A stretch of DNA of 62,965 nucleotides, counting the filler, from Basidiobolus ranarum (Eukaryota): NCBI GenBank assembly GCA_040143965.1. It is 26 parts of 26 records of this genome, joined end to end, with 100 filler letters (N's around TTAATTAATTAA, not from the genome) between each part and the next. Parts side by side here need not be neighbours in the genome. Positions count along the whole stretch, not along the records: positions 7,303 to 9,635 come from JASJQH010003462.1; positions 9,736 to 12,066 come from JASJQH010003463.1; positions 12,167 to 14,496 come from JASJQH010003464.1; positions 14,597 to 16,925 come from JASJQH010003465.1; positions 17,026 to 19,353 come from JASJQH010003466.1; positions 19,454 to 21,780 come from JASJQH010003467.1; positions 21,881 to 24,207 come from JASJQH010003468.1; positions 24,308 to 26,633 come from JASJQH010003469.1; 18 more parts are not named here. One strand, 5' to 3'. The position numbers were made by a program, and so were the translations under genes. The notes beneath the pieces were generated by a model, which saw only the letters and a program-made list of their open reading frames with translations, made no database searches and had not been told where the DNA came from. This document shows, in pieces, positions 1-62,965 of the stretch (position 1 is the first letter of the stretch; each line of letters starts with the position of its first letter).

Positions 1-111
1 ACTGACACCAGATTGCCAAGAAGGGATGGCACAGCAGATATGATGTCATAATCTAATAATAGAGGAGTTCTATTTGTAGTGGATCAGTATGCCAAGATCA
101 GAATCATGACA

Positions 112-466
112 AGAACCATCACAATATTGGTGGCTTGCATTCTGCCAGGGATTTTGATGGTGTGATGGTGGTTTCTTGAAGGTATTTTGATGGTATTCAT
201 ACATGTTAAAACATTGATCCTCAAATTTGGCATGCATCATTCAATATCTGGCAATTTTTGAAAAAATATAATTATTGAATGGCAAATTACTGGGTTAACT
301 ATGGTAGGAATTCAATCTAATATGGATGCCCTTATTTAAATATTTTAGGGTTTGTATTCCAGCTATAATGCAAATCAAAACTACAAGAATCTTGTTGTGT
401 TTAATCTCTACATATGCACATACTTGACTGATTAGACATAACTCAACAACATCAATATGCTTTACT
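112..466 (-). mobile_element. CMC/EnSpm transposon fragment (3' part of transposase region)
   Basis: Reverse complement matches about 5890-6250 and 49820-50170; direct match to 14298-14496. Confidence 0.7.
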
Positions 467-1012
467 TGTCACAATAAGGAACTGGGCAAGGACTGGGAAC
501 AATGACAAGAGGCTAGAGGGCAGGAGGGTACTTGGGTGTAGACAAACAAGAAAAGACAAGACAAGACTGGACAAGGAAGAAACTTTTGCAAGAATCTTTA
601 TTGATAACTGGCATTGATCAGACTGAGGTCTGATCAACAAATACATGGGGCTTATATAGATATTGCAAGGTGAAACATAATATACTGAATAGGGAATACA
701 CTGTGGCAAGTTTGAGAGTTGGGGTGTTGGGGACTACAAGGACCAATACAAAGAGGAATAATGTAAGGATGATGGAAGGATGATCAGGTGACCTTCCATG
801 GAAGGTCTTGGCAGAAAACATTATGTGTAGTATGCCATGATGGGATAGGTTTCATGAAATGTTCCAAAGAACATGACTTCCATATCAGGTAATCTGGATG
901 AACCAACACAAGGATGCCTAGAAGGGATGGCACAGCAGATAGGATGTCATAATCCAACAATAGAAGAGTTCTATTTGCAGTGGATCAGAATGCCAAGATC
1001 AGAATCATGACA
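467..1012. repeat. Solo LTR with TGTCA...TGACA termini (probably gypsy-type); partial copies at 1-111 and about 28890-29059
   Basis: Starts TGTCACAATAAGG and ends GAATCATGACA; the terminal ~110 bp recurs at 1-111 and inverted near 28890. Confidence 0.7.
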
Positions 1013-2290
1013 AGTGATGCTTAATACATATATATTTGCTTCTATCATTGAATGTGGGACTTTAATCTAATGTGATGCAACTTTGATCATCTTGAAATCT
1101 TGTGTTTGGTGAGTTTTGAGAAAAACTTGAATCTGATAAGATTTTTCTTAACCATACTGCTTCTTTTGTTGTTTCTCACGCAGTCATGTATTCTGCTTCT
1201 GTTGTTGAAAGTGCTATAGTAGGTTGTTTATCTCAATTCCAAGAAATAGTTGCAATGCGGCAAAGAAATAAGTATCCTGTTATAGATCTTCTGTCTTCAA
1301 CATCACTACCTCAATTTGTATCTAAATAACACATCAGATGAAAGTTTGATCTAGAATATGTGTAATTTAAGCACAGATTGGCGGTACTCTACAAATATCT
1401 GAGATTCTGCTTAACTGCTATAATTTGATCACAGCCACAATTTTGAAGATATTAGCAAATTACTCTCACAAAATATGCAATATGTAGCCATGTTACAAAC
1501 ATTATAGACATTAAACCACCATCCATGGATTGATAAGGAAATTTTTGGTTTTCATTTAAAACTAGGAACATCCAATTTGAGGCATTTTTAGTCAAGTTAA
1601 CATTTGCCTCTATTGGGGTAGATACTGGATTTTAAGCTCCACTTTAAACTTCTTTAATATATATACAATGGACTTATATGAGTTTAAAGTTTTGTTTTGG
1701 TACTAGTATCACTCATAATTTAGATTCCAAGATAGTTCATCAGTTCACCAAGATCAATCATTTTGAATTGGCTGATAAGCTCAATTTGGTTCTCTTCAAA
1801 GCCTTCAAGCTATTGGTTGCTATAACAAGGTCATCTACATATAAGGCAAATAAAACTGGGTTTGACTTATCTGGCCTGAAGTAGATACTATAATCAGCTT
1901 TACTCTTTTGGAATTTTAGTGTTTCCCAAAGAGTGCCTATCTTTCCATTCCAAGCTCTGGGAGATTATTTTATGCCATAGAGTGTTTTCCAGAGGCTGTA
2001 AACATTTTTGGGGTTTTCCGGGTCTATAAATCTCTATGTCTGGTCTCTATAGATCTTATCAGCTAGCTCACTGTTAAAAAAAGCATCTTTGACATCCATT
2101 TGATGTATAATAAACTGAAATTTAGCTGAAAGTGCAAATATCAATTTGATTCAATTAATATTTGCTACAAGAGCAAAAGTTTCTATATAATCAATTCCTG
2201 GTATTTGAGAATAGCCTTGGGCTACTAGTCTAGCCTTGTATTTTTCTAAATAGCCATCATAGTTGTACTAAACCTATTAGACTGGTTCCA
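1013..2290 (-). pseudogene. Ty1/copia RT-RNaseH relic
   Basis: Minus-strand motifs [42 protein letters not shown]; many stops. Confidence 0.9.
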
Positions 2291-2335
2291 TTTTTTGTAC
2301 AAAATGATTTTCCTCTATACTTTCCTGCCACAATG

Positions 2336-2435
2336 NNNNNNNNNNNNNNNNNNNNNNNNNNNNNNNNNNNNNNNNNNNNTTAATTAATTAANNNNNNNNN
2401 NNNNNNNNNNNNNNNNNNNNNNNNNNNNNNNNNNN
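2336..2435. other. Artificial contig spacer (N-TTAATTAATTAA-N); 25 such spacers, one about every 2.42 kb
   Basis: Identical 100-bp spacer with stops in all six frames; contig lengths between spacers decrease steadily from 2335 to 2317. Confidence 0.98.
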
Positions 2436-2930
2436 GGAGAGTGTGTGAGATGTAGGCAAAATTAAGAGAGTGCTTTCCTCTGCTTCTTGTGAAAGGCAAG
2501 GATAGCTTCTGTTGGTAACTTTGGCTGTATTTCTTCTCCTGTTATAAATCCTTAAAGGTCCTTTTCTTCTAGCACCATTTGCATCTTGAACCCCCAAAGG
2601 TGAAAGTCTTCATCATCAAACTTCTCTGTTGATGTAAAAACATTAGTAATGGAACTGGTAGACATTCCTTTAACAGCTAGAATTGAGGCTCATAACATGA
2701 TAAAAGTGCTTAGGGAATTTGGAATTGTTTTGACAAGATTTGGATTTGTGAATCAGACACTTAAGTTTTATTAAATTGAATAGGTCTTATTTATAGTTGA
2801 CTATGGAATACAACTATTGGATGTGCTTGGATCATAGCAGATATGCCTGTTAAGCATGTCTGAAAATTTAAGGTGATATGGAGCAGTTTAGAGAAAGTAG
2901 TGAAAATTGGTAATAGTGATCTAACTAAGG
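2436..2930 (-). mobile_element. Copia family B: partial LTR, PBS and gag 5' end
   Basis: EKFDDEDFHLW gag motif; matches 11414-12066 and 60001-60548. Confidence 0.85.
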
Positions 2931-3655
2931 TCCTCTGTCTGAGATGATAGTTTCAGGGAGTCCATGTAGGTGGGAGATATTTTGAGTTACCAATTCTACT
3001 GTTTGTTCTGCATCAATTGACTTGTGGCAGGCCCATAGTGGGCCATCTTTGTAAGACAGACAACAACTACCAGTATTGAATCATCTTTGGCAGAGGAGGG
3101 TTGATCAGTTATGAAATCCAGAGATATGGATTTCCACTGCTGTTCAGGAATTGGAAGTGGCTAATAGAGGCCATAGAGCTGATGTCTTGGAGTCTTCACT
3201 CAAGCACATGTACCTCAGGTAGAAACATGGGTCTTGACATATGCAAACATTTTGAGCCACCAATAATCCCTGGATGCCAACATATATGAATTGGCAATAC
3301 CAAAGTGTCCTGCAAGTGGTGAGTCATGTCTTTCCTGCAGGATGTTAAGTCTGGAAGTATGGTCTGGATTGTAAAGGCACTTTTCATAAAGCAAGAGATC
3401 TTTGAAGATAGGGTCATGGCTATACAAGTTCAAACTTGAAAGGCCTTTGGGTGTATCCTGGGCTTTCTGGATTGATATTGACAAAGGGTCTTCACATTGA
3501 AGCTTGTGGTTTTCTTCATGGATTGTGCTTAAATTAAGCAGAGAAAGAGTAGTTGCACTAATTTGAAGTTGGTGGGGCTTGAGTGAGGAAGCATTTTGTA
3601 AACCAAAGACCTCTTCCCCTTCTTTAGGTTGATATTCTGCTTTATGTGATAAGGC
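2930..3655 (-). pseudogene. Ty3/gypsy integrase relic
   Basis: HDSPLAGHFG..SRDYWW (zinc-binding region), WKSISLDFITD, ILVVV, HGLPETIISD. Confidence 0.85.
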
Positions 3656-3659
3656 TGCT

Positions 3660-4769
3660 GAAGTATTTTGGGGCCTGTTGGAAATGGTTTGGAGAGTTAG
3701 AGGAGTTGATGGTTTTCACTTATTGATTTATTAAGTAGAAATTTGACATTCATAGTTTTGTCACAATGTAAACAAACTAACATGTATAATGTGTTAACAA
3801 AGATTCCAGGAATATGTGTTCAAAGTTTGGGGCTTCTAGCACAAGTGTGCAAAAATCTATATGTCTGGGAACGTCTGAGTTGGTTAAACTATTCCAAGTA
3901 AATTTCATTTCAGAATAATGGATAATATCTGGGTGAAATAACAGATATCCAAATACCAAGCTGTATATGACTATATTGATGTTTAGGCAATACCAATTAC
4001 AACACTCTCCCTCAACTAAATAGTCATATAAACTAATCCCAATAACAGTCTAAATTTCCCAAATTTCTGTCTAGCTCATGGTTTGGATAATATATTAGCA
4101 ATTGTGTCTTCTGTAGAACAATAAGTTAAGTCAATAAACCTATTTGCTTTAGTCTCTCTAATGAAGTAATGCTTAATATCTGTATATTTGCTTCTATTAA
4201 CAAATGTGGAATTTTAGCTAATTTGATACCACTTTGATTAGGTTGAAATATTGTTGTTGGTGAAATTTGATAATTAACTATATTAGTTAGAGTCTTCTTA
4301 ACCATATTGCTTCTCTTGTTGCTTCACAGGCAGAAATGTAATCTGCTTCTGTTGTTTGAAGAGCTACAGTGGGTTGTTTCTTTGAATTGCAAGAAATAGC
4401 TCCAAAACAGCAAAGAAATAAGTATCCTGTTGTGGATCTCCTATCTTCAATATCTCTTCCCCAATTTGGATCCAATTTTCCCATCAAATAAGGTTTGATC
4501 CAGAATATGTGAATTTTAAGCATAGATCCACAGTACCTTTCAAATCTCTGTAAATCCACTTGACTGCTATGATTTGATGAGATCAATAATCTTGAAGATA
4601 TTGGAACATAGCTCCCACATAATATGCAATATCTGGCCAAGATCCAACCATGATATATAGCAAACTACCAACCATAGATTGATAAGTATATTTCTGGCTT
4701 TAATTTGACGCCTACAATCTCTGCTATGAGTCATTTTTGGGCAAGTTAAGATTTGTCTCCATTGGGATA
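3660..4769 (-). mobile_element. Copia family C LTR, polypurine tract and RNaseH/RT relic
   Basis: WGRDIEDRRSTTGYLF, SKKQPTVALQTTEADY, EAIWLRRL; purine tract next to the LTR end at about 4003. Confidence 0.88.
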
Positions 4770-4869
4770 NNNNNNNNNNNNNNNNNNNNNNNNNNNNNNN
4801 NNNNNNNNNNNNNTTAATTAATTAANNNNNNNNNNNNNNNNNNNNNNNNNNNNNNNNNNNNNNNNNNNN

Positions 4870-6314
4870 TTTGATTGTGGAATATGAATGCTTAGCTAAT
4901 GGGGCTCAGATGGGTGATTATTTTATTAATGCTAATATCATTGTATGTATTTGTGACACTCCTGCCAACAGTAAACTTGGAGGTTTTTGCAGGTACAATT
5001 CATTGCTACTATTCAAATGCAAAGACTGGAAGTATTGGATATGTTTATGTTCAAGTTGAATCTTGGAAAGACTTCTGACTGATAAGTATTGGCAAAATTG
5101 GTTGTAGTTTGTGGATATCATTAATATAGTTTTGCAGCATCAACTCATGTTGGCAGATCTCAGGAAAATATAGCAACTGTGCAACAATTTTGTAATTCAA
5201 AATGGAAAACTTTATTACAGGTTTAAAGAAGATGGCTAAGTCAATGCTGCTATTAAATCATTCCCTGCTGCATCTTTCACAATGATTAGAGATTATAGGC
5301 CCTTGCTCTACATTCTGGGAGTTCCCACCAGAGAGCACCTGTGGTGAAATGATGCTCTGTGTGAAATTGTCAGTAATACTGTATACTAATCTGAATTACA
5401 ATGGATCAGCAAAATCTTTGATGGATGTAATGTAATGGGTTAAAGAGACTCCTGAGTAAATTAATCTCAAAATAAAGGGCTCTTTTCAAAGTGCTCATGG
5501 GTTTTTGCATTGTATGAGCACAAAAACAGCAACTGAACCCAGTCCATGGACACAGAGTAAGTAACTATATAACTTAGACTAGTTTGTTTGTGTGATAGTC
5601 TGACAGTATGTCTAGGAAAGCTGCAAGACAGAATTCTGGTAAGATAGATCAAGAGATGCAGCATTAATGTTTTAGCCCTGGGTTTACCTATTCAAGCAAT
5701 GATACATTGGCTTGTGGAAGGACATTTGCTGACTGCAAGTAGGGGATATTTTTGCAGATTTCTTTACAGAAATTTGCCAAAATCCAAGAACTTATTCTCA
5801 TTGTGAATGGCAACAAGAGTCAGCTATTTGCCCAGTGTTAGTGCTTTTCAAAATTTCAGATTTTTAGCAACTGTTCCAACATTAGCTTGCTGATAAAGCA
5901 TATTGATTTTGTTGAGTTATGTCTGATCAGTCCAGTATGTGCATATGTAGAGACTAAACATAATAAGATTCTTGTATTTCCTCATTCTCATTATGGCGGG
6001 AATACAAAGCCTAGAATATTGAAATAAAGATGTGCATATTAATTCAAATATCCTGCAGCAATAAACCTAGTAATTTGCCATTTGAAGATTGAATTTTTGC
6101 AACAATTGCTGGAAACTAAATAACATATGCCAAGTATGATGATCTTTATTTTAATATGTGTAAATAACATCAAAATCTAATCAAGAAGGTGCCATCTCTC
6201 CATCAAAATCCCTGGCAGAATGCAAGCCACCAATTTTGTGACAGTTCTCTGATGGTATTGCAATCCTGAAGTGTGGATCCAATTCAGTGCAAATCAATTT
6301 TATTTTTGTTAGGG
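4870..6314 (+). mobile_element. CMC/EnSpm (tnp2) transposase C-terminal relic running to terminus ...TTTTTGTTAGGG
   Basis: IVCICDTPANSKLGGF motif; continuous with the tnp2 copies at 13460-14230 and 60649-61460; same end at 50234, 34095 and 14231. Confidence 0.75.
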
Positions 6315-6619
6315 AATTTGAGTAAAAAACTGTAAATAGTGAGTGGCCATTTACCTAATTTAAACTGAGGCTATGGAAAATGAAAGCATACTTTTTGATG
6401 AATCACAAGATCTGTTCAGCACAATTTGTCTTCTTAGACAAAAGGCAATTGGGTGCTCCACATCATCATGAATCTAAATAAAAGCTCCTCCAAGGCATAG
6501 ATTGGGGCATCAGTATGGGGATGACATGACCTGTTGCAATCTGGAATCTCTAATGGAAGTGACTTGCTATTTGGTTGGGGGTTTACTTGAATTTTGCTGA
6601 TTTAGAACTAAGTTCTGAC

Positions 6620-7202
6620 ATTCAAAAACATGTATTTGTTGCTCTAACTATTCTAAATATCCAATGGATCACTTCCACCTATTTTCAATATTATCTCAAA
6701 TCACCTTAAATTTTCTTCCATTTTTAGCAGGCATGCTTGTCATAATCTAAGCTTGTCCAATAGCTCTATTTCATTGTAAACTATAAATAGCACATATTCA
6801 ATTTGACAAAACTTAAGTGTCTAATTCACAAATCCAAATCTTGTCTAAAACACTTCAAATCCCCTAGCACTTTTATCAAATTATGAGCCCCAAGCAAGCT
6901 GTTAGAGGAATGTCTACCAGTACTAGTATCAACGTGTTTGCATCCACAGAGAAGTTTGATGGTGATGACTTTCACCTTTGGAAGTTCAAGGTGCAAATGG
7001 TGCTATAAGACAAGGACCTTTGAGGATTTGTTACAGGAGAAGAAATAGAAACAAAGGGACTACCAGAAGCTATCCTTGCCTTTCACAAGAAGCAAAGGAA
7101 AACACTCTCAACACTTTGTCTACATCTCAGAGATTCTCAATTGAGGCACATACAATCAGCCAAAAACATCCCAAATGCTTGGGAAACACTTGAGGGGCTA
7201 GA
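6620..7202 (+). mobile_element. Copia family B LTR remnant, PBS and gag start
   Basis: ATTATGAGCCC PBS; FASTEKFDGDDFHLWKFK. Confidence 0.85.
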
Positions 7203-7302
7203 NNNNNNNNNNNNNNNNNNNNNNNNNNNNNNNNNNNNNNNNNNNNTTAATTAATTAANNNNNNNNNNNNNNNNNNNNNNNNNNNNNNNNNNNNNNNNNN
7301 NN

Positions 7303-7588
7303 CTTCGCCATCGGTCTTGGTTCGATTCCTTTCCTCATTATGAGTGAATTAATGCCTACCAACGCTATTTCTACCACCACCAGTTTCACCCTCACAGTTA
7401 ATTGGCTATCTAATTTTGTCATCGGTCTCATTTTCCCCACTCTCTCGGATGTTATGAATGGCTATGTCTTCATTATCTTCGCTTCATGCTGCGCTGTAGG
7501 CTTCTTAGGAGTTCTCTTCTTCGTCAGAGAAACCAAGGGAAAGAGTATTGAAGAGTTGACTGCCGGAAGTTACAGTAACAAGAACTAA
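7303..7588 (+). CDS. MFS sugar porter (GLUT/HXT-like), C-terminal part, 5'-truncated by contig edge
   Basis: FAIGLGSIPFLIMSELMP..VNWLSNFVIGLIFP..RETKGKSIEEL are typical sugar-porter TM10-12 and PETKG-like motifs. Confidence 0.92.
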
Positions 7589-8192
7589 TCACCCAATAAT
7601 TATTGCATATATTCTTGTAGAGAAATTTGAGCATCGAGAAATAAAATAAACGTACACATTCCATCGAATCTGGTTTTCAACATAGAATAAAGAATCAAGG
7701 TAATCATTTGGCATGCACCTGTCTATTTCCATAGTTACCTTGAGTTACCATAGAGACTATGTAATCGCCAAATTAGGGATGTTTACTATCAATCAAATAG
7801 GGTATGTAAGGTTTCATAATCCGTAAAAGGGGATTAACCACGCACCAATTTGGGTAAAGCCTGGGCATAACTTGTATTGGATAGACTACTTTGTCCAACA
7901 ATATAAGTATTAAGCCTGCGTTGTTAAAGCTTCACCATTAATGAAAATCCAGATTTTGAGAGGAGTGGGAAATCCGGAAACAACAGGTGCTACATATGCA
8001 GCAATGAGTTCAACCCTTTTGTAATACTCAGTATGCAGTAGTTACGAATATTTATTGTACAAAACCAGTGCTCGCTAGCGTAAGGTTTTATATATTATTT
8101 TATTATGTCAAGTCTAAGCATCAAATATAGTCTGTAGGGTTAGGGTTTAATAAAATTGGAGATAACCTCTGACACATGGCAAAAGAAAAAGC

Positions 8193-8692
8193 GTTCAAAG
8201 ACTTACTCTGTATCAAATGTTTAGGATAGCAATAATATACACAGAATTCGATAACCACACAGGATTGTTCGCTTTTTGAGTTGGTCTACTGCTGCTTAGC
8301 CGGTGGAGAGAGGTTCCTTCAATCTGTAAAAACGTTCTGGTCTTCCCCCATTTGAGCACAAGTTAAAAAGGATATGTCAAAGTAGCATCCAGGTCATGAT
8401 TCCAAAGCCAAAGGGGAGAACCTACAGCGTATTAGCCATGACCTTTACACACTGTTGGTTTTTGCACCTGAACAGAAATTAGGTTGGAATTAGCATTTAC
8501 CTTAAAAGGACACAATAGCATACTTTTTTCTTTTGTATGGTCTAGGATTTTGGACTTTTTGAAACATTTCCAGTTCACCATTCTGGCAAGTAGGGCACAG
8601 ACTTGAAGCTTTAAACTTGCCAAGGAGGTATAGCTGGAAGCTTTCTTTGGCTATCATTTTTCTCATTCCAACACCTTTATTGGGTTCATGAG
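8193..8692 (-). pseudogene. Fanzor1 (eukaryotic TnpB) C-terminal relic with intron and conserved 3' non-coding motif
   Basis: HEPNKGVGMRKM..FQLYLLGKFKASSLCPTC (degenerate RuvC-II/Zn), intron 8468-8500, CKNQQC, LWNHDLDA (RuvC-III), GRPERFYR; has frameshifts. Confidence 0.82.
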
Positions 8693-8960
8693 ACTTTGTC
8701 CTATCATCAATAAAGGTCATAAAATACCTTTTTCCACCTAAGGATTTTGTCTGCATTGGGCCACATAGATTTGAGTGTATCAGACCCAATTTTTGATCAA
8801 TTTTGTTCATTCCAGAGCCCACAAATGGCTGTCTGTGTTGCCTATCATATAGGCAACCTTCACATAGCTCCAGATCTTGTGGAATTACAAAATTTAGTCC
8901 CAAAACCAACTTGTTTTTGATTAAATTAGGGTTAGGGGGGATGAAAAGCACCAGATGGTA
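8693..8960 (-). pseudogene. Copia integrase fragment
   Basis: CEGCLY..LIHSNLCGPMQTKSLGGKRYFMTFIDD. Confidence 0.88.
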
Positions 8961-9274
8961 TGAACTCTATTTAGCTTAAATACTAAGCTAAACAAAGTGA
9001 CAATCAAGACATCAATCTTTTAAGATATTTTGACAATACTGGATAATATCCATACTTCACCAGATGATCAATGTAATCAAGTTCAGAGGATGTAAATATA
9101 GTGTTAAGGGGCAAAGGTGGTAAGCAGAAAGGAAGGTACTCAGTACAAACCAGATGGACAATAGGACAAAAGCCTGGAATAATAGGAATCACAAAAGGTG
9201 TATTAGAGGCAAGGTATTGCTTCCAAAGGTCTAGCTGGAAGTCTACCACAACAATTTTAGGCTGTTTTGTTTCT

Positions 9275-9563
9275 GTTGGATAATTAATCTTTATTCAACA
9301 TCATAGTTAACTTTAGTTATGATACATATATCAAAAACAGAAAGCAATGTATCTATAGCCCCTATATTCTAAATAGGAATATCTCTATATCTATATAACA
9401 AGTATATCTTATTACATAAACTCCTGAATATCTCAAACAATTGATTTACTTTTCTACTATATAAGTCACCATATACTCATGAGAATAAACTAACTAAAAC
9501 ACACTATCATAAGTTGCTTCTAACACTCAAAGTCTACCCCCATTATGTCAAGATCCTCCAACA
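9275..9563 (+). repeat. Copia family D LTR followed by PBS TGGTAGCAG; copies at about 15290-15604(-), 26978-27293, 31376-31485 and 48375-48452(-)
   Basis: TGTTGGATAATT...GATCCTCCAACA; a purine tract precedes the copy at 26978. Confidence 0.88.
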
Positions 9564-9735
9564 TGGTAGCAGCAAGTGAATTAGAGTCTTCTTCCCAAAA
9601 GGAGATTACTAATATTCCAACATTCAATGGGGAAGNNNNNNNNNNNNNNNNNNNNNNNNNNNNNNNNNNNNNNNNNNNNTTAATTAATTAANNNNNNNNN
9701 NNNNNNNNNNNNNNNNNNNNNNNNNNNNNNNNNNN

Positions 9736-11070
9736 ATCAAGAATTGAGAATTTGACCTTAAATTATGTATTTGGTAGACTTTAGGATGAAGATTCACACA
9801 AATCAGGATCCAACCAAAAGAATGAAGAAAATGCTTTAATAGGCTATGGGAAACCTTCCTATAACAGTCAAAAGCACTTTAAGAGGAAGAGTAACACATT
9901 CTGTGATTACTGTAAAAGAACTGGCCATTTAAGCAAGGATTGTTTTAAAAGAATTGTAAAAGAAAAACATACTGAATCTGGAAATAAGGTTACAACAGAA
10001 GATCACTTGTTCATATCTGCTCTATCTATGACTACCAACAAGGATTCTCAGATGTGGTATATTGATTCTGGAGCTTCCCATTATTTCACCAATGAAAAAA
10101 ATTGGTTTGTGAAATGTGAAGAAATCCCAATGTGAAAGGTTTCATGGGAGATGACCACACATTGGATGCTATTGGAATGAGATCAATTCAAGTCAATTTA
10201 TCTGGAGCTTCTGAAGAGAAAGTGTATACTTTCAAGGATGTACTACATGTTCCAGCTATTGCCAAGAATTTAATACCTGTATGCAAGGCCACTTCAGAAG
10301 GCCTGAAATTCAATTCTTATAAGTCAGGATGCACCATCACTGATCAAAATGTGAATTATTTAGCTTTGGAAGAAAAGAATCAAAACTTTTACAAACATAC
10401 ATGTAATCAAAGAGATTTATTTGTAAATAAAAGTTGTTCCAATCAAGAAACTATTCAATTATGGCATAAGAGATTTGGTCATATTGGATATGATTGTTTG
10501 AGCAAAATCATCAAAAATTGCCCAATTTGTCAAACTCAAATTATCCCCCCAGCCAAAATGGAAGTTTGTGAGGGTTGCATATATGGAAAACAAGCCAGGC
10601 AAACATTCAAGAGCTCTGGTTTAATCAAATCTGTCAAAAATTTGGATCTAATTCATTCAGATTTGTGTGGACCTATGCAAAATTTATCTCTAGGCAAAAA
10701 TACATATTCAATCACATTTATTGATGATGATACAAGATACACTTGGGTCTACTTTATGGAAAGAAAAGAAGAAGCTCTCTTTATCTTTAGAGACTTTAAA
10801 ACACTTGTGGAGACTGAAACTGGAACTGAAATCAAAAAAATATGTACTGATAATGGTGAAGAATATACGTCAACACTATTTAAGCACATTTGCAAAGTTT
10901 GTGGAATTAAGCCAGAAACTACTGCCCTCTATTCATGTCAACAAAATGGAGTTGCTCAAAAGTTAACAGGACTATAATAGAAATGGCAAGATCTATGATA
11001 ATTGCACAAAATTTATTCAAAACTTTTAGGTGGAATCTGTTGCTATAGCTGTCTATCTGAAGAATAGGAG
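9736..11070 (+). pseudogene. Copia gag zinc knuckle-protease-integrase relic
   Basis: CDYCKRTGHLSKDC, WYIDSGAS, LWHKRFGH, LDLIHSDLCGPM, TDNGEEY, QQNGVA. Confidence 0.93.
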
Positions 11071-11413
11071 GCTGTGTTCAGAACATATGTGGGAGTAAAA
11101 TGAACTATCTTTGGGGCAATTTGGATGAGTTTGAAATTTCCAATATGGAATTGCTAATTCTCACATTATTCACATATATATCATTTATGTTCCAATTTTC
11201 AGCTAAGTGATATTTGGCTAAGTAATGTTAACTAACTTATATGTGATATATGAGATAGTTTGGCATATAAGGATAGAGATAACAAATATGATAAAGACAA
11301 TAAACTTCAACACTTCCACTCAACTAAATATTCATATATCTTAATCCTAACTTAAATCTTAATTCTTCAAACTTAGGCTTGGGTAATGGTTTGGTATAGA
11401 TGTCAGCAATCAT

Positions 11414-12066
11414 TGTTGAAATTAGGTAAATAGCAACTCATTATTTAGCAGTTAGTTTATTCATATTCTGATTATTTAGCACTCAATTCTGTTATTTGAA
11501 AATGTGTGTTTATTGCTCTAATTGATAGAAATATCAATTAGATCACTTTTACTAATTTTCACTATTTTCTCAAAACTTCCCAAATCACCTCAAATTTTCA
11601 CCCATGATTAACAGGCATGTTTGTTCTAATCTAAGCATGTCCAGTAGTCCTATTTCATAGTAAACTATAAATAGCACATATTCAAATCAATAAAATTTAA
11701 GTGTCCAATTCACAAATACAAATCTTGTCCAAAACACTTCCAAATCCCCTAAACACTTTTATCAGGTTATGAGCCCCAAGCTAGCTGTTAAAGGAATGTC
11801 TATCAGTACTATTACCCATGTTTTTGCATCCACAGAGAAGTTTGATGGTGAAGACTTTCACCTTTGGAAGTTCAAGATGCAAATGGTGCTAGAAGACAAG
11901 GACCTTTGTGGATTTGTTACATGAGAAGAAATAGAGCCAAAGGGACCACCAGAAGCTATCCTTGCCATTCACAAGAAGCAGAGGAAAGCACTCTCTACAC
12001 TTTGTCTTCATCTCAGAGATTCTCAATTGAGGCACACACAATCAGCCAGAAACATCCAAAATGCTT
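11414..12066 (+). mobile_element. Copia family B 5' LTR (11414-11764), PBS GGTTATGAGCCC (11765-11776) and gag start
   Basis: TGTTGAAATT...TTTTATCA LTR; EKFDGEDFHLWKFKMQMVLEDKDL. Confidence 0.9.
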
Positions 12067-12166
12067 NNNNNNNNNNNNNNNNNNNNNNNNNNNNNNNNNN
12101 NNNNNNNNNNTTAATTAATTAANNNNNNNNNNNNNNNNNNNNNNNNNNNNNNNNNNNNNNNNNNNN

Positions 12167-13439
12167 TGGAGAGGCTCCAGAATCATTATACCACAACCTA
12201 CAGTCTGGTTTAAAGGTCACTGATAGGGCAGAAATGAATAAAACTTCCTCTTTGGTTGAAACTTGATTTGCTTCTTCTGACTTCTCATTTTTGTTGTAAT
12301 TTCTATATTTGCAATCTTTTAACTGATGTCCTGGTCTATTACAACCACAGCATAAACCTGGTTTCCGTCTTTTGAAACCTTTGTACTTGCCAAAGCTATG
12401 TTTTCCAGCTCCAAAAAGAGCCACTTCCTCAGATTCTTTTTCCATACCCTTACTTCTGAGATGTTGATCCATTCACCTTGCCACCACAAACTCCAAAGAC
12501 AACTTGTCATAACTTTCTTGCAAAGCTGTGACCAGGTTTGAGTACTGTTCTGGTAGACTACTTTGAAGAGTCATAATGACATCTTCTTGATGTAAAGTTG
12601 CACCAATATGTTCCAGTTGTTTTGCCAAAGATCTCACATTTGCAATATGAGTAACCATGCTTTCAGACATTTCCATCTTTATATTGAAGAATTTCTGTCT
12701 GAGAAAGAGTCTATTAGCAAGACTCTTTGCTTCATAACACTCTTCCAATATAGTCCAAGCTTGATGGGAAGTATTTGCATATTGAATATTCACAAGTTGT
12801 GAATCCTTCAAACTTTTACAAATGACATTAACAGCCTTTGTGTCTCTTTTCTTGTAAGCTTCCAATAAAGAAGGGTCAGAAGGTTCCTTTTCATCTCCAG
12901 AGACTGCATCCCAAAGCTCCCTGTCTTCCAGCATGATTTGCATCTGGAACTTCCAGAAATTGTAATTTTCTCCATCAAGCTTTGTAACACTTGAGGTAAT
13001 AAAAGTCATAGTAGTGGTTTCTGTCATGCTGTAAAGGTTAGAACATGGAGCTCATAACCTATTGGGAAAATATGGGTTGTTTGGAGAAACTTTGGAAAAG
13101 AAGAGTTGTGAATAGCTTTGTGAGATAGTTAGTGATTTTCCAGAAATAAAGCATTTATACATTTTGGTGGAAATACAGAAAACTAACACTGGGGTTGTGT
13201 TCAGAACATCTGTGGGAGTAAAATGAGCTATTTTTGGGGCAATTTGGACAAGTTTGAAGTTTCCAATATGGAATTGCTAATTCTCACATTATTCACATAT
13301 ATATATATAATATATGTTCCAATTTTCAGTTAAGTGATATTTGACCAAGTAATGTTAACTAACTTAGGTGTGATATATGAAATAGACAGGTGTATAAAGA
13401 TAGAGATAACAAATATGTTAAAGACAACAAACTTCAACA
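12167..13439 (-). mobile_element. Copia family A: LTR (13060-13439), PBS, gag and protease start
   Basis: KLDGENYNFWKFQMQIMLEDRELW (UBN2-type gag), CCGCNRPGHQLKDC knuckle, WYNDSGAS. Confidence 0.92.
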
Positions 13440-13459
13440 TTGTTACAAACTCTTTGTTA

Positions 13460-14230
13460 TTGGTAAACATTAGTCCACTCATAACACTTACTGTAAAGGA
13501 AGCAGCTATGATTATTGAGGAGTGGAGAGTTCAATTCAATCTTAGCAACCAGGTGTTTATTGGTTTTCTTACACTTTTACCACTGTTGATTGGCAACTGT
13601 TGCTTGCCACAGACCTGGTACAAGTGGAAAACACCAGTCAATTGTATTACTTATAATTCTTCAGTAATTAAACTACCTTCATGTCCAAATGGTTGTTTGG
13701 CATTCACCAGTGATCTGAAAAACCTGAAGTCATGTACTGCTTGCACAGAAATGCCAATCGGTGAATCAGGTAAATATTGTTCATGTTTGGCTTACATATT
13801 GTTGATTCCCCATCTTAAAGTTTTGATGAAATCACCCAAATATAGATCATTGATCCAATACCAAAGTACTCACTGTAAAGCTGATGGTATTACCAATATA
13901 CTGGATGGATATCACTACCAGATTCTGAAGAGTCAAGGTTTCTTTAAGAACATGTATGATCATGCATTTGAATTGGCTTTGGATGGTTTCTTGCTAAACA
14001 AATATATCATTGGAAAGGCTTGCTGGCCAATAATTTTAATCAACTTAAATTGTCCTCCTTGTGATTGTATAAGAGTCATAATATTTTGATACTATCCATT
14101 ATATCTGGACCTAAATCACCAGTGCTTATAGATTGATTCTTAGAGCCTTTGAATGTGGAATTTGAATGGTTATATAATGAGGTTCAGATAGGTAAATATT
14201 TTATTAAAGCTAATATCATTGTATGTATTG
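13460..14230 (+). pseudogene. CMC/EnSpm transposase (Transposase_21/tnp2-like) relic
   Basis: CPNGCLAF..CTAC..AYILLIPHLK..ILDGYHY..LALDGF..CWPIILINLNCPP. Confidence 0.85.
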
Positions 14231-14596
14231 TCCTAACAACAATAAAATCAATTTGATCCAGATTGGATCCACCCTCCAACATAGCAAAACCTTCAGAGAA
14301 CCATCACAATATTGGTGGCTTGCATTCTGCCAAGGATTTTGATGGTGTGATGGTGGTTTCTTGATGGTATTTTGAAGGTATTCATACATGTTAAAATATT
14401 GATCTTCAAACTTGGCATGTGTTATTCAATATCTGGCAATTGTTGCAAAAATCTAATTTTTGAATGGCAATTTACTGGGTTTACAGCTGTAGGAATNNNN
14501 NNNNNNNNNNNNNNNNNNNNNNNNNNNNNNNNNNNNNNNNTTAATTAATTAANNNNNNNNNNNNNNNNNNNNNNNNNNNNNNNNNNNNNNNNNNNN

Positions 14597-15290
14597 CTTA
14601 TATGGCCTGATGTAGATACTATAGTCAGCATCACGCTTTTGGAGTTTGAGTGTGTCCAAAAAAGTATCTATCTTGCTATTCCAAGCTCTTGGAGATTGTT
14701 TTAAGCCATAGAGTGTTTTCCATAGTCTGCAAACTTTTTTAGGGTTTACTGGGTCCACAAATTGATCTGGCTGGTCCATATAGATCTCCTTCACAAGCTC
14801 ACCATTCAAAAAGCAGCTTTAACATCCATTTGATGTATAATAAACTGATATTTAGCTGAAATTGCTGAAATCAGTCTAATTGAATTAAACTTTGCTACAG
14901 GAGCAAAAGTTTCTGTATAATCTATTCCTGGTGTTTGGCAATAGCTTTTGGCTACTAGTCTAGCCTTGTACCTTTCTATATTGCTATCAGAGTTGTATTT
15001 AACTTCAAGAACCCATTGGCTGCAAGTGATTTTCTATCATCAGGTAAAATGGTTGAAATCCAAGTTTGATTATCTCTCAAGGTGTGGTCCTCATCAGCCA
15101 TTGCAGATCTCCAAGATTTTTTGTGAGGGCCATTCAGTGCCTCTTTTACCACCTGGGGTTCATGTATTTGTGCTGTGCAGGCATAGGTCCAATTTGGGGA
15201 CTCATTGATATAGTAATCAGGGCTATTTCTGATCTGATTTGATCTCTTGGTTTGGCATAAAGGTACTACAACTTCTGGCATTCTATTTAT
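14597..15290 (-). pseudogene. Copia RT relic
   Basis: GELVKEIYMDQP..LWKTLYGLKQSPRAWN; YKARLVAK. Confidence 0.92.
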
Positions 15291-15604
15291 TGGAGGATCT
15301 TGGCATAATGTGGGTAGACTTTGAGTATTAGAAGCAACTTATGATAGTGTATTTTAGCTACTTTATTCTTAAGAGTATATGGTGACTTATATAGTAGAAA
15401 AGTAAATCAATTGTTTGAGATATTCAGGAGTTTGTGTAATAAGATATAATAGATAAGTGGGGGTAATAAGACATACTTGTTATATAGATATAGAGATATT
15501 TCTATATGGAATATAGGGGCTATAGATATGTTGCTTTCTGCTTCTGATATATGTATCATAACTAAAGTTAACTATGATGTTGAATAAAGATTAATTATCC
15601 AACA

Positions 15605-16925
15605 CCTTCACTTAATTCTTATTCAGCATTGTGTTTATATTGACTGATGCCAATTCCTGCTCTTAACTTCTCAAAGCTTGAAGTTTTCAGTGGTTTTGTT
15701 AGTATATCTGCAAGCATGTTTTCAGTGTTACCATAAATGAAGTTCACTTCTTGGTCTTGAAGTTTCTCTCATATAATATGATGTCTTATGTCAATATAAT
15801 TCATCCTTGAGTGATGCTCCGGATTTTTGGTGATCTGAATACCACTAATATTATCTTGATATGTTGGGGTAGGATTTACTTGATCATATCCTAGTTGCTT
15901 GAGAAGACTCCTTGGCCATATAGCTTCTTGACCAGCAACAGAGCTGCCATATATTCTGCTTCTGTAGTTGATAATGCAACAGTTTGTTGTTTCTTGCTAA
16001 TCTAGTCTATTGGCCCACCTGCTAGCCTAAATTCATATCCAGTTCTGGATTTACAGTCTTCTGTATTGTAAGCCCAGTCTGCATCAGCATATCCTTCCAG
16101 AAAAAGTTACATGTTGTACTGCTTACTAAATTGAATTCCATGATGTATTGTTCCTTTCAGATAGTGTATTATCTGTTTCTCAGCTATCCAATGTTCAATT
16201 GCAGGATTCTCCATATATTTGCTTACTATACTTACTGCTGTAGCAATATCAGGCCTAGTACCAGTTGTTGCATATATGAGACTTCCAACTGCACTATGTT
16301 AAGAAATATGTTTCATGATTTAAATATCTTCAGAGGTCTTTGGTTCCATATTGTCAGAGAGTTTCAGCATACCTGGTGGATTTGAAGCTGTTTTACATTC
16401 CAACATATTGAATCTGTTTAAAACATCTCTAATATATTTTTCTTGTATAATACAGAGTGTTCCAATAGTGGAATTTTGATATATCTGCATTCCAAGACAA
16501 AATGCTAAGGATCCAAGATCTTGCATTTCAAACTCAGTGGATAGCCAGGTCTTAGATTGTTTCATCAGCTTTGAGCAATTACTAATTGTTATGATATCAT
16601 CAACATAGAGAGCAATTATCACTTAGGTGGCTCTGATAGTTTTGAAGTATTTGCAGTGATCAGCTTTGCTATGATGGAAAAGATGTTTCATGAATATCTG
16701 ATTGATTTTGGTATTCCGTGGCCAAGGAGCCTGTTTTGGACCATATAGACTTCTCTGTAGTTTGGATACTTGATGTTCTTTTCCTTTTGTAATATATCCC
16801 TCTGGTTGATCCAAGTATATATCTTCATCAATTTCTCCATTAAGAAATGCTGTCTTGACATCCATTTGTTCAATCAGCATTCCTTGGTGGGTAGCAATGG
16901 CTAGGATTACTCTGATTGAGGTAAA
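15605..16925 (-). pseudogene. Copia family D RT-RNaseH relic ending at PPT/3' LTR
   Basis: QMDVKTAFLNG, SLYGPKQAP, ALYVDDI, YADADWA. Confidence 0.92.
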
Positions 16926-17100
16926 NNNNNNNNNNNNNNNNNNNNNNNNNNNNNNNNNNNNNNNNNNNNTTAATTAATTAANNNNNNNNNNNNNNNNNNN
17001 NNNNNNNNNNNNNNNNNNNNNNNNNAATAAGGTAAATTTTCACTCAGAATTAAATCCTATTTAAAGGAAGGATGTGAATTATAACTGACTTAAGAATAAA

Positions 17101-18102
17101 ATGACCAAAACACATAGTGTCACGTTCGAAGATGTCCAAAGAGCTTCCGAAAGAATTGCACCCTTAATTCACAAAACTCCAGTGATGACATGTAGTACTC
17201 TGGATGGTTTCTCACAAACTGAAGCTAGTCCCGATATACGCCTTTTTTTTAAGTGCGAAATGTTTCAGAAAACTGGTGCTTTCAAATTTCGTGGGGCAAG
17301 TAATGCCGTTTTACAATTATCGGATGAGATGGTCAAGAATGGTGTAGTCACTCATAGTTCTGGAAATCATGCTCAAGCCCTAGCTTTGGCTGCTAAGAGC
17401 CGAAATATACCTGCTTATATCGTGATGCCAAGCACTTGTCCACAAGTGAAAAAGGATGCGGTAAAGGGATACGGTGCTATCATCACTGAATGTGAGCCCA
17501 ACCAACAATCTCGTGAGCTTGCCGCACAGTCCATCATTGACAAACTTGGTGCTACTTTAGTCCATCCTTACAACCATCCTCATATAATTGCCGGACAAGG
17601 CACTTGTATGCTTGAGTTTTATCAACAAGCGGAGGAAATGAACGTTACTTTAGATGCGCTAGTGTTGCCAATTGGTGGAGGAGGATTCATATCTGGATGT
17701 TCTATTGCTGCTAAAGCACTCAACCCTAATGTGCGAATTTTTGGTGCTGAACCAGCTAATGCTAAAGATGCTTATCTTTCATTTGAATCTAAGGAGCTGA
17801 TTCCCAATGCAAAGCCACCAACTTCTATCGCAGAAGGGCTTTTAGCCAATCTTGGACCTTATGCTTTCCCCGTAGTGATAGATCATCTTGAGAAGGTATT
17901 CATCGTTACTGAAGAGCAAATATCTGATGCCATGAAGATGGTGTGGGAAAGAATGAAACTTATCATTGAAGGCTCTGCTGCAGTGGCAGTAGCAGTAGTC
18001 CTCTACAATGAGGAATTCCGTAAGCTTCAAGGAATTCGAAATATTGGTATTGTATTAGAAGGCGGAAATGCTGATCTATCGAGCCTCCCTTGGCTCAAGT
18101 AG
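17101..18102 (+). CDS. PLP-dependent serine racemase / threo-hydroxyaspartate ammonia-lyase (Thr dehydratase family), intronless
   Basis: KCEMFQKTGAFKFRGA (PLP lysine), HSSGNHAQA, PIGGGG, IAGQGT; intact 333 aa. Confidence 0.93.
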   Translation: MTKTHSVTFEDVQRASERIAPLIHKTPVMTCSTLDGFSQTEASPDIRLFFKCEMFQKTGAFKFRGASNAVLQLSDEMVKNGVVTHSSGNHAQALALAAKSRNIPAYIVMPSTCPQVKKDAVKGYGAIITECEPNQQSRELAAQSIIDKLGATLVHPYNHPHIIAGQGTCMLEFYQQAEEMNVTLDALVLPIGGGGFISGCSIAAKALNPNVRIFGAEPANAKDAYLSFESKELIPNAKPPTSIAEGLLANLGPYAFPVVIDHLEKVFIVTEEQISDAMKMVWERMKLIIEGSAAVAVAVVLYNEEFRKLQGIRNIGIVLEGGNADLSSLPWLK

Positions 18103-18400
18103 ACATTATTCTCGAAGATATTGAATTTTGGGATATAAACTCATCAAAACAATGATATTCATTCCTTATCTTAATCCCTTGTACTTTATATCTTTTGATA
18201 AACGTACATACCTTCCATTAATAAAAGGAATTTGTATACAAAACCCAGTAAGATAGGAGTGTGGGTGTTTTCATTTTAATGGTGCTAACAGTGTCTCTTA
18301 TCAATTAGTATTTGTAAATTGGTTATAACTGCCATACAAAACCTCAGCTCAACAGATATATAGCTGCTATTAGTATGCTTCATCTATTTACTAAGATTGA

Positions 18401-18887
18401 CTATTGCTCAAATAGATCCTTGAGTTTACGGAAGATCTCTCTCTCAGCAAATACTTGCTGTTCAGGATCGCTTGGTAGTTGTGAGCTCACGAAGAATTGA
18501 CGTTTAAATTTCAAAGCTATTTTCAACCCAAGAATCGACCACAGCTAGTTAGTAGACTCTTCAAGAAAGTGAGTATATTTAGTTTCTTACTCAAACGTCT
18601 GGCGAAATGATTCTTTGCATTGGTAGGTGAGTTTCCCAGTAGATTAGTGGCATTAATATTTGTGCCCTATGGTTGATATTAGTTTCAAAATCTATATAAA
18701 AGCGAGGTTCATGACTTGCCTGACGAGGTGGCATAGCAACAGCTAAGGTCTCAAGTGTTGGGGTGTTACCCATCCATACGAAAGCACTATCATCAAGAAG
18801 CAACACTTGAAAATAGATAGGCTCATTTAGATAGAGCGTAGAGAATTGATGTACTTTAAATTTGGGGTCGGCTGCTTCAGAAGTCAT
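18401..18887 (-). CDS. PSMG4: Proteasome assembly chaperone 4 (PAC4/PSMG4-like); exons 18720-18887, 18591-18666, 18401-18516; 119 aa
   Basis: Splicing a GC-AG intron (18667-18719) and a GT-AG intron (18517-18590) gives ..SAFVWMG..LAVAMPPRQ-GTNINATNLLG..FARRLTLKFKRQFFVSSQLP..FAEREI. Confidence 0.8.
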
Positions 18888-19453
18888 GACTCGAGCACAA
18901 AGTTATGATACCTTTGGGTTAGCGATGGGACAATGCTAATATTATCAAAGTAGTTTATTATCATGACTAGTTTAAACTATTTGAATAACTTTCATGGGTG
19001 GTATCAACTCTTCCAAAATTGGATTACTTTGGGGTTACTTCAAAGTAAGCAAGGCACCCTTGTATTTTTTTTCACTTGAAAAGAGAGGAAGCTATTGGTA
19101 TAAAAACCCAAGGATTCAATTCTGAATCTTCACCTTCTTCGCTCTCTCAATGCAGTATTAGGTAAGTCTATGATTTATATTGATTTTCTTTCATCACCAT
19201 CGTAAATGATGACACGTTACTCTTGAATGCAACTCCATGATTTTTATAACTTTATACCAATTGTTCCTACTGAAATACGATATTTTCCATTACATTTGTA
19301 TCTGATAATTCGTGATTATTCTAACCACTTATATATTTACAGGCAGCTGAGAGNNNNNNNNNNNNNNNNNNNNNNNNNNNNNNNNNNNNNNNNNNNNTTA
19401 ATTAATTAANNNNNNNNNNNNNNNNNNNNNNNNNNNNNNNNNNNNNNNNNNNN

Positions 19454-20650
19454 TCTTTGGGGCTAATTTCAACACTTTGAAAAGTACAAGTTGAGGTTGT
19501 AGAGCTGTGAGTTTTATTTGCTGGTGTTTTGGCTTGTTGAGAGGTGCCAGGTGATGGATAAACTCTCAAATATAGCACTCTTCAAACTGGTGTATCTGGT
19601 TCCATGGTACAATTAAGCTTTTTTGCCAGTATATCTGACTCTGGAAATGCAGATCTTTGTAATGGAGTGAAGAATTTGGAACTGAGACAGTAGAGCCTAA
19701 ACTTAATGGCTCCTTGCTTTTCCCTTGGGTTTACAAACTTCCTGCTCCTTAAGTACTTTTTTAGCTCCTTTTCTTTCTTTACCAAGTTGATAATTGTGTA
19801 CATTCTTGAAATGTTTCATCAATAGGCCTATACTAGCCCAATTGCCATTTGCTTGCAAAAACCCAGTGTAAGCCACATGAAATAAGTCAAGAACCTTCAG
19901 AGAAATGCCTGGTGTTTTGTTTTTCCACAATTGGCTCAAATCTAGGTGATTTTGGGCAAGATTCTACATGGTTTCCAAAATGTTTAGCTGCTCATCATCA
20001 GAGCAAGTGATGGCAGCTCTGACATTCAGAGTCTTTTGGTTTGCCAGTTTTCCTATCAGATTTCTACTTTCATGTGACCAAGCAGTTTCAGGTCATTGTG
20101 TAGGCTTAATGGTCCGGCACATATACTGCTCTGCTAGATTGTCATGGTAACATTCATATGTATAGTGTGCAATTGTTTGAAATCCCATATGAGAATGGAT
20201 TCAGGGAGCAGCACCTGGCTCTGGCTCAAGTATGGCATTCCAAAGGTCTTGTATCCTTGTTGAGTGACTCTCTAACTTTTGACTAGTTCCTTCCAAATGC
20301 TGCATTAATTGCAATATTGCGGCATTATTACTTGTCATGGCCTGTATAGCAACTTTGTAGTTTTGACTTATCATTGCATACAAATCATTATGGTGTTCTG
20401 CCTGCAATTCCCTTGTTGTAATAATTCTATCAGCAGAGGATTGTTCAATAGTGGGTAAAGTAGACATTTTGAAAGTTGATGGTCATTACAGTGTTTTGGT
20501 TGAACTTTGCTCAACTCTTGATTTACTCGGTAATATGGCAATTACAATCTCTTCACTTGCACCATTGCTGGAAAGGAACACATCTGGTTATATGATTAAT
20601 GCTTCATTATTACTTGAGTTAGTTTCCGGCATGTTAGTGGCTTCCAAAGT
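19454..20650 (-). pseudogene. Repeated orphan ORF, probably the accessory gene of the EnSpm element; copies at 36436-36810, 37880-38759, 46131-46720 and 58570-59430
   Basis: Shared IITTRE-QAEHHNDLYA sequence; the copy at 46131-46720 ends about 250 bp from the element terminus at 46971. Confidence 0.6.
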
Positions 20651-20656
20651 GGATAG

Positions 20657-21780
20657 TATTGAAGTTTATTGTCTTTATCACATTTGTTATCTCTATCTTT
20701 ATACATCTAACTATTTCATATATCACATATAAGTTAGTTAACATCACTTAGTCAAATATCACTAAACTGAAAATTGGAACATATATTATATATATATGAG
20801 AATAATATGAGAATTAGCAATTCCATATTGGAAATTTCAAGCTCTTCCAAATTACCCCAAAGATAGCTCATTTTACTCCCACAGATGTTCTGAACACAAC
20901 CTGAGTGTTAGTTTTCTCTATTTCTATCAAAATGTATAAATGTTTTATTTCTGGTCAATAAATAATTATCTCACAAAGCTATTCACAACTCCTCTTTTCT
21001 AAAGTTCCTCCAAACAGCCCATATGTTCCCATCAGATTATGAGCCCCATGTTGTAACCTTTATAGCATGACAGAAACCACTACTACCACCTTTATTAACT
21101 CAAGTGTTGACAAGCTTGATGGGGTAAATTACAATTTATGGAAGTTCAAGATGCCAATCATGCTGGAAGACAGGGAGCTTTGAGATTTAGTCTCTGGAGA
21201 TGAAAAGGAATCTTCTGACCCTTCTTTACTGAAAGCTTACAAGAAAAGAGATAAGAAGGACTTTGATGTCATTTATCAAAGCTTGAAGGATTCACAACTT
21301 GTTAATATTCAATATGCAAAGACTTCCCATCAAGCTTGGATTATATTAGAAGAGGGTCATGAAGCAAAGAGTCTTGCTAATAGCCTCTTTCTGAGACAAA
21401 AATTCTTCAATATAAAGATGAAAAGTCTTTAAGCATGGTTACTCATATTGCAAATGTGAGATCTTTGGCAAAACAACTGGAAAGTATTGGTGCAACTTTA
21501 CAGGAAGAAGATGCCATTATCACTCTTCTAGGTAGTCTATCAGAACAGTATTCAAACTTAGTCACAGCATTAGATGCAAGATCTGACAAGCTTTCTTTGC
21601 AGTTTGTGTTGGCAAGGCTAAAGAATCAACATCTCAGAAGTGAGAATTTGAAAAAGAATCTGAGAAACAGGCACTTTTTGGAGCTGGAAAACATAGCTTT
21701 GGCAAGTACAAAGGTTACAAAAGAAGGAAACCAGGTTTATGCTATGGTTATAACAAGCCAGGGCATCAGTTAAAAGATTG
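20657..21780 (+). mobile_element. Copia family A LTR, PBS and gag relic
   Basis: MTETTTTTFINSSVDKLDGVNYNLWKFK; LTR matches 13060-13439. Confidence 0.9.
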
Positions 21781-21880
21781 NNNNNNNNNNNNNNNNNNNN
21801 NNNNNNNNNNNNNNNNNNNNNNNNTTAATTAATTAANNNNNNNNNNNNNNNNNNNNNNNNNNNNNNNNNNNNNNNNNNNN

Positions 21881-22487
21881 TCAACAGTCAATGGAGAAAA
21901 GTTTGTCAAGTACCTCCAGGAGAGAGCCAAAGCCACGCTGGTCCTGAAAAAGTATTATTCAAACGAAGATGTCCCTGCTGCAGAAAACCGAAAAAGTAAT
22001 TTGCTGCCGTTCCGAAAAATGAAATGCTGTGATAATAATCGGCAACTGGACTGTCGGAAATGTGAAGTTTCATGAGCCCATTAGAGGCATTAGAATGAGA
22101 AGAATGCTAGCAAAAGAAGGCTTCCAGGTATACCTCCTTAATGAGTTCAAAACTTCTAGTCTGTGTCCTGTCTGTGGAAACGGCAAGCTTGAAATATTCA
22201 AAGAAGTACAGAACCTGAGACCTTTTAAAAGAGAAAAGAATCCCACTGTAACATGCCATAGCCTGTTAAGGTAAAAGCTTGTATATGCAAGACAAAAAAA
22301 ACGAAGCTGATTGTTTTCAATTTAGGTGCAAAAACCAGAGCGATTTTGCAGACTGAAGGCAGCTCCATCCACAAGTTCTAAAAGAAAGGGGGTCTCATTA
22401 GCTAATAGTACTCGACCCACTAAAAAACCAACCCATCCTTTGTAGTTACCGCTACACTAATCCAAGATACAGTGCAAGTCTTTGAAC
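21881..22487 (+). pseudogene. Fanzor1 C-terminal relic (internal deletions) with intron 22271-22325 and conserved 3' motif
   Basis: FVKYLQERA..LPFRKMK / IIIGNW..KFHEPIRGIRMRRMLAKEGFQVYLLNEFKTSSLCPVC..CHSLLR|CKNQ; RuvC-III missing in this copy. Confidence 0.85.
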
Positions 22488-23034
22488 AAATGAGCTTCGT
22501 CTACAAAAAAAATTACACTGCCTATTTTTTTTACATTCACTCGTCTCAAAGTTTTTTTGCAATCGTCCCATATATTTTATGAAGCGTCTAATTTTTTTTA
22601 AATTGTCTCATTTTAGGCTAAAACACTGTTATAGATAAACAACCTTAAATATTATGAATATCTAAATCCTAAATGTTGGGACTCTGATAAACTTTAATAA
22701 ATATTGACTTTCCAATAACTTAAGTATTCTAACTGGTTAATATAGAAACTGAATTTATGGATACACCAAATGTGGGGTTTTAGAATATTCTTACTAGTTT
22801 AAACGTAAATTTCATTTTTATGGAAAAAATAAACACTAACATAAGCCCAAGTAATAACAATTCACTTCCATCTGACCAATAGAAATGCTAGAAAGTAGTA
22901 GATTGGTTTATAAACAAACAAAACAATCTCCCTCCCCACTTTTTCCACCAAGAGAAGGTATATTTATATTTCTCGAGTGTCATAGAATAGTCTAGCCTCT
23001 GGAACAATAATACTTGTTTTAAACTTCACGAAGG

Positions 23035-24207
23035 ATGATGGCCGATAGTACGGAAAATAACAATATAGAACCTTTTGAGGTCAAAGAAGCCATTAAGGAG
23101 GAGATAGTTGATAAAGGAAAGGAGAAAGTTACCTCACCATTAGTTGAGGAGAAAAGAACATCCACCGAATTCTTTCCCGAAGGTACTCTAAAAGATAGAA
23201 AGATTTTTAAGAAAGCTTAAATCAAAGTAAGTTACTAATGTTTATTCTTTGGTATATTCTAGAAAATGGAAAACCTCCTATGGTAGAAGAAGCAGTCTAT
23301 TCTATTTATTGTGGACTATACACTGAGACTTGGTTAAATAAACTTCAGCAATTGAAGGTATTTGGTCTTTGGAACTAACTTGTACTCAATTTTCGGTCTT
23401 GTTTACCTGTAAATTCCTTTTTAATAGGAGCAATTACGTAACCAAGGCCTACCATCTCCTAGTAAATATAAGTACAATGAATGTGAAGTAAAAGAGGTCT
23501 CTTCTACCACTCCGGAAAAGTAAGGGAATGGGAAATTTGAGTAAAAATGAAACTTACTAACCAATTTGCACTATAGTAACCAAGAAATCGCAACAGTTCG
23601 TAAAGATAATATGTTTAGCAGTGAAGTGACCGAACAAGAGATGGACATCATCGCACAACGTGTTGCCATTCAACAACGTCGGGTAAGTTATCCTAAGTTA
23701 GACTATCTCTTATATATTAATATTGGTATTAAAAAACCATTTAGTTTGCTGAATTTGAGCGAAGAGAATTCGAACAAAAAGCCCGTAAGATTCGAAGCAT
23801 GTTTGATTATCTCTCTGATGAGGAGATAAAGCATTCGTTAAAGCAATGGTCAAACGACGAGGTAAATTAGTTGCATGTAGATGAACTTTTGGTAAGTGAA
23901 ATCATATTAATCGTGTTAACTAATTGCTTTTAGGAAGAGGTGATTGTTCAGTTTGCACAGCCTGGATATTTATTAAGAATTCGTAGAGCTCTAGCTAAAA
24001 AGAACGAGGAGACTGTCTCTTCCCAATGTATGTATTTTCTCAATATTTCTTGTTGACTTGAAATGGTAACTGAACTTTGTTGAAGCTCAAGCCATGACAG
24101 AAGAACAACGGGAGGCTTATGAGCAGCTGGTACGTAAGCGTACTTCTACCCTTAAAAAATCAACTACTGCAGATGCAAAACAGTAAGTGTTTGACTAAAA
24201 AAGGATG
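23035..24207 (+). CDS. Multi-exon host gene, N-terminal part, function unresolved
   Basis: GT-AG introns with CTAAC-type branch sites separate in-frame exons (ENGKPPMVEEAVYSIYCG.., FAEFERREFEQKARKIRSMF.., EEVIVQFAQPGYLLRIRR..); CpG retained. Confidence 0.7.
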
Positions 24208-24307
24208 NNNNNNNNNNNNNNNNNNNNNNNNNNNNNNNNNNNNNNNNNNNNTTAATTAATTAANNNNNNNNNNNNNNNNNNNNNNNNNNNNNNNNNNNNN
24301 NNNNNNN

Positions 24308-25165
24308 AGCAGCATTTTCATTTTAATTTTCCAAACTTGATAATTGGTTCCATCCAATTTTTCAGAAGAGGGAAAAGTTCCATAAATTTGAAAAGTAGAC
24401 ATTACAGAGAGTGCAAGCATTGGGCTCATAACCTGTTAAAGTATTTGGGAGCCTGTTAGAAGTGGTTTGGAGAAGTAGAGGAAATAATGGTTTTCACTTA
24501 TTGATTTGTTGCATATTCACTTGACATTTATAGTTTGTCAAGATATAAGCAACTAGCATGTAGAATGTGTCAAGGAAGGTCCCAGGAACATGTGTGCAAA
24601 GCTTGGGGCTTCTTTGAAAAATCTATATATCCGAGAACTTCTAAGTTGGTAAAAATGTTGTATGTTGCTAAAGTATTTGGGAGCCTGTTGCAAGTGCTTG
24701 GAGAATTAGTGGAATTGGAGGTTTCCACTTATTGATTTATTGAGTAGAAAGCTGACATTTATAGTTTTGTCAAGATGTAAACAAACTAACATGTACAATG
24801 TGTCAAGGAAGGTCTCAGGAACATGTGTGCAAAGTTTGGGGCTTCTTTGAAAAATCTAAATATCTGAGAACTTCTAAGTAGATTCCAATTGAGAATAATG
24901 GATAATATCTTAGTTCAATATAAGATAACTAAGTACTAAGCTATATATGACTATATTGGTGTTTGGGCAATGCTAATTTCAACATAAGTAAATTCCAATA
25001 TCAAATAATGAGTGATATCTTAGTGGAATATAGGACAACTAAATACTAAGCTATATATGACTATATAGGTGTATAGGCAATGCCAACTTCAACAGTAATA
25101 GTTGAAAACCACAAATTCTTCTAACTCTCCAAACCACTTCCCATAGCTCCCAAAATCCATCAACA
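24308..25165. mobile_element. Copia family C gag start and PBS (minus strand) with nested or tandem family C LTR pieces
   Basis: GGGCTCATAACC at about 24422; repeated AAAGTATTTGGGAGCCTGTT and TAAGCTATATATGACTAT blocks. Confidence 0.8.
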
Positions 25166-25281
25166 GTTTTATCCACCAGTCTACGCCCAAGGAACTTCCT
25201 TCTCACCAAGATTCTTGCATGCACCTCCTGTCCTTATCCAGTACCTTAATGTCGTAAAAGTTGTTGTAGTTATAGTAGCAG

Positions 25282-26372
25282 TTATTCTTCTAATGTCCAT
25301 ATCTCTTTTGTGATTGTACTTGTAGTAATTCTGTCTATTATTGTGATATCTGTATTGGCCAATGTCACAAAATTGGTAACATGATCGTGAGCAGTAGTAG
25401 TCAATGTGGACCCAATTGTGACTGCTATCCTAATATCAATATGGATTTGGGTTTGAGTTACTGTGCTTGTTATAGTAACTACTGTTAATTCGTGCTCTTC
25501 TCTATCAGCTGTATCCGTATCTGAGACTGTGACTGTAGCTGTAGTTAGATCCAGGGCCATCAATATCAATATATTTGATGCGGCATTGTCAATCTCGTTC
25601 TATTATCAGGACTTGAGTACCATGTCACTCTACATTCCCCCAATACTTATGTAATCAACATAAACAGTAAATATAGCTCTAACAATCTCGATAGAATCTG
25701 TACGCACAGTTTGTGTAGTGAATTTGGTAAAGAATAGCTAAATCGAGATAATATGTAACTTAATCAAAAATATGAACAAAATAGCAATCTAGCTTACACT
25801 GGTAGTTGAGGTGGATGTAGCCGTTATCACCTCGGTTTCGTCCACATCAACGCCAATATCAATCAAGTATTGTACTAATACTGGATCAGAATTCAATCTT
25901 ACACTAAACAAGAAGTCAATGAGACGAGATAAATCTGCACAACTAATCTCATTTCCATTGTTCAAATAGAAAATAAGCAGGGTGGTATCAATGTTGGTAG
26001 GATACTTCACTGGATCTGGTTGTGGATCTGGCATGGGCCTTGGTGCGGGTGCGGAAGAAGTAGTTTTACTATATGAGCTACCAGATACTGAAGCACCTCT
26101 ACTAGAGCTACTCAATGGTACAGATGAAGAAGACGTACTACGACTGGAGCAACTGGATGGCCCCAATGTGGAAGAGGTACTACGACTAGAATTACTGCTT
26201 GTTCTGCAATATCACTCGAAGACAGATTCAATGCTGTTAAATTTTTTGCTTTACACTGTCACTAATGTATTCGAGTAACACCACATACCTGGATTTCTTT
26301 TGCCATCTTTACGAATATATCAAATATTGGGTTCTTTAAGGTTTTCTTATATGGGGTGTTACTTTTAGTCAT
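25282..26372 (-). CDS. Ser/Thr/Pro-rich low-complexity protein; exon structure uncertain
   Basis: ORFs 25789-26166 (SSSRSTSSS, PAPRPMPDPQPDP) and 25282-25569 (Thr-rich); CpG retained; plausible introns. Confidence 0.45.
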
Positions 26373-26733
26373 ACTGTATGGTCCAGTAAAATCCCTCATT
26401 TTTAGCTTACACAACTCAATCAAGAGATTTTCAACAATTTAGGGTTAGAATGACTAGAAACAAAAATATCTGTGTATTGCCATTTTGCCATTTTTCAATA
26501 CAAAAAGGCAACTTGTAAAAAGAGGTTACTTTGTATGCTATTTGAATACATGTAATAAACGTCATATTTGACTCTGCTTCTTGACTTTCTAAGGATAGAA
26601 CTCTTGTTTCTGTAGAATGTCTGAAGCTTGCACNNNNNNNNNNNNNNNNNNNNNNNNNNNNNNNNNNNNNNNNNNNNTTAATTAATTAANNNNNNNNNNN
26701 NNNNNNNNNNNNNNNNNNNNNNNNNNNNNNNNN

Positions 26734-28643
26734 TTAGTTGTATTCAGATCACCAAGAATCCTGAGCATCACTCAAGGATGAAACATATTGACATAAGACA
26801 TCATTTTATACAAGAGAAAGTTCAAGACAAAGAAGTGAACTTTACTTAGTGCAATACTGAAAGCATGCTTGCAGATATACTAACAAAACCACTCAAAACT
26901 TCAAGCTTTTAGAAGTTAAGAGCAGGAATAGGCATTAGTGAATATAAGCACAATGCTGAATAAGAATTAAGGGAAGGTGTTGGATAATTAGTCTTTATTC
27001 AACATTATAGTTAACTTTAGTTATGATACATATATCAGAAACAGAAAGCAATGTATCTATAGCTTCTATATTTTAAATAGGAATCTATTTATATCTATAT
27101 AACAAGTATGTCTTATTACCCCCACTTATCTATTATATCTTATTACACAAACTCCTGAATATCTCAAACAATTGATATACTTTTCTACTATATAAGTCAC
27201 CATATACTCTTAAGAATAAAGTAACTGAAACACACTGTCATAAGCTGCTTCTAATACACAAAGTCTACCCCCATTATGTTGAGATCCTCCAACAGAAATG
27301 GTCCAATTATTAGACCTAATTGTTAAAGCTCATTGGGAGCATGTTGGATATGATTTTGAGAATTAGAGAAATAGGTGGTTCTCATTTATTGATTTATTGA
27401 GTTGAAAGTTGACATGTATAGCTTTGTCAGAATGTAAATAAAACAACATATAGAATGTGTTAAAAAAGGTCCCAAGAATATGTGTGCAACATCAAGGGCC
27501 TCTAGCACAAGTTTGAAAAATCCATATGTCTGAGGACTTCTAAGTTTATAAAAATATTCCAAGTCCATTCCAATTGAGAACAGTGGGTAATATTGTTGCA
27601 AGGTATAGAATATCCAAATACTAAGCTATATATGACTATACCGGTGCTTAGGCAAACTTTTGAATGTTGAATAATTAATTTATCTTTCACATTAAGACAT
27701 ATCATGTTGAAGGCACTTTCTCCTTTTTTAACATGGAGTAAGACTCTGGTTTGAGATAGTTTTGCATTGTTTTATTCTCCTACAATAGTATCCCAAAGTT
27801 CTTTTTCTAGCAGCAGCATTTTCATTTTGATTCTCCAAACTTAAAAATTGGTTCCATCCAATTTTTCAGAAGGGGGAAAAACTCCTTAAATTTGAGAAGT
27901 AAATATTACAAAAGTGCAAGTTTGGGGCTCATAACCTGTTAAAGTATTTGGGAGCCTGTTGGAAGTGGTTTGGAGAATTGGAGAAATTGGTGGTTTTCAC
28001 TCATTTTTTATTGAGTTGAAAGATGTCATTTATAATTTTTTCAAAATGTAGACACAATAACGTGTACCCTAATAAACATGAAATCAGATGTTCCGAACAC
28101 CATCCCAGTGTTAGTTTTCTGTATTTTCACCAAAATGTATAAATGCTTTATTTCTGGACAATAAATAATTATCTCACAAAGCTATTCACAGTCTCTTCTT
28201 TAAAGTTCCTCCAAACAGCCCATATTTTGCCAATAGGTTATGAGCCCTGTGTTCTAACCTATACAGCATGACAGAAATAACTACTACCACTTTTATTAAC
28301 TCAAGTGTTGAAAAGCTTGATGGAGTAAATTACAATTTCTGGAAGTTCAAGATGCACATCATGATGGAAGACAGGGAGCTTTGGGATGTTGTCTCAGGAG
28401 ATGAAAAGGAACCTTTTGACCCTACCTTACTGGAAGCTTACAAGAAAAGAGACAAGAAGGCCTTTAATGTCATTTGTCAAAGCTTGAAGGATTCACAACT
28501 TGTGAATATTCAATATGCAAGGACTTCCCATCAAGCTTTGACTATAGTGGAACAGTGTAGTGAAGCAAAGAGTCTTGCTAATAGACTCTTTCTCAGACCA
28601 AGATTCTTCAATATAAAGATGGAAAAGTCTGATAGCATGGTTA
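26734..28643. mobile_element. Nested copia debris: family D RNaseH end and LTR, family C LTR/gag (-), family A LTR/PBS/gag (28268-28643, +)
   Basis: HSRMKHIDIRHHF..MLADILTKPL; PBS copies at about 27925 and 28236. Confidence 0.88.
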
Positions 28644-28890
28644 CCCTAACAGAAATCTGAGGATTGTAATTGTAGGAAAACCGTCACAATTTTAATCCAT
28701 TTGGAATTGACTGATTACTTACCATCATAAAATTGTCAAGTTGGATTTGATTTTAATCAATTTTTTCAGTCTCAGGAGTGAAATTTCAAGATCTTGCAAA
28801 ATAGTTGCACACAATTGGCTAAAATCTCAGAGAACTATTGATCAACACATGTGTGAAAAACATAACTCAAATTTTACACAATTACCACTT
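28644..28890 (+). mobile_element. EnSpm-like element terminus (CCCTAACAGAAAT...) inserted into copia gag
   Basis: gag homology breaks exactly at 28643; sequence is the reverse complement of 46724-46971. Confidence 0.75.
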
Positions 28891-31585
28891 GTCATGATTC
28901 TGATCTTGGCATACTGATCCACTGCATATGGAACTCTTCTATTATTATATTATGACATCATATCTACTGTGCCATCCCTTCTTGGCAATGTGACGTCAGT
29001 TCATCCAGATTACGTTATATGGAAGTCATGTTCTTTGGAACATTCCATGAAACCTGACCNNNNNNNNNNNNNNNNNNNNNNNNNNNNNNNNNNNNNNNNN
29101 NNNTTAATTAATTAANNNNNNNNNNNNNNNNNNNNNNNNNNNNNNNNNNNNNNNNNNNNAGCTGCTAGTTAGCTTGAAGCTACTAGTGTTCTTGAATTGT
29201 TTATAAGCAATAGCTTGGCGTGTGGAGTCCAGGATATCTCTGGAAGATATTTCATTGATGGTTCACATTCAAGAGAATGAAATTTGAAAATAAACACTTG
29301 ACTTTAGATTTAAAATTTGGCCATGATATTTAATATGAACATTTGCCTGAGAAAAGAGGATAATCAAAATTGAGGTACGTCTTCTCACCTTTCAGTCATG
29401 ATTTTACAGTTTAATGAGAGATGTCGATTGCTTCATCTACTGTATGTAAAAGCATCGAGTAGATGATACCAAAAATTGTATTCAGCTAAGAATCAATTGT
29501 GATGCATTAAGCCTAGATTACTCAACAACGCAAATGACAGACTGAATGTAGAGCCCGATCTAAACTGGTATCATAGATTTCCTTACTCCTTAATAAGAGT
29601 GTCATTGAAGCATGGCATATTTTTGGTTGGCCAATAGTTTTACAAATGAATTTCGGTTTTGTCTAAAATCGGGAACTAACCAGTGTAATATTTCAAACTT
29701 GGCTATTACTTATTTTGGATTCACTTCCTCCTACCTCTTATATTATTTTGGCGCTATTTTAAATGCAGGTCTGCAGGCTCAAGCATAGATTCTATACATC
29801 TACCCATTTGAACAAGATTTAGAGTACTATAGGCATATGATGTTTATTCCCAGGCACAGCTTTTTAGTATGGAAATAGACATATTTGAAGATTTACTTTG
29901 CATACGTCCTACAAATATCGGCAGCAAAGTAGGGTTCAGTCTTATGCATTTCACCTTTGTTCCTGGCTATATTCATCTAACTCTTCAGCACTTTGAAGCC
30001 ATGATCGAATAGTTCTTGAAAAGTTACAATTAGGCACTGACTTGGATCCTCTTATCTTCAAGTGTTGAAAGAGTCAAGTGCGCGTGAAGTAACATATATA
30101 AATGTATATCCTGATCTATACTTTGCTATAGTCCTTGCGTTCGATGCCTTGCAGTACTGTAGACTGGTAAGAGGGTCAAGTTCAAGCTTATAAGTATGTT
30201 TATCATAATGTTCAGTAACTAGATTATTAGTATAGCATGGCGGTCACGCCATAACTTGTGCTAAACTTGAGATCTTTGGGACTATAGTTGAACTCATCTT
30301 TAAAGGTTAATTAAAATATAAGGGTAAGGTCTCAGATGAAATATATAGCTCCATCCTTGCATTAGCTTTAATGGATAATATCTCAGTTTCTACAATACTA
30401 CCGTTTCAACAAGCACCAGCGGTAACATCATCAACTGTTTGGATCCCTTCATGCCTGGCATTCGTTAAGTATCACTATTTATTCTCTGTGAGGCTCTAAA
30501 TATGGTAGATAGTAGCATATGCAACATGTGAAAGATAGTATACAACGAAGACAATATAAAAAGAACGTACGTTCTGTCACATATTTTCTTCATTTCGTAT
30601 TGTAACATCTCGGTGATTGACAGTAGACATTGAATAATCAAGCCATTATCAGATATCATCATAGAGAGGTAGCCACTCTCTGTTGTCTCGTAGCATTCAT
30701 ACTCTTGTTTATATTTTGTTCTGCTTCTTTCCTTTGTAACTCGAATATGAAATATTTTTCTAAAATATTGAAACTCACTACCTAACTATCCCCGTATTAG
30801 GTTGTTCATATTTGATGTTAATCACCTGCATATTTCTAAGATCAATTATCCACTCTGGATATAGTTTGTAGGAACGGAGTTGGTTTAAAACTTCCAAACT
30901 TGATCAGTGCACCCAAATTTTCATGACATTCACCCTAACATACTAAATGTCTTGCTCAAAAAGGAATTACAAACTAGTGATATTAACACGGGGCCCAAAT
31001 TCATATAATCTAGGGAAAACCTTCATATCCAAGTTAACATCAATCAGCTCAATATCACTATACCTGATTGTGGATTAGTTTGAAAAATCGATTATATATG
31101 CTCTGATTTTTAACAAAGTGAAACTTGCAATTTCAAGGGTATCCAAATTAACTTCAGGAGGGCTCATTTTACTATCACGGATATTCTGAACATACCTTCA
31201 TCCATTCTTTCAAAGTTGCCTTCAAAATATTAACTCTTTATTGTTTGTTAATTATAAATATATCTTGAATTCACAAGAACTGCCTTTCTTAAAACTACTT
31301 CCAAAATAACCCATGTTCTCTCATAAGATTATATGCATTTTGCAACTCCAATAGCAGGGCTATTTTAAATGCAACTGTTGGATAATTAATCTTTATTCAA
31401 CATCATAGTTAACTTTAGTTATGATACATATATCAGAAACAGAAAGCAATGTATCTATAGCCCCTATATTCTAAATAGGAATATCNNNNNNNNNNNNNNN
31501 NNNNNNNNNNNNNNNNNNNNNNNNNNNNNTTAATTAATTAANNNNNNNNNNNNNNNNNNNNNNNNNNNNNNNNNNNNNNNNNNNN

Positions 31586-32014
31586 CTGAAAACCTTTATC
31601 AGAATTCATATAAGTTGGTTCAACAACCATATTTAAAGTTTGGTTAGACTTGCCACAGTTTATGTTGTAATACCATTCCATATCATATTTGGATCTAATA
31701 AACATGGAAGTTTTTCCCGCTGTTATATTACATGGTAGCGGGTTATCTTTTATCATTGCACCTGTGTAGCCAATGATAACAAATCTTGTATCATCGGCGC
31801 CCCATATAATTCCCCCAGAATTCATAACAACAGGTTCACAATCTACACCAGTATTATTAGTATTGGTTGTGTACGAAACTTTTATGTTAGTTTTGGACTG
31901 AAAAATAATTGTCCATGATATAGTTACTATAAAAGATAAAATAAGTATAAGATATATTAAAACTTGATATTTTTTGGAAAAGGGTTTTGTAACGGGATAT
32001 TCAACCTGAAACAT
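31586..32014 (-). CDS. Intronless membrane-anchored protein (one N-terminal TM, Cys-containing C-terminal region), 3'-truncated; on a virus-like contig
   Basis: MFQVEYPVTKPF..LIYLILILSFIVTISWTIIF hydrophobic stretch; very AT-rich codons. Confidence 0.7.
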
Positions 32015-32149
32015 AATTTAAATATTAGCAAGGCTTTAGCGCAAATATAGTATTGTACCGCATATTATACATTATTAAAAATGGCATATTTCTTGTTTGA
32101 TTTAGATATCAAGTGTATACAGATCGACGAATAAATATTTAGAACAAAT

Positions 32150-33910
32150 TTATATATCGGAGAAAAAAAATAGGATGATAAGTTTATAAAAAGTTTAGAA
32201 TACTATATGGCCCAGATGCTATAATCACGAAACCGTATCAACAATTAGAGTTTGTAATCTCGGAGAAAAAAATATTTTCTTCACGAAGTTTAAAAAAGTT
32301 AAGTTATTGTATAGTCCAGTTGATATCACAATTTTAATATCACAGAAATAACTTTTGGAACGAAAAAGTTTCGAAAAGAGAAAATAATATTTTTTAAAAA
32401 GTTTAGAAAAATTTGGAACCAAGATACGAATTTGGTTTGGAATTAAGTTCGGAATTAAGATTTAATTCAAGTTCTAATTCGAGTTTAAAAAAAAATATTT
32501 TGCGAAATTATTTTTAAAAATTTGAGATCCAAGATGAAGTTTGGGTTTACAAAATAGTTAAATTAAGTTAGAACCAAAATCTAAATTTAGTTTGCGATAT
32601 AGTTTTAAATAAGATTTAATTCAAGTTTGAAAACTAATATTTTGGAAAAAAATATTTAAAAAAGTTTCGAACCAAGATATAAATCAAGTTCTAAATTAAA
32701 TTTGTTGCGAAGATAATATTTAAAAGTTTTAAACCAAGATCTAAATTAGGTTTAAAAGATTTAATTTGCGTAAAAGATTTAAAATAAATTATCGTTAAGT
32801 AAGAATTAAGAGTCGAAAGTATGAATTTGTAAAAAATTTAAAATAATTTCGTAAAGTCTAAAAGAGGATCTACAAAAGATTAAATTCGTAATAATTTTAA
32901 AATAACATTTCGTAAAGTTCGGATTAAGATTTAAAAATAAAATTCATACAAAAATTTAAAATAAATTATCGTTAAGTAAGAATTAGGGTTGAAAAATAAT
33001 TTTTGTAAAAGATAGAAAATATATTTCGTAAAGTCTGGAAGAAGATCTGAGAAAGATTAATTTGCGAAAAATTTAAAATAAATTATCGTTAAGTAAGAAT
33101 TAGGGTTGAAAAATAATTTTTGTAAAAGATTTAAAATATATTTCGTAAAGTTTGGAAGAAGATCTGAGAAAGATTAATTTGTGAAAAATTTAAAATAAAT
33201 TATCGTTAAGTAAGAATTAGGGTTTGAAAAATAAAATCCGGGAGAATTTAAAATAAAATTTCGTTGAGTAAGAATCTAGAGTTTGAAAGTTTGAATTAGG
33301 AAAGATCTAAAATAAATTCCGTAAAGTCTGAAATAAGAGTTGGAAATAGTTGATCCGTGAATAATTTAAAATAAAATATCGTTAAATAAGGATTTGGGTT
33401 TGAAAAAAACATTTTGCGGAGATTTAAAATAAATTTCGTAAAGTCTGGAAGAAGATCTACAAAAGGTTGAGTTCGTAAAGATTTGAAAGATAATTTCGTA
33501 AAGTCTGGAATTGGATCTAAATCAAGTTCTAATTCGAGTTTTAAAATAATATTTTGCGAAATAAATTTTTAAAAAGTTTTAGAAAAGTTTCGAACCAAAA
33601 TATAAATTTGGTTTTAAATTAAGATCTGACATCAAGTTATAGATCAAACTTTGTTGCGAAGATAAATTTAAAAAGGTTTCGAAAAGAGAAAATATAATTT
33701 AAAAAAGTTTATCCAGAGGACAAGAGGTTGGGTTTGGAAAAGTTTGATAGGATGGTTAGAAAAAAAGTTTATCCAGAGGACAAGAGTTTGGGTTAAGGTA
33801 AAGGAAAAATGGTTGGAGAAAAAGTTTATCCAGATGGCAAGAGGTTGGGTTAAGGTAAAGGAAAAAGGTTGGTCGAGAGTTTGGGGTACGGAGAAGTTTA
33901 ATCTAAGATT
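32150..33910. repeat. AT-rich, C-poor degenerate tandem array (about 58-bp monomers, about 117-bp dimers), same family as 41284-42340 and 55813-56920
   Basis: Repeated AAAATAAATTATCGTTAAGTAAGAATTAGGGTT and TTTCGTAAAGTCTGGAAGAAGATCT; AAAAAGTTTCGAACCAAGAT shared with the other two contigs. Confidence 0.9.
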
Positions 33911-34010
33911 NNNNNNNNNNNNNNNNNNNNNNNNNNNNNNNNNNNNNNNNNNNNTTAATTAATTAANNNNNNNNNNNNNNNNNNNNNNNNNNNNNNNNNN
34001 NNNNNNNNNN

Positions 34011-34095
34011 ACAATAATGTGCCGGTTCTCTGACGGGTTTGCTATTTCGGAGGGTGGATCCGATCCGGATCAAATCGATTTTATTTTTGTTAGGG
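34011..34095 (+). mobile_element. CpG-intact copy of the EnSpm element terminus
   Basis: GGATCCGATCCGGATCAAATCGATTTTATTTTTGTTAGGG; compare the CpG-decayed copies at 14231, 6314 and 50234. Confidence 0.75.
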
Positions 34096-34481
34096 TTAAA
34101 GGCACTTTATTCTTTTTTAACTTGGAGCAAAGTTTTGTTTCAGATAGGTTTACATTGTTTTCTTCTCCTACATCAGTGTACCAAAGTTCTTTTTCTTGCA
34201 GCAGCATTTTCATTTTAATTTTCCAAACTTGCTAATTGGTTCTATCCAGTTTTTCAGAAGAGGGAAAAGTTCAATAGGCTTGAGAAGTAAACATTACAGA
34301 GAGTGTAAGCTTGGGTTGCTTAGGCAATTCAAAATTCAACACTCTCCCTCAACTAAATAGTCATATAAACTAATCCTAATTAAGGTCTAAATTACTCAAA
34401 TTTCTGTCTAGCTGATGTTTTGGTTAATATATCAGCAATCATGTTTTCTATAGAACCATAAGTTAAGTCAATACACTAATG

Positions 34482-35350
34482 TTAATATTAGCATTGCCTA
34501 AGCACCTACTTAGTCATATATAGCTTAGTACTTATTTATCTTATATTTAATTAAGATATTATCCATCATTCTCAATTAGAACTTACTTAGAATATTTTTA
34601 CCAACTTAGAAGCTCTCAGATGTATAGATTTTCAAACTTGTGCTACAAGCCCTAAACTTTGCACACATGCTCCTGGGACCTTCCTTAACACATTCTACAT
34701 TTTACTTTGCTTACATTTTGACAAAGTAATAAGTGTCAGCTTGTTACTCATTAAATCAATAGGTGAAAACCACCAATTTGTCAAATTTTTGGAACTACTT
34801 CCAACAGGCTCCCAGGCTCCCAAACACTTTAACAGGCTATGAGCCCTGATCTTGGCCTCTCTGTAATGTCTACTTCTCAAATTTATGGAACTTTTCTCTC
34901 ATCTCAAAAAATAGATGGAATCAATTATCTAGTTTGGAAAATTAAATTGAAAATGCTGCTGCAAGAAAAAGAACTTTGGAATGCTGTTGTAGGAGAAGAA
35001 AAAATGTAAAACTATAGGAAACCAAAGCTTTACTCCTGGTTAAAAAAGAACAAAGTGCCTTTTACACATCTTGTCTTAATGTTAAAGACAAATTGCTAAT
35101 TCAATGTTCAATAGCTAAAACTGCCAAGAAGGTATGGAAAGACTTGAAAGACACCTACCAAACAAGTTCTGCTGCCAACAAGATGTTTCTAAGGAGGCAA
35201 TTCATGAACTTAAAGATGAAGCCAGGTGAAGACATTAAATCACTAATTAATAGTGTCACTATTTTAGTGGATGAAATGGAATGCATTGGAGTACCTTTTA
35301 CTGATCAAGATATCATAGTTACAGTCCCGGATAGCCTGCCACAAAAACAT
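34482..35350 (+). mobile_element. Copia family C LTR, PBS and gag relic
   Basis: GGCTATGAGCCC; IDGINYLVWKIKLKMLLQEKELW..ANKMFLRRQFMNLKM. Confidence 0.88.
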
Positions 35351-36148
35351 TATGGTGGGGTCGCACTGCTATCCACTGGCAGGTTGATTTATTTGCACTC
35401 CAAGCTCATATCATTTATATTGCATAATTTCCATTTTATAATCAATATTTGACTTAACCATATTTTCTGGCCAATCATATCACACCATTACTTTAATCAT
35501 CAACTATTTGAGATTTATCAATATTAACCGCATTAGCCCTATTATTTTCTGGAAAATTTAACAATATTTTGGAACATTTCACAAGATTTCTGGAATATTT
35601 GATGATTGGTTGATTTTGACCAATTTAAACTAGATTTTGCCACAATTCTCCATGACTTTCTGGATTATTCTACAACCTTCCAGAACATTCCACAGATTAC
35701 TAATCTTATAATTTCTGATGATATCATAACCCCAGATCCCCACCAATATAATTCCCTGGAACTTTCTGAAAATTCTTTTTCATAATCATTCCTACCAACA
35801 GAAAAGTATAAATAGGAGCCATATCTTTTCAAATAAAAATCATCCTAGTTTTCAACTAACAATTACTGTTGAAAGTCTGGTGACTTTTGGTACAAGCAGT
35901 AATTCCCAAAGAGGAAAATATAGAGTATGGTGACTGCATATGAACACAAAGTCTAAGGCCAATCTATTGCTTGTATAGCTGAAATGCCAAAGTACCATAC
36001 ATTGACAGACTAGGTTAAGGTTCCCTAGCCATATAGGCATCGCATACAAGGACTGGTAGCTCAGTGGTTAAAGCCCCTTGCTAGAGTGAAGGAGGTCCCA
36101 GGTTCAAATCCTGGCCAGACCAATATTTCTCCCTAAATAATTTCAACA
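35351..36148 (+). repeat. About 800-bp LTR-like segment (T[A]TGGTGGGG...TTTCAACA) directly followed by PBS and family A gag
   Basis: Interrupts family C gag at 35350; ends CAACA immediately before GGTTATGAGCCC (36149). Confidence 0.6.
36050..36122 (+). tRNA. tRNA-like (pseudo-tRNA) sequence inside the LTR; isotype unresolved
   Basis: 73 nt: GGACTGG/CCAGACC acceptor stem (one mismatch), A-box TAGCTCAGTGG, CCTT/AAGG anticodon stem, CCAGG-TTCAAAT-CCTGG T-arm with B-box. Confidence 0.75.
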
Positions 36149-36180
36149 GGTTATGAGCCCCATGTTCTAACCTTTATAGC

Positions 36181-36335
36181 ATGATAGAAACAACTACTAC
36201 CACTTTTATTAATTCAGGTGTTGAAAAGCTTGATGGAGAAAATTACAATTTCTGGAAGTTCAAGATGCAAATCATGCTGGAAGATAGGGAGCTTTGGGAT
36301 GTAGTCTCTGGAGATGAAAAGGAACCTTCTGACCC
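36181..36335 (+). pseudogene. Copia family A gag start (truncated by contig edge)
   Basis: KLDGENYNFWKFKMQIMLEDRELW. Confidence 0.9.
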
Positions 36336-38859
36336 NNNNNNNNNNNNNNNNNNNNNNNNNNNNNNNNNNNNNNNNNNNNTTAATTAATTAANNNNNNNNN
36401 NNNNNNNNNNNNNNNNNNNNNNNNNNNNNNNNNNNTTCTTCCAGCTATCTGGCAGATACCTTGCAATATTGTGCCACTCTGTATTAAGTTCTTCCTAGAT
36501 ATCTGCATGGTCAACACCAGACTGAATGTCAAGTTGAATGTTCTTCCTCTGAAGCCACTTTCTGCATACTTGCACTGCATCTTTCCCTTTATGCATTTGA
36601 AAATACTCCTCAAGCACTTTGACTATTTTTGTACATCCTTGTAGTGTGCCACTACTGATGGTGCATTATGGTGTTCTGCAGCTCTGATATTCAGAGTCTG
36701 TTGGTTTGCTGATTTTCCTAGGAGATTTCTACTTACATGTGCCCAAGCAATTTTGGGTTGTTGTGTAGGTTAAATAGTCCAACACATATTCTGCTCTGCT
36801 AGATTGTCATGGTGTAGTGTTGGATAGGGGTGTTAACTAAAATATTCAGTAATAAAGCTTAACCCCACTGAATTTTTAATACTGTAAGCTTAAAATACTG
36901 ACAGGGGATATATTCTTCACTCTATCTTTAAAGTGTGAAGACACACTTTAGTATGTCAACAGCCTGAAGACTTTATGAGAAAAGATTATTTCTGATAATA
37001 GAACTATCAGAATACTTCATACTACCAGGGTAGAAAAGACTCTGGTGGTTTCTCCAACTTGAAGTTTGAAGAAAAAGATATAGTTCTTTTGAGATTGGCA
37101 AAGACTTTTATTAAGAGTTGGATATATTCTATGGCTGTAAGAGTGAAGATAACTATGAAAGAATCTGTACTACAATCTTCAATAGTCAAGCCTAGTTGAG
37201 TTGCAATAGTAATCTTTATTATCTTACTATGATACAGGGCGGAATATCTAGTGAAGGAAAGGATAAAGAATATGGTGCAGTTTTGGATGGTGCTAAGGCT
37301 AGAAGCTTTTTCAATAGGGGTAAGCATTGCTTATATAAAGAAACAGCTTAGAGTAAATGCTATAAGTTGGTAGCTTAGCATCAAAGTGCCAATAAGATCA
37401 CTAATATAACAGGTGCAGCTTTGAAACTTTGAACACTTTAGCATCAAATACTGTTGCAGCTCTGTGCAAACTTTGAAGAGAACCCATTGGCTTGGTCAAA
37501 AGGTAGCGCTAATTTTGTGAGCATCTTGAGGTCCTTAATTCCTGTATTTTGAATATAGGCTAGTGTTGAATTTTGTGTTGGCAATTTTGAAATTGTTGTA
37601 GCTTCACCAAAAGTTGATCCAATCTTATGATTCTTGCATTGTTGCAAAGCTCTAACTAAGGAGTCTTGGATTGCAACTTGGGTTACCGCAATAAGTTAAG
37701 TATTGATGTGATAATGAGTAAATAAATATTCTTGTTCTTTTTCTTGATCTGTAAAATATTTTAAGATAGCAAAAGATAATATTCTTCCTACTTATTATGT
37801 GCAAGATATGATTGGAATATTTCCAGAACTATAACAGGGATGTTTGGATATATGGTGTTGGTTTGAATGAAATCCTATACAAGAATGGACAGAGGGAGCA
37901 GCATGCTGCTGTAGCTTAAGTACAGCATTCTTGTATCATTGTTGAGTGACTCTCTAACTGTTGACTAGTTGCTTCCAAAAACTGCATTAATTGCAATATT
38001 GCAGCATATTGCTTGTTATGGCCTGTATAGCAACTTCATAGCTTTTACTTATGATTGCATACAAATCATTATGGTGTTCTGCCTGTGATTCCCTTGTTGT
38101 AATAATTCTATAAAAATTTTTTATGGAGGGTTGTTCATTAGTGGGCAAAGTAGTCATTTTGGAAGTTGATGGTCTTGACAGTGTTTTGGTTGAACTTTGC
38201 TCTACTATTGAGTCACTACAGAATTGGGGGATTACAATCTCTTCACTTGCACTATTGATAGAAAGCAACACATCTGGTAAATTGAATAATGCTTCATCAT
38301 TACATGATTTAGTCCCCAGCATGTTAATGCCTTCCAAAGTGGATTGTGGATTGCTAGACTGCTCATCAGTTAAGTCCTTGGTTCTTGCTGGTTTTTTTGC
38401 CTTTGTGCCAGAAGGCTTTGGCTTGGAAGGCAATTTAGATTGATATTTTGAATGCTTTTTGAATGGCATTAAAGTTTACCAATGGCAAACCTGGTGTAAT
38501 GAAATTTCTTAGAAACAGCTTATAATGAAGCAAATTGCCATCCTTTACCAGAAATATCTTGTAAATCCCTTGATGACTCATCTGTGACACTATCTTGGAA
38601 TAAGCTGACAATATTGAGGGGCTATACCTAATATACCACCTTTACATAGGTGGTGTTCTTTTTTGTACAATATCCTTCTCATGCCAAAACACAAATGTTG
38701 AAAGAAGCCCTGCTATTATTGTCACATATTCTTGTGCTATGATAGCTGGAGGCTTCGTANNNNNNNNNNNNNNNNNNNNNNNNNNNNNNNNNNNNNNNNN
38801 NNNTTAATTAATTAANNNNNNNNNNNNNNNNNNNNNNNNNNNNNNNNNNNNNNNNNNNN

Positions 38860-39375
38860 AGTTCCGTATTACATCGTAACGTCAAGCCTAATATCCTTTC
38901 GTGCTTCGGTGACATCGCCTTAGCTATCGGTGGAAATTACGAATCTTACGTGAACATCTCCATGGGCATGCTACAACAAGCCTGCAGTATGACAGTTGTT
39001 CAGACAACTTCATACGATATGATTGATTATATCAATCAACTTCGGGAAGGTATCATCGAGGCTTACGTTGGTATTACTCAAGGCCTCAAGGCTGGGGACA
39101 AGATTGCATTGCTCCTTCCTCACCTTGAACACATCTTTGCCTTTATGGGCATGGTGTACAGTGATACCGAAAGAACAGAATCTATCACCAGAAGTATGAT
39201 CGGTTTACTCGGTGATCTTTCGGAAGCTTTCCCCAATGGTCAAATCAAACAGCTATTAAGTGCCAGTTGGATTGCTACATGCTTAAAGGAAGGTAGATCA
39301 AGTAGACATTCTTCCGCTAGCACTCGTGAGGTTGCTAAATGGGCAAGGGAGATGGTAAAACGCGCTTCAGCTTAA
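38860..39375 (+). CDS. KAP95: Importin beta-1 (karyopherin beta), C-terminal part, 5'-truncated
   Basis: LHRNVKPNILSCFGDIALAIGG..MIDYINQLREGIIEAYVGITQGLK..GLLGDL..AKWARE. Confidence 0.93.
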   Translation, partial: SSVLHRNVKPNILSCFGDIALAIGGNYESYVNISMGMLQQACSMTVVQTTSYDMIDYINQLREGIIEAYVGITQGLKAGDKIALLLPHLEHIFAFMGMVYSDTERTESITRSMIGLLGDLSEAFPNGQIKQLLSASWIATCLKEGRSSRHSSASTREVAKWAREMVKRASA

Positions 39376-39780
39376 ATCTATTAACTTCATCATTTTCCTC
39401 CATCTTGAAGCAGTTGGAGGAACGATTTCCACTAGACTCCTAATGAACATCATTTCTACCTTACCTGCTCCCCCCCATTCACTTCATATAAATATATTAT
39501 GTAGCCCTGGCCTTGGTCATCACTCTTAAATACATACTGTTAATCAATTTTATTTTTATCTCCGCTTTTTTCAATGGTTTTAGAAGTCATCTCTGATCAA
39601 CATCGTACATTAGTATGCTCTCTATAAATAAGGTCACTTGACTGCAAGTCGATCCCTTGTCGCTAATAGAGTACATTAGTTGAGCAATTCTGAAAGCACC
39701 GGTTGTTAATGATTAAACAGTTGTTTATTTTTTTGTGACTGAACCCAAGATAATTCGATCAGACACGTGATTAAGGTATT

Positions 39781-40764
39781 TTAAGATTTGTTGACTGCAT
39801 TAGATATCTTTTCAACCCAGATTCGGTAATGTGGGTCGGATACTGATAAAGGAAACATCATAAACCCATGAGGGTAACCACGATAGAAATCCAACTCGCA
39901 TGGAACACCAACCTCTGTTAGCTCTTTTGCTAGAACAATTCCATCATCGCGTATAGGGTCCTTGCCACCAACGACAATGTATGTAGGAGGAAGGTTGCTT
40001 AGGTTGGTTGCTAAAATTATAGAATAATATGGACTAGCACCGTCCACCTTTTGGTCACGTAGATAAAGTTCATTCACTAGGATCATGCCTTGAAGGTTAA
40101 AGATATCCCCATTTGCGTTGGTCACCATAGAGCGAAAATCGTTCTTATATTTTTCTGGATAAAGGTCAAAATGGCAGGTGAGGGGTTGTATAGAAGCAAT
40201 AAAATGAATTCTACGGTGACCAGAGTCCAGGTCCATCAATGCAACCGCCAAGGATAACGTTCCTCCAGCACTGGTTCCTGTGGTAACAACTTTAGAAGCG
40301 TCAACATGGAGCTCTTCGGCATTGGCAATTGCCCATTCTAATGCATCATAACAGTCATTGACAGGGATTGGGAACTTATTTTCTGGAGCCAGGCGATATT
40401 CCACGTTTACAACGACTGCTTTAACACCAATACAAATTTCACAAGCTGCCCTATCCTCAGTATCTAGATTTCCGGCAACGAAACCTCCGCCATGGTAGAG
40501 CATGACCAAGGGATAAGGGCCACTTCCGCTTTCAAGATTGGGCGAGTATATTCTAACTTTGATATTGGCATCCCTAACCGGAATAAACTGCTCCTTGGTA
40601 GTAAAGCCACTTCGGTTACTGAATGGAGATAAGTGGCTGAGAGCATCGGTTTTCTCTCGGAAGCTGAGATAGTCTGAATCAAAAACAGTTGGTGGGAGTT
40701 TCTTGCGGAATTCCTCCCACTCCGCTACAGGGGCATCCAAATCTTGAAGATTAAATGGTGACAT
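39781..40764 (-). CDS. Alpha/beta hydrolase fold-3 (HSL-type esterase/lipase), intronless
   Basis: YHGGGF, EYRLAPE, GTSAGG nucleophile elbow, DPIRDDG, GYPHGF. Confidence 0.93.
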   Translation of the reverse strand: MSPFNLQDLDAPVAEWEEFRKKLPPTVFDSDYLSFREKTDALSHLSPFSNRSGFTTKEQFIPVRDANIKVRIYSPNLESGSGPYPLVMLYHGGGFVAGNLDTEDRAACEICIGVKAVVVNVEYRLAPENKFPIPVNDCYDALEWAIANAEELHVDASKVVTTGTSAGGTLSLAVALMDLDSGHRRIHFIASIQPLTCHFDLYPEKYKNDFRSMVTNANGDIFNLQGMILVNELYLRDQKVDGASPYYSIILATNLSNLPPTYIVVGGKDPIRDDGIVLAKELTEVGVPCELDFYRGYPHGFMMFPLSVSDPHYRIWVEKISNAVNKS

Positions 40765-41283
40765 TGCTAGGTATATTTCACCAAGTGTACCTTCATTTAT
40801 AGCTCCTGCACACTCTAAACCATGTGTCCAATTGTGAAGTCACGAGTACCAATCAGAATACACCAAGGCATACTAGTATTCCGCAATTGTTTGTAATTAA
40901 GCACATTTTAACTCATCAATGATGATTTGACTACTTGACAAAGGTGACCAAGGCAACGAAATCGTAGTTCCCATTGATATCATCCACATTTTGCGGACCA
41001 GTCGCAAATTGATCTGCTAGATACGCTTAAGCGGTCAATCAGCTTAATCCGAGAAGTATACACTGGTGTTACTTGTAGTCATTTGAGTGCTTAATAAATC
41101 AACTCTCGATATTGAACATGCTCTTGGCATTACTGTTAATAATCTCAAGATTCTGATTGAGGATTTGTCTGAGCTCAGGCCAGNNNNNNNNNNNNNNNNN
41201 NNNNNNNNNNNNNNNNNNNNNNNNNNNTTAATTAATTAANNNNNNNNNNNNNNNNNNNNNNNNNNNNNNNNNNNNNNNNNNNN

Positions 41284-42340
41284 GGTTACGGAAGAGTTTT
41301 GGATTAAAAAAAGTTTCGACGAGAAAGTTTCGGGAAGAGAAAAAAATAATTTTAAGAGGTTAGGGAAGATTAAAATATAAACATGTTAGTTTGTGATATA
41401 GTTTTTATTTAAAAGATTAGAGTCGGAGAGACGTTAGTTTGGAAATTATTTTAAAATCTAAAAACAAATTCGAGAGACGTTAGTTTGGAAAGATTAATTC
41501 CAGAAGACAAGAGATTGGGTTTGGAAAAATAAATTTTAAAAAAAGTTTTCGGAGGACAAAAGATAACTTTTAAAGGTTGGTTAGAGATGATAAAGTTTAG
41601 AAGGAACAAATTATAAACCAAAAAGTTTATTAGAAGAAGATAATAGGGTAGACGGGAAGATTAGTTATAGATGAGAGGGGTTCGAGAAGAGAGAAGTTTG
41701 GTTAGAAATAATTTGGGAAAGTTTGGAACCAAGATCCAGGTTAGGTTTGGAATCAAGTTTTAAATAAGATCTAACATCAAGTTTGGAAAAAAATATTTAA
41801 AAAAGTTTCGAGAAGACAAAAGTTTAATTAGCGAAAAGATTTGGTGTACAAAAGTTTAGAGTTGGATCAAGTTGGGGTTGAGACGAGAAAGTTTCCAGAA
41901 GAGAAAAGTTTGGTAAAAAAAAATAAATTCGGAAAGATTTAAAAAGGTTTCGAATCAAGATCCAAGTTAGGGTTGGAATTAAGTTTTAAATAAGATCCAA
42001 CATCAAGCTCGAATTAAAGTTTGTTGCGAAAAAATATTTAAAAAGGTTTCGAGAAGACAAAAGTTTAATTAGCGAGAAGGTTTGTGTTAAGGGTTTGGAA
42101 TTAGATCAAGTTAAGGTTAAGACGAAAAAGTTTCGAGAAGAGAAAAGTTTGGTTTAGAAAAAAATAATTTCGTAAGATATTTAAAAAGGTTTCGAGAAGA
42201 GAAAAGTTTGGTTTAGAAAGAAATAATTTCGTAAGATATTTAAAAAGGTTTCGAGAAGAGAAAAGTTTAATTTAAATTAATTTTGGATGTCGGAAAAGTT
42301 TAAAGTTGGGGTTAAGACGAGAAAGTTTCGAGAAGATATG
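41284..42340. repeat. AT-rich degenerate tandem array (about 235-bp and 60-bp units), virus-like repeat family
   Basis: 60-bp unit TTTCGAGAAGAGAAAAGTTTGGTTTAGAAA.. at 42131 and 42191; about 235-bp duplication 41715/41950. Confidence 0.88.
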
Positions 42341-42403
42341 GGTTAGGGTTTAAGGTTTAGGGTTTAGGGTTTAGGGTTTAGGGTTTAGGGTTTAGGGTTT
42401 AGG
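42340..42403 (+). repeat. Interstitial telomere-type tract (TTTAGGG)6 plus variant units
   Basis: Six perfect TTTAGGG at 42356-42397, flanked by TTAGGG, TTTAAGG and TTTAGG. Confidence 0.95.
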
Positions 42404-42566
42404 TAAGGCAAATAATAAAGGTTCACCTGTTTGCAGAAGAACGGTTTACATTTTTTTTTAAATTGGAAAAATGCGGTGTTGCGATATTTTTTGTTTTATC
42501 GTTTGAAAGTTTTACAGGTTAAAAGTAACACAGGATAGTTAATGTTGTAATTAAGTATACGGTAAA

Positions 42567-43469
42567 ATGTTGGACTACTTTTTTGCCGGAAACGTGGAAA
42601 TTGATCGGGGAAAAACCGGGACCGTAATATATTATCTTTCTATTTTTCTATATATGGATCTGGACATCGTGACATTTTTTAGCGATCTTGAAGATGATAT
42701 AAAAAAACAGTGTAGGGCTATGGTAAAAAAAATAAGAAAAGCAAAAAAAGAATTGTTGCTCAAGTATAATATGTCAGAATTGCAAAATAATAATCAAGTA
42801 TGTACTGCTATTATAAAATCGGGACAAAAAAAGGGTATGAAGTGTTCACGTATACCTAAGAGTGGTAACCAGTGTTGTGGTTATCACAGACTTAAGATGG
42901 TTGATTTTATTCCAAAACTAATAAAGGTTGATAACACAAAAAAAGAATATGATGCAAGTAATAAACAGCGGGAGGATGATGTAAATAATAAGGGGCATGA
43001 TGGTGTAAATATTTCAGATATGTATATAAATAGTCAAGAGTCGTCAGGCCAATCATCTTCTTATAAGGATTGTGATAGTATAAATAACAGGGTGTCACCA
43101 GTGCAAACAACTACGGATGACCAGCCAACTACGAGTAGCCAACAATTGCAGGAACAAAATATAAGTGGGGGGAGTTATCTTGGGCAGACTATAAATAACC
43201 AATTATCATCTGAATCAAATACGCCGGAATGTTTGAGATTATTGGAGGGTGTAGGCAATGAGAGTTTGCCATCATATTCAGAGGTTCAAAGGTTAAGGTG
43301 TGAGATTACGACAGAGGGGGATGGGTCGTTAGTTCATTTGCAGAATGCATCAGTGGAGATAGGGGCAATGATATCACAGGAGGGGGGTATAATACCGTCG
43401 ATAAAGAATGTAATAATACCGTATGCCTGGGGAGCTGCATGGAATGTTGTAAAAAGGGGTTTAAGTTAG
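42567..43469 (+). CDS. Intronless virus-like protein with a C3H zinc-finger motif (likely start at 42654)
   Basis: CTAIIKSGQKKGMKC..CCGYH resembles the Cx-IIKSG-RKG-C..C..H finger (DUF5763-like) common in large DNA viruses; intact 300-aa ORF. Confidence 0.65.
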   Translation: MLDYFFAGNVEIDRGKTGTVIYYLSIFLYMDLDIVTFFSDLEDDIKKQCRAMVKKIRKAKKELLLKYNMSELQNNNQVCTAIIKSGQKKGMKCSRIPKSGNQCCGYHRLKMVDFIPKLIKVDNTKKEYDASNKQREDDVNNKGHDGVNISDMYINSQESSGQSSSYKDCDSINNRVSPVQTTTDDQPTTSSQQLQEQNISGGSYLGQTINNQLSSESNTPECLRLLEGVGNESLPSYSEVQRLRCEITTEGDGSLVHLQNASVEIGAMISQEGGIIPSIKNVIIPYAWGAAWNVVKRGLS

Positions 43470-43707
43470 GTGGGTTAAGGGCAGAATAGATTATGAGTCA
43501 GGAAGGCCCTTAGCTGTTAATTTTGGTAGGGTTTAGAATAGTTTGGGGGGGAGATTTTTGTTGGAAGAAGTATTTTTTTGTCGACTAGGGTTTAGGTCGA
43601 GATGATANNNNNNNNNNNNNNNNNNNNNNNNNNNNNNNNNNNNNNNNNNNNTTAATTAATTAANNNNNNNNNNNNNNNNNNNNNNNNNNNNNNNNNNNNN
43701 NNNNNNN

Positions 43708-45060
<1,353 letters not shown>

Positions 45061-45492
45061 GGTGACAAACTACGGAGACTACAAACAAGTTCAAGGTCGA
45101 GCACGCGTATGCATAATTAGTACCATCCTGTTGAAATTTATTAAAGAGCATGGGTTCGACCCTTGATAGTTTACCTTTTTTTTAAAAATCAAAATTATTT
45201 GCCTGATATCATCGGTAATAAAATAATAGGCTAATATCAAAATCAAAGACGCATATACCTTCATAAGTATATTAAACAATCAGTTAGTAAATTTCACAAA
45301 TTCATACGAATTATCTTGGCAACTTCATTTCGTATATATTCAATTAAAATTTATCATCAATTTATTTAATTCTCACTTTTTTTGCAAAATTTGGTCCAAC
45401 TGTTTTGTAAAAATTGACCCTTAATCTGTCGTGAAATATACCTGTCTCTTTGTGGTATCTCTTCTTTAAACGACACTTAACCTTTGTTCATT

Positions 45493-46030
45493 ATGGCTTC
45501 TAATGAAAATGAAGATGCTGCCAATAGCTCATCCCAACCTTTGTACGTATATAGTTTACGCCTCGATTTTATCATATATATATGTTTAATTCCTAATTTT
45601 ATTCTATATTCACAGAGATCCTATCAAACCAGAGGCTACTCATAGGAAAAAAGAACGCTCTACAACAAGTCAAAGAAAAAGGTACTTTACATGATACAAA
45701 ACTTACCCCAGATTACTTTTGCTAACTAGGAGAAACTATAATTAAACCACTTTCTTTAGATCTCGCTCCCCTTCGGTTTCACGTTCCAGATCTAGATCCC
45801 GTTCACCTCCTCGTCGTCGTAGACGATCCCCCTCTACATCTGATTCTAGTTCTGATTCTGAAAGTAGATCACGTTCTCCCCGACATAGAAGACGTTCGAC
45901 TTCCTCACGTTCTAGATCACGTACCCCTCCTCGCCGCAGCAGAAGACGTTCCCGCTCACGTTCAAAAACCAGGTAACTTTGGACTTTAGATTTTCGATTT
46001 CATCCATCCATCCTTTTTTGGTCAGTCGAC
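45493..46030 (+). CDS. Multi-exon RS-rich protein, N-terminal part, divergent from CEF1
   Basis: ATG at 45493, GT-AG introns, exon encoding SRSRSRSPPRRRRRS..SRSRTPPRRSRRRSRSRS. Confidence 0.72.
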
Positions 46031-46130
46031 NNNNNNNNNNNNNNNNNNNNNNNNNNNNNNNNNNNNNNNNNNNNTTAATTAATTAANNNNNNNNNNNNNN
46101 NNNNNNNNNNNNNNNNNNNNNNNNNNNNNN

Positions 46131-46971
46131 AAAGCTTAATTTCACCATGGAACTAGGTATGCAAGTTGGAAGAGTGCTAAATTTAGAAGTTTATCCAACA
46201 CCTGGCACCTCTCAACAAGCCAAAACACCAGCAAATAAAACCCACAGCTCTCCAACCTCAACTGGTACTTTTCAGAGTGTTGAAATTAGCCCCAAAGGTA
46301 AAGGCAAGCAAAAAGCTACACTAACACAACAAAGCCCCATCAGTAGTGTCACATTACAAGGCCATACAAAAATAGTCAAAGTGCTTGAGGAGTATTTTCA
46401 AAAGTATGAAGGGAAAAATGCAGTGCAAGTATGCAGAAGGTGGCTTCAGAAGAAGAACATTCATTTTGACATTCAGTCTGGTGTTAACCCAGCAGATATC
46501 TGGGAAGAACTTAATACAGAGTGTCACAATATTGCAGGGTATCCGCCAGATAGCTGGAAGAATGTTGAATCAGCAACATCAATATAACGGCGGGCTTTGA
46601 TGGAGATATTGATACAAACTTGCGTTAGGTATGAGCTAAACCTTGGGTGTGAAAAACTCTATAAAAATATTCAGGAGAATATATCAAAGAGACTAGGGAT
46701 TTCAGAGGTGACAAATTAGCATTCAAGTGGTAATTGTGTAAAATTTGAGTTACATTTTTTGCACATGTGTTGATCCATAGTTCTCTGAGATTTTAGCCAA
46801 TCATGTGCAACTATTTTGCAAGATCTTGAAATATCACTCCTGAAACTGAAGAAATTGATTAAAATCAAATCTAACTTGACAATTTTATGATGGTAAGTAA
46901 GCAGTCAATCCCAAATGGATTAAAATTGTGATGGTTTTCCTACAATAGCAATCCTCAAATTTCTGTTAGGG
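46131..46971 (+). mobile_element. EnSpm-like accessory ORF 3' part and element terminus ...TTTCTGTTAGGG
   Basis: Homologous to 19454-19640 and 36436-36640; terminus is the reverse complement of 28644-28890. Confidence 0.65.
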
Positions 46972-48929
46972 ATAAGTACTGCCTAATCCACTGACTATGT
47001 ATCCAACTACCATGGTTCCTGTGAGTCATTGTTCTTTTGATACCAATATCTGTTTGTTACATTATTATTGTAAAAGGTGGAAACATTGAATCTGTCCTGA
47101 TTTACTAAGTCTTGTAAGGTGAGCCCTGGTATATAACCTAGATGATATGGCAAGAATAGCATTCTCTGATAACTTTGAAAGTTCCCATTCAACAAGGCTC
47201 AAGCATTTACTTGATGATATTTCCTACAGTATTAAGATTCATACATCAAATAGCTCAGAGCTTATAAATATGTTGAGATGTGTTACATTTTTGAGGTACT
47301 GGCCTCTACTCTAACTTTCACTTCATTCCATTTTGAGTAACATTCTCTTTCACTATAGGTTGGCTGAGATCATCCTTCAAAAGCTGAGTAAGTTTTAATG
47401 GCAATGTGTTTCTTGGGATATTGTGGTGATATCCACAAACTAAACATAGAGATGACTTCTGAGTAATACTATCAACTCAGTGCAATAGGCAAACTAGTCT
47501 TGATTAATTTATTGGTCCACTTGTATATAGGTCCATTCACAAATGAAACAAAACGCAAGTGGAGACATCAGATTTTGCTTCATCCTGAAATGCCACTAGA
47601 ACTCAGCAAAAGGTAGGATGAAACCTGATTTCCAACTATGACATATTGATTTCATACTCACAAAATCATTGCAATAAACAATTGTTGATCTATTGTAAGA
47701 TGCTCTTGATAGTACCCAAGAAATATCTTGGCTTTTGTTCACTATATTCTGGCCAGATTTATTTCCCTTGCTATATTGCTTTGGTAGCTTGAAAAGAATC
47801 TGCCACTTACTTGGTATACTCCAGCGGAGGTTTTTTTCCCTGAGTGGAAGAAATCCTAACATAATGTGCCTGTTAAGATTTGCTAATAATAGCAGCTTAT
47901 GTAATTGTTAGTACACAATATTCAGTATTATCAAGGAATTCATACTATCAGTACATCAGTAGCATTCTCAAATCAAACCTATCAATATCAACAATTCTCT
48001 GCTATGCAAGTATTAATTATTATTAGTCAAGAGCTATAGGAGGTTTTGATAGTTGGTATAATTGATTACATAATGAGTCTTATGTACATATTCAATTGGA
48101 AATGACTTGATCATATAGACTGTGCTACTCTAACATGTGTCAGCTGATTTCTGTACTGTCCCAGGATGGCTTAGCTAAGGCCTGTGCCATCCTATTACAA
48201 TGTAGCTAAATGCTGATATAGTAGTTATATTGGTATGATAAAAGTGTTTTGGACAAGATTGGAATTTATGATTTAGACACTTGAGTGTTGTTTAATTGAA
48301 TAGGTCCTATTTACATTTACTATGAAATAGAACTATAGGATGTGCTTAGATTGTAACAAACATGTCTATAAAGTGTTGGAGGATCTTGACATAATGGGGT
48401 AGACTTTGAGTATTAGATTCAACTTATGATAGTGTGTTTTAGTTAGTTTATTNNNNNNNNNNNNNNNNNNNNNNNNNNNNNNNNNNNNNNNNNNNNTTAA
48501 TTAATTAANNNNNNNNNNNNNNNNNNNNNNNNNNNNNNNNNNNNNNNNNNNNACTCACGCCAACCCATTCCACCTATCAAAATACAAAACTAAACTCCAT
48601 GATCTTACCATCATGAGCCCAGTCAGAGTTCAACATGAATGCTGATATCAAATCATCAAATATTTAGTCTAACATCAAACTTGGTAATAGCTGTAAGTCT
48701 AAGATTGTATTGCTAAAGAGGATCAGCTGGAGCCAGAGCTTCCCACCACGCACCGTGCACTTACTATTCAACAACATTCCAATACTACCTACTCAGCTAT
48801 ATTGTGAAAAATTCAATATGAATCAGCCATTTGAGATAGGATCCAAGTTTGAATCAATTGGGAAAATGCTTGAAAATGTCAAAATCCCATCATATTTTAC
48901 CAGGACCCCCATCAATTTCCACTTACCTA

Positions 48930-50234
48930 GGCATTCATTCAAATGAAAAGACTGGAAGTATTGAATTTGTATATGATCCTGTGGGATCGTGAAAAGATTT
49001 CTGCCTGATATGTATTGGCAACATTGGGAGTTGTTTGTGGATATTGTGAATATATTCTTATGGCATTTGCCCACAATGGCAGATCTCAGGCAGATACAGC
49101 AACTGTGCAAAGACTTTGTAATTGGATATGAAAAACCTTATTAAGGTTTAAATAAGATAGGCTGAATCTATGCCAGTATTCTATACATTCCCTGCTGCAT
49201 CTTTAACAATGCTCAGAGATTATAGGCCCTTACTACATATTCTGGGAGTTCCCAATGGAGCACACCGGCAGTGAAATGATGCTCTGTGTGAAATTGTCAG
49301 TATCACCACATGCTAATCTGATTAATAATGCAACAGCAAAATTTCTGATGGATGTAATGCAATGGGTTGAGGAGACTGCAGAGTATATTAACCTTCCAAC
49401 AAACAGGCTCTTTTCAATGTGCTCATGGGTTTGCACATTGTTTGATCACAATAACAGCAACAAAGTCCAAACAATGGACACAGAGTAAGTACCTCTATAA
49501 TTTGGACTAACTTTGTTTGTTCAATAATCTGATGGTATTTCTAGAAAAGCTGCAAGACAGACTTCTTGGTGAGATAGATGGAGATACACAGTTTTATTGT
49601 TTTAGCCGTGGGGTAATCTATTCAATCCATGACACATCTACTTGTGGCACAACAATTATTGACTGCAAGTTGAGGATATATTGGCTGAATTCTTTACGGA
49701 AATTTCCCAAAATTCAACAACTTGGTTGCATTGTAAATGGTAATAAGAGTCAGCTATTTGCCAAATGTCAGTGCTATTCAAAATTTCAGATGTTAAGCAA
49801 TTTTTCCACGATTAGTTTGCAGGTAAAGCATATTGATGTTGTGAGGTTATGTTGGAGCAGTCAGTATGTGAATACGTAGAGACTAAACATAATATGATTC
49901 TTGTATTTTTTGATTCTTAATATGGCTTGAATACAAAGCCAAAGATATATAAATAAAGGCACACATAATTATTTGAATTCCTACAGCAGTAAACCCAGTA
50001 ATTTGCCATTTGAAAATTATATTTGCAAACATTGAGGGAAATTTATAATGAATATATGATGATCAATATTTTAACATGTATGAATACCATCAGAATACCT
50101 TCAAGAAACCACCATCACATCAACAAAATGCCTGGCAGAATGCAAGCCACCAATATTGTGATGGTACTCTGATGATTTTGCAACTTGTAAGGGTGGATCC
50201 AATGCATATCAAATCAATTCTATTTTTGTTAGGG
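48930..50234 (+). mobile_element. CMC/EnSpm transposase C-terminal relic and terminus
   Basis: Collinear with 5005-6314. Confidence 0.75.
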
Positions 50235-50487
50235 GACAGTGGACCCAGAGCTCACTGGCTCCTTTACTTTTCTCTTAGATTTACTAACTTAGCATGAGAT
50301 GCTCCATTTTGTGACATCCTCTATATTGTCCTCTCTAATATTTTTGCTTGAATGTTTGTTAGTGTAGCTGAAGAATTCTTTGCATATTAAATCCAGGTGA
50401 TTTTGAGCAACATTCCACACAGTTTAAAAAATGTTATATCACTCATCATCAGAGCAAGTGATGGCAGCTGTGACATTCAGAGTCTCT

Positions 50488-50863
50488 GTTAAAGTTTATT
50501 GTCTTCATCAAATTTGTTATCTCTATCTTTATCCATATAACTTTTTTATATATCACAAATGAGCTGGCTAAGACTACTTAGTCTAATATCACTTCACTGC
50601 AAATCAGAAAATATTTTATATATATATGTGAATAATGTGGGGATTAGCAATTCCATATTGGATATGTCAAACTTGTCCAAATTGCCCCAAAGATAGCACT
50701 TTTTACTCCTACAGATTTTCTGAACACAATCCCAATGTTAGTTATCTTTATTTGCACCAAAATGTATAAATGCTTCATTTCTGGGCAATAAATAATCATC
50801 TCACAAAGCTATTCACAAGTCCACTTTTCAAACATTCCTCCAAACAGGCAATATTTCCCCAAT
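50488..50863 (+). repeat. Copia family A solo LTR
   Basis: Matches 20657-21034. Confidence 0.8.
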
Positions 50864-50973
50864 AGTCTTTTGANNNNNNNNNNNNNNNNNNNNNNNNNNN
50901 NNNNNNNNNNNNNNNNNTTAATTAATTAANNNNNNNNNNNNNNNNNNNNNNNNNNNNNNNNNNNNNNNNNNNN

Positions 50974-51940
50974 CTTTGATTGCTAGTGTATCGGTATGTC
51001 CTTTTCTTTTCTACAGTACTTTCTTCGTGCATGCAGTAGAGCATGTCGCGTCGACCAGGATCGATCAACACACACTTGCGACACCAGCCAAGAGTTCTTC
51101 TTTTCCAACTTATCAACATACTGAAATTCTTCGACTTCTTTTTCTTTTCTACTAGCACCACTACTACTACCTTTCTTCGTATCATAGTTTTGCTTCAACA
51201 CAGACACACCAACACCATCAGTAAGCAACATGCCCCTAAACTTCATTGCATTCCTTCCACCTTGTGGCTTCATTGCTTTTGTTGTGGCATCAATGACAGC
51301 TCCCCATGTTACTTCTTTGTCCAAATGGCTGATAGCAGGGTTCTTCAAAATCTGCGTGTTTAAAATAAGCGTGTCAATTGTCATATAGGATGGTATGAAT
51401 GTTCTCCTCAACGGTAATAAGATAGGAATTCTTTTGGTAGATTATCAATTTTTCCAGACGAAATAGTCGTTTTGATTTTACTGCATTGCTCGACGATAGA
51501 TTTTACTGCAGCCAACACTTCTTCCCCCGAGTTACCCTTCTTCTTCATTTCATCTTTTGCTATCTTTATTCGTTCATTCTTCTTTAAGAGTATGTTTAAG
51601 AACATACGTAGCTTGTTTCTGAATTGTAAGGAGATGCCATTCAAATACGCTGTGTTTATTTTCGTTACTTCATACGAGGCTATTTGATGTGCATACTTTA
51701 AGTTAATTGGCTCATATAAACTATGTTGAAAGTATAAGTCTCGATGGTTGTTGATAAGCTCTCGGTAGGTTCTTGACTTTGACGATGCTGTTTGTTTATT
51801 TGGTTTGTAATTCTGGAGAAGCGACAAGAAGACTTCTCTGTAAAAATCAACGTTGGAAAATTTTTCCAGGGCAAAGGCAGGGTCATTTTCCAATTCTTGA
51901 ATAAAAATGTACTTCAAAAAGGTGAACGTATAGTGCCTTT
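50974..51940 (-). pseudogene. Fanzor1 N-terminal-to-RuvC-I relic (frameshifts and internal deletion), truncated by contig edge
   Basis: FLKYIFIQELE..FYREVFLSL..YEVTKINTAYLN..PLRRTFIPSYMTIDT..FRGMLLTDGVGVSVLKQ..CVLIDPGRRDMLYCMHE..YRYTSNQ (IDPG is RuvC-I). Confidence 0.85.
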
Positions 51941-52518
51941 AACTACATTGACATTGACATTGACACCATTAAAGTACCATTTAGCATGCAAATCCGTTGA
52001 ATTTAAACATTTCTAGGTTCAATCAAATTCTGACATTCCCTATATAGCCATACTCAGTGCATGACCGATCCCAGTCTGGAGACCTTGTCGAGCTATATTT
52101 GGATCATTGCGCTACAAACATTGAGTCACTGATCATTCGCAACCTGTGCACTAGGCTGCTGACATGCAAATACCAATTTATTTGATCTAGGGTATAGGAC
52201 AGTTTAAGTGATTGAAAATTGTGAACCTCTAAACTAACTCGACACCAAACGGCCGTGTCAAATCAATCCTAAGGAAAAAGAAATATATAGATACAGCATT
52301 AATTCAACGGAAAATGAAGTCCGAGTCCTTGAAGGTACATGTTTGTACTTACTTGATGTTGCTACAGTGTCTCTAGCCACTGTATCTTGTTACTACTTAA
52401 ACACTAAGTCAAACTATTGCTTCTAGGATATGAAAGTGCAATTTTTGGCTAGTGATATGATACGGTGAAGAACTCTGCTGTTTGTCGAGAAAATGGCTAA
52501 TATTCCAACCTTACATAT

Positions 52519-52829
52519 GTTGAAGTATTTTGGGAGTTTGTTGGAAGTAGCTTTTCGAACTAGAAGAATTGGTGGTTTTCACCTATTGATTTATTGAGTT
52601 GACATTTCTAGTTTTGTTAAGTAAACAAACAAACGTGTAGAATGTGTTAAGGAAGGTCCCAGAAACATGTGTGCAAGGTTTGGGGCTTCTTTGAATAAAT
52701 CTATATATTTACAAACTCCTAAGTAAATTCCTCTTGAGAATAGTGGGAGATATCTTAGTTCAATATGGAATAACTAAATATTAAGCTATATATGACTATA
52801 TAGATGTTTAGGCTATGTTAATTTCAACA
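52519..52829. repeat. Copia family C solo LTR
   Basis: TGTTGAAGTATTTTGGGAG...TAATTTCAACA; matches about 24434-24983. Confidence 0.8.
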
Positions 52830-53954
52830 ACATAATCGTAACGGCTTTTCCGATCTATGTTTGCAGAAAGATTAGTACTCAATAAGTATATTTGATAAGC
52901 AAGCTCAGTTCTAGTATATACGCCTAAATCTTAAAACAAATGATCTCATTTTGGTAATTGCGGTCGGATATGGAATCCTCTTTAAATCTTAATGGCCTCT
53001 GATGATTATTGTTTTTGGTCATTCCGAATAGTGGACACAAAATACAAACAGCGGCTTATCCGGATTCTCTGAAACAAAAGAATATAGGCTAAATAGTCTT
53101 GACTTAGCAAATGATAACATGATGCGTTTTCCTAGATCTTTGGAAACCGGATTCTTGGGCTACCAGACCCCACCAATCTGAGAATTCCAGTACTTAAGCT
53201 ATCCATCTCGTGTTGTTCTGGGCTATACTGTTCACCGTTAGGAAAATAGCTAATGGTCCAAAAGTTTATTGGCTTTCCCAACCGTATACAAGCNNNNNNN
53301 NNNNNNNNNNNNNNNNNNNNNNNNNNNNNNNNNNNNNTTAATTAATTAANNNNNNNNNNNNNNNNNNNNNNNNNNNNNNNNNNNNNNNNNNNNCTAACGC
53401 AGTCCAATACTCGTGTCACTCTCCTGTAATATAGATATGTTTGACGAGCTATATTGCACAATTAGGAAAGTTTCCAGAAGTTTAAATCCAATCATTTAGT
53501 ATCCAAAGGTTGAGTTCACTGTACGAATCAGGAAGGCCTCGAGAAGCTTTCCATGTTTGATCATGTACTCAATAAAGCCTGTTACTAAATGAATCATGAG
53601 AGTAATACTGTTCACCTTTCTTTTCACTTCTTTCGAATTTCCTTTTTCTGATTTTCTCCCTCTGGTGCGTTTCGAATGTGCAGACAATATAAGTTTCTTA
53701 TATTTGTATCGACATTTAAGGAATCACTGCTCAATAGGGTGAGGGTGCAAAGGCATAGAGGTACTACAACATTTGATTGGTATATCTCAAACCAACTCCT
53801 AAGATGGGGAGTTATCAATATCGTATGTCCTTATATTAATTTGTGGTCACCTAATTTTATTAGAAACAAATCAAACACTTTATAACAAGTACATCGCACT
53901 GCCTCGGAATTTTTCCTTCGTCTCAATAATCAACTTCAACTCTATTCATACATA

Positions 53955-54723
53955 ATGGATCATAGTGGACATGATATGGGTGGTATGACAATGCCAATGC
54001 CCAGTAGTGGTGGTGGTGGTGGTGGCAGTGGTTTGGCATTGCCACCTCTCAATCCTTTGGACCCCATGTATAACGGTGGAATGAGTAGAGGTAGTAGCGG
54101 CGTGACTCCTTCTGGTGGTAGCGGTGGTGGCAATCCACTAAATCCCTCTCCACTTCCTCCTGCAGCTTGTGCAATGAATGTATTGTATGCCATATGTTTT
54201 CACCAAAGATCCGTATGGTTACTGAATTTCTTGCTTTTCAATCCTTTACACGTAGATGGTCTTCACTTGGGATTACAGCAATATGTGCTTGGTGTTCGAC
54301 AATTGGCAGGTTCGTTCTAGTGGTGGTTTGGTAGCTGCTTGTATCGTCACTTTTGCAATTGCTGTTGCTTATGAATTGATCCGGTGGGGGATTCGGGTCA
54401 CTGATCGACGCATCTTTAAAAATGAGAAAGCACTGAAAGATTCCAGCCACAAGAATGGGTTTTTTGTCTATACGTAGGTTACTCATAAATATATCGTAAA
54501 ATGCAGAAATAGATTCTAACAACTTCACAGTGTTCCTTGGGTGAAACAAATACTTCGCGCCCTTCTATATGCAATCCAAGTCCTTATATCCTTCTTTCTA
54601 ATGCTTATCATTATGAGCTACAACGGATATATAATGTTTAGTCTTGTTCTTGGTGCATTTGTTGGGTTTCTTCTATTCTGCAGAGATGGAATACATGGCT
54701 CGCAGTCTGCCGGTTGCCATTAA
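53955..54723 (+). CDS. Ctr copper transporter; exons about 53955-54179, 54256-54473, 54531-54723
   Basis: Met/His-rich N-terminus MDHSGHDMGGM, CAMN|MVFTW..LVFDNW, MxxxM (MLIIM), SYNG, C-terminal GCH. Confidence 0.93.
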
Positions 54724-55530
54724 GCCTTTTTTCTCCTAAGGCATTATTTCTCAATTTTAACAGAATTCTTAGTTCACTATGCAGCCATATCCATTTAAAC
54801 ATTACTTCATTAAAAGCCTCAAAGTTCGGCTAAAGTATCTAATTCCACCTTCATCTTTTATGTACATAACAATAAAGTCACTATGTATTCTTTACAAGAA
54901 CATCTGCGATTCAGTAAACGGATAGTCCTCATTCACGTGACCACCATATGCATGCCATTACGTTTCAAAATTCAATGATGAAGCAATGAATGGTGATATC
55001 AATTCAAACTAAACAAGCTTCCATCAGTTTTCCATCAGGCTACTATATTAGGGTAGATGAGGTCTAACGCAGAGTAACTCTTCTACCGGGTTTCCTTATT
55101 TGAGACGACACTATTGATAACTATACCCCAATACTTCTTTTCCACTGAATGGATGGTATGACATTAGATGCGTTTAATAGCCCAATACAGGTTTTTGGTG
55201 AAACAGAACGGTGGCGAATAACTTCTAGTTGATATCCTTAAACGTTCAGCCCCTTTAACTTGGCCTTGCCGATGACGAGTGAGTTTGATCTCAGGTGAGT
55301 TTTTGATTCTCGCTGATTTAACACACCTTTGATATTAATTCAATAAGTTTTAATAGATCGGGTGAGGAGCCTAATATCACTTCTGAGCAGATCGATTTGT
55401 TCGCACCATGTACTTGACTCGAGAGTCGAAATTCACTTAAATATGATTCCCTAGACTATCAATCGTACCGTTCCCTCTAAGTTTCTTTCACTTGTGGGAA
55501 GATACATCCTTACTAGACCTTTTCGTAAAA

Positions 55531-55712
55531 ATGGATCACAGTGGACACGACATGGGTGGCATGAACATGCCTAGCGCTGGTGGAAGCGGTAGTGGATTGG
55601 CATTACCACCATTAAACCCCCTTGACCCGATGAGCAACGCTGGTGGAAGCATGAGCGGTATGGATCACAGTGGGCACAACACAGGAATGTGTAGTATGCA
55701 AGTAAGTATACT
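55531..55712 (+). CDS. Second tandem Ctr copper transporter, first exon
   Basis: MDHSGHDMGGMNMP..LALPPLNPLDPM..MCSMQ followed by GTAAGT donor. Confidence 0.85.
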
Positions 55713-55812
55713 NNNNNNNNNNNNNNNNNNNNNNNNNNNNNNNNNNNNNNNNNNNNTTAATTAATTAANNNNNNNNNNNNNNNNNNNNNNNNNNNNNNNN
55801 NNNNNNNNNNNN

Positions 55813-56920
55813 TTTTAAAAAGTTTCGAGCCAAGATCTGAATTGGGTTTGGAATTAAGTTTTAATTATAGTTCTTATTTGAGTTCTAAATTAAACTTGTT
55901 GCAAAATTATTTTTAAAAACTTTTTAATCTCGGATATGAATTTGGTTTTGGTTTGGTTTTAAAAAGTTTCGAGCCAAGATCTGAATTGGGTTTGGAATTA
56001 AGTTTTAATTATAGTTCTTTTTCGAGTTCTAAATTAAACTTGTTGCGAAATTATTTTTTAAAAACTTTTTAATCTCGGATACGAATTTGGTTTTGGTTTG
56101 GTTTTGGGTTTAAAAAGTTTCGAGCCAAGATCTGAATTAAGTTCTAATTATAGTTCTAAATTAAAGTTTGTACGAAATAATTTTTTAAAAAGTTTTTAAT
56201 CTCGGATACGAATTTGGTTTTGGTTTGGTTTTGGGTTTAAAGAGTTTCGAACCAAGATCTGAATTGGGTTTGGAATTAAGTTTTAATTATAGTTCTTCTT
56301 CGAGTTCTAAATTAAACTTGTTGCGAAATAATTTTTAAAAACTTTTTAATCTCGGATACAAATTTGGTTTTAAAAAGTTTCGAGCCAAGATCTGAATTGG
56401 GTTTGGAATTAAGTTCTTATTATAGTTCTAAATTAAACTTGTTGCGAAATAATTTTTAAAAAAAACTTTTTAATCTTGGATACAAATTTGGTTTTAAAAA
56501 GTTTCTAACGAAAAAACAAATTAAGATCTTATCCAAGTTCCAAATTAAAGTTTGTACGAAATTATTTTTAAAAAAATTTTTAATCTCGGATATGAATTTG
56601 GTTTGAAAAAGTTTCTAACAAAGAAACAAATTAAGATCTTATTCAAGTTCCAAATTAAAGTTTGTATGAAATTATTTTTTAAAAAGTTTTTAATCTCGGA
56701 TACGAATTTGGTTTTGGTTTTGGTTTGGTTTGAAAAAGTTTCTAACGAAGAAACAAATTAAGATCTTATTCAAGTTCCAAATCAAAGTTTGTACGAAATT
56801 ATTTTAAAAAGTTTTGAGCCAAGATCCGAATTGGGTTTGGAATTAAATTCTTCTTCAAGTTCCAAATTAAAGTTTGTACGAAATAATTTTAAAAAGTTTT
56901 AAAACAGTTTCTAACAAAGG
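55813..56920. repeat. AT-rich tandem array of about 125-150-bp units, virus-like repeat family
   Basis: TTTTAAAAAGTTTCGAGCCAAGATCTGAATTGGG recurs at about 55813, 55957, 56108, 56236 and 56367; TAATCTCGGATACGAATTTGG in each unit. Confidence 0.92.
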
Positions 56921-56976
56921 AACATTGTTAAATTATTTTATGACAATCATGGGTTTTTAAAAATAAAATAGGTCTA

Positions 56977-58128
56977 TCATAGGTGATCAGTTGGAATCCT
57001 AAGAGTGCAATTATCTGTGCCAATAGTGTTGTTGTACATAACTTTTATGTCTCCCATAAGTTTGCAAGCCCTCCTGTTAAGATACCCTGTAGATGCGGTA
57101 CTAACACCAGTGTTAACAATTCCCTCCCTGGCTGCCATTTGATGAACAAAAAATTCATACGGGTTTAATCCTTTGACATATGAAGAAGTTATGTATCCAT
57201 TTTGTAATTGGTTGTCAAGGTCGTTAGAATATTTGTAGGGTAATTGGCATTTGACAGGTTCACCGTACATGTATTGTTGACCCAATTGTTCGCTGATTTG
57301 GGTGATGTTTAATTTGTTCCCCTTGGCCCCTGATGATACCATACTTTTGAGACCCTTACCTGGAAAGTGGCACTCTTTTGATATTGTGGATAACCCCCTC
57401 CAATGCAAATATCTAATGCATATCTTCTGCAGGTTAAAAACAAACTCGACTCCTTGTTTGGAAGTTAGTTTTTTTAGAATATTATTTAAAACAGATTTAG
57501 TAACAATCTCGTCGTTGTATACGGTACTATCACATCCATTTGGTATTGCCAAACGAAATAAATTTTTGCCAGAAAAACGTACATTTTTTGGAAATAGTGT
57601 CTGTTTGCAGAAGAAAAAGCAATCCATAAATATTTTGGGGGATATTGGTTCATCGTTTAGAGTCATGAGATATGATCCTGTGATAGTATCTTGGATAGGA
57701 GGCGGGGGTTTTGTGTTTGTGACTTCAAGTAAGACATTAAATTCGTGTTCTATGTTTGGAATGACAAAAATAATCATCTCGTCGCCATCGAAATCTGCGT
57801 TAAAAAATGGAGTTACCAAAGGATTAATATAAATGGTTTTGATGTTATCTTTTCTAACTTTAACTTTAAATCCCAAAACGGAAGTGCCAGTTAGGGAAGG
57901 TTGGCGGTTGAGAATTATTTCATCATCATCTGATAGCAATCTTTCGTAATTATGGTTTACAAAAATTAAGTCTGGGTCATCAATGAGAAAGTCGCTGTTG
58001 GGTAAAAACAGATTTTTTTTGTTGGAAAAGTATTTGTGGTTGTATTTGTGAATACGGATGGGGATACGAATGTTGTCAGAGATGTATTTGGGGATGAAGA
58101 TAGTATTGTAATCTAGATAGGGATCTCC
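56977..58128 (-). CDS. Multisubunit RNA polymerase largest subunit (Rpb1/beta'-like), compact, ending just after the bridge helix; 5'-truncated by contig edge
   Basis: Frame open from the contig edge: GDPYLD..IFIP, LNRQPSL, FNADFDGDEM, IQDT, MVSSGAKGN..QISEQLGQQ, GYITSSYVKGLNPYEFFVHQMAAREG..TASTGYLNRR. Confidence 0.95.
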   Translation of the reverse strand, partial: GDPYLDYNTIFIPKYISDNIRIPIRIHKYNHKYFSNKKNLFLPNSDFLIDDPDLIFVNHNYERLLSDDDEIILNRQPSLTGTSVLGFKVKVRKDNIKTIYINPLVTPFFNADFDGDEMIIFVIPNIEHEFNVLLEVTNTKPPPPIQDTITGSYLMTLNDEPISPKIFMDCFFFCKQTLFPKNVRFSGKNLFRLAIPNGCDSTVYNDEIVTKSVLNNILKKLTSKQGVEFVFNLQKICIRYLHWRGLSTISKECHFPGKGLKSMVSSGAKGNKLNITQISEQLGQQYMYGEPVKCQLPYKYSNDLDNQLQNGYITSSYVKGLNPYEFFVHQMAAREGIVNTGVSTASTGYLNRRACKLMGDIKVMYNNTIGTDNCTLRIPTDHL

Positions 58129-60000
58129 GGNNNNNNNNNNNNNNNNNNNNNNNNNNNNNNNNNNNNNNNNNNNNTTAATTAATTAANNNNNNNNNNNNNN
58201 NNNNNNNNNNNNNNNNNNNNNNNNNNNNNNGCTTTGGTTTCCTAAAGAGATATAGCATTGTAGCAGGAAAGTATAGTGGAAAATCATTATGTAGGCCTCA
58301 ATCAAAATAAGTAAAGTAGTCAAAATCTTGATTAATTCTCAATACATCCATACTCAAAGATATTCATTGAGAGCTCTAGACTTAAGACACTATGAATAAA
58401 GCTTCCATCATCTTTTGAATGTGCAATAATGTCTAAAAGTACTTTTCTCAAATATACCACAAAAGTAAAATAAACTGTTTCCAAAACGGTAAATAACATT
58501 GTGCCGGATAGTGCCCAATCATGCCAATTTGTGCTGGCACACTTTTTAGCTGGCCTGATCTGGCTCAATAAAATGGAACAAGTCTGTTAACTAGTTGCTT
58601 TTAAATGCTTCATTGATTGCAATAATGCTGCAATACATGGGCCTGTATAGCAACTTTGTAGTTTTTACATATGATCACATACAAATCATTATAGTGTTAT
58701 GCTTGAGATTCCCAGGTTGTAATGATTCTATCTAAATAGCCTATAGAGAGGTGTTCAATAGTTGGCAAAGTAAGCTTTTTGGTTGTTGATGGTCTTATTG
58801 GGGTGTCTGTTGAACTTTGCTCAACTATTGATTTACTATGTAGTTGGGGGATTAAAATCTCTTTACTTACACTATTGCAGGAAAGGAACACATCTGTTAA
58901 ATTGATTAATACTCCATCATTACTTGAGTTAGTTTACATCATGTTAGTGCCTTCCAAAGGGGTTAGTGGATTGCCAGACTGCTCATCAAATAAGTCCTCT
59001 GTTCTTGCTGGTTTTTTTACTTTTGGGCCAACAGGCTTTTGCTTGGAAGCCAATTTTGATTTCAATTTTGAACAATTTTTTAAAGGTATTGAAATACTTG
59101 GATGGTAAAGTGAATGTAATGAAATTGCTTAGATACAGCTTTTGATAAATCAAAATTCCGCCAATTACTGGAAATATCTTTTAAATCCCATAATGACCCA
59201 TATGTGACACTTTCTCATAAGCAGCTGATGCAATATATTGGCTATTCCTAAAATACCATCCTTATGTGGTGGGTGTTCTTTTCCTACAATATTCTTATGA
59301 TGCTGCAACTCAAATTTTAAAGAAGCCTTGCTATTATATTTGCAAATTTTTGTGCTACAAAAGCTGGTGACTTCATGGAAAAAAATTACCACAAGCATAG
59401 CCACTGTACAATCCCAGCAGCTGCACAAAGCCTGGTAAGTCTTAATAGTAATAAGTGCATAAAGTAACTTTAATTTGGCCCACTGAGTCTGTAGGCTGTG
59501 CTTTGTCTCAAAATTTGGTTAACACTGCTGAAAGTCAAGAGACCATGCTTTTACCATAGTTATGTGACCAGCTTGATGTAGGTAGTAGTGCAGGTTTTGT
59601 TGAATCAGTAAGTCCAGAAAACTTGGAAGACATGCTGCTAGATGTTGACCTTAGTGATTCCAGTACTGTGGTGGTATATAAGAAGATGAAGAGGAAGACA
59701 ATGGCTTGTTATGGAGTCTTTGTTATTGGCAATCATCAGTCCACTCATAATAATCCAGAGCTTGATCTAAAGTCTGTGGTTTGTCACAGAATGCTGCATA
59801 AGCATATACATCATCATTGGAAGTTTTCCACCAGTTTCCTGGCTTATTTCTCCATGTGGATGATCTTCTGTGTCCTGAATCATCTTTTGATGTAAAGGGG
59901 ATAAGGATTTTGCTTGAATAGGGCTCAGATACAGCTGGAATTTTGCAAGAAACTTCCTGAGTTGTGATGATGGTGTTTTTGGGATCATGGATGATGATTT

Positions 60001-60548
60001 TGTTGAAATAAGGTAAATAGCAACTCATTATTTAGTAGTTAGTTTATTCATATTCTGATTATTTAATACTCAATTCTGTCATTCAAAAATGTGTGTTTAT
60101 TGCTCTAATTGATAGAAATATCTATTAGATCACTTTTGCCAATTTTCACTATTTTCTCAAAACTTCTCCAAATCACCTCAAATTTTCACCCATGCTTAAC
60201 AGGCATGTTTGTTATGATCTAAGCACATCCAATATTCCTATTTCATAGTAAACTATAACTAGGACATTTTCAATTCAATAAAACTTAAGTGTCTAATTCA
60301 CAAATCCAAATCTTGTCCAAAACACTTCCAATTCCCCTAAACACTTTTATCAGGTTGTGAGCCCCAAGCTAGCTGTTAAAGGAATTTCTACCAGTACTAT
60401 TACCAACATTTTTGCATCCACAGAGAAGTTTGATGGTGAAGACTTTCACCTTTGGAAGTTCAAGATGCAAATGGTGCTAGAAGACATGGACCTTTGGGGA
60501 TTTGTTACAGGAGAAGAAATAGAGCCAAAAGGACCACCAGAAGCTATC
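60001..60548 (+). mobile_element. Copia family B LTR, PBS and gag start
   Basis: TGTTGAAATAAGG...TTTTATCA, GGTTGTGAGCCC, EKFDGEDFHLWKFKMQ. Confidence 0.9.
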
Positions 60549-60648
60549 NNNNNNNNNNNNNNNNNNNNNNNNNNNNNNNNNNNNNNNNNNNNTTAATTAA
60601 TTAANNNNNNNNNNNNNNNNNNNNNNNNNNNNNNNNNNNNNNNNNNNN

Positions 60649-61460
60649 TATTGGCAAGCAATAGTCCACTCATACACCCACAGTAAAGGAAGCAGCTTTG
60701 ATTATTGAGGACTGGTGTGTTCAATTCAATCGTAGTAACCAGGTGTTTATTGGTTCTTTTACACTTTTACCACAGTTGATTGGCAACTGTTCCTTGCCAC
60801 AGACCTGATACAAGTGAAAAACTCTTGTCAATTATATGGTTTGTAATCCATCAGTCATTAAGCTACCTTCATGTCCACATGGTTGTTGGGCTTTCACCAG
60901 TGATCTGAAAAACTTGAAGTCATGTACTTTTGTACCCAATTGAGAATTTCTGAATCAGGTCAATATCATTCATATTTGGCTTACATACCATTGATTCCCA
61001 TCTTAAAGTTTTGATGCGATCACTCAAATATAGATTGTTGATACAATACTGAAGTACTCACTGTAAGGCTAATGGCATTTGCCAATATACTTGATGGATA
61101 TCACTACCAGAATGTGAGAACTCAATATATGATCATGCATTAGTATTTGTTCTAGATGGTTTCTCACTAAACAAATATACCTTTGGAAAGGCTTGCTGGC
61201 CAATGATTTTAATCAACATAACTCTTCCTCCTTCTGAATGGTATAACAGTCATAATATTTTGATACTATCCATCATATCAGGACCTAAGATGCCAGTGCT
61301 AATAGATAGCCTCTTAGAGCCTTTGATTGCAGAATAGGAATGGTACTCTAGTGGGGTTAAGATGGGTAAGAATTTATTTAAAGCTAATAAAAATGTATGT
61401 ATTAGTGACACTCCATCCATCAGTAAACTTAGAGGTTTGCACAGGCACAATACTGATAGA
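60649..61460 (+). pseudogene. CMC/EnSpm tnp2 transposase relic
   Basis: Collinear with 13460-14230; CPHGCWAF, LDGF, ACWPMIL, DTPSISKLRG. Confidence 0.82.
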
Positions 61461-61469
61461 AGTGTGCTG

Positions 61470-62965
61470 GGGATTTGAAAGTGTTTTGGATAAGATTTAG
61501 AACTCTGAATCAAACACTTATGTTTCATTCAACTGAATATGTGCTATTTATAGTATACTATGGAATTAGACCATTTGATGTGCTTAGATCTTAACAAACA
61601 TGGTTGTTAAGCATGGGTGAAATTCTGAGGTGATTTGAAGAAGATTTAAAAAAATTGTGAAAATAAATAAAAGTGATCTAATTGATATTTCTATCAATTA
61701 GAGCAGTAAACACATGATTTTCAAAGACATAATTGAGTACTAAATAATCCAAATCTGAAAAAATTAACTACTAAACATTGAGTTGCTATTTACCTAATTT
61801 CAACATTCTCACTCTACTAATTATTTTTTATTTCTCTTGAACCTGTACCTTAATAACTCAAATCAAGCCTTAGCTACAGTTTAGTTAAGATGTCAGCAAT
61901 CATTTCTTCAGTAGGACAATAGACAAGTCCAATTATATCATTCTCTGTTGCTTATCTAACAAATTTATGCCTAATAACTCTAAGTGTTGTTCTAGCATGA
62001 AATGTAAGGTTTTTACCTAAGAAAATACAACATTTATTATCTTCAAATATAGTAATAGCATGCTTTTGCATGTATCCTAAGCCTGTAACTAAGTTCCTAA
62101 GCAATAAAGCTACTTGTGTAGTAGCAGAGGCAGCCAGATATTCTGCTTCTGTAGGGGAAAGTGCTATGGTTGGTTGCTTTGTACTATTCCAAGTTATGGC
62201 TCCATTACCATTGAGAAAAGTGTACCCAGCTGTAGATTGTCTATCATCAAGGTTTCTTCCCCAGTCTGTATTGCTGTAGCATTCAAAGTTTTGTGTATCA
62301 GGAGTGGCAGAGTATTCCTGAACTAGATCTGCAGAATGTCTCTCATATCTCAATATTGGTTTTGCTGCAGTTTTGTGCTCAGATCCTGGATTCTGAGATA
62401 TTGGCTAACAGTTCACAAAGCCACAGCAATGTCTGCACATGGTCCAACCATTGTATGCATTAAAGTACCTACCATGGAGTGATAAGGGAACTCCTGGCCT
62501 TGATTTGAGTCATTTTGGGCCATATTTTTTGAAATCTTGATTAACTTCATATTGGGATCCATTGGTGTTGATACAGGCTTGATATTCTCCATACTGAAGC
62601 ATTTTAGGATATTTAGAATCTATCTAGACTGATTTAGCAAGATTTTCTGATTGGGTTATTCTCTCTTGATTTGAATTCCTAGAAAATAACTTAATTCACA
62701 CATATCAGCCATCTAGAACTGGTTTGATAAGCTACTTTTCCTCTGATTAAGGGCTGCTAGATCATTTGCAGACATGACCAAGTCATCCACAGTTAGTGCC
62801 AAGATGAGGATCATATTTCTGGTTGTTTTGATATAAATACTGTGATCTGCAGTGCTTGTTAGGAATTCTAGGGATTCCAATTGGAAGCTATCTTGTTGGA
62901 CCATGCCCTGGGAGCTTGCTTGAGTTCATACATCAATTTATGCAGCAAACAGACCATATCAGGGT
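61470..62965 (-). mobile_element. Copia family B RT-RNaseH relic with 3' LTR (about 61470-61805)
   Basis: LTVDDLV, DWGRNLDDRQSTAGY, KQPTIALSPTEAEY, MIADILTK. Confidence 0.9.

Follow-up and report, generated by a model that had tools for sequence, protein, structure and literature searches.

Decayed Fanzor1 gene remnants of the Rhizopus type in short contigs of a Basidiobolus assembly

Fanzor1 proteins are eukaryotic descendants of bacterial TnpB, the ancestral RuvC and zinc-ribbon nuclease of IS200/IS605 elements such as ISDra2, in which the guide RNA comes from the right end of the transposon. Fanzor1 is a single-protein DNA endonuclease with a RuvC domain; its guide, the omega RNA, is a transcript of the 3′ end of the nuclease gene and of the transposon end, and the cut site adjoins a short transposon-associated motif (TAM). 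RNA-guided cleavage has been shown in the literature for SpuFz1, GtFz1 and PpFz1. Excerpts of Xu et al. 2024 (PMC11423790) describe PpFz1 of Parasitella parasitica (PDB 9cf0-9cf3) as a nuclease that cuts dsDNA under the guidance of a 75-nt omega RNA and has a 5′-ATN TAM. The same excerpts give the TAMs as 5′-CATA-3′ for GtFz1 and 5′-TTAA-3′ for SpuFz1, while a later passage gives TTAA as that of GtFz1. In excerpts of Bao & Jurka 2013 (PMC3627910), Fanzor1 elements of Rhizopus (the ROr families), Phycomyces and Mucor carry MuDR-like terminal inverted repeats (TIRs) and no transposase, and the TIRs of SpuFz1 are 33 bp long. Non-autonomous Fanzor elements of the MuDR superfamily (ROr-4 type) are recognised by long TIRs resembling those of confirmed MuDR elements and by 9-bp target-site duplications. 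Fanzor1 is already described and structurally solved, Mucorales-type members are known, and the relics reported here belong to this known family. A full-text literature search, with supplementary catalogues outside its scope, found no paper naming Fanzor and Basidiobolus together.

The stretch of DNA analysed (the window, 62,965 nt) is made of 26 separate contigs of about 2.3 kb each, joined by N44-TTAATTAATTAA-N44 spacers. The initial annotation had placed a Fanzor1 family over positions 8193-51940. The three loci are unlinked because the contigs are merely joined by spacers, and this span is physically meaningless. Fanzor matches were confined to 3 of the 26 contigs (contigs 4, 10 and 22; Table 1). 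Positions 21881 and 50974 are contig ends and not gene ends, and two of the three loci run out there. All eight motif patterns searched (five residues or longer) were found on the strands first reported, and GNW and HEP were both readable by eye in ORF 22023..22274. The motifs of each locus are spread over different reading frames, so the damage is real.

Table 1. Positions of Fanzor1 relics and associated features in the window.
Feature	Position	Strand	Evidence or remark
PLRRTFIPSYMTID motif	51373-51414	-	pattern search
TDGVGVS motif	51202-51222	-	pattern search
CVLIDPGRRD motif	51045-51074	-	pattern search
PFRKMK motif	22007-22024	+	pattern search
VYLLNEFKTSSLCPVC motif	22128-22175	+	pattern search
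CKNQQC motif	8449-8466	-	pattern search
LWNHDLDA motif	8384-8407	-	pattern search
RPERF motif	8329-8343	-	pattern search
Contig-22 relic, Fanzor1 ~residue 40-418 (P0012 numbering), REC/WED through RuvC-I	50974..51938	-	PDB phmmer and tblastn
RuvC-I Asp codon, contig 22	51060-51062	-	aligned to SpuFz1 D383
Deletion joint and frameshift, contig 22	51417..51420	-	~57 conserved residues gone (P0003 95-151; PpFz1 chain ~708-774)
Second frameshift, just upstream of RuvC-I, contig 22	51097..51104	-	HSPs of frames -2 and -3 overlap
Contig-10 relic, Fanzor1 P0003 residue 335 to stop codon, from contig end	21881..22445	+	PDB E 2e-22, 9.5e-4; tblastn
Frameshift and small deletion, contig 10	22023-22057	+	tblastn
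RuvC-II Glu codon, contig 10	22143-22145	+	
CPVC zinc-ribbon half, contig 10	22164-22175	+	
55-nt GT..AG intron, contig 10, splits Arg codon before CKNQ	22271..22325	+	sequence reading
Deletion joint, contig 10	22333..22338	+	P0003 alignment, sequence reading
42-nt conserved tail after stop, contig 10, ends GTCTTTGAAC	22446..22487	+	36/42 nt identical to L001
Right terminal inverted repeat, contig 10	22497..22643	+	homologous to ~143-nt TIRs of L001
Contig-4 relic, Fanzor1 3′ part, P0003 ~residue 420 to 3′ tail	8193..8707	-	tblastn, sequence reading
Glu-to-Lys at RuvC-II, contig 4	8616-8618	-	
33-nt intron remnant, contig 4	8468-8500	-	
RuvC-III Asp codon, contig 4, within WNHD	8393-8395	-	
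Copia-type integrase fragment (CxxC...HSNLCGP...FIDD)	8708..8966	-	ORF 8502..8966; weak PF13976, E 0.12

The reading of the loci as remnants of a eukaryotic TnpB-like RuvC nuclease was borne out by phmmer searches against PDB chains, which returned PpFz1 and SpuFz1 far above chance. The piece at 51411-51938(-) matched PpFz1 with E 1.1e-31; that at 50986-51441(-) matched PpFz1 with E 3e-24 and SpuFz1 with E 1.2e-6; and that at 22023-22271(+) gave E 2e-22 and 8.8e-5, respectively. Further PpFz1 matches were obtained with a contig-22 piece (E 2.7e-7) and a contig-10 piece (E 9.5e-4), and a further SpuFz1 match had E 0.061. Among 449 candidate relatives, 39 matched at E≤1e-3 with 44-71% identity, and all 37 that were named are from Mucorales. 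In Pfam, eight of the nine pieces had no relevant family; the one relevant match, to PF07282 (Cas12f1-like TNB) in contig 10, was sub-threshold (E 3.1e-4, 21.3 bits, under the 26.3-bit cut-off).

The order D..E..zinc ribbon..D also held, with residues aligned to D383, E541 and D606 of SpuFz1 (numbering from excerpts of PMC11423790). The RuvC-I Asp lies in LIDPG of contig 22, a region outside contigs 10 and 4. The RuvC-II Glu lies in LLNEFKTSS of contig 10. A putative RuvC-III Asp is found only in contig 4, in a shifted frame; its assignment follows from alignment of WNHD to WNRD of the Rhizopus protein P0003, which itself aligns to D606, since the 22-residue RuvC-III piece returned no Fanzor from the PDB (sole match salicylate hydroxylase, E 0.49). 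The zinc ribbon is represented by CPVC in contig 10, with its second half truncated, and by CPTC and CKNQQC in contig 4. From SVN..YYxNE to LLPFRKMK, contig 10 and P0003 have about 40 residues, versus about 137 in PpFz1, where the FRI insertion lies at this place in RuvC. Judged from their sequence, the relics are members of a Rhizopus-type Fanzor1 subfamily without the FRI insertion. With high confidence we read the three loci as what is left of dead Fanzor1 genes of this subfamily, none able to make an active nuclease, and we infer RNA-guided nuclease activity in their ancestors.

All three copies are damaged by frameshifts, deletions or stops, as first reported and as seen here by tblastn mapping and sequence reading. 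In contig 22, the same gap of ~57-58 residues appeared against all six references inspected (on the PpFz1 chain, the matches pass directly from 707 to 775), with no additional DNA in place of the missing residues. In contig 10, about 45 residues between CKNQ and PERF are gone with a frameshift, and with them the RuvC-III Asp and the second Cys of the zinc ribbon; the deletion is seen as a gap of 26-30 residues in the P0003 alignment, and the spliced frame reaches a stop at 22354-22356. The contig-10 intron occupies the same position as that of contig 4 and that of L001, a near-complete Rhizopus-type relative. Contig 4 carries several stops and frameshifts and lost 11 nt ahead of its intron remnant. 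Its Fanzor fragment and a copia integrase fragment are fused in frame, head-to-tail; the copia fragment shares 85-99% identity with pieces of contigs 7, 12, 13 and 20. No LTR was found at this joint, and comparison with L001 and a contig-5 copia copy showed, by eye, only a few bases of possible microhomology.

The family had been called reconstructable from these relics, which holds in part. The reconstruction has gaps, and at least two diverged lineages contributed the relics. Against P0003, residues 95-151, 301-334 and 397-407 are absent from the union of the relics, as are the first ~39 residues known from P0012 and L001. The contig-22 locus had been read from the N-terminus through RuvC-I; the RuvC-I end stands, whereas the true N-terminus does not, as those ~39 residues were not found upstream. 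RuvC-III is retained only in contig 4, the most decayed copy. Retention of CpGs relative to the retroelements was seen again: observed/expected (o/e) ratios of the Fanzor stretches were 0.81 (contig 22), 0.47 (contig 10) and 0.22 (contig 4), versus 0.02-0.14 in the retroelement contigs (n = 12), and positions 8703-9635 of contig 4 held no CpG in 933 nt. The younger age that had been suggested for the CpG-rich copies is not implied by CpG content, and these copies have large deletions too. Against L001, contig 22 has saturated synonymous sites but pN of only 0.16-0.21, and contig 10 has dN/dS ~0.2, so most divergence accrued under selection.

L001 also indicates the carrier. Its gene (exons 2569-4038 and 4089-4358, with one short intron) is flanked by a pair of ~143-nt TIRs without a transposase, so that Fanzor1 rides as a passenger on a non-autonomous TIR DNA transposon. 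The 9 bp flanking the ends of the long L001 TIRs differ, with no target-site duplication by eye, and a place in the MuDR superfamily would be tentative. Since L001 is itself frameshifted, in a T-run near the 5′ end, no fully intact subfamily member was seen in this analysis. In contig 10 the right TIR survives, with homology to the L001 pair (local alignment score 109, shuffle maximum 54); this contig alone of the 26 scored above 45, and no TIR was found in contig 22 or contig 4. Immediately after the gene, the 3′ tail is identical to L001 at 36/42 and 20/22 nt, while the coding region is mostly 72-78% identical (74% in the contig-10 comparison; the contig-4 exon 83%), and it has the same end point in three copies. 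The 42-nt tail is a candidate, from sequence conservation, for the 3′ part of the omega RNA scaffold. Structure support was not obtained: folds did no better than shuffles, with z scores of 0.21, 0.58, 1.37 and 2.60 in four folds of the window copies and 0.90, -0.42 and 1.32 in three of L001, none of six predicted pairs showed a compensatory change, and Rfam returned no omega RNA, only a tRNA elsewhere. Homology of contig 10 to L001 resumes beyond the tail, so the transposon must end elsewhere than the tail, and the guide-RNA reading becomes less straightforward. Together, the intron, 3′ tail and TIR held in common outline the anatomy of the Rhizopus-type Fanzor element subfamily.

The host is apparently a species of Basidiobolus. 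CDC5 in contig 19 is 94% identical to that of B. meristosporus, the next match being 77%, and contigs 4, 10 and 22 are presumed to come from the same organism as contig 19. In trees from "quick" searches, in which the window rows occupy under half of the columns, contig 22 was the sister of the R. microsporus group (SH-aLRT 96), and P0283 (98) and contig 4 (100) fell inside the R. arrhizus/delemar group. The relics represent two lineages or more, with a DNA identity of only 72%, one R. arrhizus/delemar-like (contig 4) and one R. microsporus-like (contig 22). B. ranarum fragments and contig 22 share 92-94% and 63% identity; among the best 20 named representatives, the Basidiobolus entries were only fragments of 66 and 110 aa. 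That the relics nest in Rhizopus Fanzor1 clades though CDC5 points to Basidiobolus suggests horizontal transposon transfer or contamination. We put the probability at about one half that Rhizopus-type Fanzor1 transposons passed horizontally from Mucorales to the distantly related Basidiobolus at least twice, spread slightly and later decayed, partly through a CpG-eroding treatment of repeats by the host. One entry would have been by a lineage sister to the R. microsporus copies and another by a lineage within the R. arrhizus/delemar copies, and the second copy with 92-94% identity may reflect the slight spread in the new host.

The nesting within Rhizopus clades would also be expected if the Fanzor-bearing contigs came from a Mucorales (Rhizopus-like) contaminant or a mixed sample, outside the Basidiobolus genome. 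Every contig is short, and the Basidiobolus assignment comes from one marker gene on another contig. For the PLP enzyme of contig 8, no close relative from Basidiobolus was found (best match 58%), so the contig set may be heterogeneous. We nevertheless regard contamination as unlikely. The relics match sequenced Mucorales proteins at no better than 44-71% identity, although many Rhizopus genomes were among those searched. The contig-4 relic is joined to a CpG-free copia fragment found in pieces on four other contigs, and with only a few bases of possible microhomology at the joint, by eye, a k-mer chimera looks unlikely; a contig-22 repeat is common to contigs 2, 11, 12 and 15; and the Rhizopus-type L001 is TE-rich yet not CpG-depleted (o/e 0.76).

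An old, slowly evolving Fanzor1 family inherited vertically among early fungi, with no horizontal transfer, would account for the Rhizopus likeness differently. Fanzor1 is widespread in early-diverging fungi in Table 1 of PMC3627910 as excerpted, and the Mucorales have paralogous subfamilies at 38-45% identity, so hidden paralogy can mimic nesting; the trees, too, were quick searches with incomplete window rows. Yet an AU test rejected a tree uniting the 18 ingroup rows (Mucorales or nameless) to the exclusion of the Basidiobolus rows (delta lnL 82.9, p 8.5e-5), and the SH-aLRT placements also argue against this descent. Contig 4, at 82-83% nucleotide identity to L001, has pS 0.32 and dS ~0.42 over 64 codons, far short of saturation, and protein identity between the relics and Rhizopus is as high as 61-71%, versus 69% between this genome and Rhizopus stolonifer for the conserved splicing factor CDC5. 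We consider vertical descent quite improbable. Hardly any credence can be given to intact genes whose breaks are introns or sequencing errors. One real intron does exist, and the L001 frameshift, in a homopolymer run, could be an error; this reading is contradicted because contiguous sequence shows losses, with no DNA left for the missing residues in contigs 22 and 10, and with in-frame stops, the 11-nt loss, the intron remnant and the Glu-to-Lys change in contig 4. If transfer did take place, an RNA-guided nuclease transposon would be a cross-phylum traveller among fungi, and if the contigs are truly of Basidiobolus, they allow the transfer of a transposon from one fungal phylum to another to be tested.

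No new programmable enzyme is to be had from dead relics, and work towards one would better start from an intact Rhizopus-type relative than from a rebuilt relic; the value of the relics is chiefly evolutionary, and modest. Of the known systems, TnpB is approached through the weak PF07282 match in contig 10, with no direct significant TnpB match for the window copies, which differ from it in the intron, the long N-terminal REC/WED region and residence in a TIR transposon. SpuFz1 of Spizellomyces punctatus (PDB 8gkh) is of the same fold family but far more distant (E 1.2e-6 and 8.8e-5) than PpFz1, the best solved relative (E 1e-31 to 2e-22). PpFz1 has the same order of REC/WED, RuvC-I/II/III and TNB zinc ribbon and shares the motifs PLRRTFIP, TDGVGVS, DPGRRD, LLPFRKMK, GNWS, EF(K/R)TSS.CP.C, CKN..C, WNRD and RP..F; unlike the window copy and P0003, it has the cyclophilin-binding FRI insertion of ~100 residues. 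The closest sequences are the Rhizopus Fanzor1 elements (P0001-P0004 and L001), with 61-71% protein and 72-83% DNA identity. They share with the relics the intron position, the 42-nt 3′ tail and, in contig 10, a homologous right TIR, and the relics differ from them in being truncated and decayed and in their apparent host, which is Basidiobolus and not one of the Mucorales.

The window contains 50 runs of 44 N, paired around the 12-mer TTAATTAATTAA, with one pair every ~2.43 kb. This filler (N44-TTAATTAATTAA-N44) divides it into 26 contigs of 2335 down to 2317 nt (one spacer, for example, is at 50874-50973). Since the spacers join separate contigs, any feature or span across a spacer is artificial. 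The Fanzor1 loci on contigs 4, 10 and 22 are therefore on three unlinked contigs and are not one locus; positions 21881 and 50974 each mark the end of a contig. All eight motifs of at least 5 residues that the initial annotation had read in these loci were present at the same places and on the same strands, and GNW and HEP were readable in the ORF 22023..22274. The three copies had also been called damaged, and indeed their direct translations were stop-rich and the motifs within each locus fell in different frames.

Fanzor1-bearing contigs and relic pieces of the window, with phmmer E values against PpFz1
Feature	Position	Strand	Content	PpFz1 E value
Contig 4	7303-9635		one Fanzor1 relic	
Contig 10	21881-24207		one Fanzor1 relic	
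Contig 22	50974-53293		one Fanzor1 relic	
Contig-22 piece	51411-51938	(-)		1.1e-31
Contig-22 piece	50986-51441	(-)		3e-24
Contig-22 piece	50975-51194	(-)		2.7e-7
Contig-10 piece	21881-22072	(+)		9.5e-4
Contig-10 piece	22023-22271	(+)		2e-22

The relic pieces were compared with all PDB chains by phmmer. PpFz1, the Fanzor1 of Parasitella parasitica (9cf0), was the top match for every sizeable piece, and SpuFz1, from Spizellomyces punctatus (8gkh), came second with E values of 1.2e-6, 8.8e-5 and 0.061. The earlier assignment to Fanzor1 with its RuvC domain was thus upheld, and the question of the fold is settled because the sequence matches reach solved Fanzor1 structures. PF07282 (Cas12f1-like TNB) was the sole relevant Pfam match among the relic pieces (E 3.1e-4; 21.3 bits, under the 26.3-bit cut-off). 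A Pfam scan of three full-length relatives, P0003 (the R. arrhizus Fanzor1), P0012 and P0436, returned no family. A word-indexed search with a 152-residue piece yielded 449 candidates, of which 39 proteins reached E<=1e-3, with 44-71% identity. PF26935 was the precomputed family on 37/39 of them. Names were available for 37/39, all from Mucorales (Rhizopus delemar, R. arrhizus, R. microsporus, Gilbertella, Helicostylum and Cokeromyces). When the 39 proteins were searched against the window by tblastn, matches at E<=1e-3 were confined to contigs 4, 10 and 22. All three loci are genuine but non-functional relics of Fanzor1, and their subfamily is a known one.

The catalytic triad of SpuFz1 is described as D383, E541 and D606 (PMC11423790), and we mapped it onto the relics via HMMER alignments with a chain offset of 394. 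For RuvC-I, the Asp of CVLIDPG on contig 22 (codon 51060-51062) was aligned to D383. For RuvC-II, the Glu of LLNEFKTSS on contig 10 (22143-22145) was aligned to E541. For RuvC-III, LWNHD of contig 4 was aligned to WNRD of P0003, whose Asp was aligned to D606; this link is indirect, because the 22-residue RuvC-III piece alone found no Fanzor among its PDB matches.

Each copy has been damaged in its own way. On contig 22 homology begins at about residue 40 of the full-length relatives. The initial annotation had placed the N-terminus within 50974-51940, yet a search for the first ~39 residues upstream of 51938 gave nothing above noise. At 51417-51420 there is a frameshift and ~57 conserved residues are gone with no DNA in their place (P0003 95-151, or PpFz1 chain ~708-774); the gap was the same against 6/6 references inspected. 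A second frameshift lies at ~51097-51104, and the relic leaves the contig 30 residues past RuvC-I. The contig-10 relic opens with P0003 residue 335, right where the contig begins. A frameshift accompanied by a small loss lies at 22023-22057, and a clean 55-nt GT..AG intron follows at 22271-22325. Further on, ~45 residues that should separate CKNQ from PERF are deleted; this shifts the frame and takes RuvC-III along with the zinc ribbon's second half. The contig-4 relic begins at P0003 residue ~420. Its RuvC-II Glu has become Lys (codon 8616-8618), ~11 nt are gone ahead of the intron, the intron is down to 33 nt (8468-8500), and stops and frameshifts follow. At 8700-8712(-) the N-terminal part of a copia integrase is joined in frame to the Fanzor (...FIDD|...HEP). 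The joint is internal to both partners, after FIDD in the integrase and before HEP in the Fanzor. No LTR or TIR was found there, and only a few bases of possible microhomology were seen by eye. The joint is a product of illegitimate recombination rather than an insertion boundary. About 600 nt past the relic lies the 3′ end of a sugar-transporter gene (7304-7585, PF00083, E 8.6e-23).

The present copies on contigs 4, 10 and 22 cannot encode an active enzyme. They had been proposed to make the family reconstructable, and this holds in part: together they cover some of the protein, and their union leaves out the N-terminus and P0003 residues 95-151, 301-334 and 397-407. The three relics are insufficient for rebuilding a nuclease.

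A near-complete relative outside the window, L001 (4815 nt), was the single locus returned by scanning metagenome contigs with P0012. Its product, encoded by exons 2569-4038 and 4089-4358, is 99.6-100% identical to P0003, and its intron position is exactly that of contigs 10 and 4. An upstream ATG at 2220 would yield ~690 residues; near 2425 the frame is shifted by a run of T, which explains the downstream starts of the Rhizopus gene models. The gene lies between two ~143-nt inverted repeats (1713-1855 and 4446-4590, ~88-89% complementary), with no transposase between them. Upstream of the element, L001 1-1729 holds a tyrosine-recombinase-like ORF with a weak PF00589 match (E 6.4e-4), and putative reverse-transcriptase remnants, judged by appearance, lie on the opposite strand at 1318-1729. 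The L001 Fanzor element sits within a nest of TEs.

After the stop codon the copies share a conserved 42-nt tail ending in GTCTTTGAAC. Its identity to L001 is 36/42 in contig 10 and 20/22 in contig 4, against a coding identity of 72-78% in most stretches and 83% in the contig-4 exon. Similarity ends at the same nucleotide in three copies (22487, 8193 and L001 4403). Contig 10 regains similarity to L001 in the right TIR (22497-22643; score 109 vs a shuffle maximum of 54), and contig 4 does not past its tail (score 29 vs a shuffle maximum of 42). The TIR was found in contig 10 only among the 26 contigs. Position 8193 or 22487 is ruled out as the right end of the transposon, since the homology of contig 10 and L001 resumes further on in the TIR. 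The segment between the tail and the right TIR varies in sequence and size, from 42 nt in L001 (4404-4445) to ~9-11 nt in contig 10 (22488-22496), and may represent either a variable, guide-like segment or a plain spacer. The conserved tail is a plausible candidate for the 3′ portion of an omega RNA (guide RNA) scaffold; the omega RNA of PpFz1 is reported as 75 nt (PMC11423790). The tail folded no better than shuffles, with z of 0.21 to 2.60 in four folds of window copies and -0.42 to 1.32 in three folds of L001. Covariation was seen at 0/6 pairs of the 3-sequence consensus fold, and an Rfam scan of the window returned nothing at the Fanzor1 tails. The sole Rfam match in the window was a tRNA gene on contig 15 (36050-36122(+), RF00005, 50.4 bits).

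Fanzor1 with its omega RNA is described as cutting double-stranded DNA beside a TAM through the RuvC triad (PMC11423790), and the ancestors of the window copies would have been RNA-guided nucleases of the same action. Divergence from L001 is mainly synonymous (contig 22, pS 0.72-0.81 and pN 0.16-0.21; contig 10, dN/dS ~0.2). The relic lineages therefore spent most of their history evolving as functional genes.

CpG content was also compared across the window. Twelve retroelement contigs have CpG o/e of 0.02-0.14 with a TpG/CpA excess of 1.16-1.47. For the LTR-retroelement contigs (1-3, 5-7, 9, 12, 16, 20, 25 and 26; e.g. 1-7202 and 9736-16925) the values are put at 0.02-0.09 and 1.29-1.43, so nearly devoid of CpG, which looks like methylation-linked or RIP-like erosion aimed at repeats. 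The copia piece adjoining the contig-4 relic has 0 CpG in 933 nt. Gene-bearing contigs have CpG o/e of 0.6-0.9. The Fanzor stretches, at 0.81 (contig 22), 0.47 (contig 10) and 0.22 (contig 4), have kept CpG relative to the retroelements, as had been noticed for contigs 22 and 10. A younger age for the CpG-rich copies, proposed on that ground, is not implied, because these copies bear large deletions; lower exposure of these copies to whatever process removes CpG from high-copy repeats is an equally good fit. The AT-rich contig 24 (31% GC) is not CpG-depleted. It carries a very compact Rpb1-like RNA polymerase ORF at 56980-58128(-), with Pfam Rpb1 domains 2-5 inside 383 aa and an NADFDGDE motif, adjoined by ~140-nt tandem repeats common to contigs 14 and 18. 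This element could be plasmid-like, organellar or virus-derived.

An exhaustive HMMER search with a 176-residue piece gave 168 representatives at E<=1e-3, and taxon names were taken for 20 of the best-ranked. Among these 20, R. microsporus came nearest (71%). Two were fragments from B. ranarum: P0293 (66 aa) shows 92-94% identity to contig 22, and P0283 (110 aa) shows 63% to contig 22 and 87% to P0003. The other named ones were all Mucorales. The next-nearest longer representatives were 38-45% identical. In a 28-row tree whose root was set on distant subfamilies of Mucorales, the R. microsporus group was the sister of contig 22 (SH-aLRT 96), both within a Rhizopus clade (97), and P0283 fell inside the R. 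arrhizus/delemar group (98); a 32-row tree made earlier agreed. Forcing 18 ingroup rows together without the two Basidiobolus rows cost 82.9 log-likelihood units (AU p 8.5e-5), for a group of 16 Mucorales and 2 rows without taxon name that was chosen after the tree was seen. In a C-terminal tree, which had one outgroup row on the wrong side, contig 4 fell within the R. arrhizus/delemar group (100) and the position of contig 10 within the Rhizopus clade was not further fixed. Contig 4 has 82-83% DNA identity to L001 (pS 0.32, dS ~0.42 over 64 codons), and only 72% to contig 10.

The simplest explanations of such placements are two: contaminating Mucorales DNA as the source of the relic contigs, or Fanzor transposons of the Rhizopus type, in two lineages, having entered Basidiobolus by horizontal transfer. 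In our estimate transfer has about an even chance of being correct (roughly 0.5). Against contamination, the identity of the relics to any sequenced Mucorales is modest. The repeats of contigs 4 and 22 are moreover common to the CpG-eroded retroelement contigs that form much of the window, while L001, itself Rhizopus-type and TE-rich, is not CpG-depleted (o/e 0.76). On contig 19, a CDC5/Cef1 fragment shares 94% identity with two proteins of Basidiobolus meristosporus, with the next best at 77% and Mucorales at 69-71%. Contig 8 carries an intact PLP-dependent Ser/Thr dehydratase/racemase-like gene (17101-18099(+)), whose best public relative is at 58% and which has no Basidiobolus orthologue among its top 120 matches. 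As a taxonomic marker this enzyme is uninformative, being equidistant, at 52-58%, from chytrids, Mucorales and planctomycete bacteria. A copia integrase, looked up to link the repeats to a taxon, was likewise uninformative, and three flanking ORFs of contigs 4 and 10 had no exact match in the collection searched. Possible transfer across phyla is the main residual interest of the Fanzor1 relics.

Fanzor1 was defined by Bao & Jurka, who list four families in Rhizopus oryzae, ten in Mucor and three in Phycomyces, and describe the Mucorales elements as having MuDR-like TIRs without a transposase; Basidiobolus is absent from their Table 1 (PMC3627910). A full-text search found no paper with Fanzor and Basidiobolus together, and supplementary catalogues may list such copies. 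Later surveys have catalogued thousands of Fanzors. PpFz1, the nearest solved structure, is described as unusual in having a FRI insertion of ~100 residues in RuvC, which binds cyclophilin (PMC11423790). From SVNMEKF to LLPFRKMK it has ~137 residues, whereas contig 10 and P0003 have ~40. With this short spacing, the Fanzor1 family of the window is therefore of the ordinary, FRI-less kind.

Follow-up and report, generated by a model that had tools for sequence, protein, structure and literature searches.

The window analysed here, a stretch of 62,965 nucleotides (filler included) from Basidiobolus ranarum, is made up of 26 unrelated contigs of approximately 2.3 kb each, joined by N44-TTAATTAATTAA-N44 spacers. 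Three of these 26 blocks, at 31586-33910 (contig 1), 41284-43607 (contig 2) and 55813-58130 (contig 3), were proposed in a sequence-only reading to be pieces of one large DNA virus, and their boundaries were confirmed. The piece size, which had been taken as a property of the element, reflects instead contigs listed in order of length. The following features were found in the three contigs:

31586..32014, minus strand: ORF1, start codon ATG at 32014, 143 codons up to the contig end, which truncates the C-terminus
32015..32399, no strand assigned: non-repeated AT-rich spacer upstream of ORF1, GC 0.25
32400..33910, plus strand: contig 1 array, a mosaic of sub-arrays that reaches the contig end
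32401-32766 and 33503-33623: units of contig 3 type in the contig 1 array
32755-33504: units with periods of 59/117/176/293 in the contig 1 array
33701-33872: three copies of a 57-bp unit in the contig 1 array
41284..42342, plus strand: contig 2 array, from the contig end inward
41718-41766 and 41938-42044: units of contig 3 type in the contig 2 array
42125-42268: 2.5 copies of a 59-bp unit in the contig 2 array
42343..42403, plus strand: telomere-like perfect (TTTAGGG) x8.7 at the inner array edge, 163 bp upstream of ORF2
42567..43469, plus strand: ORF2, complete, 300 aa
42801-42887: CCCH-type motif of ORF2, residues 79-107
43470..43607, plus strand: G-rich tail with TAGGGTTTAG words, reaching the contig 2 end
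55813..56925, plus strand: contig 3 array of 110-137 bp units, periods 110/127/272, from the contig end inward
56977..58130, minus strand: part of an RP1n gene, 383 codons and a stop, 3' portion, open upstream to the contig end
57034..57144, minus strand: bridge-helix segment HQMAAREG...NRRACK, residues 329-365
57778..57801, minus strand: catalytic loop NADFDGDE, residues 110-117 of 383

The reading frames had been described as intact, which is true of ORF2; the contig ends truncate ORF1 on the 3' side and the RNA polymerase ORF on the 5' side. Each is longer than the longest frame in 300 shuffles (144 aa versus a maximum of 112 in the case of ORF1). The assignment of an RNA polymerase to contig 3 was borne out by Pfam, which recognised Rpb1 domains 2, 3 and 4 and, of domain 5, the first 53 positions. 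The predicted product is the N-terminal half of a split RPB1, divided just past the bridge helix. Its stop codon lies at the natural end of the family, 18 residues past the bridge helix and within approximately 5 residues of the ends of P0003, P0004 (relatives from Logan contigs, 51% identical to the contig 3 polymerase) and others, and the best matches among 1.84 billion representatives were proteins of 570-670 aa with the same end point. Invariant residues of the bridge helix include H329, R334, T340, G341, T344, G348, Y349 and R352. Immediately after NADFDGDE, a near-invariant Asn is replaced by Ile (M-I in contig 3, M-N in the family). An N-half bearing the catalytic loop would have to pair with a separately encoded C-half bearing the trigger loop; no C-terminal RPB1 gene is present in the window. 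In archaea, the largest RNA polymerase subunit is split into A' and A'' between the bridge helix and the trigger loop. The contig 3 family is divided at this same place, but its proteins are far shorter (570-670 aa), and it forms a clade of its own and occurs in viral gene contexts. In fetched metagenome loci, ORFs of ca. 880-920 aa extend 28-43 residues past the contig 3 stop. The matches listed in a metagenome scan were all distant RPB1 loci, with 23-29% identity overall and segments of up to 43%.

The nearest named protein is from B. ranarum (174 of 209 residues identical, 83%), and a B. meristosporus protein is identical at 63 of 91 residues (69%). The contig 3 polymerase retains 68 of 75 family-conserved positions, and it differs from the B. 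ranarum copy at 1 of 41 conserved columns versus 35 of 168 others (Fisher p 0.0026), a pattern that indicates a history of purifying selection. In LG+G4 trees, contig 3 and the two Basidiobolus proteins formed one clade (support 100/98), nested in a 30-row clade of compact split RPB1 proteins (support 100/99) of which P0185 is also a member. The P0185 gene is probably the 610-aa ORF on L161, a 51.7-kb IMG/VR contig equal in length to the longest contig of P0185; further genes on L161 code for RPB2, a DUF5757 protein, an SNF2-type helicase and MutS-HNH. L001, the top match in IMG/VR, carries a split RPB1 together with a D5 primase-helicase and a capping enzyme, and falls outside the 30-row clade. 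The top structure match in BFVD was the RNA polymerase of Pithovirus LCPAC104 (25% identity), with other NCLDV families close behind. Because named NCLDV and cellular sequences are not among the tree rows, the viral label is drawn from gene context and IMG/VR membership: the RPB1 groups with viral genes, and NCLDV core genes are found in the context of the probable clade member. A large-DNA-virus origin of contig 3 is, on these sequence comparisons, well supported.

The zinc finger attributed to contig 2 was recovered as a CCCH-like motif in ORF2 that has no Pfam match, even at E 10; outside the motif the protein is low-complexity and S/T/Q/N-rich. A word-index search with ORF2 found the protein itself and no homologue. 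A phmmer search of 14,974 ORFs matched the motif to an L001 ORF (11316-11933) that adjoins RPB1 (E 1e-4, 17/46 identities), the likeness being confined to the 46-residue motif, and when the motif was written as a strict regular expression, that L001 protein was its single match in the 14,974 ORFs. For the motif, C-x(13)-C-x(9-10)-C-x2-H, the viral counterpart P0256 gave a match to zf-TRM13_CCCH with an E of 0.0064 and 16.5 bits, short of the 20.9 cut-off. No further relative of the L001 protein was found in IMG/VR by a close-relative search. Atlas matches of ORF2 toward NCLDV clusters were set aside, their scores of 0.76 and TM values of 0.13-0.23 by query both being below a meaningful level. 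We infer that ORF2 encodes a putative CCCH zinc-finger protein related to the RPB1-adjacent viral gene.

The description of the contig 1 product as a membrane protein agrees with a single strong hydrophobic helix near the N-terminus of ORF1 (residues ca. 14-40; KD 2.55 at residues 19-37). The protein contains three Cys and three N-x-S/T sites; in a single-sequence fold (pLDDT 46.5), the helix alone was modelled with confidence. No homologue was found by word-index search, Atlas or Pfam, or among the 14,974 ORFs, and a Pfam match to HA1 (E 0.031) was rejected as chance. ORF1 is predicted to be an orphan type II membrane protein. A firm viral relative is thus available for one of the three ORFs, the polymerase; ORF1 has none, and ORF2 has the 46-residue motif.

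Particular repeat words had been quoted as common to the three contigs. As quoted, they are not: AAAAAGTTTCGAGCCAAGATC occurs four times, always in contig 3, and its A variant has no exact match; TTTGTTGCGAA is found in contig 1 (two copies) and contig 2 (one copy) and is absent from contig 3; TTTGGAATTAAGTTTTAA occurs three times, in contig 3 only. The kinship itself is real. There are 33 14-mers in common to contigs 1 and 3, 31 to contigs 1 and 2, and 11 to contigs 2 and 3, while the overlap of the other 23 contigs with the trio amounts to just three words, between contig 2 and contig 24308. In blastn, a 137-bp unit of contig 3 gave seven HSPs in contig 1 and two in contig 2 (68-86% identity); the other 23 contigs yielded none at E<=1e-3. 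The three repeat-bearing contigs have a GC content of 0.26-0.33, versus 0.33-0.42 in the rest of the window. Codon usage sets their ORFs apart from host and TE ORFs weakly, and GC1 is low in the ORFs of all three, unlike in host genes. Counts of k-mers agreed with the earlier claim that the trio is free of TE debris: such debris makes up 13 of the 26 contigs, and host TE words are absent from contigs 1-3. The claim that CpG is kept holds for whole contigs (o/e 0.98-1.53 versus 0.02-0.14 in the 13 TE-like contigs) and does not extend to the ORFs, which at 0.56-0.73 are the same as host genes; the arrays alone are high, at 1.6-2.1. CpG loss in the copia-like host debris of the window is extreme, and is not seen in contigs 1-3. 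Neither Rfam families nor tRNAs were found in the three contigs, nor were the hallmark genes for MCP, family B DNA polymerase, A32 ATPase, VLTF3 and D5; the window as a whole lacks genes for a capsid, a DNA polymerase and a packaging ATPase. Apart from the polymerase, the window ORFs had no match in 161 fetched loci.

The arrays are 1.1-1.5 kb each (32400-33910, 41284-42403 and 55813-56925 in contigs 1, 2 and 3, respectively), and their units are direct, G/T-biased and without inverted arms. They contain 6% C and 18% G in contig 1 (CpG o/e 2.1), 6% C and 24% G in contig 2 (1.9), and 9% C and 16% G in contig 3 (1.6), where the best-kept copies are 95-100% alike. The TTTAGGG run scored seven matches, a level reached by none of 100 shuffles; no host telomere was found within the window for comparison, and no Basidiobolus telomere repeat is reported among the literature matches listed. 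The G-rich tail of contig 2 is probably the beginning of a further repeat block. Folding energies of the units were no better than those of shuffles (z from -1.5 to +0.9), and an identity of the arrays as palindromic MITEs was rejected, there being no inverted-repeat structure and no excess folding energy. The repeat words gave single chance matches only in IMG/VR, on 4 and 24 contigs, with no counterpart of an array; the examined parts of the relatives L001 and L161 are densely packed with genes, and their tandem repeats do not exceed 223 bp. Four of the six contig ends fall in arrays, and ORF2 is flanked by repeat sequence on both sides, a layout that fits repeat spacers between single genes. 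The other two contig ends fall within ORFs and are unexplained by such spacers.

Endogenous NCLDV elements of fungi, including B. meristosporus and B. heterosporus, were described as 'fundsalphavirus' by Gong, Zhang and Han (2020, Virus Evolution; PMC7017919). They carry RP1n and RP1c, are placed among NCLDVs near Pithovirus, and are described as decayed 'molecular fossils', the defining gene being that for DNA polymerase. Contig 3 resembles them in the split of RPB1 at its ORF end, of which the window contains the N-half only. The host genus would also fit, since the nearest named relatives of its polymerase come from B. ranarum and B. meristosporus. Unlike the fossils, the contig 3 gene is open, under purifying selection and located beside kilobase arrays; the main text of PMC7017919 makes no use of the word 'repeat'. 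The fundsalphavirus clade is one of DNA polymerase B next to Pithovirus sibericum; the window is likened to it through RPB1. Pithoviridae, namely Pithovirus sibericum and relatives, are AT-rich, with clusters of non-coding repeats filling intergenic regions (Rigou et al. 2023; PMC10664404). The three contigs are similarly AT-rich with intergenic repeats, and the best structural match is a metagenomic protein, that of Pithovirus LCPAC104. However, Pithovirus repeats are palindromic MITEs (M1/M2) of approximately 140 nt with folding energies of -79 and -65 kcal/mol (PMC10664404), whereas the units in contigs 1-3 are direct and not of the M1/M2 kind. Mycodnaviridae, fungal giant viruses integrated in host chromosomes with evidence of replication (PLoS Biol 2026; PMC13533422), set a precedent for endogenous elements that are still alive. 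They belong to a different viral clade, infect Allomyces and chytrids, which are zoosporic, and have terminal inverted repeats of 9-34 kb rather than gene-by-gene arrays; Basidiobolus, RPB1 and Pithovirus are unmentioned in the main text of that paper.

Based on these data, we consider it probable that contigs 1-3 derive from a single lineage of DNA of giant-virus (Nucleocytoviricota) origin, tied to Basidiobolus-type fungi and belonging to the 'fundsalphavirus' group near Pithovirus. Contigs 1 and 2 are tentatively assigned to the same element because they share a repeat family otherwise absent from the window and a similar composition; a viral origin is plausibly extended to them because this repeat family is exclusive to the trio and the CCCH motif is held in common with a viral contig. 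The earlier proposal of a large DNA virus is therefore well supported for contig 3 and plausible for contigs 1 and 2.

Alternatively, the arrays could be a host satellite, possibly subtelomeric, with contig 3 an isolated endogenous viral gene located in it by chance and ORF1 and ORF2 host orphans, so that no single viral genome is involved. The perfect TTTAGGG run at an array edge, the G/T-richness of the arrays on one strand, as in telomere-associated repeats, the absence of a viral relative for ORF1 and the host-like CpG of the ORFs are all in line with such a scheme, as are the endogenous nature of the published Basidiobolus elements, some located beside retrotransposons (PMC7017919), and the location of one B. 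meristosporus homologue on a 154-kb contig. We nevertheless regard it as unlikely, given the low GC1 of the ORFs on all three array-bearing contigs, the lack of host TE words in contigs 1-3 though half of the window contigs are TE debris, the match of the ORF2 motif to an RPB1-adjacent gene of a viral contig, and a window that holds neither an array-only contig nor one pairing an array with a host gene. That the DNA is a contaminant, from a giant virus that infected some other organism of the sample or culture and has no connection with the fungus, would agree with a composition unlike the rest of the window and with the absence of a visible host junction in contigs 1-3, but is very improbable: the polymerase groups with the proteins of two Basidiobolus species (83% and 69% identity, support 100/98), a grouping that suggests a lineage linked to the fungal genus. 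A cytoplasmic linear plasmid or other non-NCLDV element with its own multisubunit-type RNA polymerase, suggested by the AT-rich DNA and an unusually compact polymerase (full N-half of 570-670 aa in relatives), can be dismissed almost entirely in view of RPB2, SNF2 helicase and MutS on the 51.7-kb L161 of a probable clade member, split RPB1, D5 primase-helicase and capping enzyme on L001 (outside the clade), and structure matches that are NCLDV RPB1 proteins.

In the giant-virus-derived element that we favour, the arrays would be non-coding intergenic filler of 57-137 bp direct units, which may have grown by slippage or unequal recombination. Single genes would alternate with arrays, and we propose that this made the element fall apart into small contigs during short-read assembly. 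An integrated endogenous copy, young or still selected, is its likelier physical state; free viral DNA is a substantial possibility that we rate below even. This kind of element is already published, the gene-by-gene repeat spacers and the evidence of selection being new details. A bolder reading, a living giant virus of the non-zoosporic, terrestrial Basidiobolus, free or reactivable, with genes alternating with G/T-rich kilobase arrays that include TTTAGGG tracts, is doubtful at present. We know of no NCLDV described with single genes alternating with kilobase G/T-rich arrays.

To our knowledge, giant viruses of fungi have been demonstrated only recently, and in zoosporic lineages only. Viral genes of zygomycete-grade fungi such as Basidiobolus are treated as fossils in PMC7017919. 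The polymerase described here is open and constrained, and its neighbours were spared the heavy CpG-to-TpG erosion that the host inflicts on repeats; the lineage may therefore still be active. If it is an ordinary endogenous copy, it adds one further instance to a published list. Repeat spacers would account for such elements being shattered, and overlooked, in short-read fungal assemblies.

The sequence-only reading had taken contig 1 (31586–33910), contig 2 (41284–43607) and contig 3 (55813–58130) to be pieces of one large DNA virus. Their ORFs and repeat arrays, together with examples of the host background, are located as follows.

31586–32014: ORF1 on contig 1, 143 codons, truncated by the contig end
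32400–33910: repeat array of contig 1
41284–42403: repeat array of contig 2
42567–43469: ORF2 on contig 2, 300 aa
55813–56925: repeat array of contig 3
56977–58130, minus strand: polymerase ORF (RP1n) on contig 3, open at the contig end, with Rpb1 domains 2, 3 and 4 and the start of domain 5
1–2335, 9736–12066, 12167–14496 and 58231–60548: examples of CpG-poor contigs with copia-like debris

The RNA polymerase assigned to contig 3 was borne out by these Rpb1 domains. The ORF includes both the catalytic loop, NADFDGDE, and the bridge helix, and ends 18 residues beyond the latter. In a search of 1.84 billion representatives, the best matches were proteins of 570–670 aa with an identical end point; the stop is therefore natural. 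We conclude that RPB1, the largest subunit of RNA polymerase, is split here and that the ORF belongs to its N-terminal half. Two relatives, P0003 (576 aa) and P0004 (607 aa), are each 51% identical to it over the matched stretches. The closest named protein was a Basidiobolus ranarum hypothetical protein (174 of 209 residues identical); a B. meristosporus protein, encoded on a 154-kb contig, was identical at 63 of 91 residues, and a Clydaea vesicula protein was a more distant named relative. Many RPB1-like ORFs of ~880–920 aa from metagenome loci (L082, L084, L100, L102, L132 and others), which presumably represent the archaeal A'/A'' split, stop 28–43 residues past the window's stop.

In a careful tree (LG+G4, 45 rows, 395 columns), the window, B. 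ranarum and B. meristosporus proteins formed a clade (support 100/98), with P0003 and P0004 as its sister (100/99), nested in a clade of 30 compact split RPB1 rows (100/99), to which the longer viral and cellular forms do not belong. A quick tree of 72 rows agreed. The modelled structure (pLDDT 66.8) matched NCLDV RPB1 proteins, the top match being a metagenomic Pithovirus protein with 25% identity.

Of the 75 positions with conservation of 90% or more across 41 relatives, the polymerase retains 68. Its seven departures are mostly conservative, and P0003 and P0004 have eight each. The sole non-conservative departure at a conserved site is Asn to Ile at residue 119, right after DFDGDEM (57772–57774, minus strand), where Asn is near-invariant in the 41 relatives and is kept in the B. 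ranarum copy. Differences between the window and B. ranarum copies were found in 1 of 41 conserved columns and in 35 of 168 other columns (Fisher p 0.0026). Since the differences avoid conserved columns, constraint acted after these copies had diverged. Such a pattern argues against the two being long-dead fossils, and fits a virus that once replicated or replicates still, or a retained functional gene.

Related polymerases are carried by viral contigs. P0185, a member of the compact split-RPB1 clade, is probably a 610-aa ORF on the 51.7-kb IMG/VR contig L161, a match suggested by the equal lengths of L161 and the longest contig of P0185. L161 also codes for a compact RPB2, a DUF5757 protein, an SNF2-type helicase and MutS-HNH. 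The best IMG/VR match was contig L001, with a 780-aa split RPB1, D5 primase-helicase, capping enzyme and DUF5757. The DUF5757-containing protein is encoded near the RPB1 N-half gene on both L001 (4607–6835; one gene away) and L161 (8032–9909; adjacent and divergent), and this proximity may reflect a conserved gene order in the group. The L161 MutS (18140–20893, minus strand), on the same contig as the compact RNA polymerase, combines domains I, III, IV and V with an HNH nuclease in one fusion protein.

Each of the three ORFs is longer than the longest frame in 300 of 300 shuffles. ORF1 has one strong predicted membrane helix, in agreement with its description as a membrane protein; no other recognisable feature or homolog was found by word-index search, Atlas or single-sequence fold. 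For ORF2, word-index search, Pfam and Atlas gave no homologs. Among 14,974 six-frame ORFs from 161 loci, ORF2 residues 72–117 matched one protein (phmmer E 1e-4), a 205-aa ORF immediately 3' of the split RPB1 gene of L001, with 17 of 46 identities across a C-x13-C-x9/10-C-x2-H motif. The L001 protein has a sub-threshold match to the TRM13 CCCH finger. The zinc finger claimed for ORF2 corresponds to this CCCH-like motif, for which ORF2 itself has no Pfam hit.

The window (1–62965) comprises 26 separate contigs of strictly descending length (2,335 to 2,317 bp), joined by N44-TTAATTAATTAA-N44 spacers. Because the contigs are sorted by length, neighbours are unrelated and their adjacency has no genomic meaning. 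The ~2.3-kb piece size, previously attributed to repeat spacers, is instead a product of this length-ordered listing. Thirteen contigs have a CpG observed/expected ratio of 0.14 or less (mean 0.05; range 0.02–0.14), with TpG and CpA in excess (1.33 and 1.37), and carry copia-type gag, integrase and reverse-transcriptase debris; this loss is consistent with a strong repeat-directed process of methylation or RIP type. Host-gene contigs have ratios of 0.34–0.90. Ordinary eukaryotic genes, carried by contigs outside the thirteen, code for a PLP-dependent enzyme, an alpha/beta hydrolase, importin beta and a Myb/CDC5-like protein. A tRNA-Ser (AGA) gene (36050–36122, plus strand; Rfam 50.4 bits, ARAGORN concurring) lies within a TE-like contig. 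Contig 50974–53293, with a moderate CpG ratio of 0.71, has two adjacent minus-strand ORFs (51411–51938, 176 aa; 50986–51441, 152 aa) with no Pfam family, and no repeat link to contigs 1–3.

GC contents of contigs 1, 2 and 3 are 0.26, 0.33 and 0.31, and CpG ratios 1.53, 1.14 and 0.98. Pairs of these contigs have 33, 31 and 11 canonical 14-mers in common; only three words are shared with any of the other 23 contigs. A 137-bp unit of contig 3, at 55947–56083, gave seven HSPs in contig 1 and two in contig 2 (68–86% identity); the other 23 contigs had no hit at E ≤ 1e-3. The relatedness proposed earlier therefore holds, but the repeat words then quoted are shared as exact strings only in part. The arrays are mosaics of direct units (period 57–293 bp) with strong strand bias (C 6–9%, G 16–24%); no inverted-repeat structure was found in them, and they fold no better than shuffles. 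A perfect (TTTAGGG) x8.7 run marks the inner edge of the contig 2 array, and repeat-like G-rich sequence resumes 3' of ORF2. Of the six contig ends, four fall in repeats and two inside ORFs. The arrays are CpG-rich for their composition (1.6–2.1), but the ORFs are only host-like (0.56–0.73 versus 0.55 in host genes). The CpG argument is thus weaker than had been held, while the array repeats have been spared the process that stripped CpG from host transposons.

We consider it fairly probable that contigs 1–3 represent a single viral element, which may be free or integrated. That the arrays are a host satellite and the polymerase an isolated viral gene appears unlikely. No kilobase arrays were found in the examined parts of the gene-dense environmental relatives L001 and L161, and in IMG/VR the array repeat words gave only single chance matches. 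Contaminant DNA and a plasmid are both improbable.

In a survey of 1,006 fungal genomes, Gong, Zhang and Han (2020; PMC7017919) report endogenous NCLDV-like elements from 15 of them. Their 'fundsalphavirus' group occurs in 14 species, including Basidiobolus meristosporus and B. heterosporus, and adjoins Pithovirus sibericum in a tree of DNA polymerases. Its members share D5, SNF2 helicase, methyltransferase, RPB2 and RPB5 genes, and have RNA polymerase subunit 1 divided between an N-terminal and a C-terminal gene. As a separate N-terminal half, the contig 3 gene fits this description. The word 'repeat' is absent from the main text of that paper, and no other relevant publication joining Basidiobolus with NCLDV, giant virus or Nucleocytoviricota was found. 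Intergenic repeat clusters of pithoviruses are described as palindromic MITEs (PMC10664404), unlike the window arrays. Mycodnaviridae of zoosporic fungi, as presented in PMC13533422, are a clade distinct from the window element, and exemplify an integrated fungal giant virus that can still replicate. The element probably belongs to an already published kind; modestly new details are its repeat arrays as spacers from gene to gene, the tract resembling a telomere repeat, and the indications of selection.

Follow-up and report, generated by a model that had tools for sequence, protein, structure and literature searches.

Introduction

To our knowledge, hardly any DNA virus of fungi is known as a particle, and the evidence for such viruses consists mostly of genomic fossils. 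The closest described elements come from a screen of 1,006 fungal genomes by Gong, Zhang and Han (2020, Virus Evolution 6:veaa008, PMC7017919), in which endogenous NCLDV elements, termed "fundsalphaviruses", were reported from 14 species, including Basidiobolus meristosporus and B. heterosporus. In the accessible text of that paper, the group is defined by its DNA polymerase (DNAP), by which it is said to lie close to Pithovirus, and the Basidiobolus elements carry RP1n, RP1c, RPB2, RPB5, D5 and an SNF2 helicase near DNAP. The literature that we searched used the term "fundsalphavirus" in this one paper only, and our search of it for split or compact NCLDV RPB1 returned nothing on the topic; the available portion of the Guglielmini preprint is silent on split genes.

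Several other RNA polymerases (RNAPs) offer points of comparison for a divided largest subunit. Archaeal RpoA' (Rpo1N) is an N-terminal half-subunit of ~870-910 aa that ends soon past the bridge helix; another protein carries the trigger loop. Giant-virus MAGs hold a long-split RPB1 (IMG/VR contigs L077 and L007) whose N-terminal piece is ~900 aa and whose gene also stops shortly past the bridge helix; L077 encodes a 913-aa N-terminal ORF and, 1.4 kb upstream, a separate 546-aa C-terminal ORF. Eukaryotic Pol II Rpb1, by contrast, is unsplit, and the RNAP of yeast linear plasmids (pGKL2 ORF6 type) is set apart by its description as an Rpb2::Rpb1 fusion (Ruprich-Robert and Thuriaux 2010, PMC2919709).

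Here, we describe a truncated ORF that encodes part of RP1n, the N-terminal piece of a split, compact RNAP largest subunit. We consider it likely that the ORF is the 3' two-thirds of an RP1n gene from a compact clade of Nucleocytoviricota type, carried by a Basidiobolus-like fungus and situated most probably within an endogenous viral element.

Results

A polymerase reading frame cut by an assembly break

The window, by which we mean the whole stretch of 62,965 bases that was analysed, is not a continuous piece of genome, since it consists of 26 unrelated contigs, ranging from 2335 down to 2317 bp, that are linked by N44-TTAATTAATTAA-N44 spacers. The RP1n ORF is carried on contig 24, which contains the ORF and a repeat array and has no host gene (Table 1). 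The remaining contigs hold ordinary eukaryotic and fungal content, including copia-type gag and integrase, a PLP-dependent enzyme and an alpha/beta hydrolase.

Table 1. Features of the RP1n contig, in coordinates of the window
Feature	Position	Strand	Remarks
5'-truncated ORF, RP1n	56977..58128	-	383 codons plus TGA stop at 56977-56979
NADFDGD catalytic Mg-binding loop	57781..57801	-	residues 110-116; followed by EMI, where the family has EMN
Rim-helix-deletion junction, RGLST...SGAKG	57319..57399	-	22 residues (Pol II and archaea, 89); SGAKG funnel core kept
Bridge helix with TASTGYLNRR	57052..57102	-	residues 343-359 of the model
Artificial spacer N44-TTAATTAATTAA-N44 between unrelated contigs	58131..58230	.	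truncates the 5' end of the ORF
Artificial spacer at the opposite end of the contig	55713..55812	.	contig is 55813-58130 (2318 bp)
AT-rich tandem repeat array	55813..56925	.	repeat periods of ~110-127 bp; 28-nt core present in at least 7 copies; reaches from shortly past the stop as far as the contig end

Read on the minus strand from 58128 to 56980, the frame comprises 383 sense codons followed by TGA and then by TAG. The probability of such a frame being open by chance at this base composition was ~5e-12, and the A1 family HMM matched the ORF at 2.3e-152. The frame stays open until it meets the spacer at 58131, which means that it begins at an assembly break and not at a start. Thus, the intact frame of about 384 codons described in an earlier note on this DNA is a real frame, but it belongs to a gene cut by the end of its contig. 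Residue 1 of the ORF aligned with residue 239 of the B. ranarum protein KAK9680029.1, which has the N-terminal ~238 residues that are absent from the window ORF.

Pfam searches identified four Rpb1 domains in the ORF, all scoring over the cut-off: domain 2 (PF00623, 2.3e-19, 70.7 bits), domain 3 (PF04983, 3.5e-8, 33.9 bits), domain 4 (PF05000, 5.3e-8, 33.2 bits, profile positions 48-85 of 107 only) and domain 5 (PF04998, 4.5e-16, 59.5 bits, first 53 profile positions only). Rpb1 domain 1 is absent because the contig ends. The catalytic loop, which is invariant in the family alignment, and the bridge helix are both present, as the earlier note had reported, and the stop lies 30 residues beyond the TGYLNRR motif (residues 347-353). 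With the ORF ending at this point, the trigger loop is missing from the same polypeptide, as expected of a split subunit.

Downstream of the stop, the sequence is occupied by the repeat array that had been noticed before. The 28-nt core occurred 7 times in the array and nowhere else in the window, and the inverted repeats found in the array were AT-rich low-complexity palindromes only. A promoter and terminator scan downstream of the stop was uninformative for a eukaryotic virus.

The stop is a conserved gene end

A search of 1.84 billion representative proteins returned 6314 matches at E <= 0.001. The top matches were ~450-750 aa long, unlike polymerases of 1400-1900 aa, and the query lay on their C-terminal two-thirds with coinciding ends: residues 1-373 fell on 221-571 of P0003 (576 aa) and residues 1-377 on 216-605 of P0004 (607 aa). 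A word-indexed search gave 119 matches at E <= 1e-10, in a length band of 210-671 aa, and compact-family matches to the query ranged from 1e-72 to 1e-110. The best match was KAK9680029.1 (hypothetical protein), at 83% identity over 209 residues without a gap. ORX96701.1 of B. meristosporus (hypothetical protein, 69% identity) lies on a 154-kb contig, and a protein of the chytrid Clydaea vesicula was also among the matches. The closest named homologues are therefore from Basidiobolus, which bears out the suggestion of an early-diverging fungal host. Other relatives were metagenome proteins, on contigs of up to 97 kb.

These relatives end where the ORF ends. In a 14-sequence alignment, P0152 and P0077 are truncated, and the other 12 all extend to the C-terminus and stop at one position. 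Their common ending, ...YN-GTIG......I-F, corresponds in unsplit homologues to the QF just before the YGEDG motif, and at the other end of the alignment full-length compact-family members begin with the Rpb1 clamp-core zinc motif. Among 366 collected proteins, 122 matched both of two motif patterns, of which the bridge-helix one was written for the compact family and misses the Pol II form; 102 of these 122 are shorter than 800 aa and end 24-40 residues past the bridge-helix motif, compared with 30 in the query. The family HMM was covered by 461 of the collected sequences (proteins and ORFs from loci), of which 136 were compact-split, 73 long-split and 252 unsplit. Since the ORF shares its end point with over 100 homologues of ~570-670 aa, its stop is a genuine and conserved gene end, and neither an assembly error nor an intron boundary. 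The early stop after the bridge helix, on which the earlier note had based its proposal of a split gene, is thus a property of the family.

A search of IMG/VR with the query alone found no relative, a family-specific degenerate bridge-helix pattern gave zero matches there, and a search with family member P0154 found nothing; searches with P0187, P0190 and P0165 all led to one contig, L161. IMG/VR and metagenome scans with the family alignment and generic DFDGDEM-type patterns returned mostly ordinary giant-virus, archaeal and eukaryotic genes, and the compact forms from these scans were L001 and L082 only. In the "phages" collection, matches were distant only, with Mollyvirus at 33%. The nearest ESM Atlas clusters are labelled Nucleocytoviricota, which we take as a lead only.

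The rim-helix hairpin is deleted and the funnel core is kept

The rim helices of the secondary channel are the docking site of TFIIS, and the ORF is missing them. Segment lengths were measured between anchor motifs on an hmmalign alignment of the 66 sequences of the tree described below (Table 2).

Table 2. Residues from the GLS/GFS motif to SGAKG
Group	Sequences	Residues
Query	1	22
Pol II	5	89
Archaea	5	88-89
Unsplit IMG/VR	16	67-99
Long-split	11	75-89
Compact family (including the query)	24	21-69, median 48

Between HWRGLS and KSMVSSGAKG, the ORF has 13 residues, so the short gap described in the earlier note is real. The SGAKG of the ORF (residues 266-270) is part of SMVSSGAKG, which aligns with the MVxSGAKG motif of Pol II, and Ruprich-Robert and Thuriaux (2010, PMC2919709, in the text available) describe the funnel motif at Rpb1 746-758 as shared by every DNA-dependent RNAP. 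Because this funnel core is kept, what has been lost is the rim-helix hairpin and not the funnel as such; the description of the protein as lacking the funnel/rim helices holds for the hairpin but goes too far for the funnel.

The shortening extends beyond the rim. From NADFDGD to TGYLNRR, the query has 237 residues, compared with 356 in the five Pol II sequences, and further deletions remove 10 residues after the active site and 38 in pore 1. The two other split forms differ from the query in this respect, since long-split giant-virus pieces keep pore and funnel segments of full length and archaeal Rpo1N keeps complete funnel helices, and they also continue further downstream, by ~40 residues in the long-split forms and by ~35-45 residues in archaeal Rpo1N. 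The protein had been called minimal, but part of its small size comes from the truncation of the contig.

An AlphaFold2 model of the ORF, built from a 40-sequence alignment, reached a pLDDT of 84.3 and a pTM of 0.79. In the model, a mere 5-residue helix stands between helices 223-243 and 258-266. The structure prediction that the earlier note had suggested gave a fold without the rim hairpin that resembles archaeal Rpo1N and Pol II Rpb1, the best Foldseek matches at ~1e-21 (top match archaeal Rpo1N, 8oki_A, 1.2e-21); the Foldseek alignments needed 507-544 columns for 383 residues. In BFVD, the second-best fold match of the query was a 905-aa protein of "Pithovirus LCPAC104", which we group with the long-split RPB1 forms.

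The compact family forms a clade among giant-virus sequences

We built a tree from 66 chosen sequences (IQ-TREE quick search, LG+C20), comprising 24 compact, 16 unsplit IMG/VR, 4 unsplit metagenome, 11 long-split, 5 Pol II and 5 archaeal sequences and 1 from Gonapodya. It leaves out ~395 collected sequences, is drawn without Pol I, Pol III or named NCLDV references, and contains four long branches. Within this set, the compact split family formed a single clade (SH-aLRT 99), in which the query grouped with P0003 and P0004 (99). The compact clade lay in turn within a group of 30 (99) that also contains the IMG/VR giant-virus MAG sequences L077, L007 and L054 and three metagenome sequences, so the nearest tree neighbours are long-split RPB1 genes (L077 and L007). 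Pol II formed a separate clade (100), and the archaeal sequences stood at the root, likewise apart from the compact clade. With long-split and compact forms as sisters, one shared split followed by trimming is possible, as are two independent splits.

Sequence matches to solved structures were best for Pol II (4e-35), followed by archaeal Rpo1N (2e-31), Pol III (5e-28), Pol I (3e-26) and ASFV (3e-17), all of them far weaker than matches within the compact family. Every named viral match in BFVD was distant, at <=24% identity. As a side observation, the compact clade numbers at least 136 collected sequences, on contigs of up to 97 kb, and has no close named virus in BFVD.

Among solved structures, Pol II Rpb1 matches the query best by sequence and shares its catalytic and bridge-helix motifs, which would fit a paralogue or pseudogene of host Pol I, II or III, or an ordinary host gene to which assembly errors had added a stop and a deletion. 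We regard this as extremely improbable. The three host polymerases match at 4e-35 to 3e-26, against 1e-72 to 1e-110 for the family; Cryptococcus Rpb1 aligns in two blocks, at an identity of no more than 27-43%; Pol II falls in a clade of its own; and the same stop position, together with deletions of the same kind, recurs in more than 100 independent sequences, which also disposes of the assembly errors that the earlier note had named as a possible refutation. Its conclusion that the gene is not host Pol I, II or III agrees with these results.

Relatives lie among giant-virus genes

The genes that surround RP1n in its relatives were read from three loci. L001, a 40-kb IMG/VR contig, encodes a D5-like primase-helicase, a capping enzyme with a methyltransferase, DUF2738, DUF5757 and a 780-aa split RP1n. 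On L082, a 16.5-kb metagenome contig, RP1n is accompanied by D5_N, DUF5757 and a family-B DNA polymerase. L161 (IMG/VR, 51.7 kb), whose gene is 53-68% identical to three compact-family members, carries an 891-aa RPB2, DUF5757, a 610-aa RP1n, an SNF2/DEAD helicase and a MutS-HNH protein. These neighbours are giant-virus hallmark genes, and together with the position of the family among IMG/VR giant-virus sequences they support the earlier attribution to a large DNA virus. One relative has a TFIIS zinc ribbon fused to RP1n.

The same loci bear on whether the ORF could be the polymerase of a yeast-type cytoplasmic linear plasmid (pGKL2-like), in line with the plasmid-like element that the earlier note had offered as its second option. 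The ORF is a compact, reduced RNAP in a fungus, and such plasmids do encode reduced enzymes (PMC2919709, in the part accessible). The plasmid enzyme, compared here by its description in that source, is an Rpb2::Rpb1 fusion, whereas full-length proteins of the compact family start with the clamp-core zinc motif of Rpb1 and, in L161, RPB2 is encoded by its own gene nearby; in addition, the relatives' contigs reach 97 kb and encode PolB, D5 and a capping enzyme. We therefore find a plasmid origin barely credible and abandon it in favour of a viral one.

In gene content, the elements reported by Gong et al. are the closest parallel, since they come from the same host genus and share a gene set that includes the N- and C-terminal parts of RNAP subunit 1, RPB2, D5 and SNF2 helicase. 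They differ in that their published text, as far as it was accessible, is without mention of compaction, of rim-helix loss or of an exact split point, and leaves unsaid whether its RP1n and RP1c stand for two genes or for two domain hits. The compact split clade is probably the RP1n of these "fundsalphaviruses", a correspondence drawn from the RNAP gene only, while that group is defined by DNAP. Calling the lineage undescribed, as the earlier note had tentatively done, was an overstatement, because such elements had already been reported in Basidiobolus (PMC7017919).

A search for the C-terminal partner

The conserved split-type stop is in keeping with a two-piece subunit, but the partner gene with the trigger loop (RP1c) was not found in the window, where a C-terminal HMM gave no match. 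The same HMM at E <= 1e-3 found none within ~10 kb of RP1n in L001, L082 or L161. In a profile search of the protein database with the C-terminal halves of giant viruses, the best 120 of 939 matches were other giant-virus forms, none of them from Basidiobolus.

A 366-aa ORF of L082 (7736-8836, minus strand) could be aligned colinearly to 286 columns of the C-terminal profile, beginning at the trigger-loop motif and continuing to the end, with an hhalign probability of 59% and an E value of 9e-5 when filters were off. We treat it as a candidate, and no more than that, for a very diverged compact RP1c; L082 is itself very divergent. Two other ORFs were tried as RP1c and rejected, namely the DUF5757 gene that neighbours RP1n in all three loci (hhalign probability 0.6%) and a 376-aa ORF of L001 (0.1%).

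The copy is well preserved

The query matched the family consensus in 50 of 52 columns with a conservation of 90% or more, compared with a median of 1 deviation in the family. One of its two deviations, G to N, is common to all three Basidiobolus copies; the other, Asn to Ile directly after NADFDGDEM, is found in the query only, the position being Asn in 129 of 133 relatives. The CpG observed/expected ratio of the frame was 0.65, within the 0.34-0.90 of the gene-bearing contigs of the window, as the earlier remark on retained CpG implied, while the retroelement-like contigs had ratios of 0.02-0.14 with an excess of TpG/CpA. The conserved columns and the gene-like CpG level indicate that the copy is either young or shielded from the process that depletes repeats of CpG. 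It gives the impression of preservation, not of decay, and might represent a recent insertion, a gene that is expressed or unintegrated viral DNA.

Since its contig has no host gene, integration has to be judged from other Basidiobolus assemblies and from Gong et al. (2020). We weighed the possibility that a virus replicating in the sequenced culture, or present in it as an episome, gave rise to the contig, which would then not be an integrated fossil. The open frame with its 50 conserved positions, the undepleted CpG (unlike that of the repeat-like contigs), the lack of host sequence and the lower GC of the RP1n contig (0.306; the other 25 contigs have a median of 0.354) would all fit such a virus. 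Nevertheless, homologues are present in two other Basidiobolus assemblies, in one case on a 154-kb contig, and the elements of Gong et al. are called endogenous, with stops and frameshifts in some copies according to the accessible text. A replicating virus would normally give long, high-coverage contigs and not a 2.3-kb piece broken in a repeat, and the change from DEMN to DEMI at so conserved a position hints at relaxed constraint. On balance, we think a replicating or episomal source unlikely, and an integrated copy that is presumably inactive today remains our preferred reading.

A further explanation is that the fungus has retained the viral gene for its own use, as an expressed and domesticated polymerase piece. 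The open frame, the gapless alignment to the B. ranarum copy at 83% identity and the gene-like CpG level could be read in this way, although half a catalytic subunit without RP1c and RPB2 has no known use, the proteins of different species diverge by 17-31%, and every copy is seen as a fragment. Domestication therefore seems to us very unlikely, and we continue to regard the ORF as part of an endogenous viral element.

Discussion

The complete RP1n would be a protein of ~620 aa. It would begin with a clamp-core zinc site, which is absent here, and continue through the NADFDGD Mg-A loop, a shortened pore-1 domain, a funnel core motif without the rim-helix hairpin and the bridge helix, to end just before the position of YGEDG in unsplit enzymes. 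In the virus, such a piece would have to join a separately encoded C-terminal piece, with the trigger loop, cleft and jaw, and a compact RPB2, and the enzyme assembled in this way would transcribe viral DNA.

Most of what the earlier note proposed held up, apart from the overstated smallness of the protein and novelty of the lineage. The copy described here is probably one more well-preserved Basidiobolus fossil, a fragment at the end of a contig from a kind of element that is already in print. The possible novelty lies in documenting the extent of reduction in this polymerase clade, since Gong et al. (2020), in the accessible text, leave unmentioned that the lineage's polymerase is split past the bridge helix and heavily trimmed, secondary-channel rim included.

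A broader reading, which we put forward tentatively and hold to be possible but doubtful, is that the compact split RNAP marks a large, unnamed clade of giant-virus relatives with early-diverging fungal hosts and the most reduced cellular-type RNAP of the phylum, and that the copy in the window derives from a recently active virus. If this were true, the lineage would combine an RP1n of ~600 aa with an RPB2 of ~890 aa and have its TFIIS-docking rim helices deleted, and its natural hosts would be early-diverging fungi such as Basidiobolus and chytrids. If the enzyme is active, it would represent a natural minimal version of a Pol II-like core, and one would have to ask how transcript cleavage factors act when the site at which they usually dock is missing.

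Size and possible fusion variants in the compact RP1n family

Within the compact family of RP1n, the N-terminal piece of the split RNA polymerase largest subunit, a chytrid-associated branch comprising P0240 (Clydaea vesicula, 452 aa), P0224, P0238, and P0049 is smaller still. In these proteins just 73-87 residues separate the active-site motif from the funnel core motif SGAKG, versus 156 in the query, so that pore 1 has been largely lost too. In P0242, a 594-aa relative of this family from a 2.9-kb contig of a JGI metagenome, residues 556-592, past the start of domain 5, form a zinc ribbon of the TFIIS type (PF01096, 1.1e-10). It could reflect either fusion of a cleavage-factor ribbon with the polymerase piece or read-through in gene calling.

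Neighbors of compact RP1n genes

Each of the three compact-family loci, namely the IMG/VR contigs L001 and L161 and the metagenome contig L082, encoded a DUF5757 protein of 625-742 aa near RP1n. A search for a relative of this protein among solved structures found none; as a candidate for the polymerase C-terminal half it was rejected, since it proved unrelated on comparison. The second-largest polymerase subunit beside the L161 RP1n is also short (891 aa). A 366-aa ORF in L082 had no Pfam match and was colinear with the giant-virus RPB1 trigger-loop/C-terminal profile (hhalign probability 59%, E 9e-5), and on this sequence alignment it could encode a compact RP1c, the C-terminal piece, in strongly diverged form.

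Features of the compact-family loci and of the window
Sequence	Position	Strand	Feature	Remark
L001	4988-7216	+	DUF5757 protein	near RP1n
L082	8870-10876	-	DUF5757 protein	near RP1n
L161	8035-9909	-	DUF5757 protein	near RP1n
L161	5391-8063	-	RNAP second-largest subunit	adjoins compact RP1n
L161	18143-20893	-	MutS protein	C-terminal HNH nuclease
L082	7736-8836	-	366-aa ORF	candidate RP1c
Window, contig 53394-55712	53955-54320	+	ORF, start similar to MDHSGHDMGGM...	Met/His/Gly-rich start
Window, contig 53394-55712	55492-55764	+	ORF, start similar to MDHSGHDMGGM...	Met/His/Gly-rich start

Composition of the window

The window (1-62965) is an artificial concatenation of 26 length-sorted contigs (2335 to 2317 bp) joined by N44-TTAATTAATTAA-N44 spacers. 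Adjacent contigs are unrelated, and any feature that seems to stop at a spacer has been truncated there by an assembly break. The two ORFs at opposite ends of contig 53394-55712, whose Met/His/Gly-rich N-terminal starts are near-identical, probably represent a single host gene in duplicated or allelic form.

CpG observed/expected ratios were bimodal over all 26 contigs. Thirteen formed a low-CpG class (0.02-0.14) in which TpG/CpA was in excess (1.16-1.47), and each of the three scanned from this class contained a copia-type gag or integrase; the remaining contigs had ratios of 0.34-1.53, some with ordinary genes. This pattern looks like repeat-targeted CpG decay in the source fungus, via methylation or a RIP-like process.
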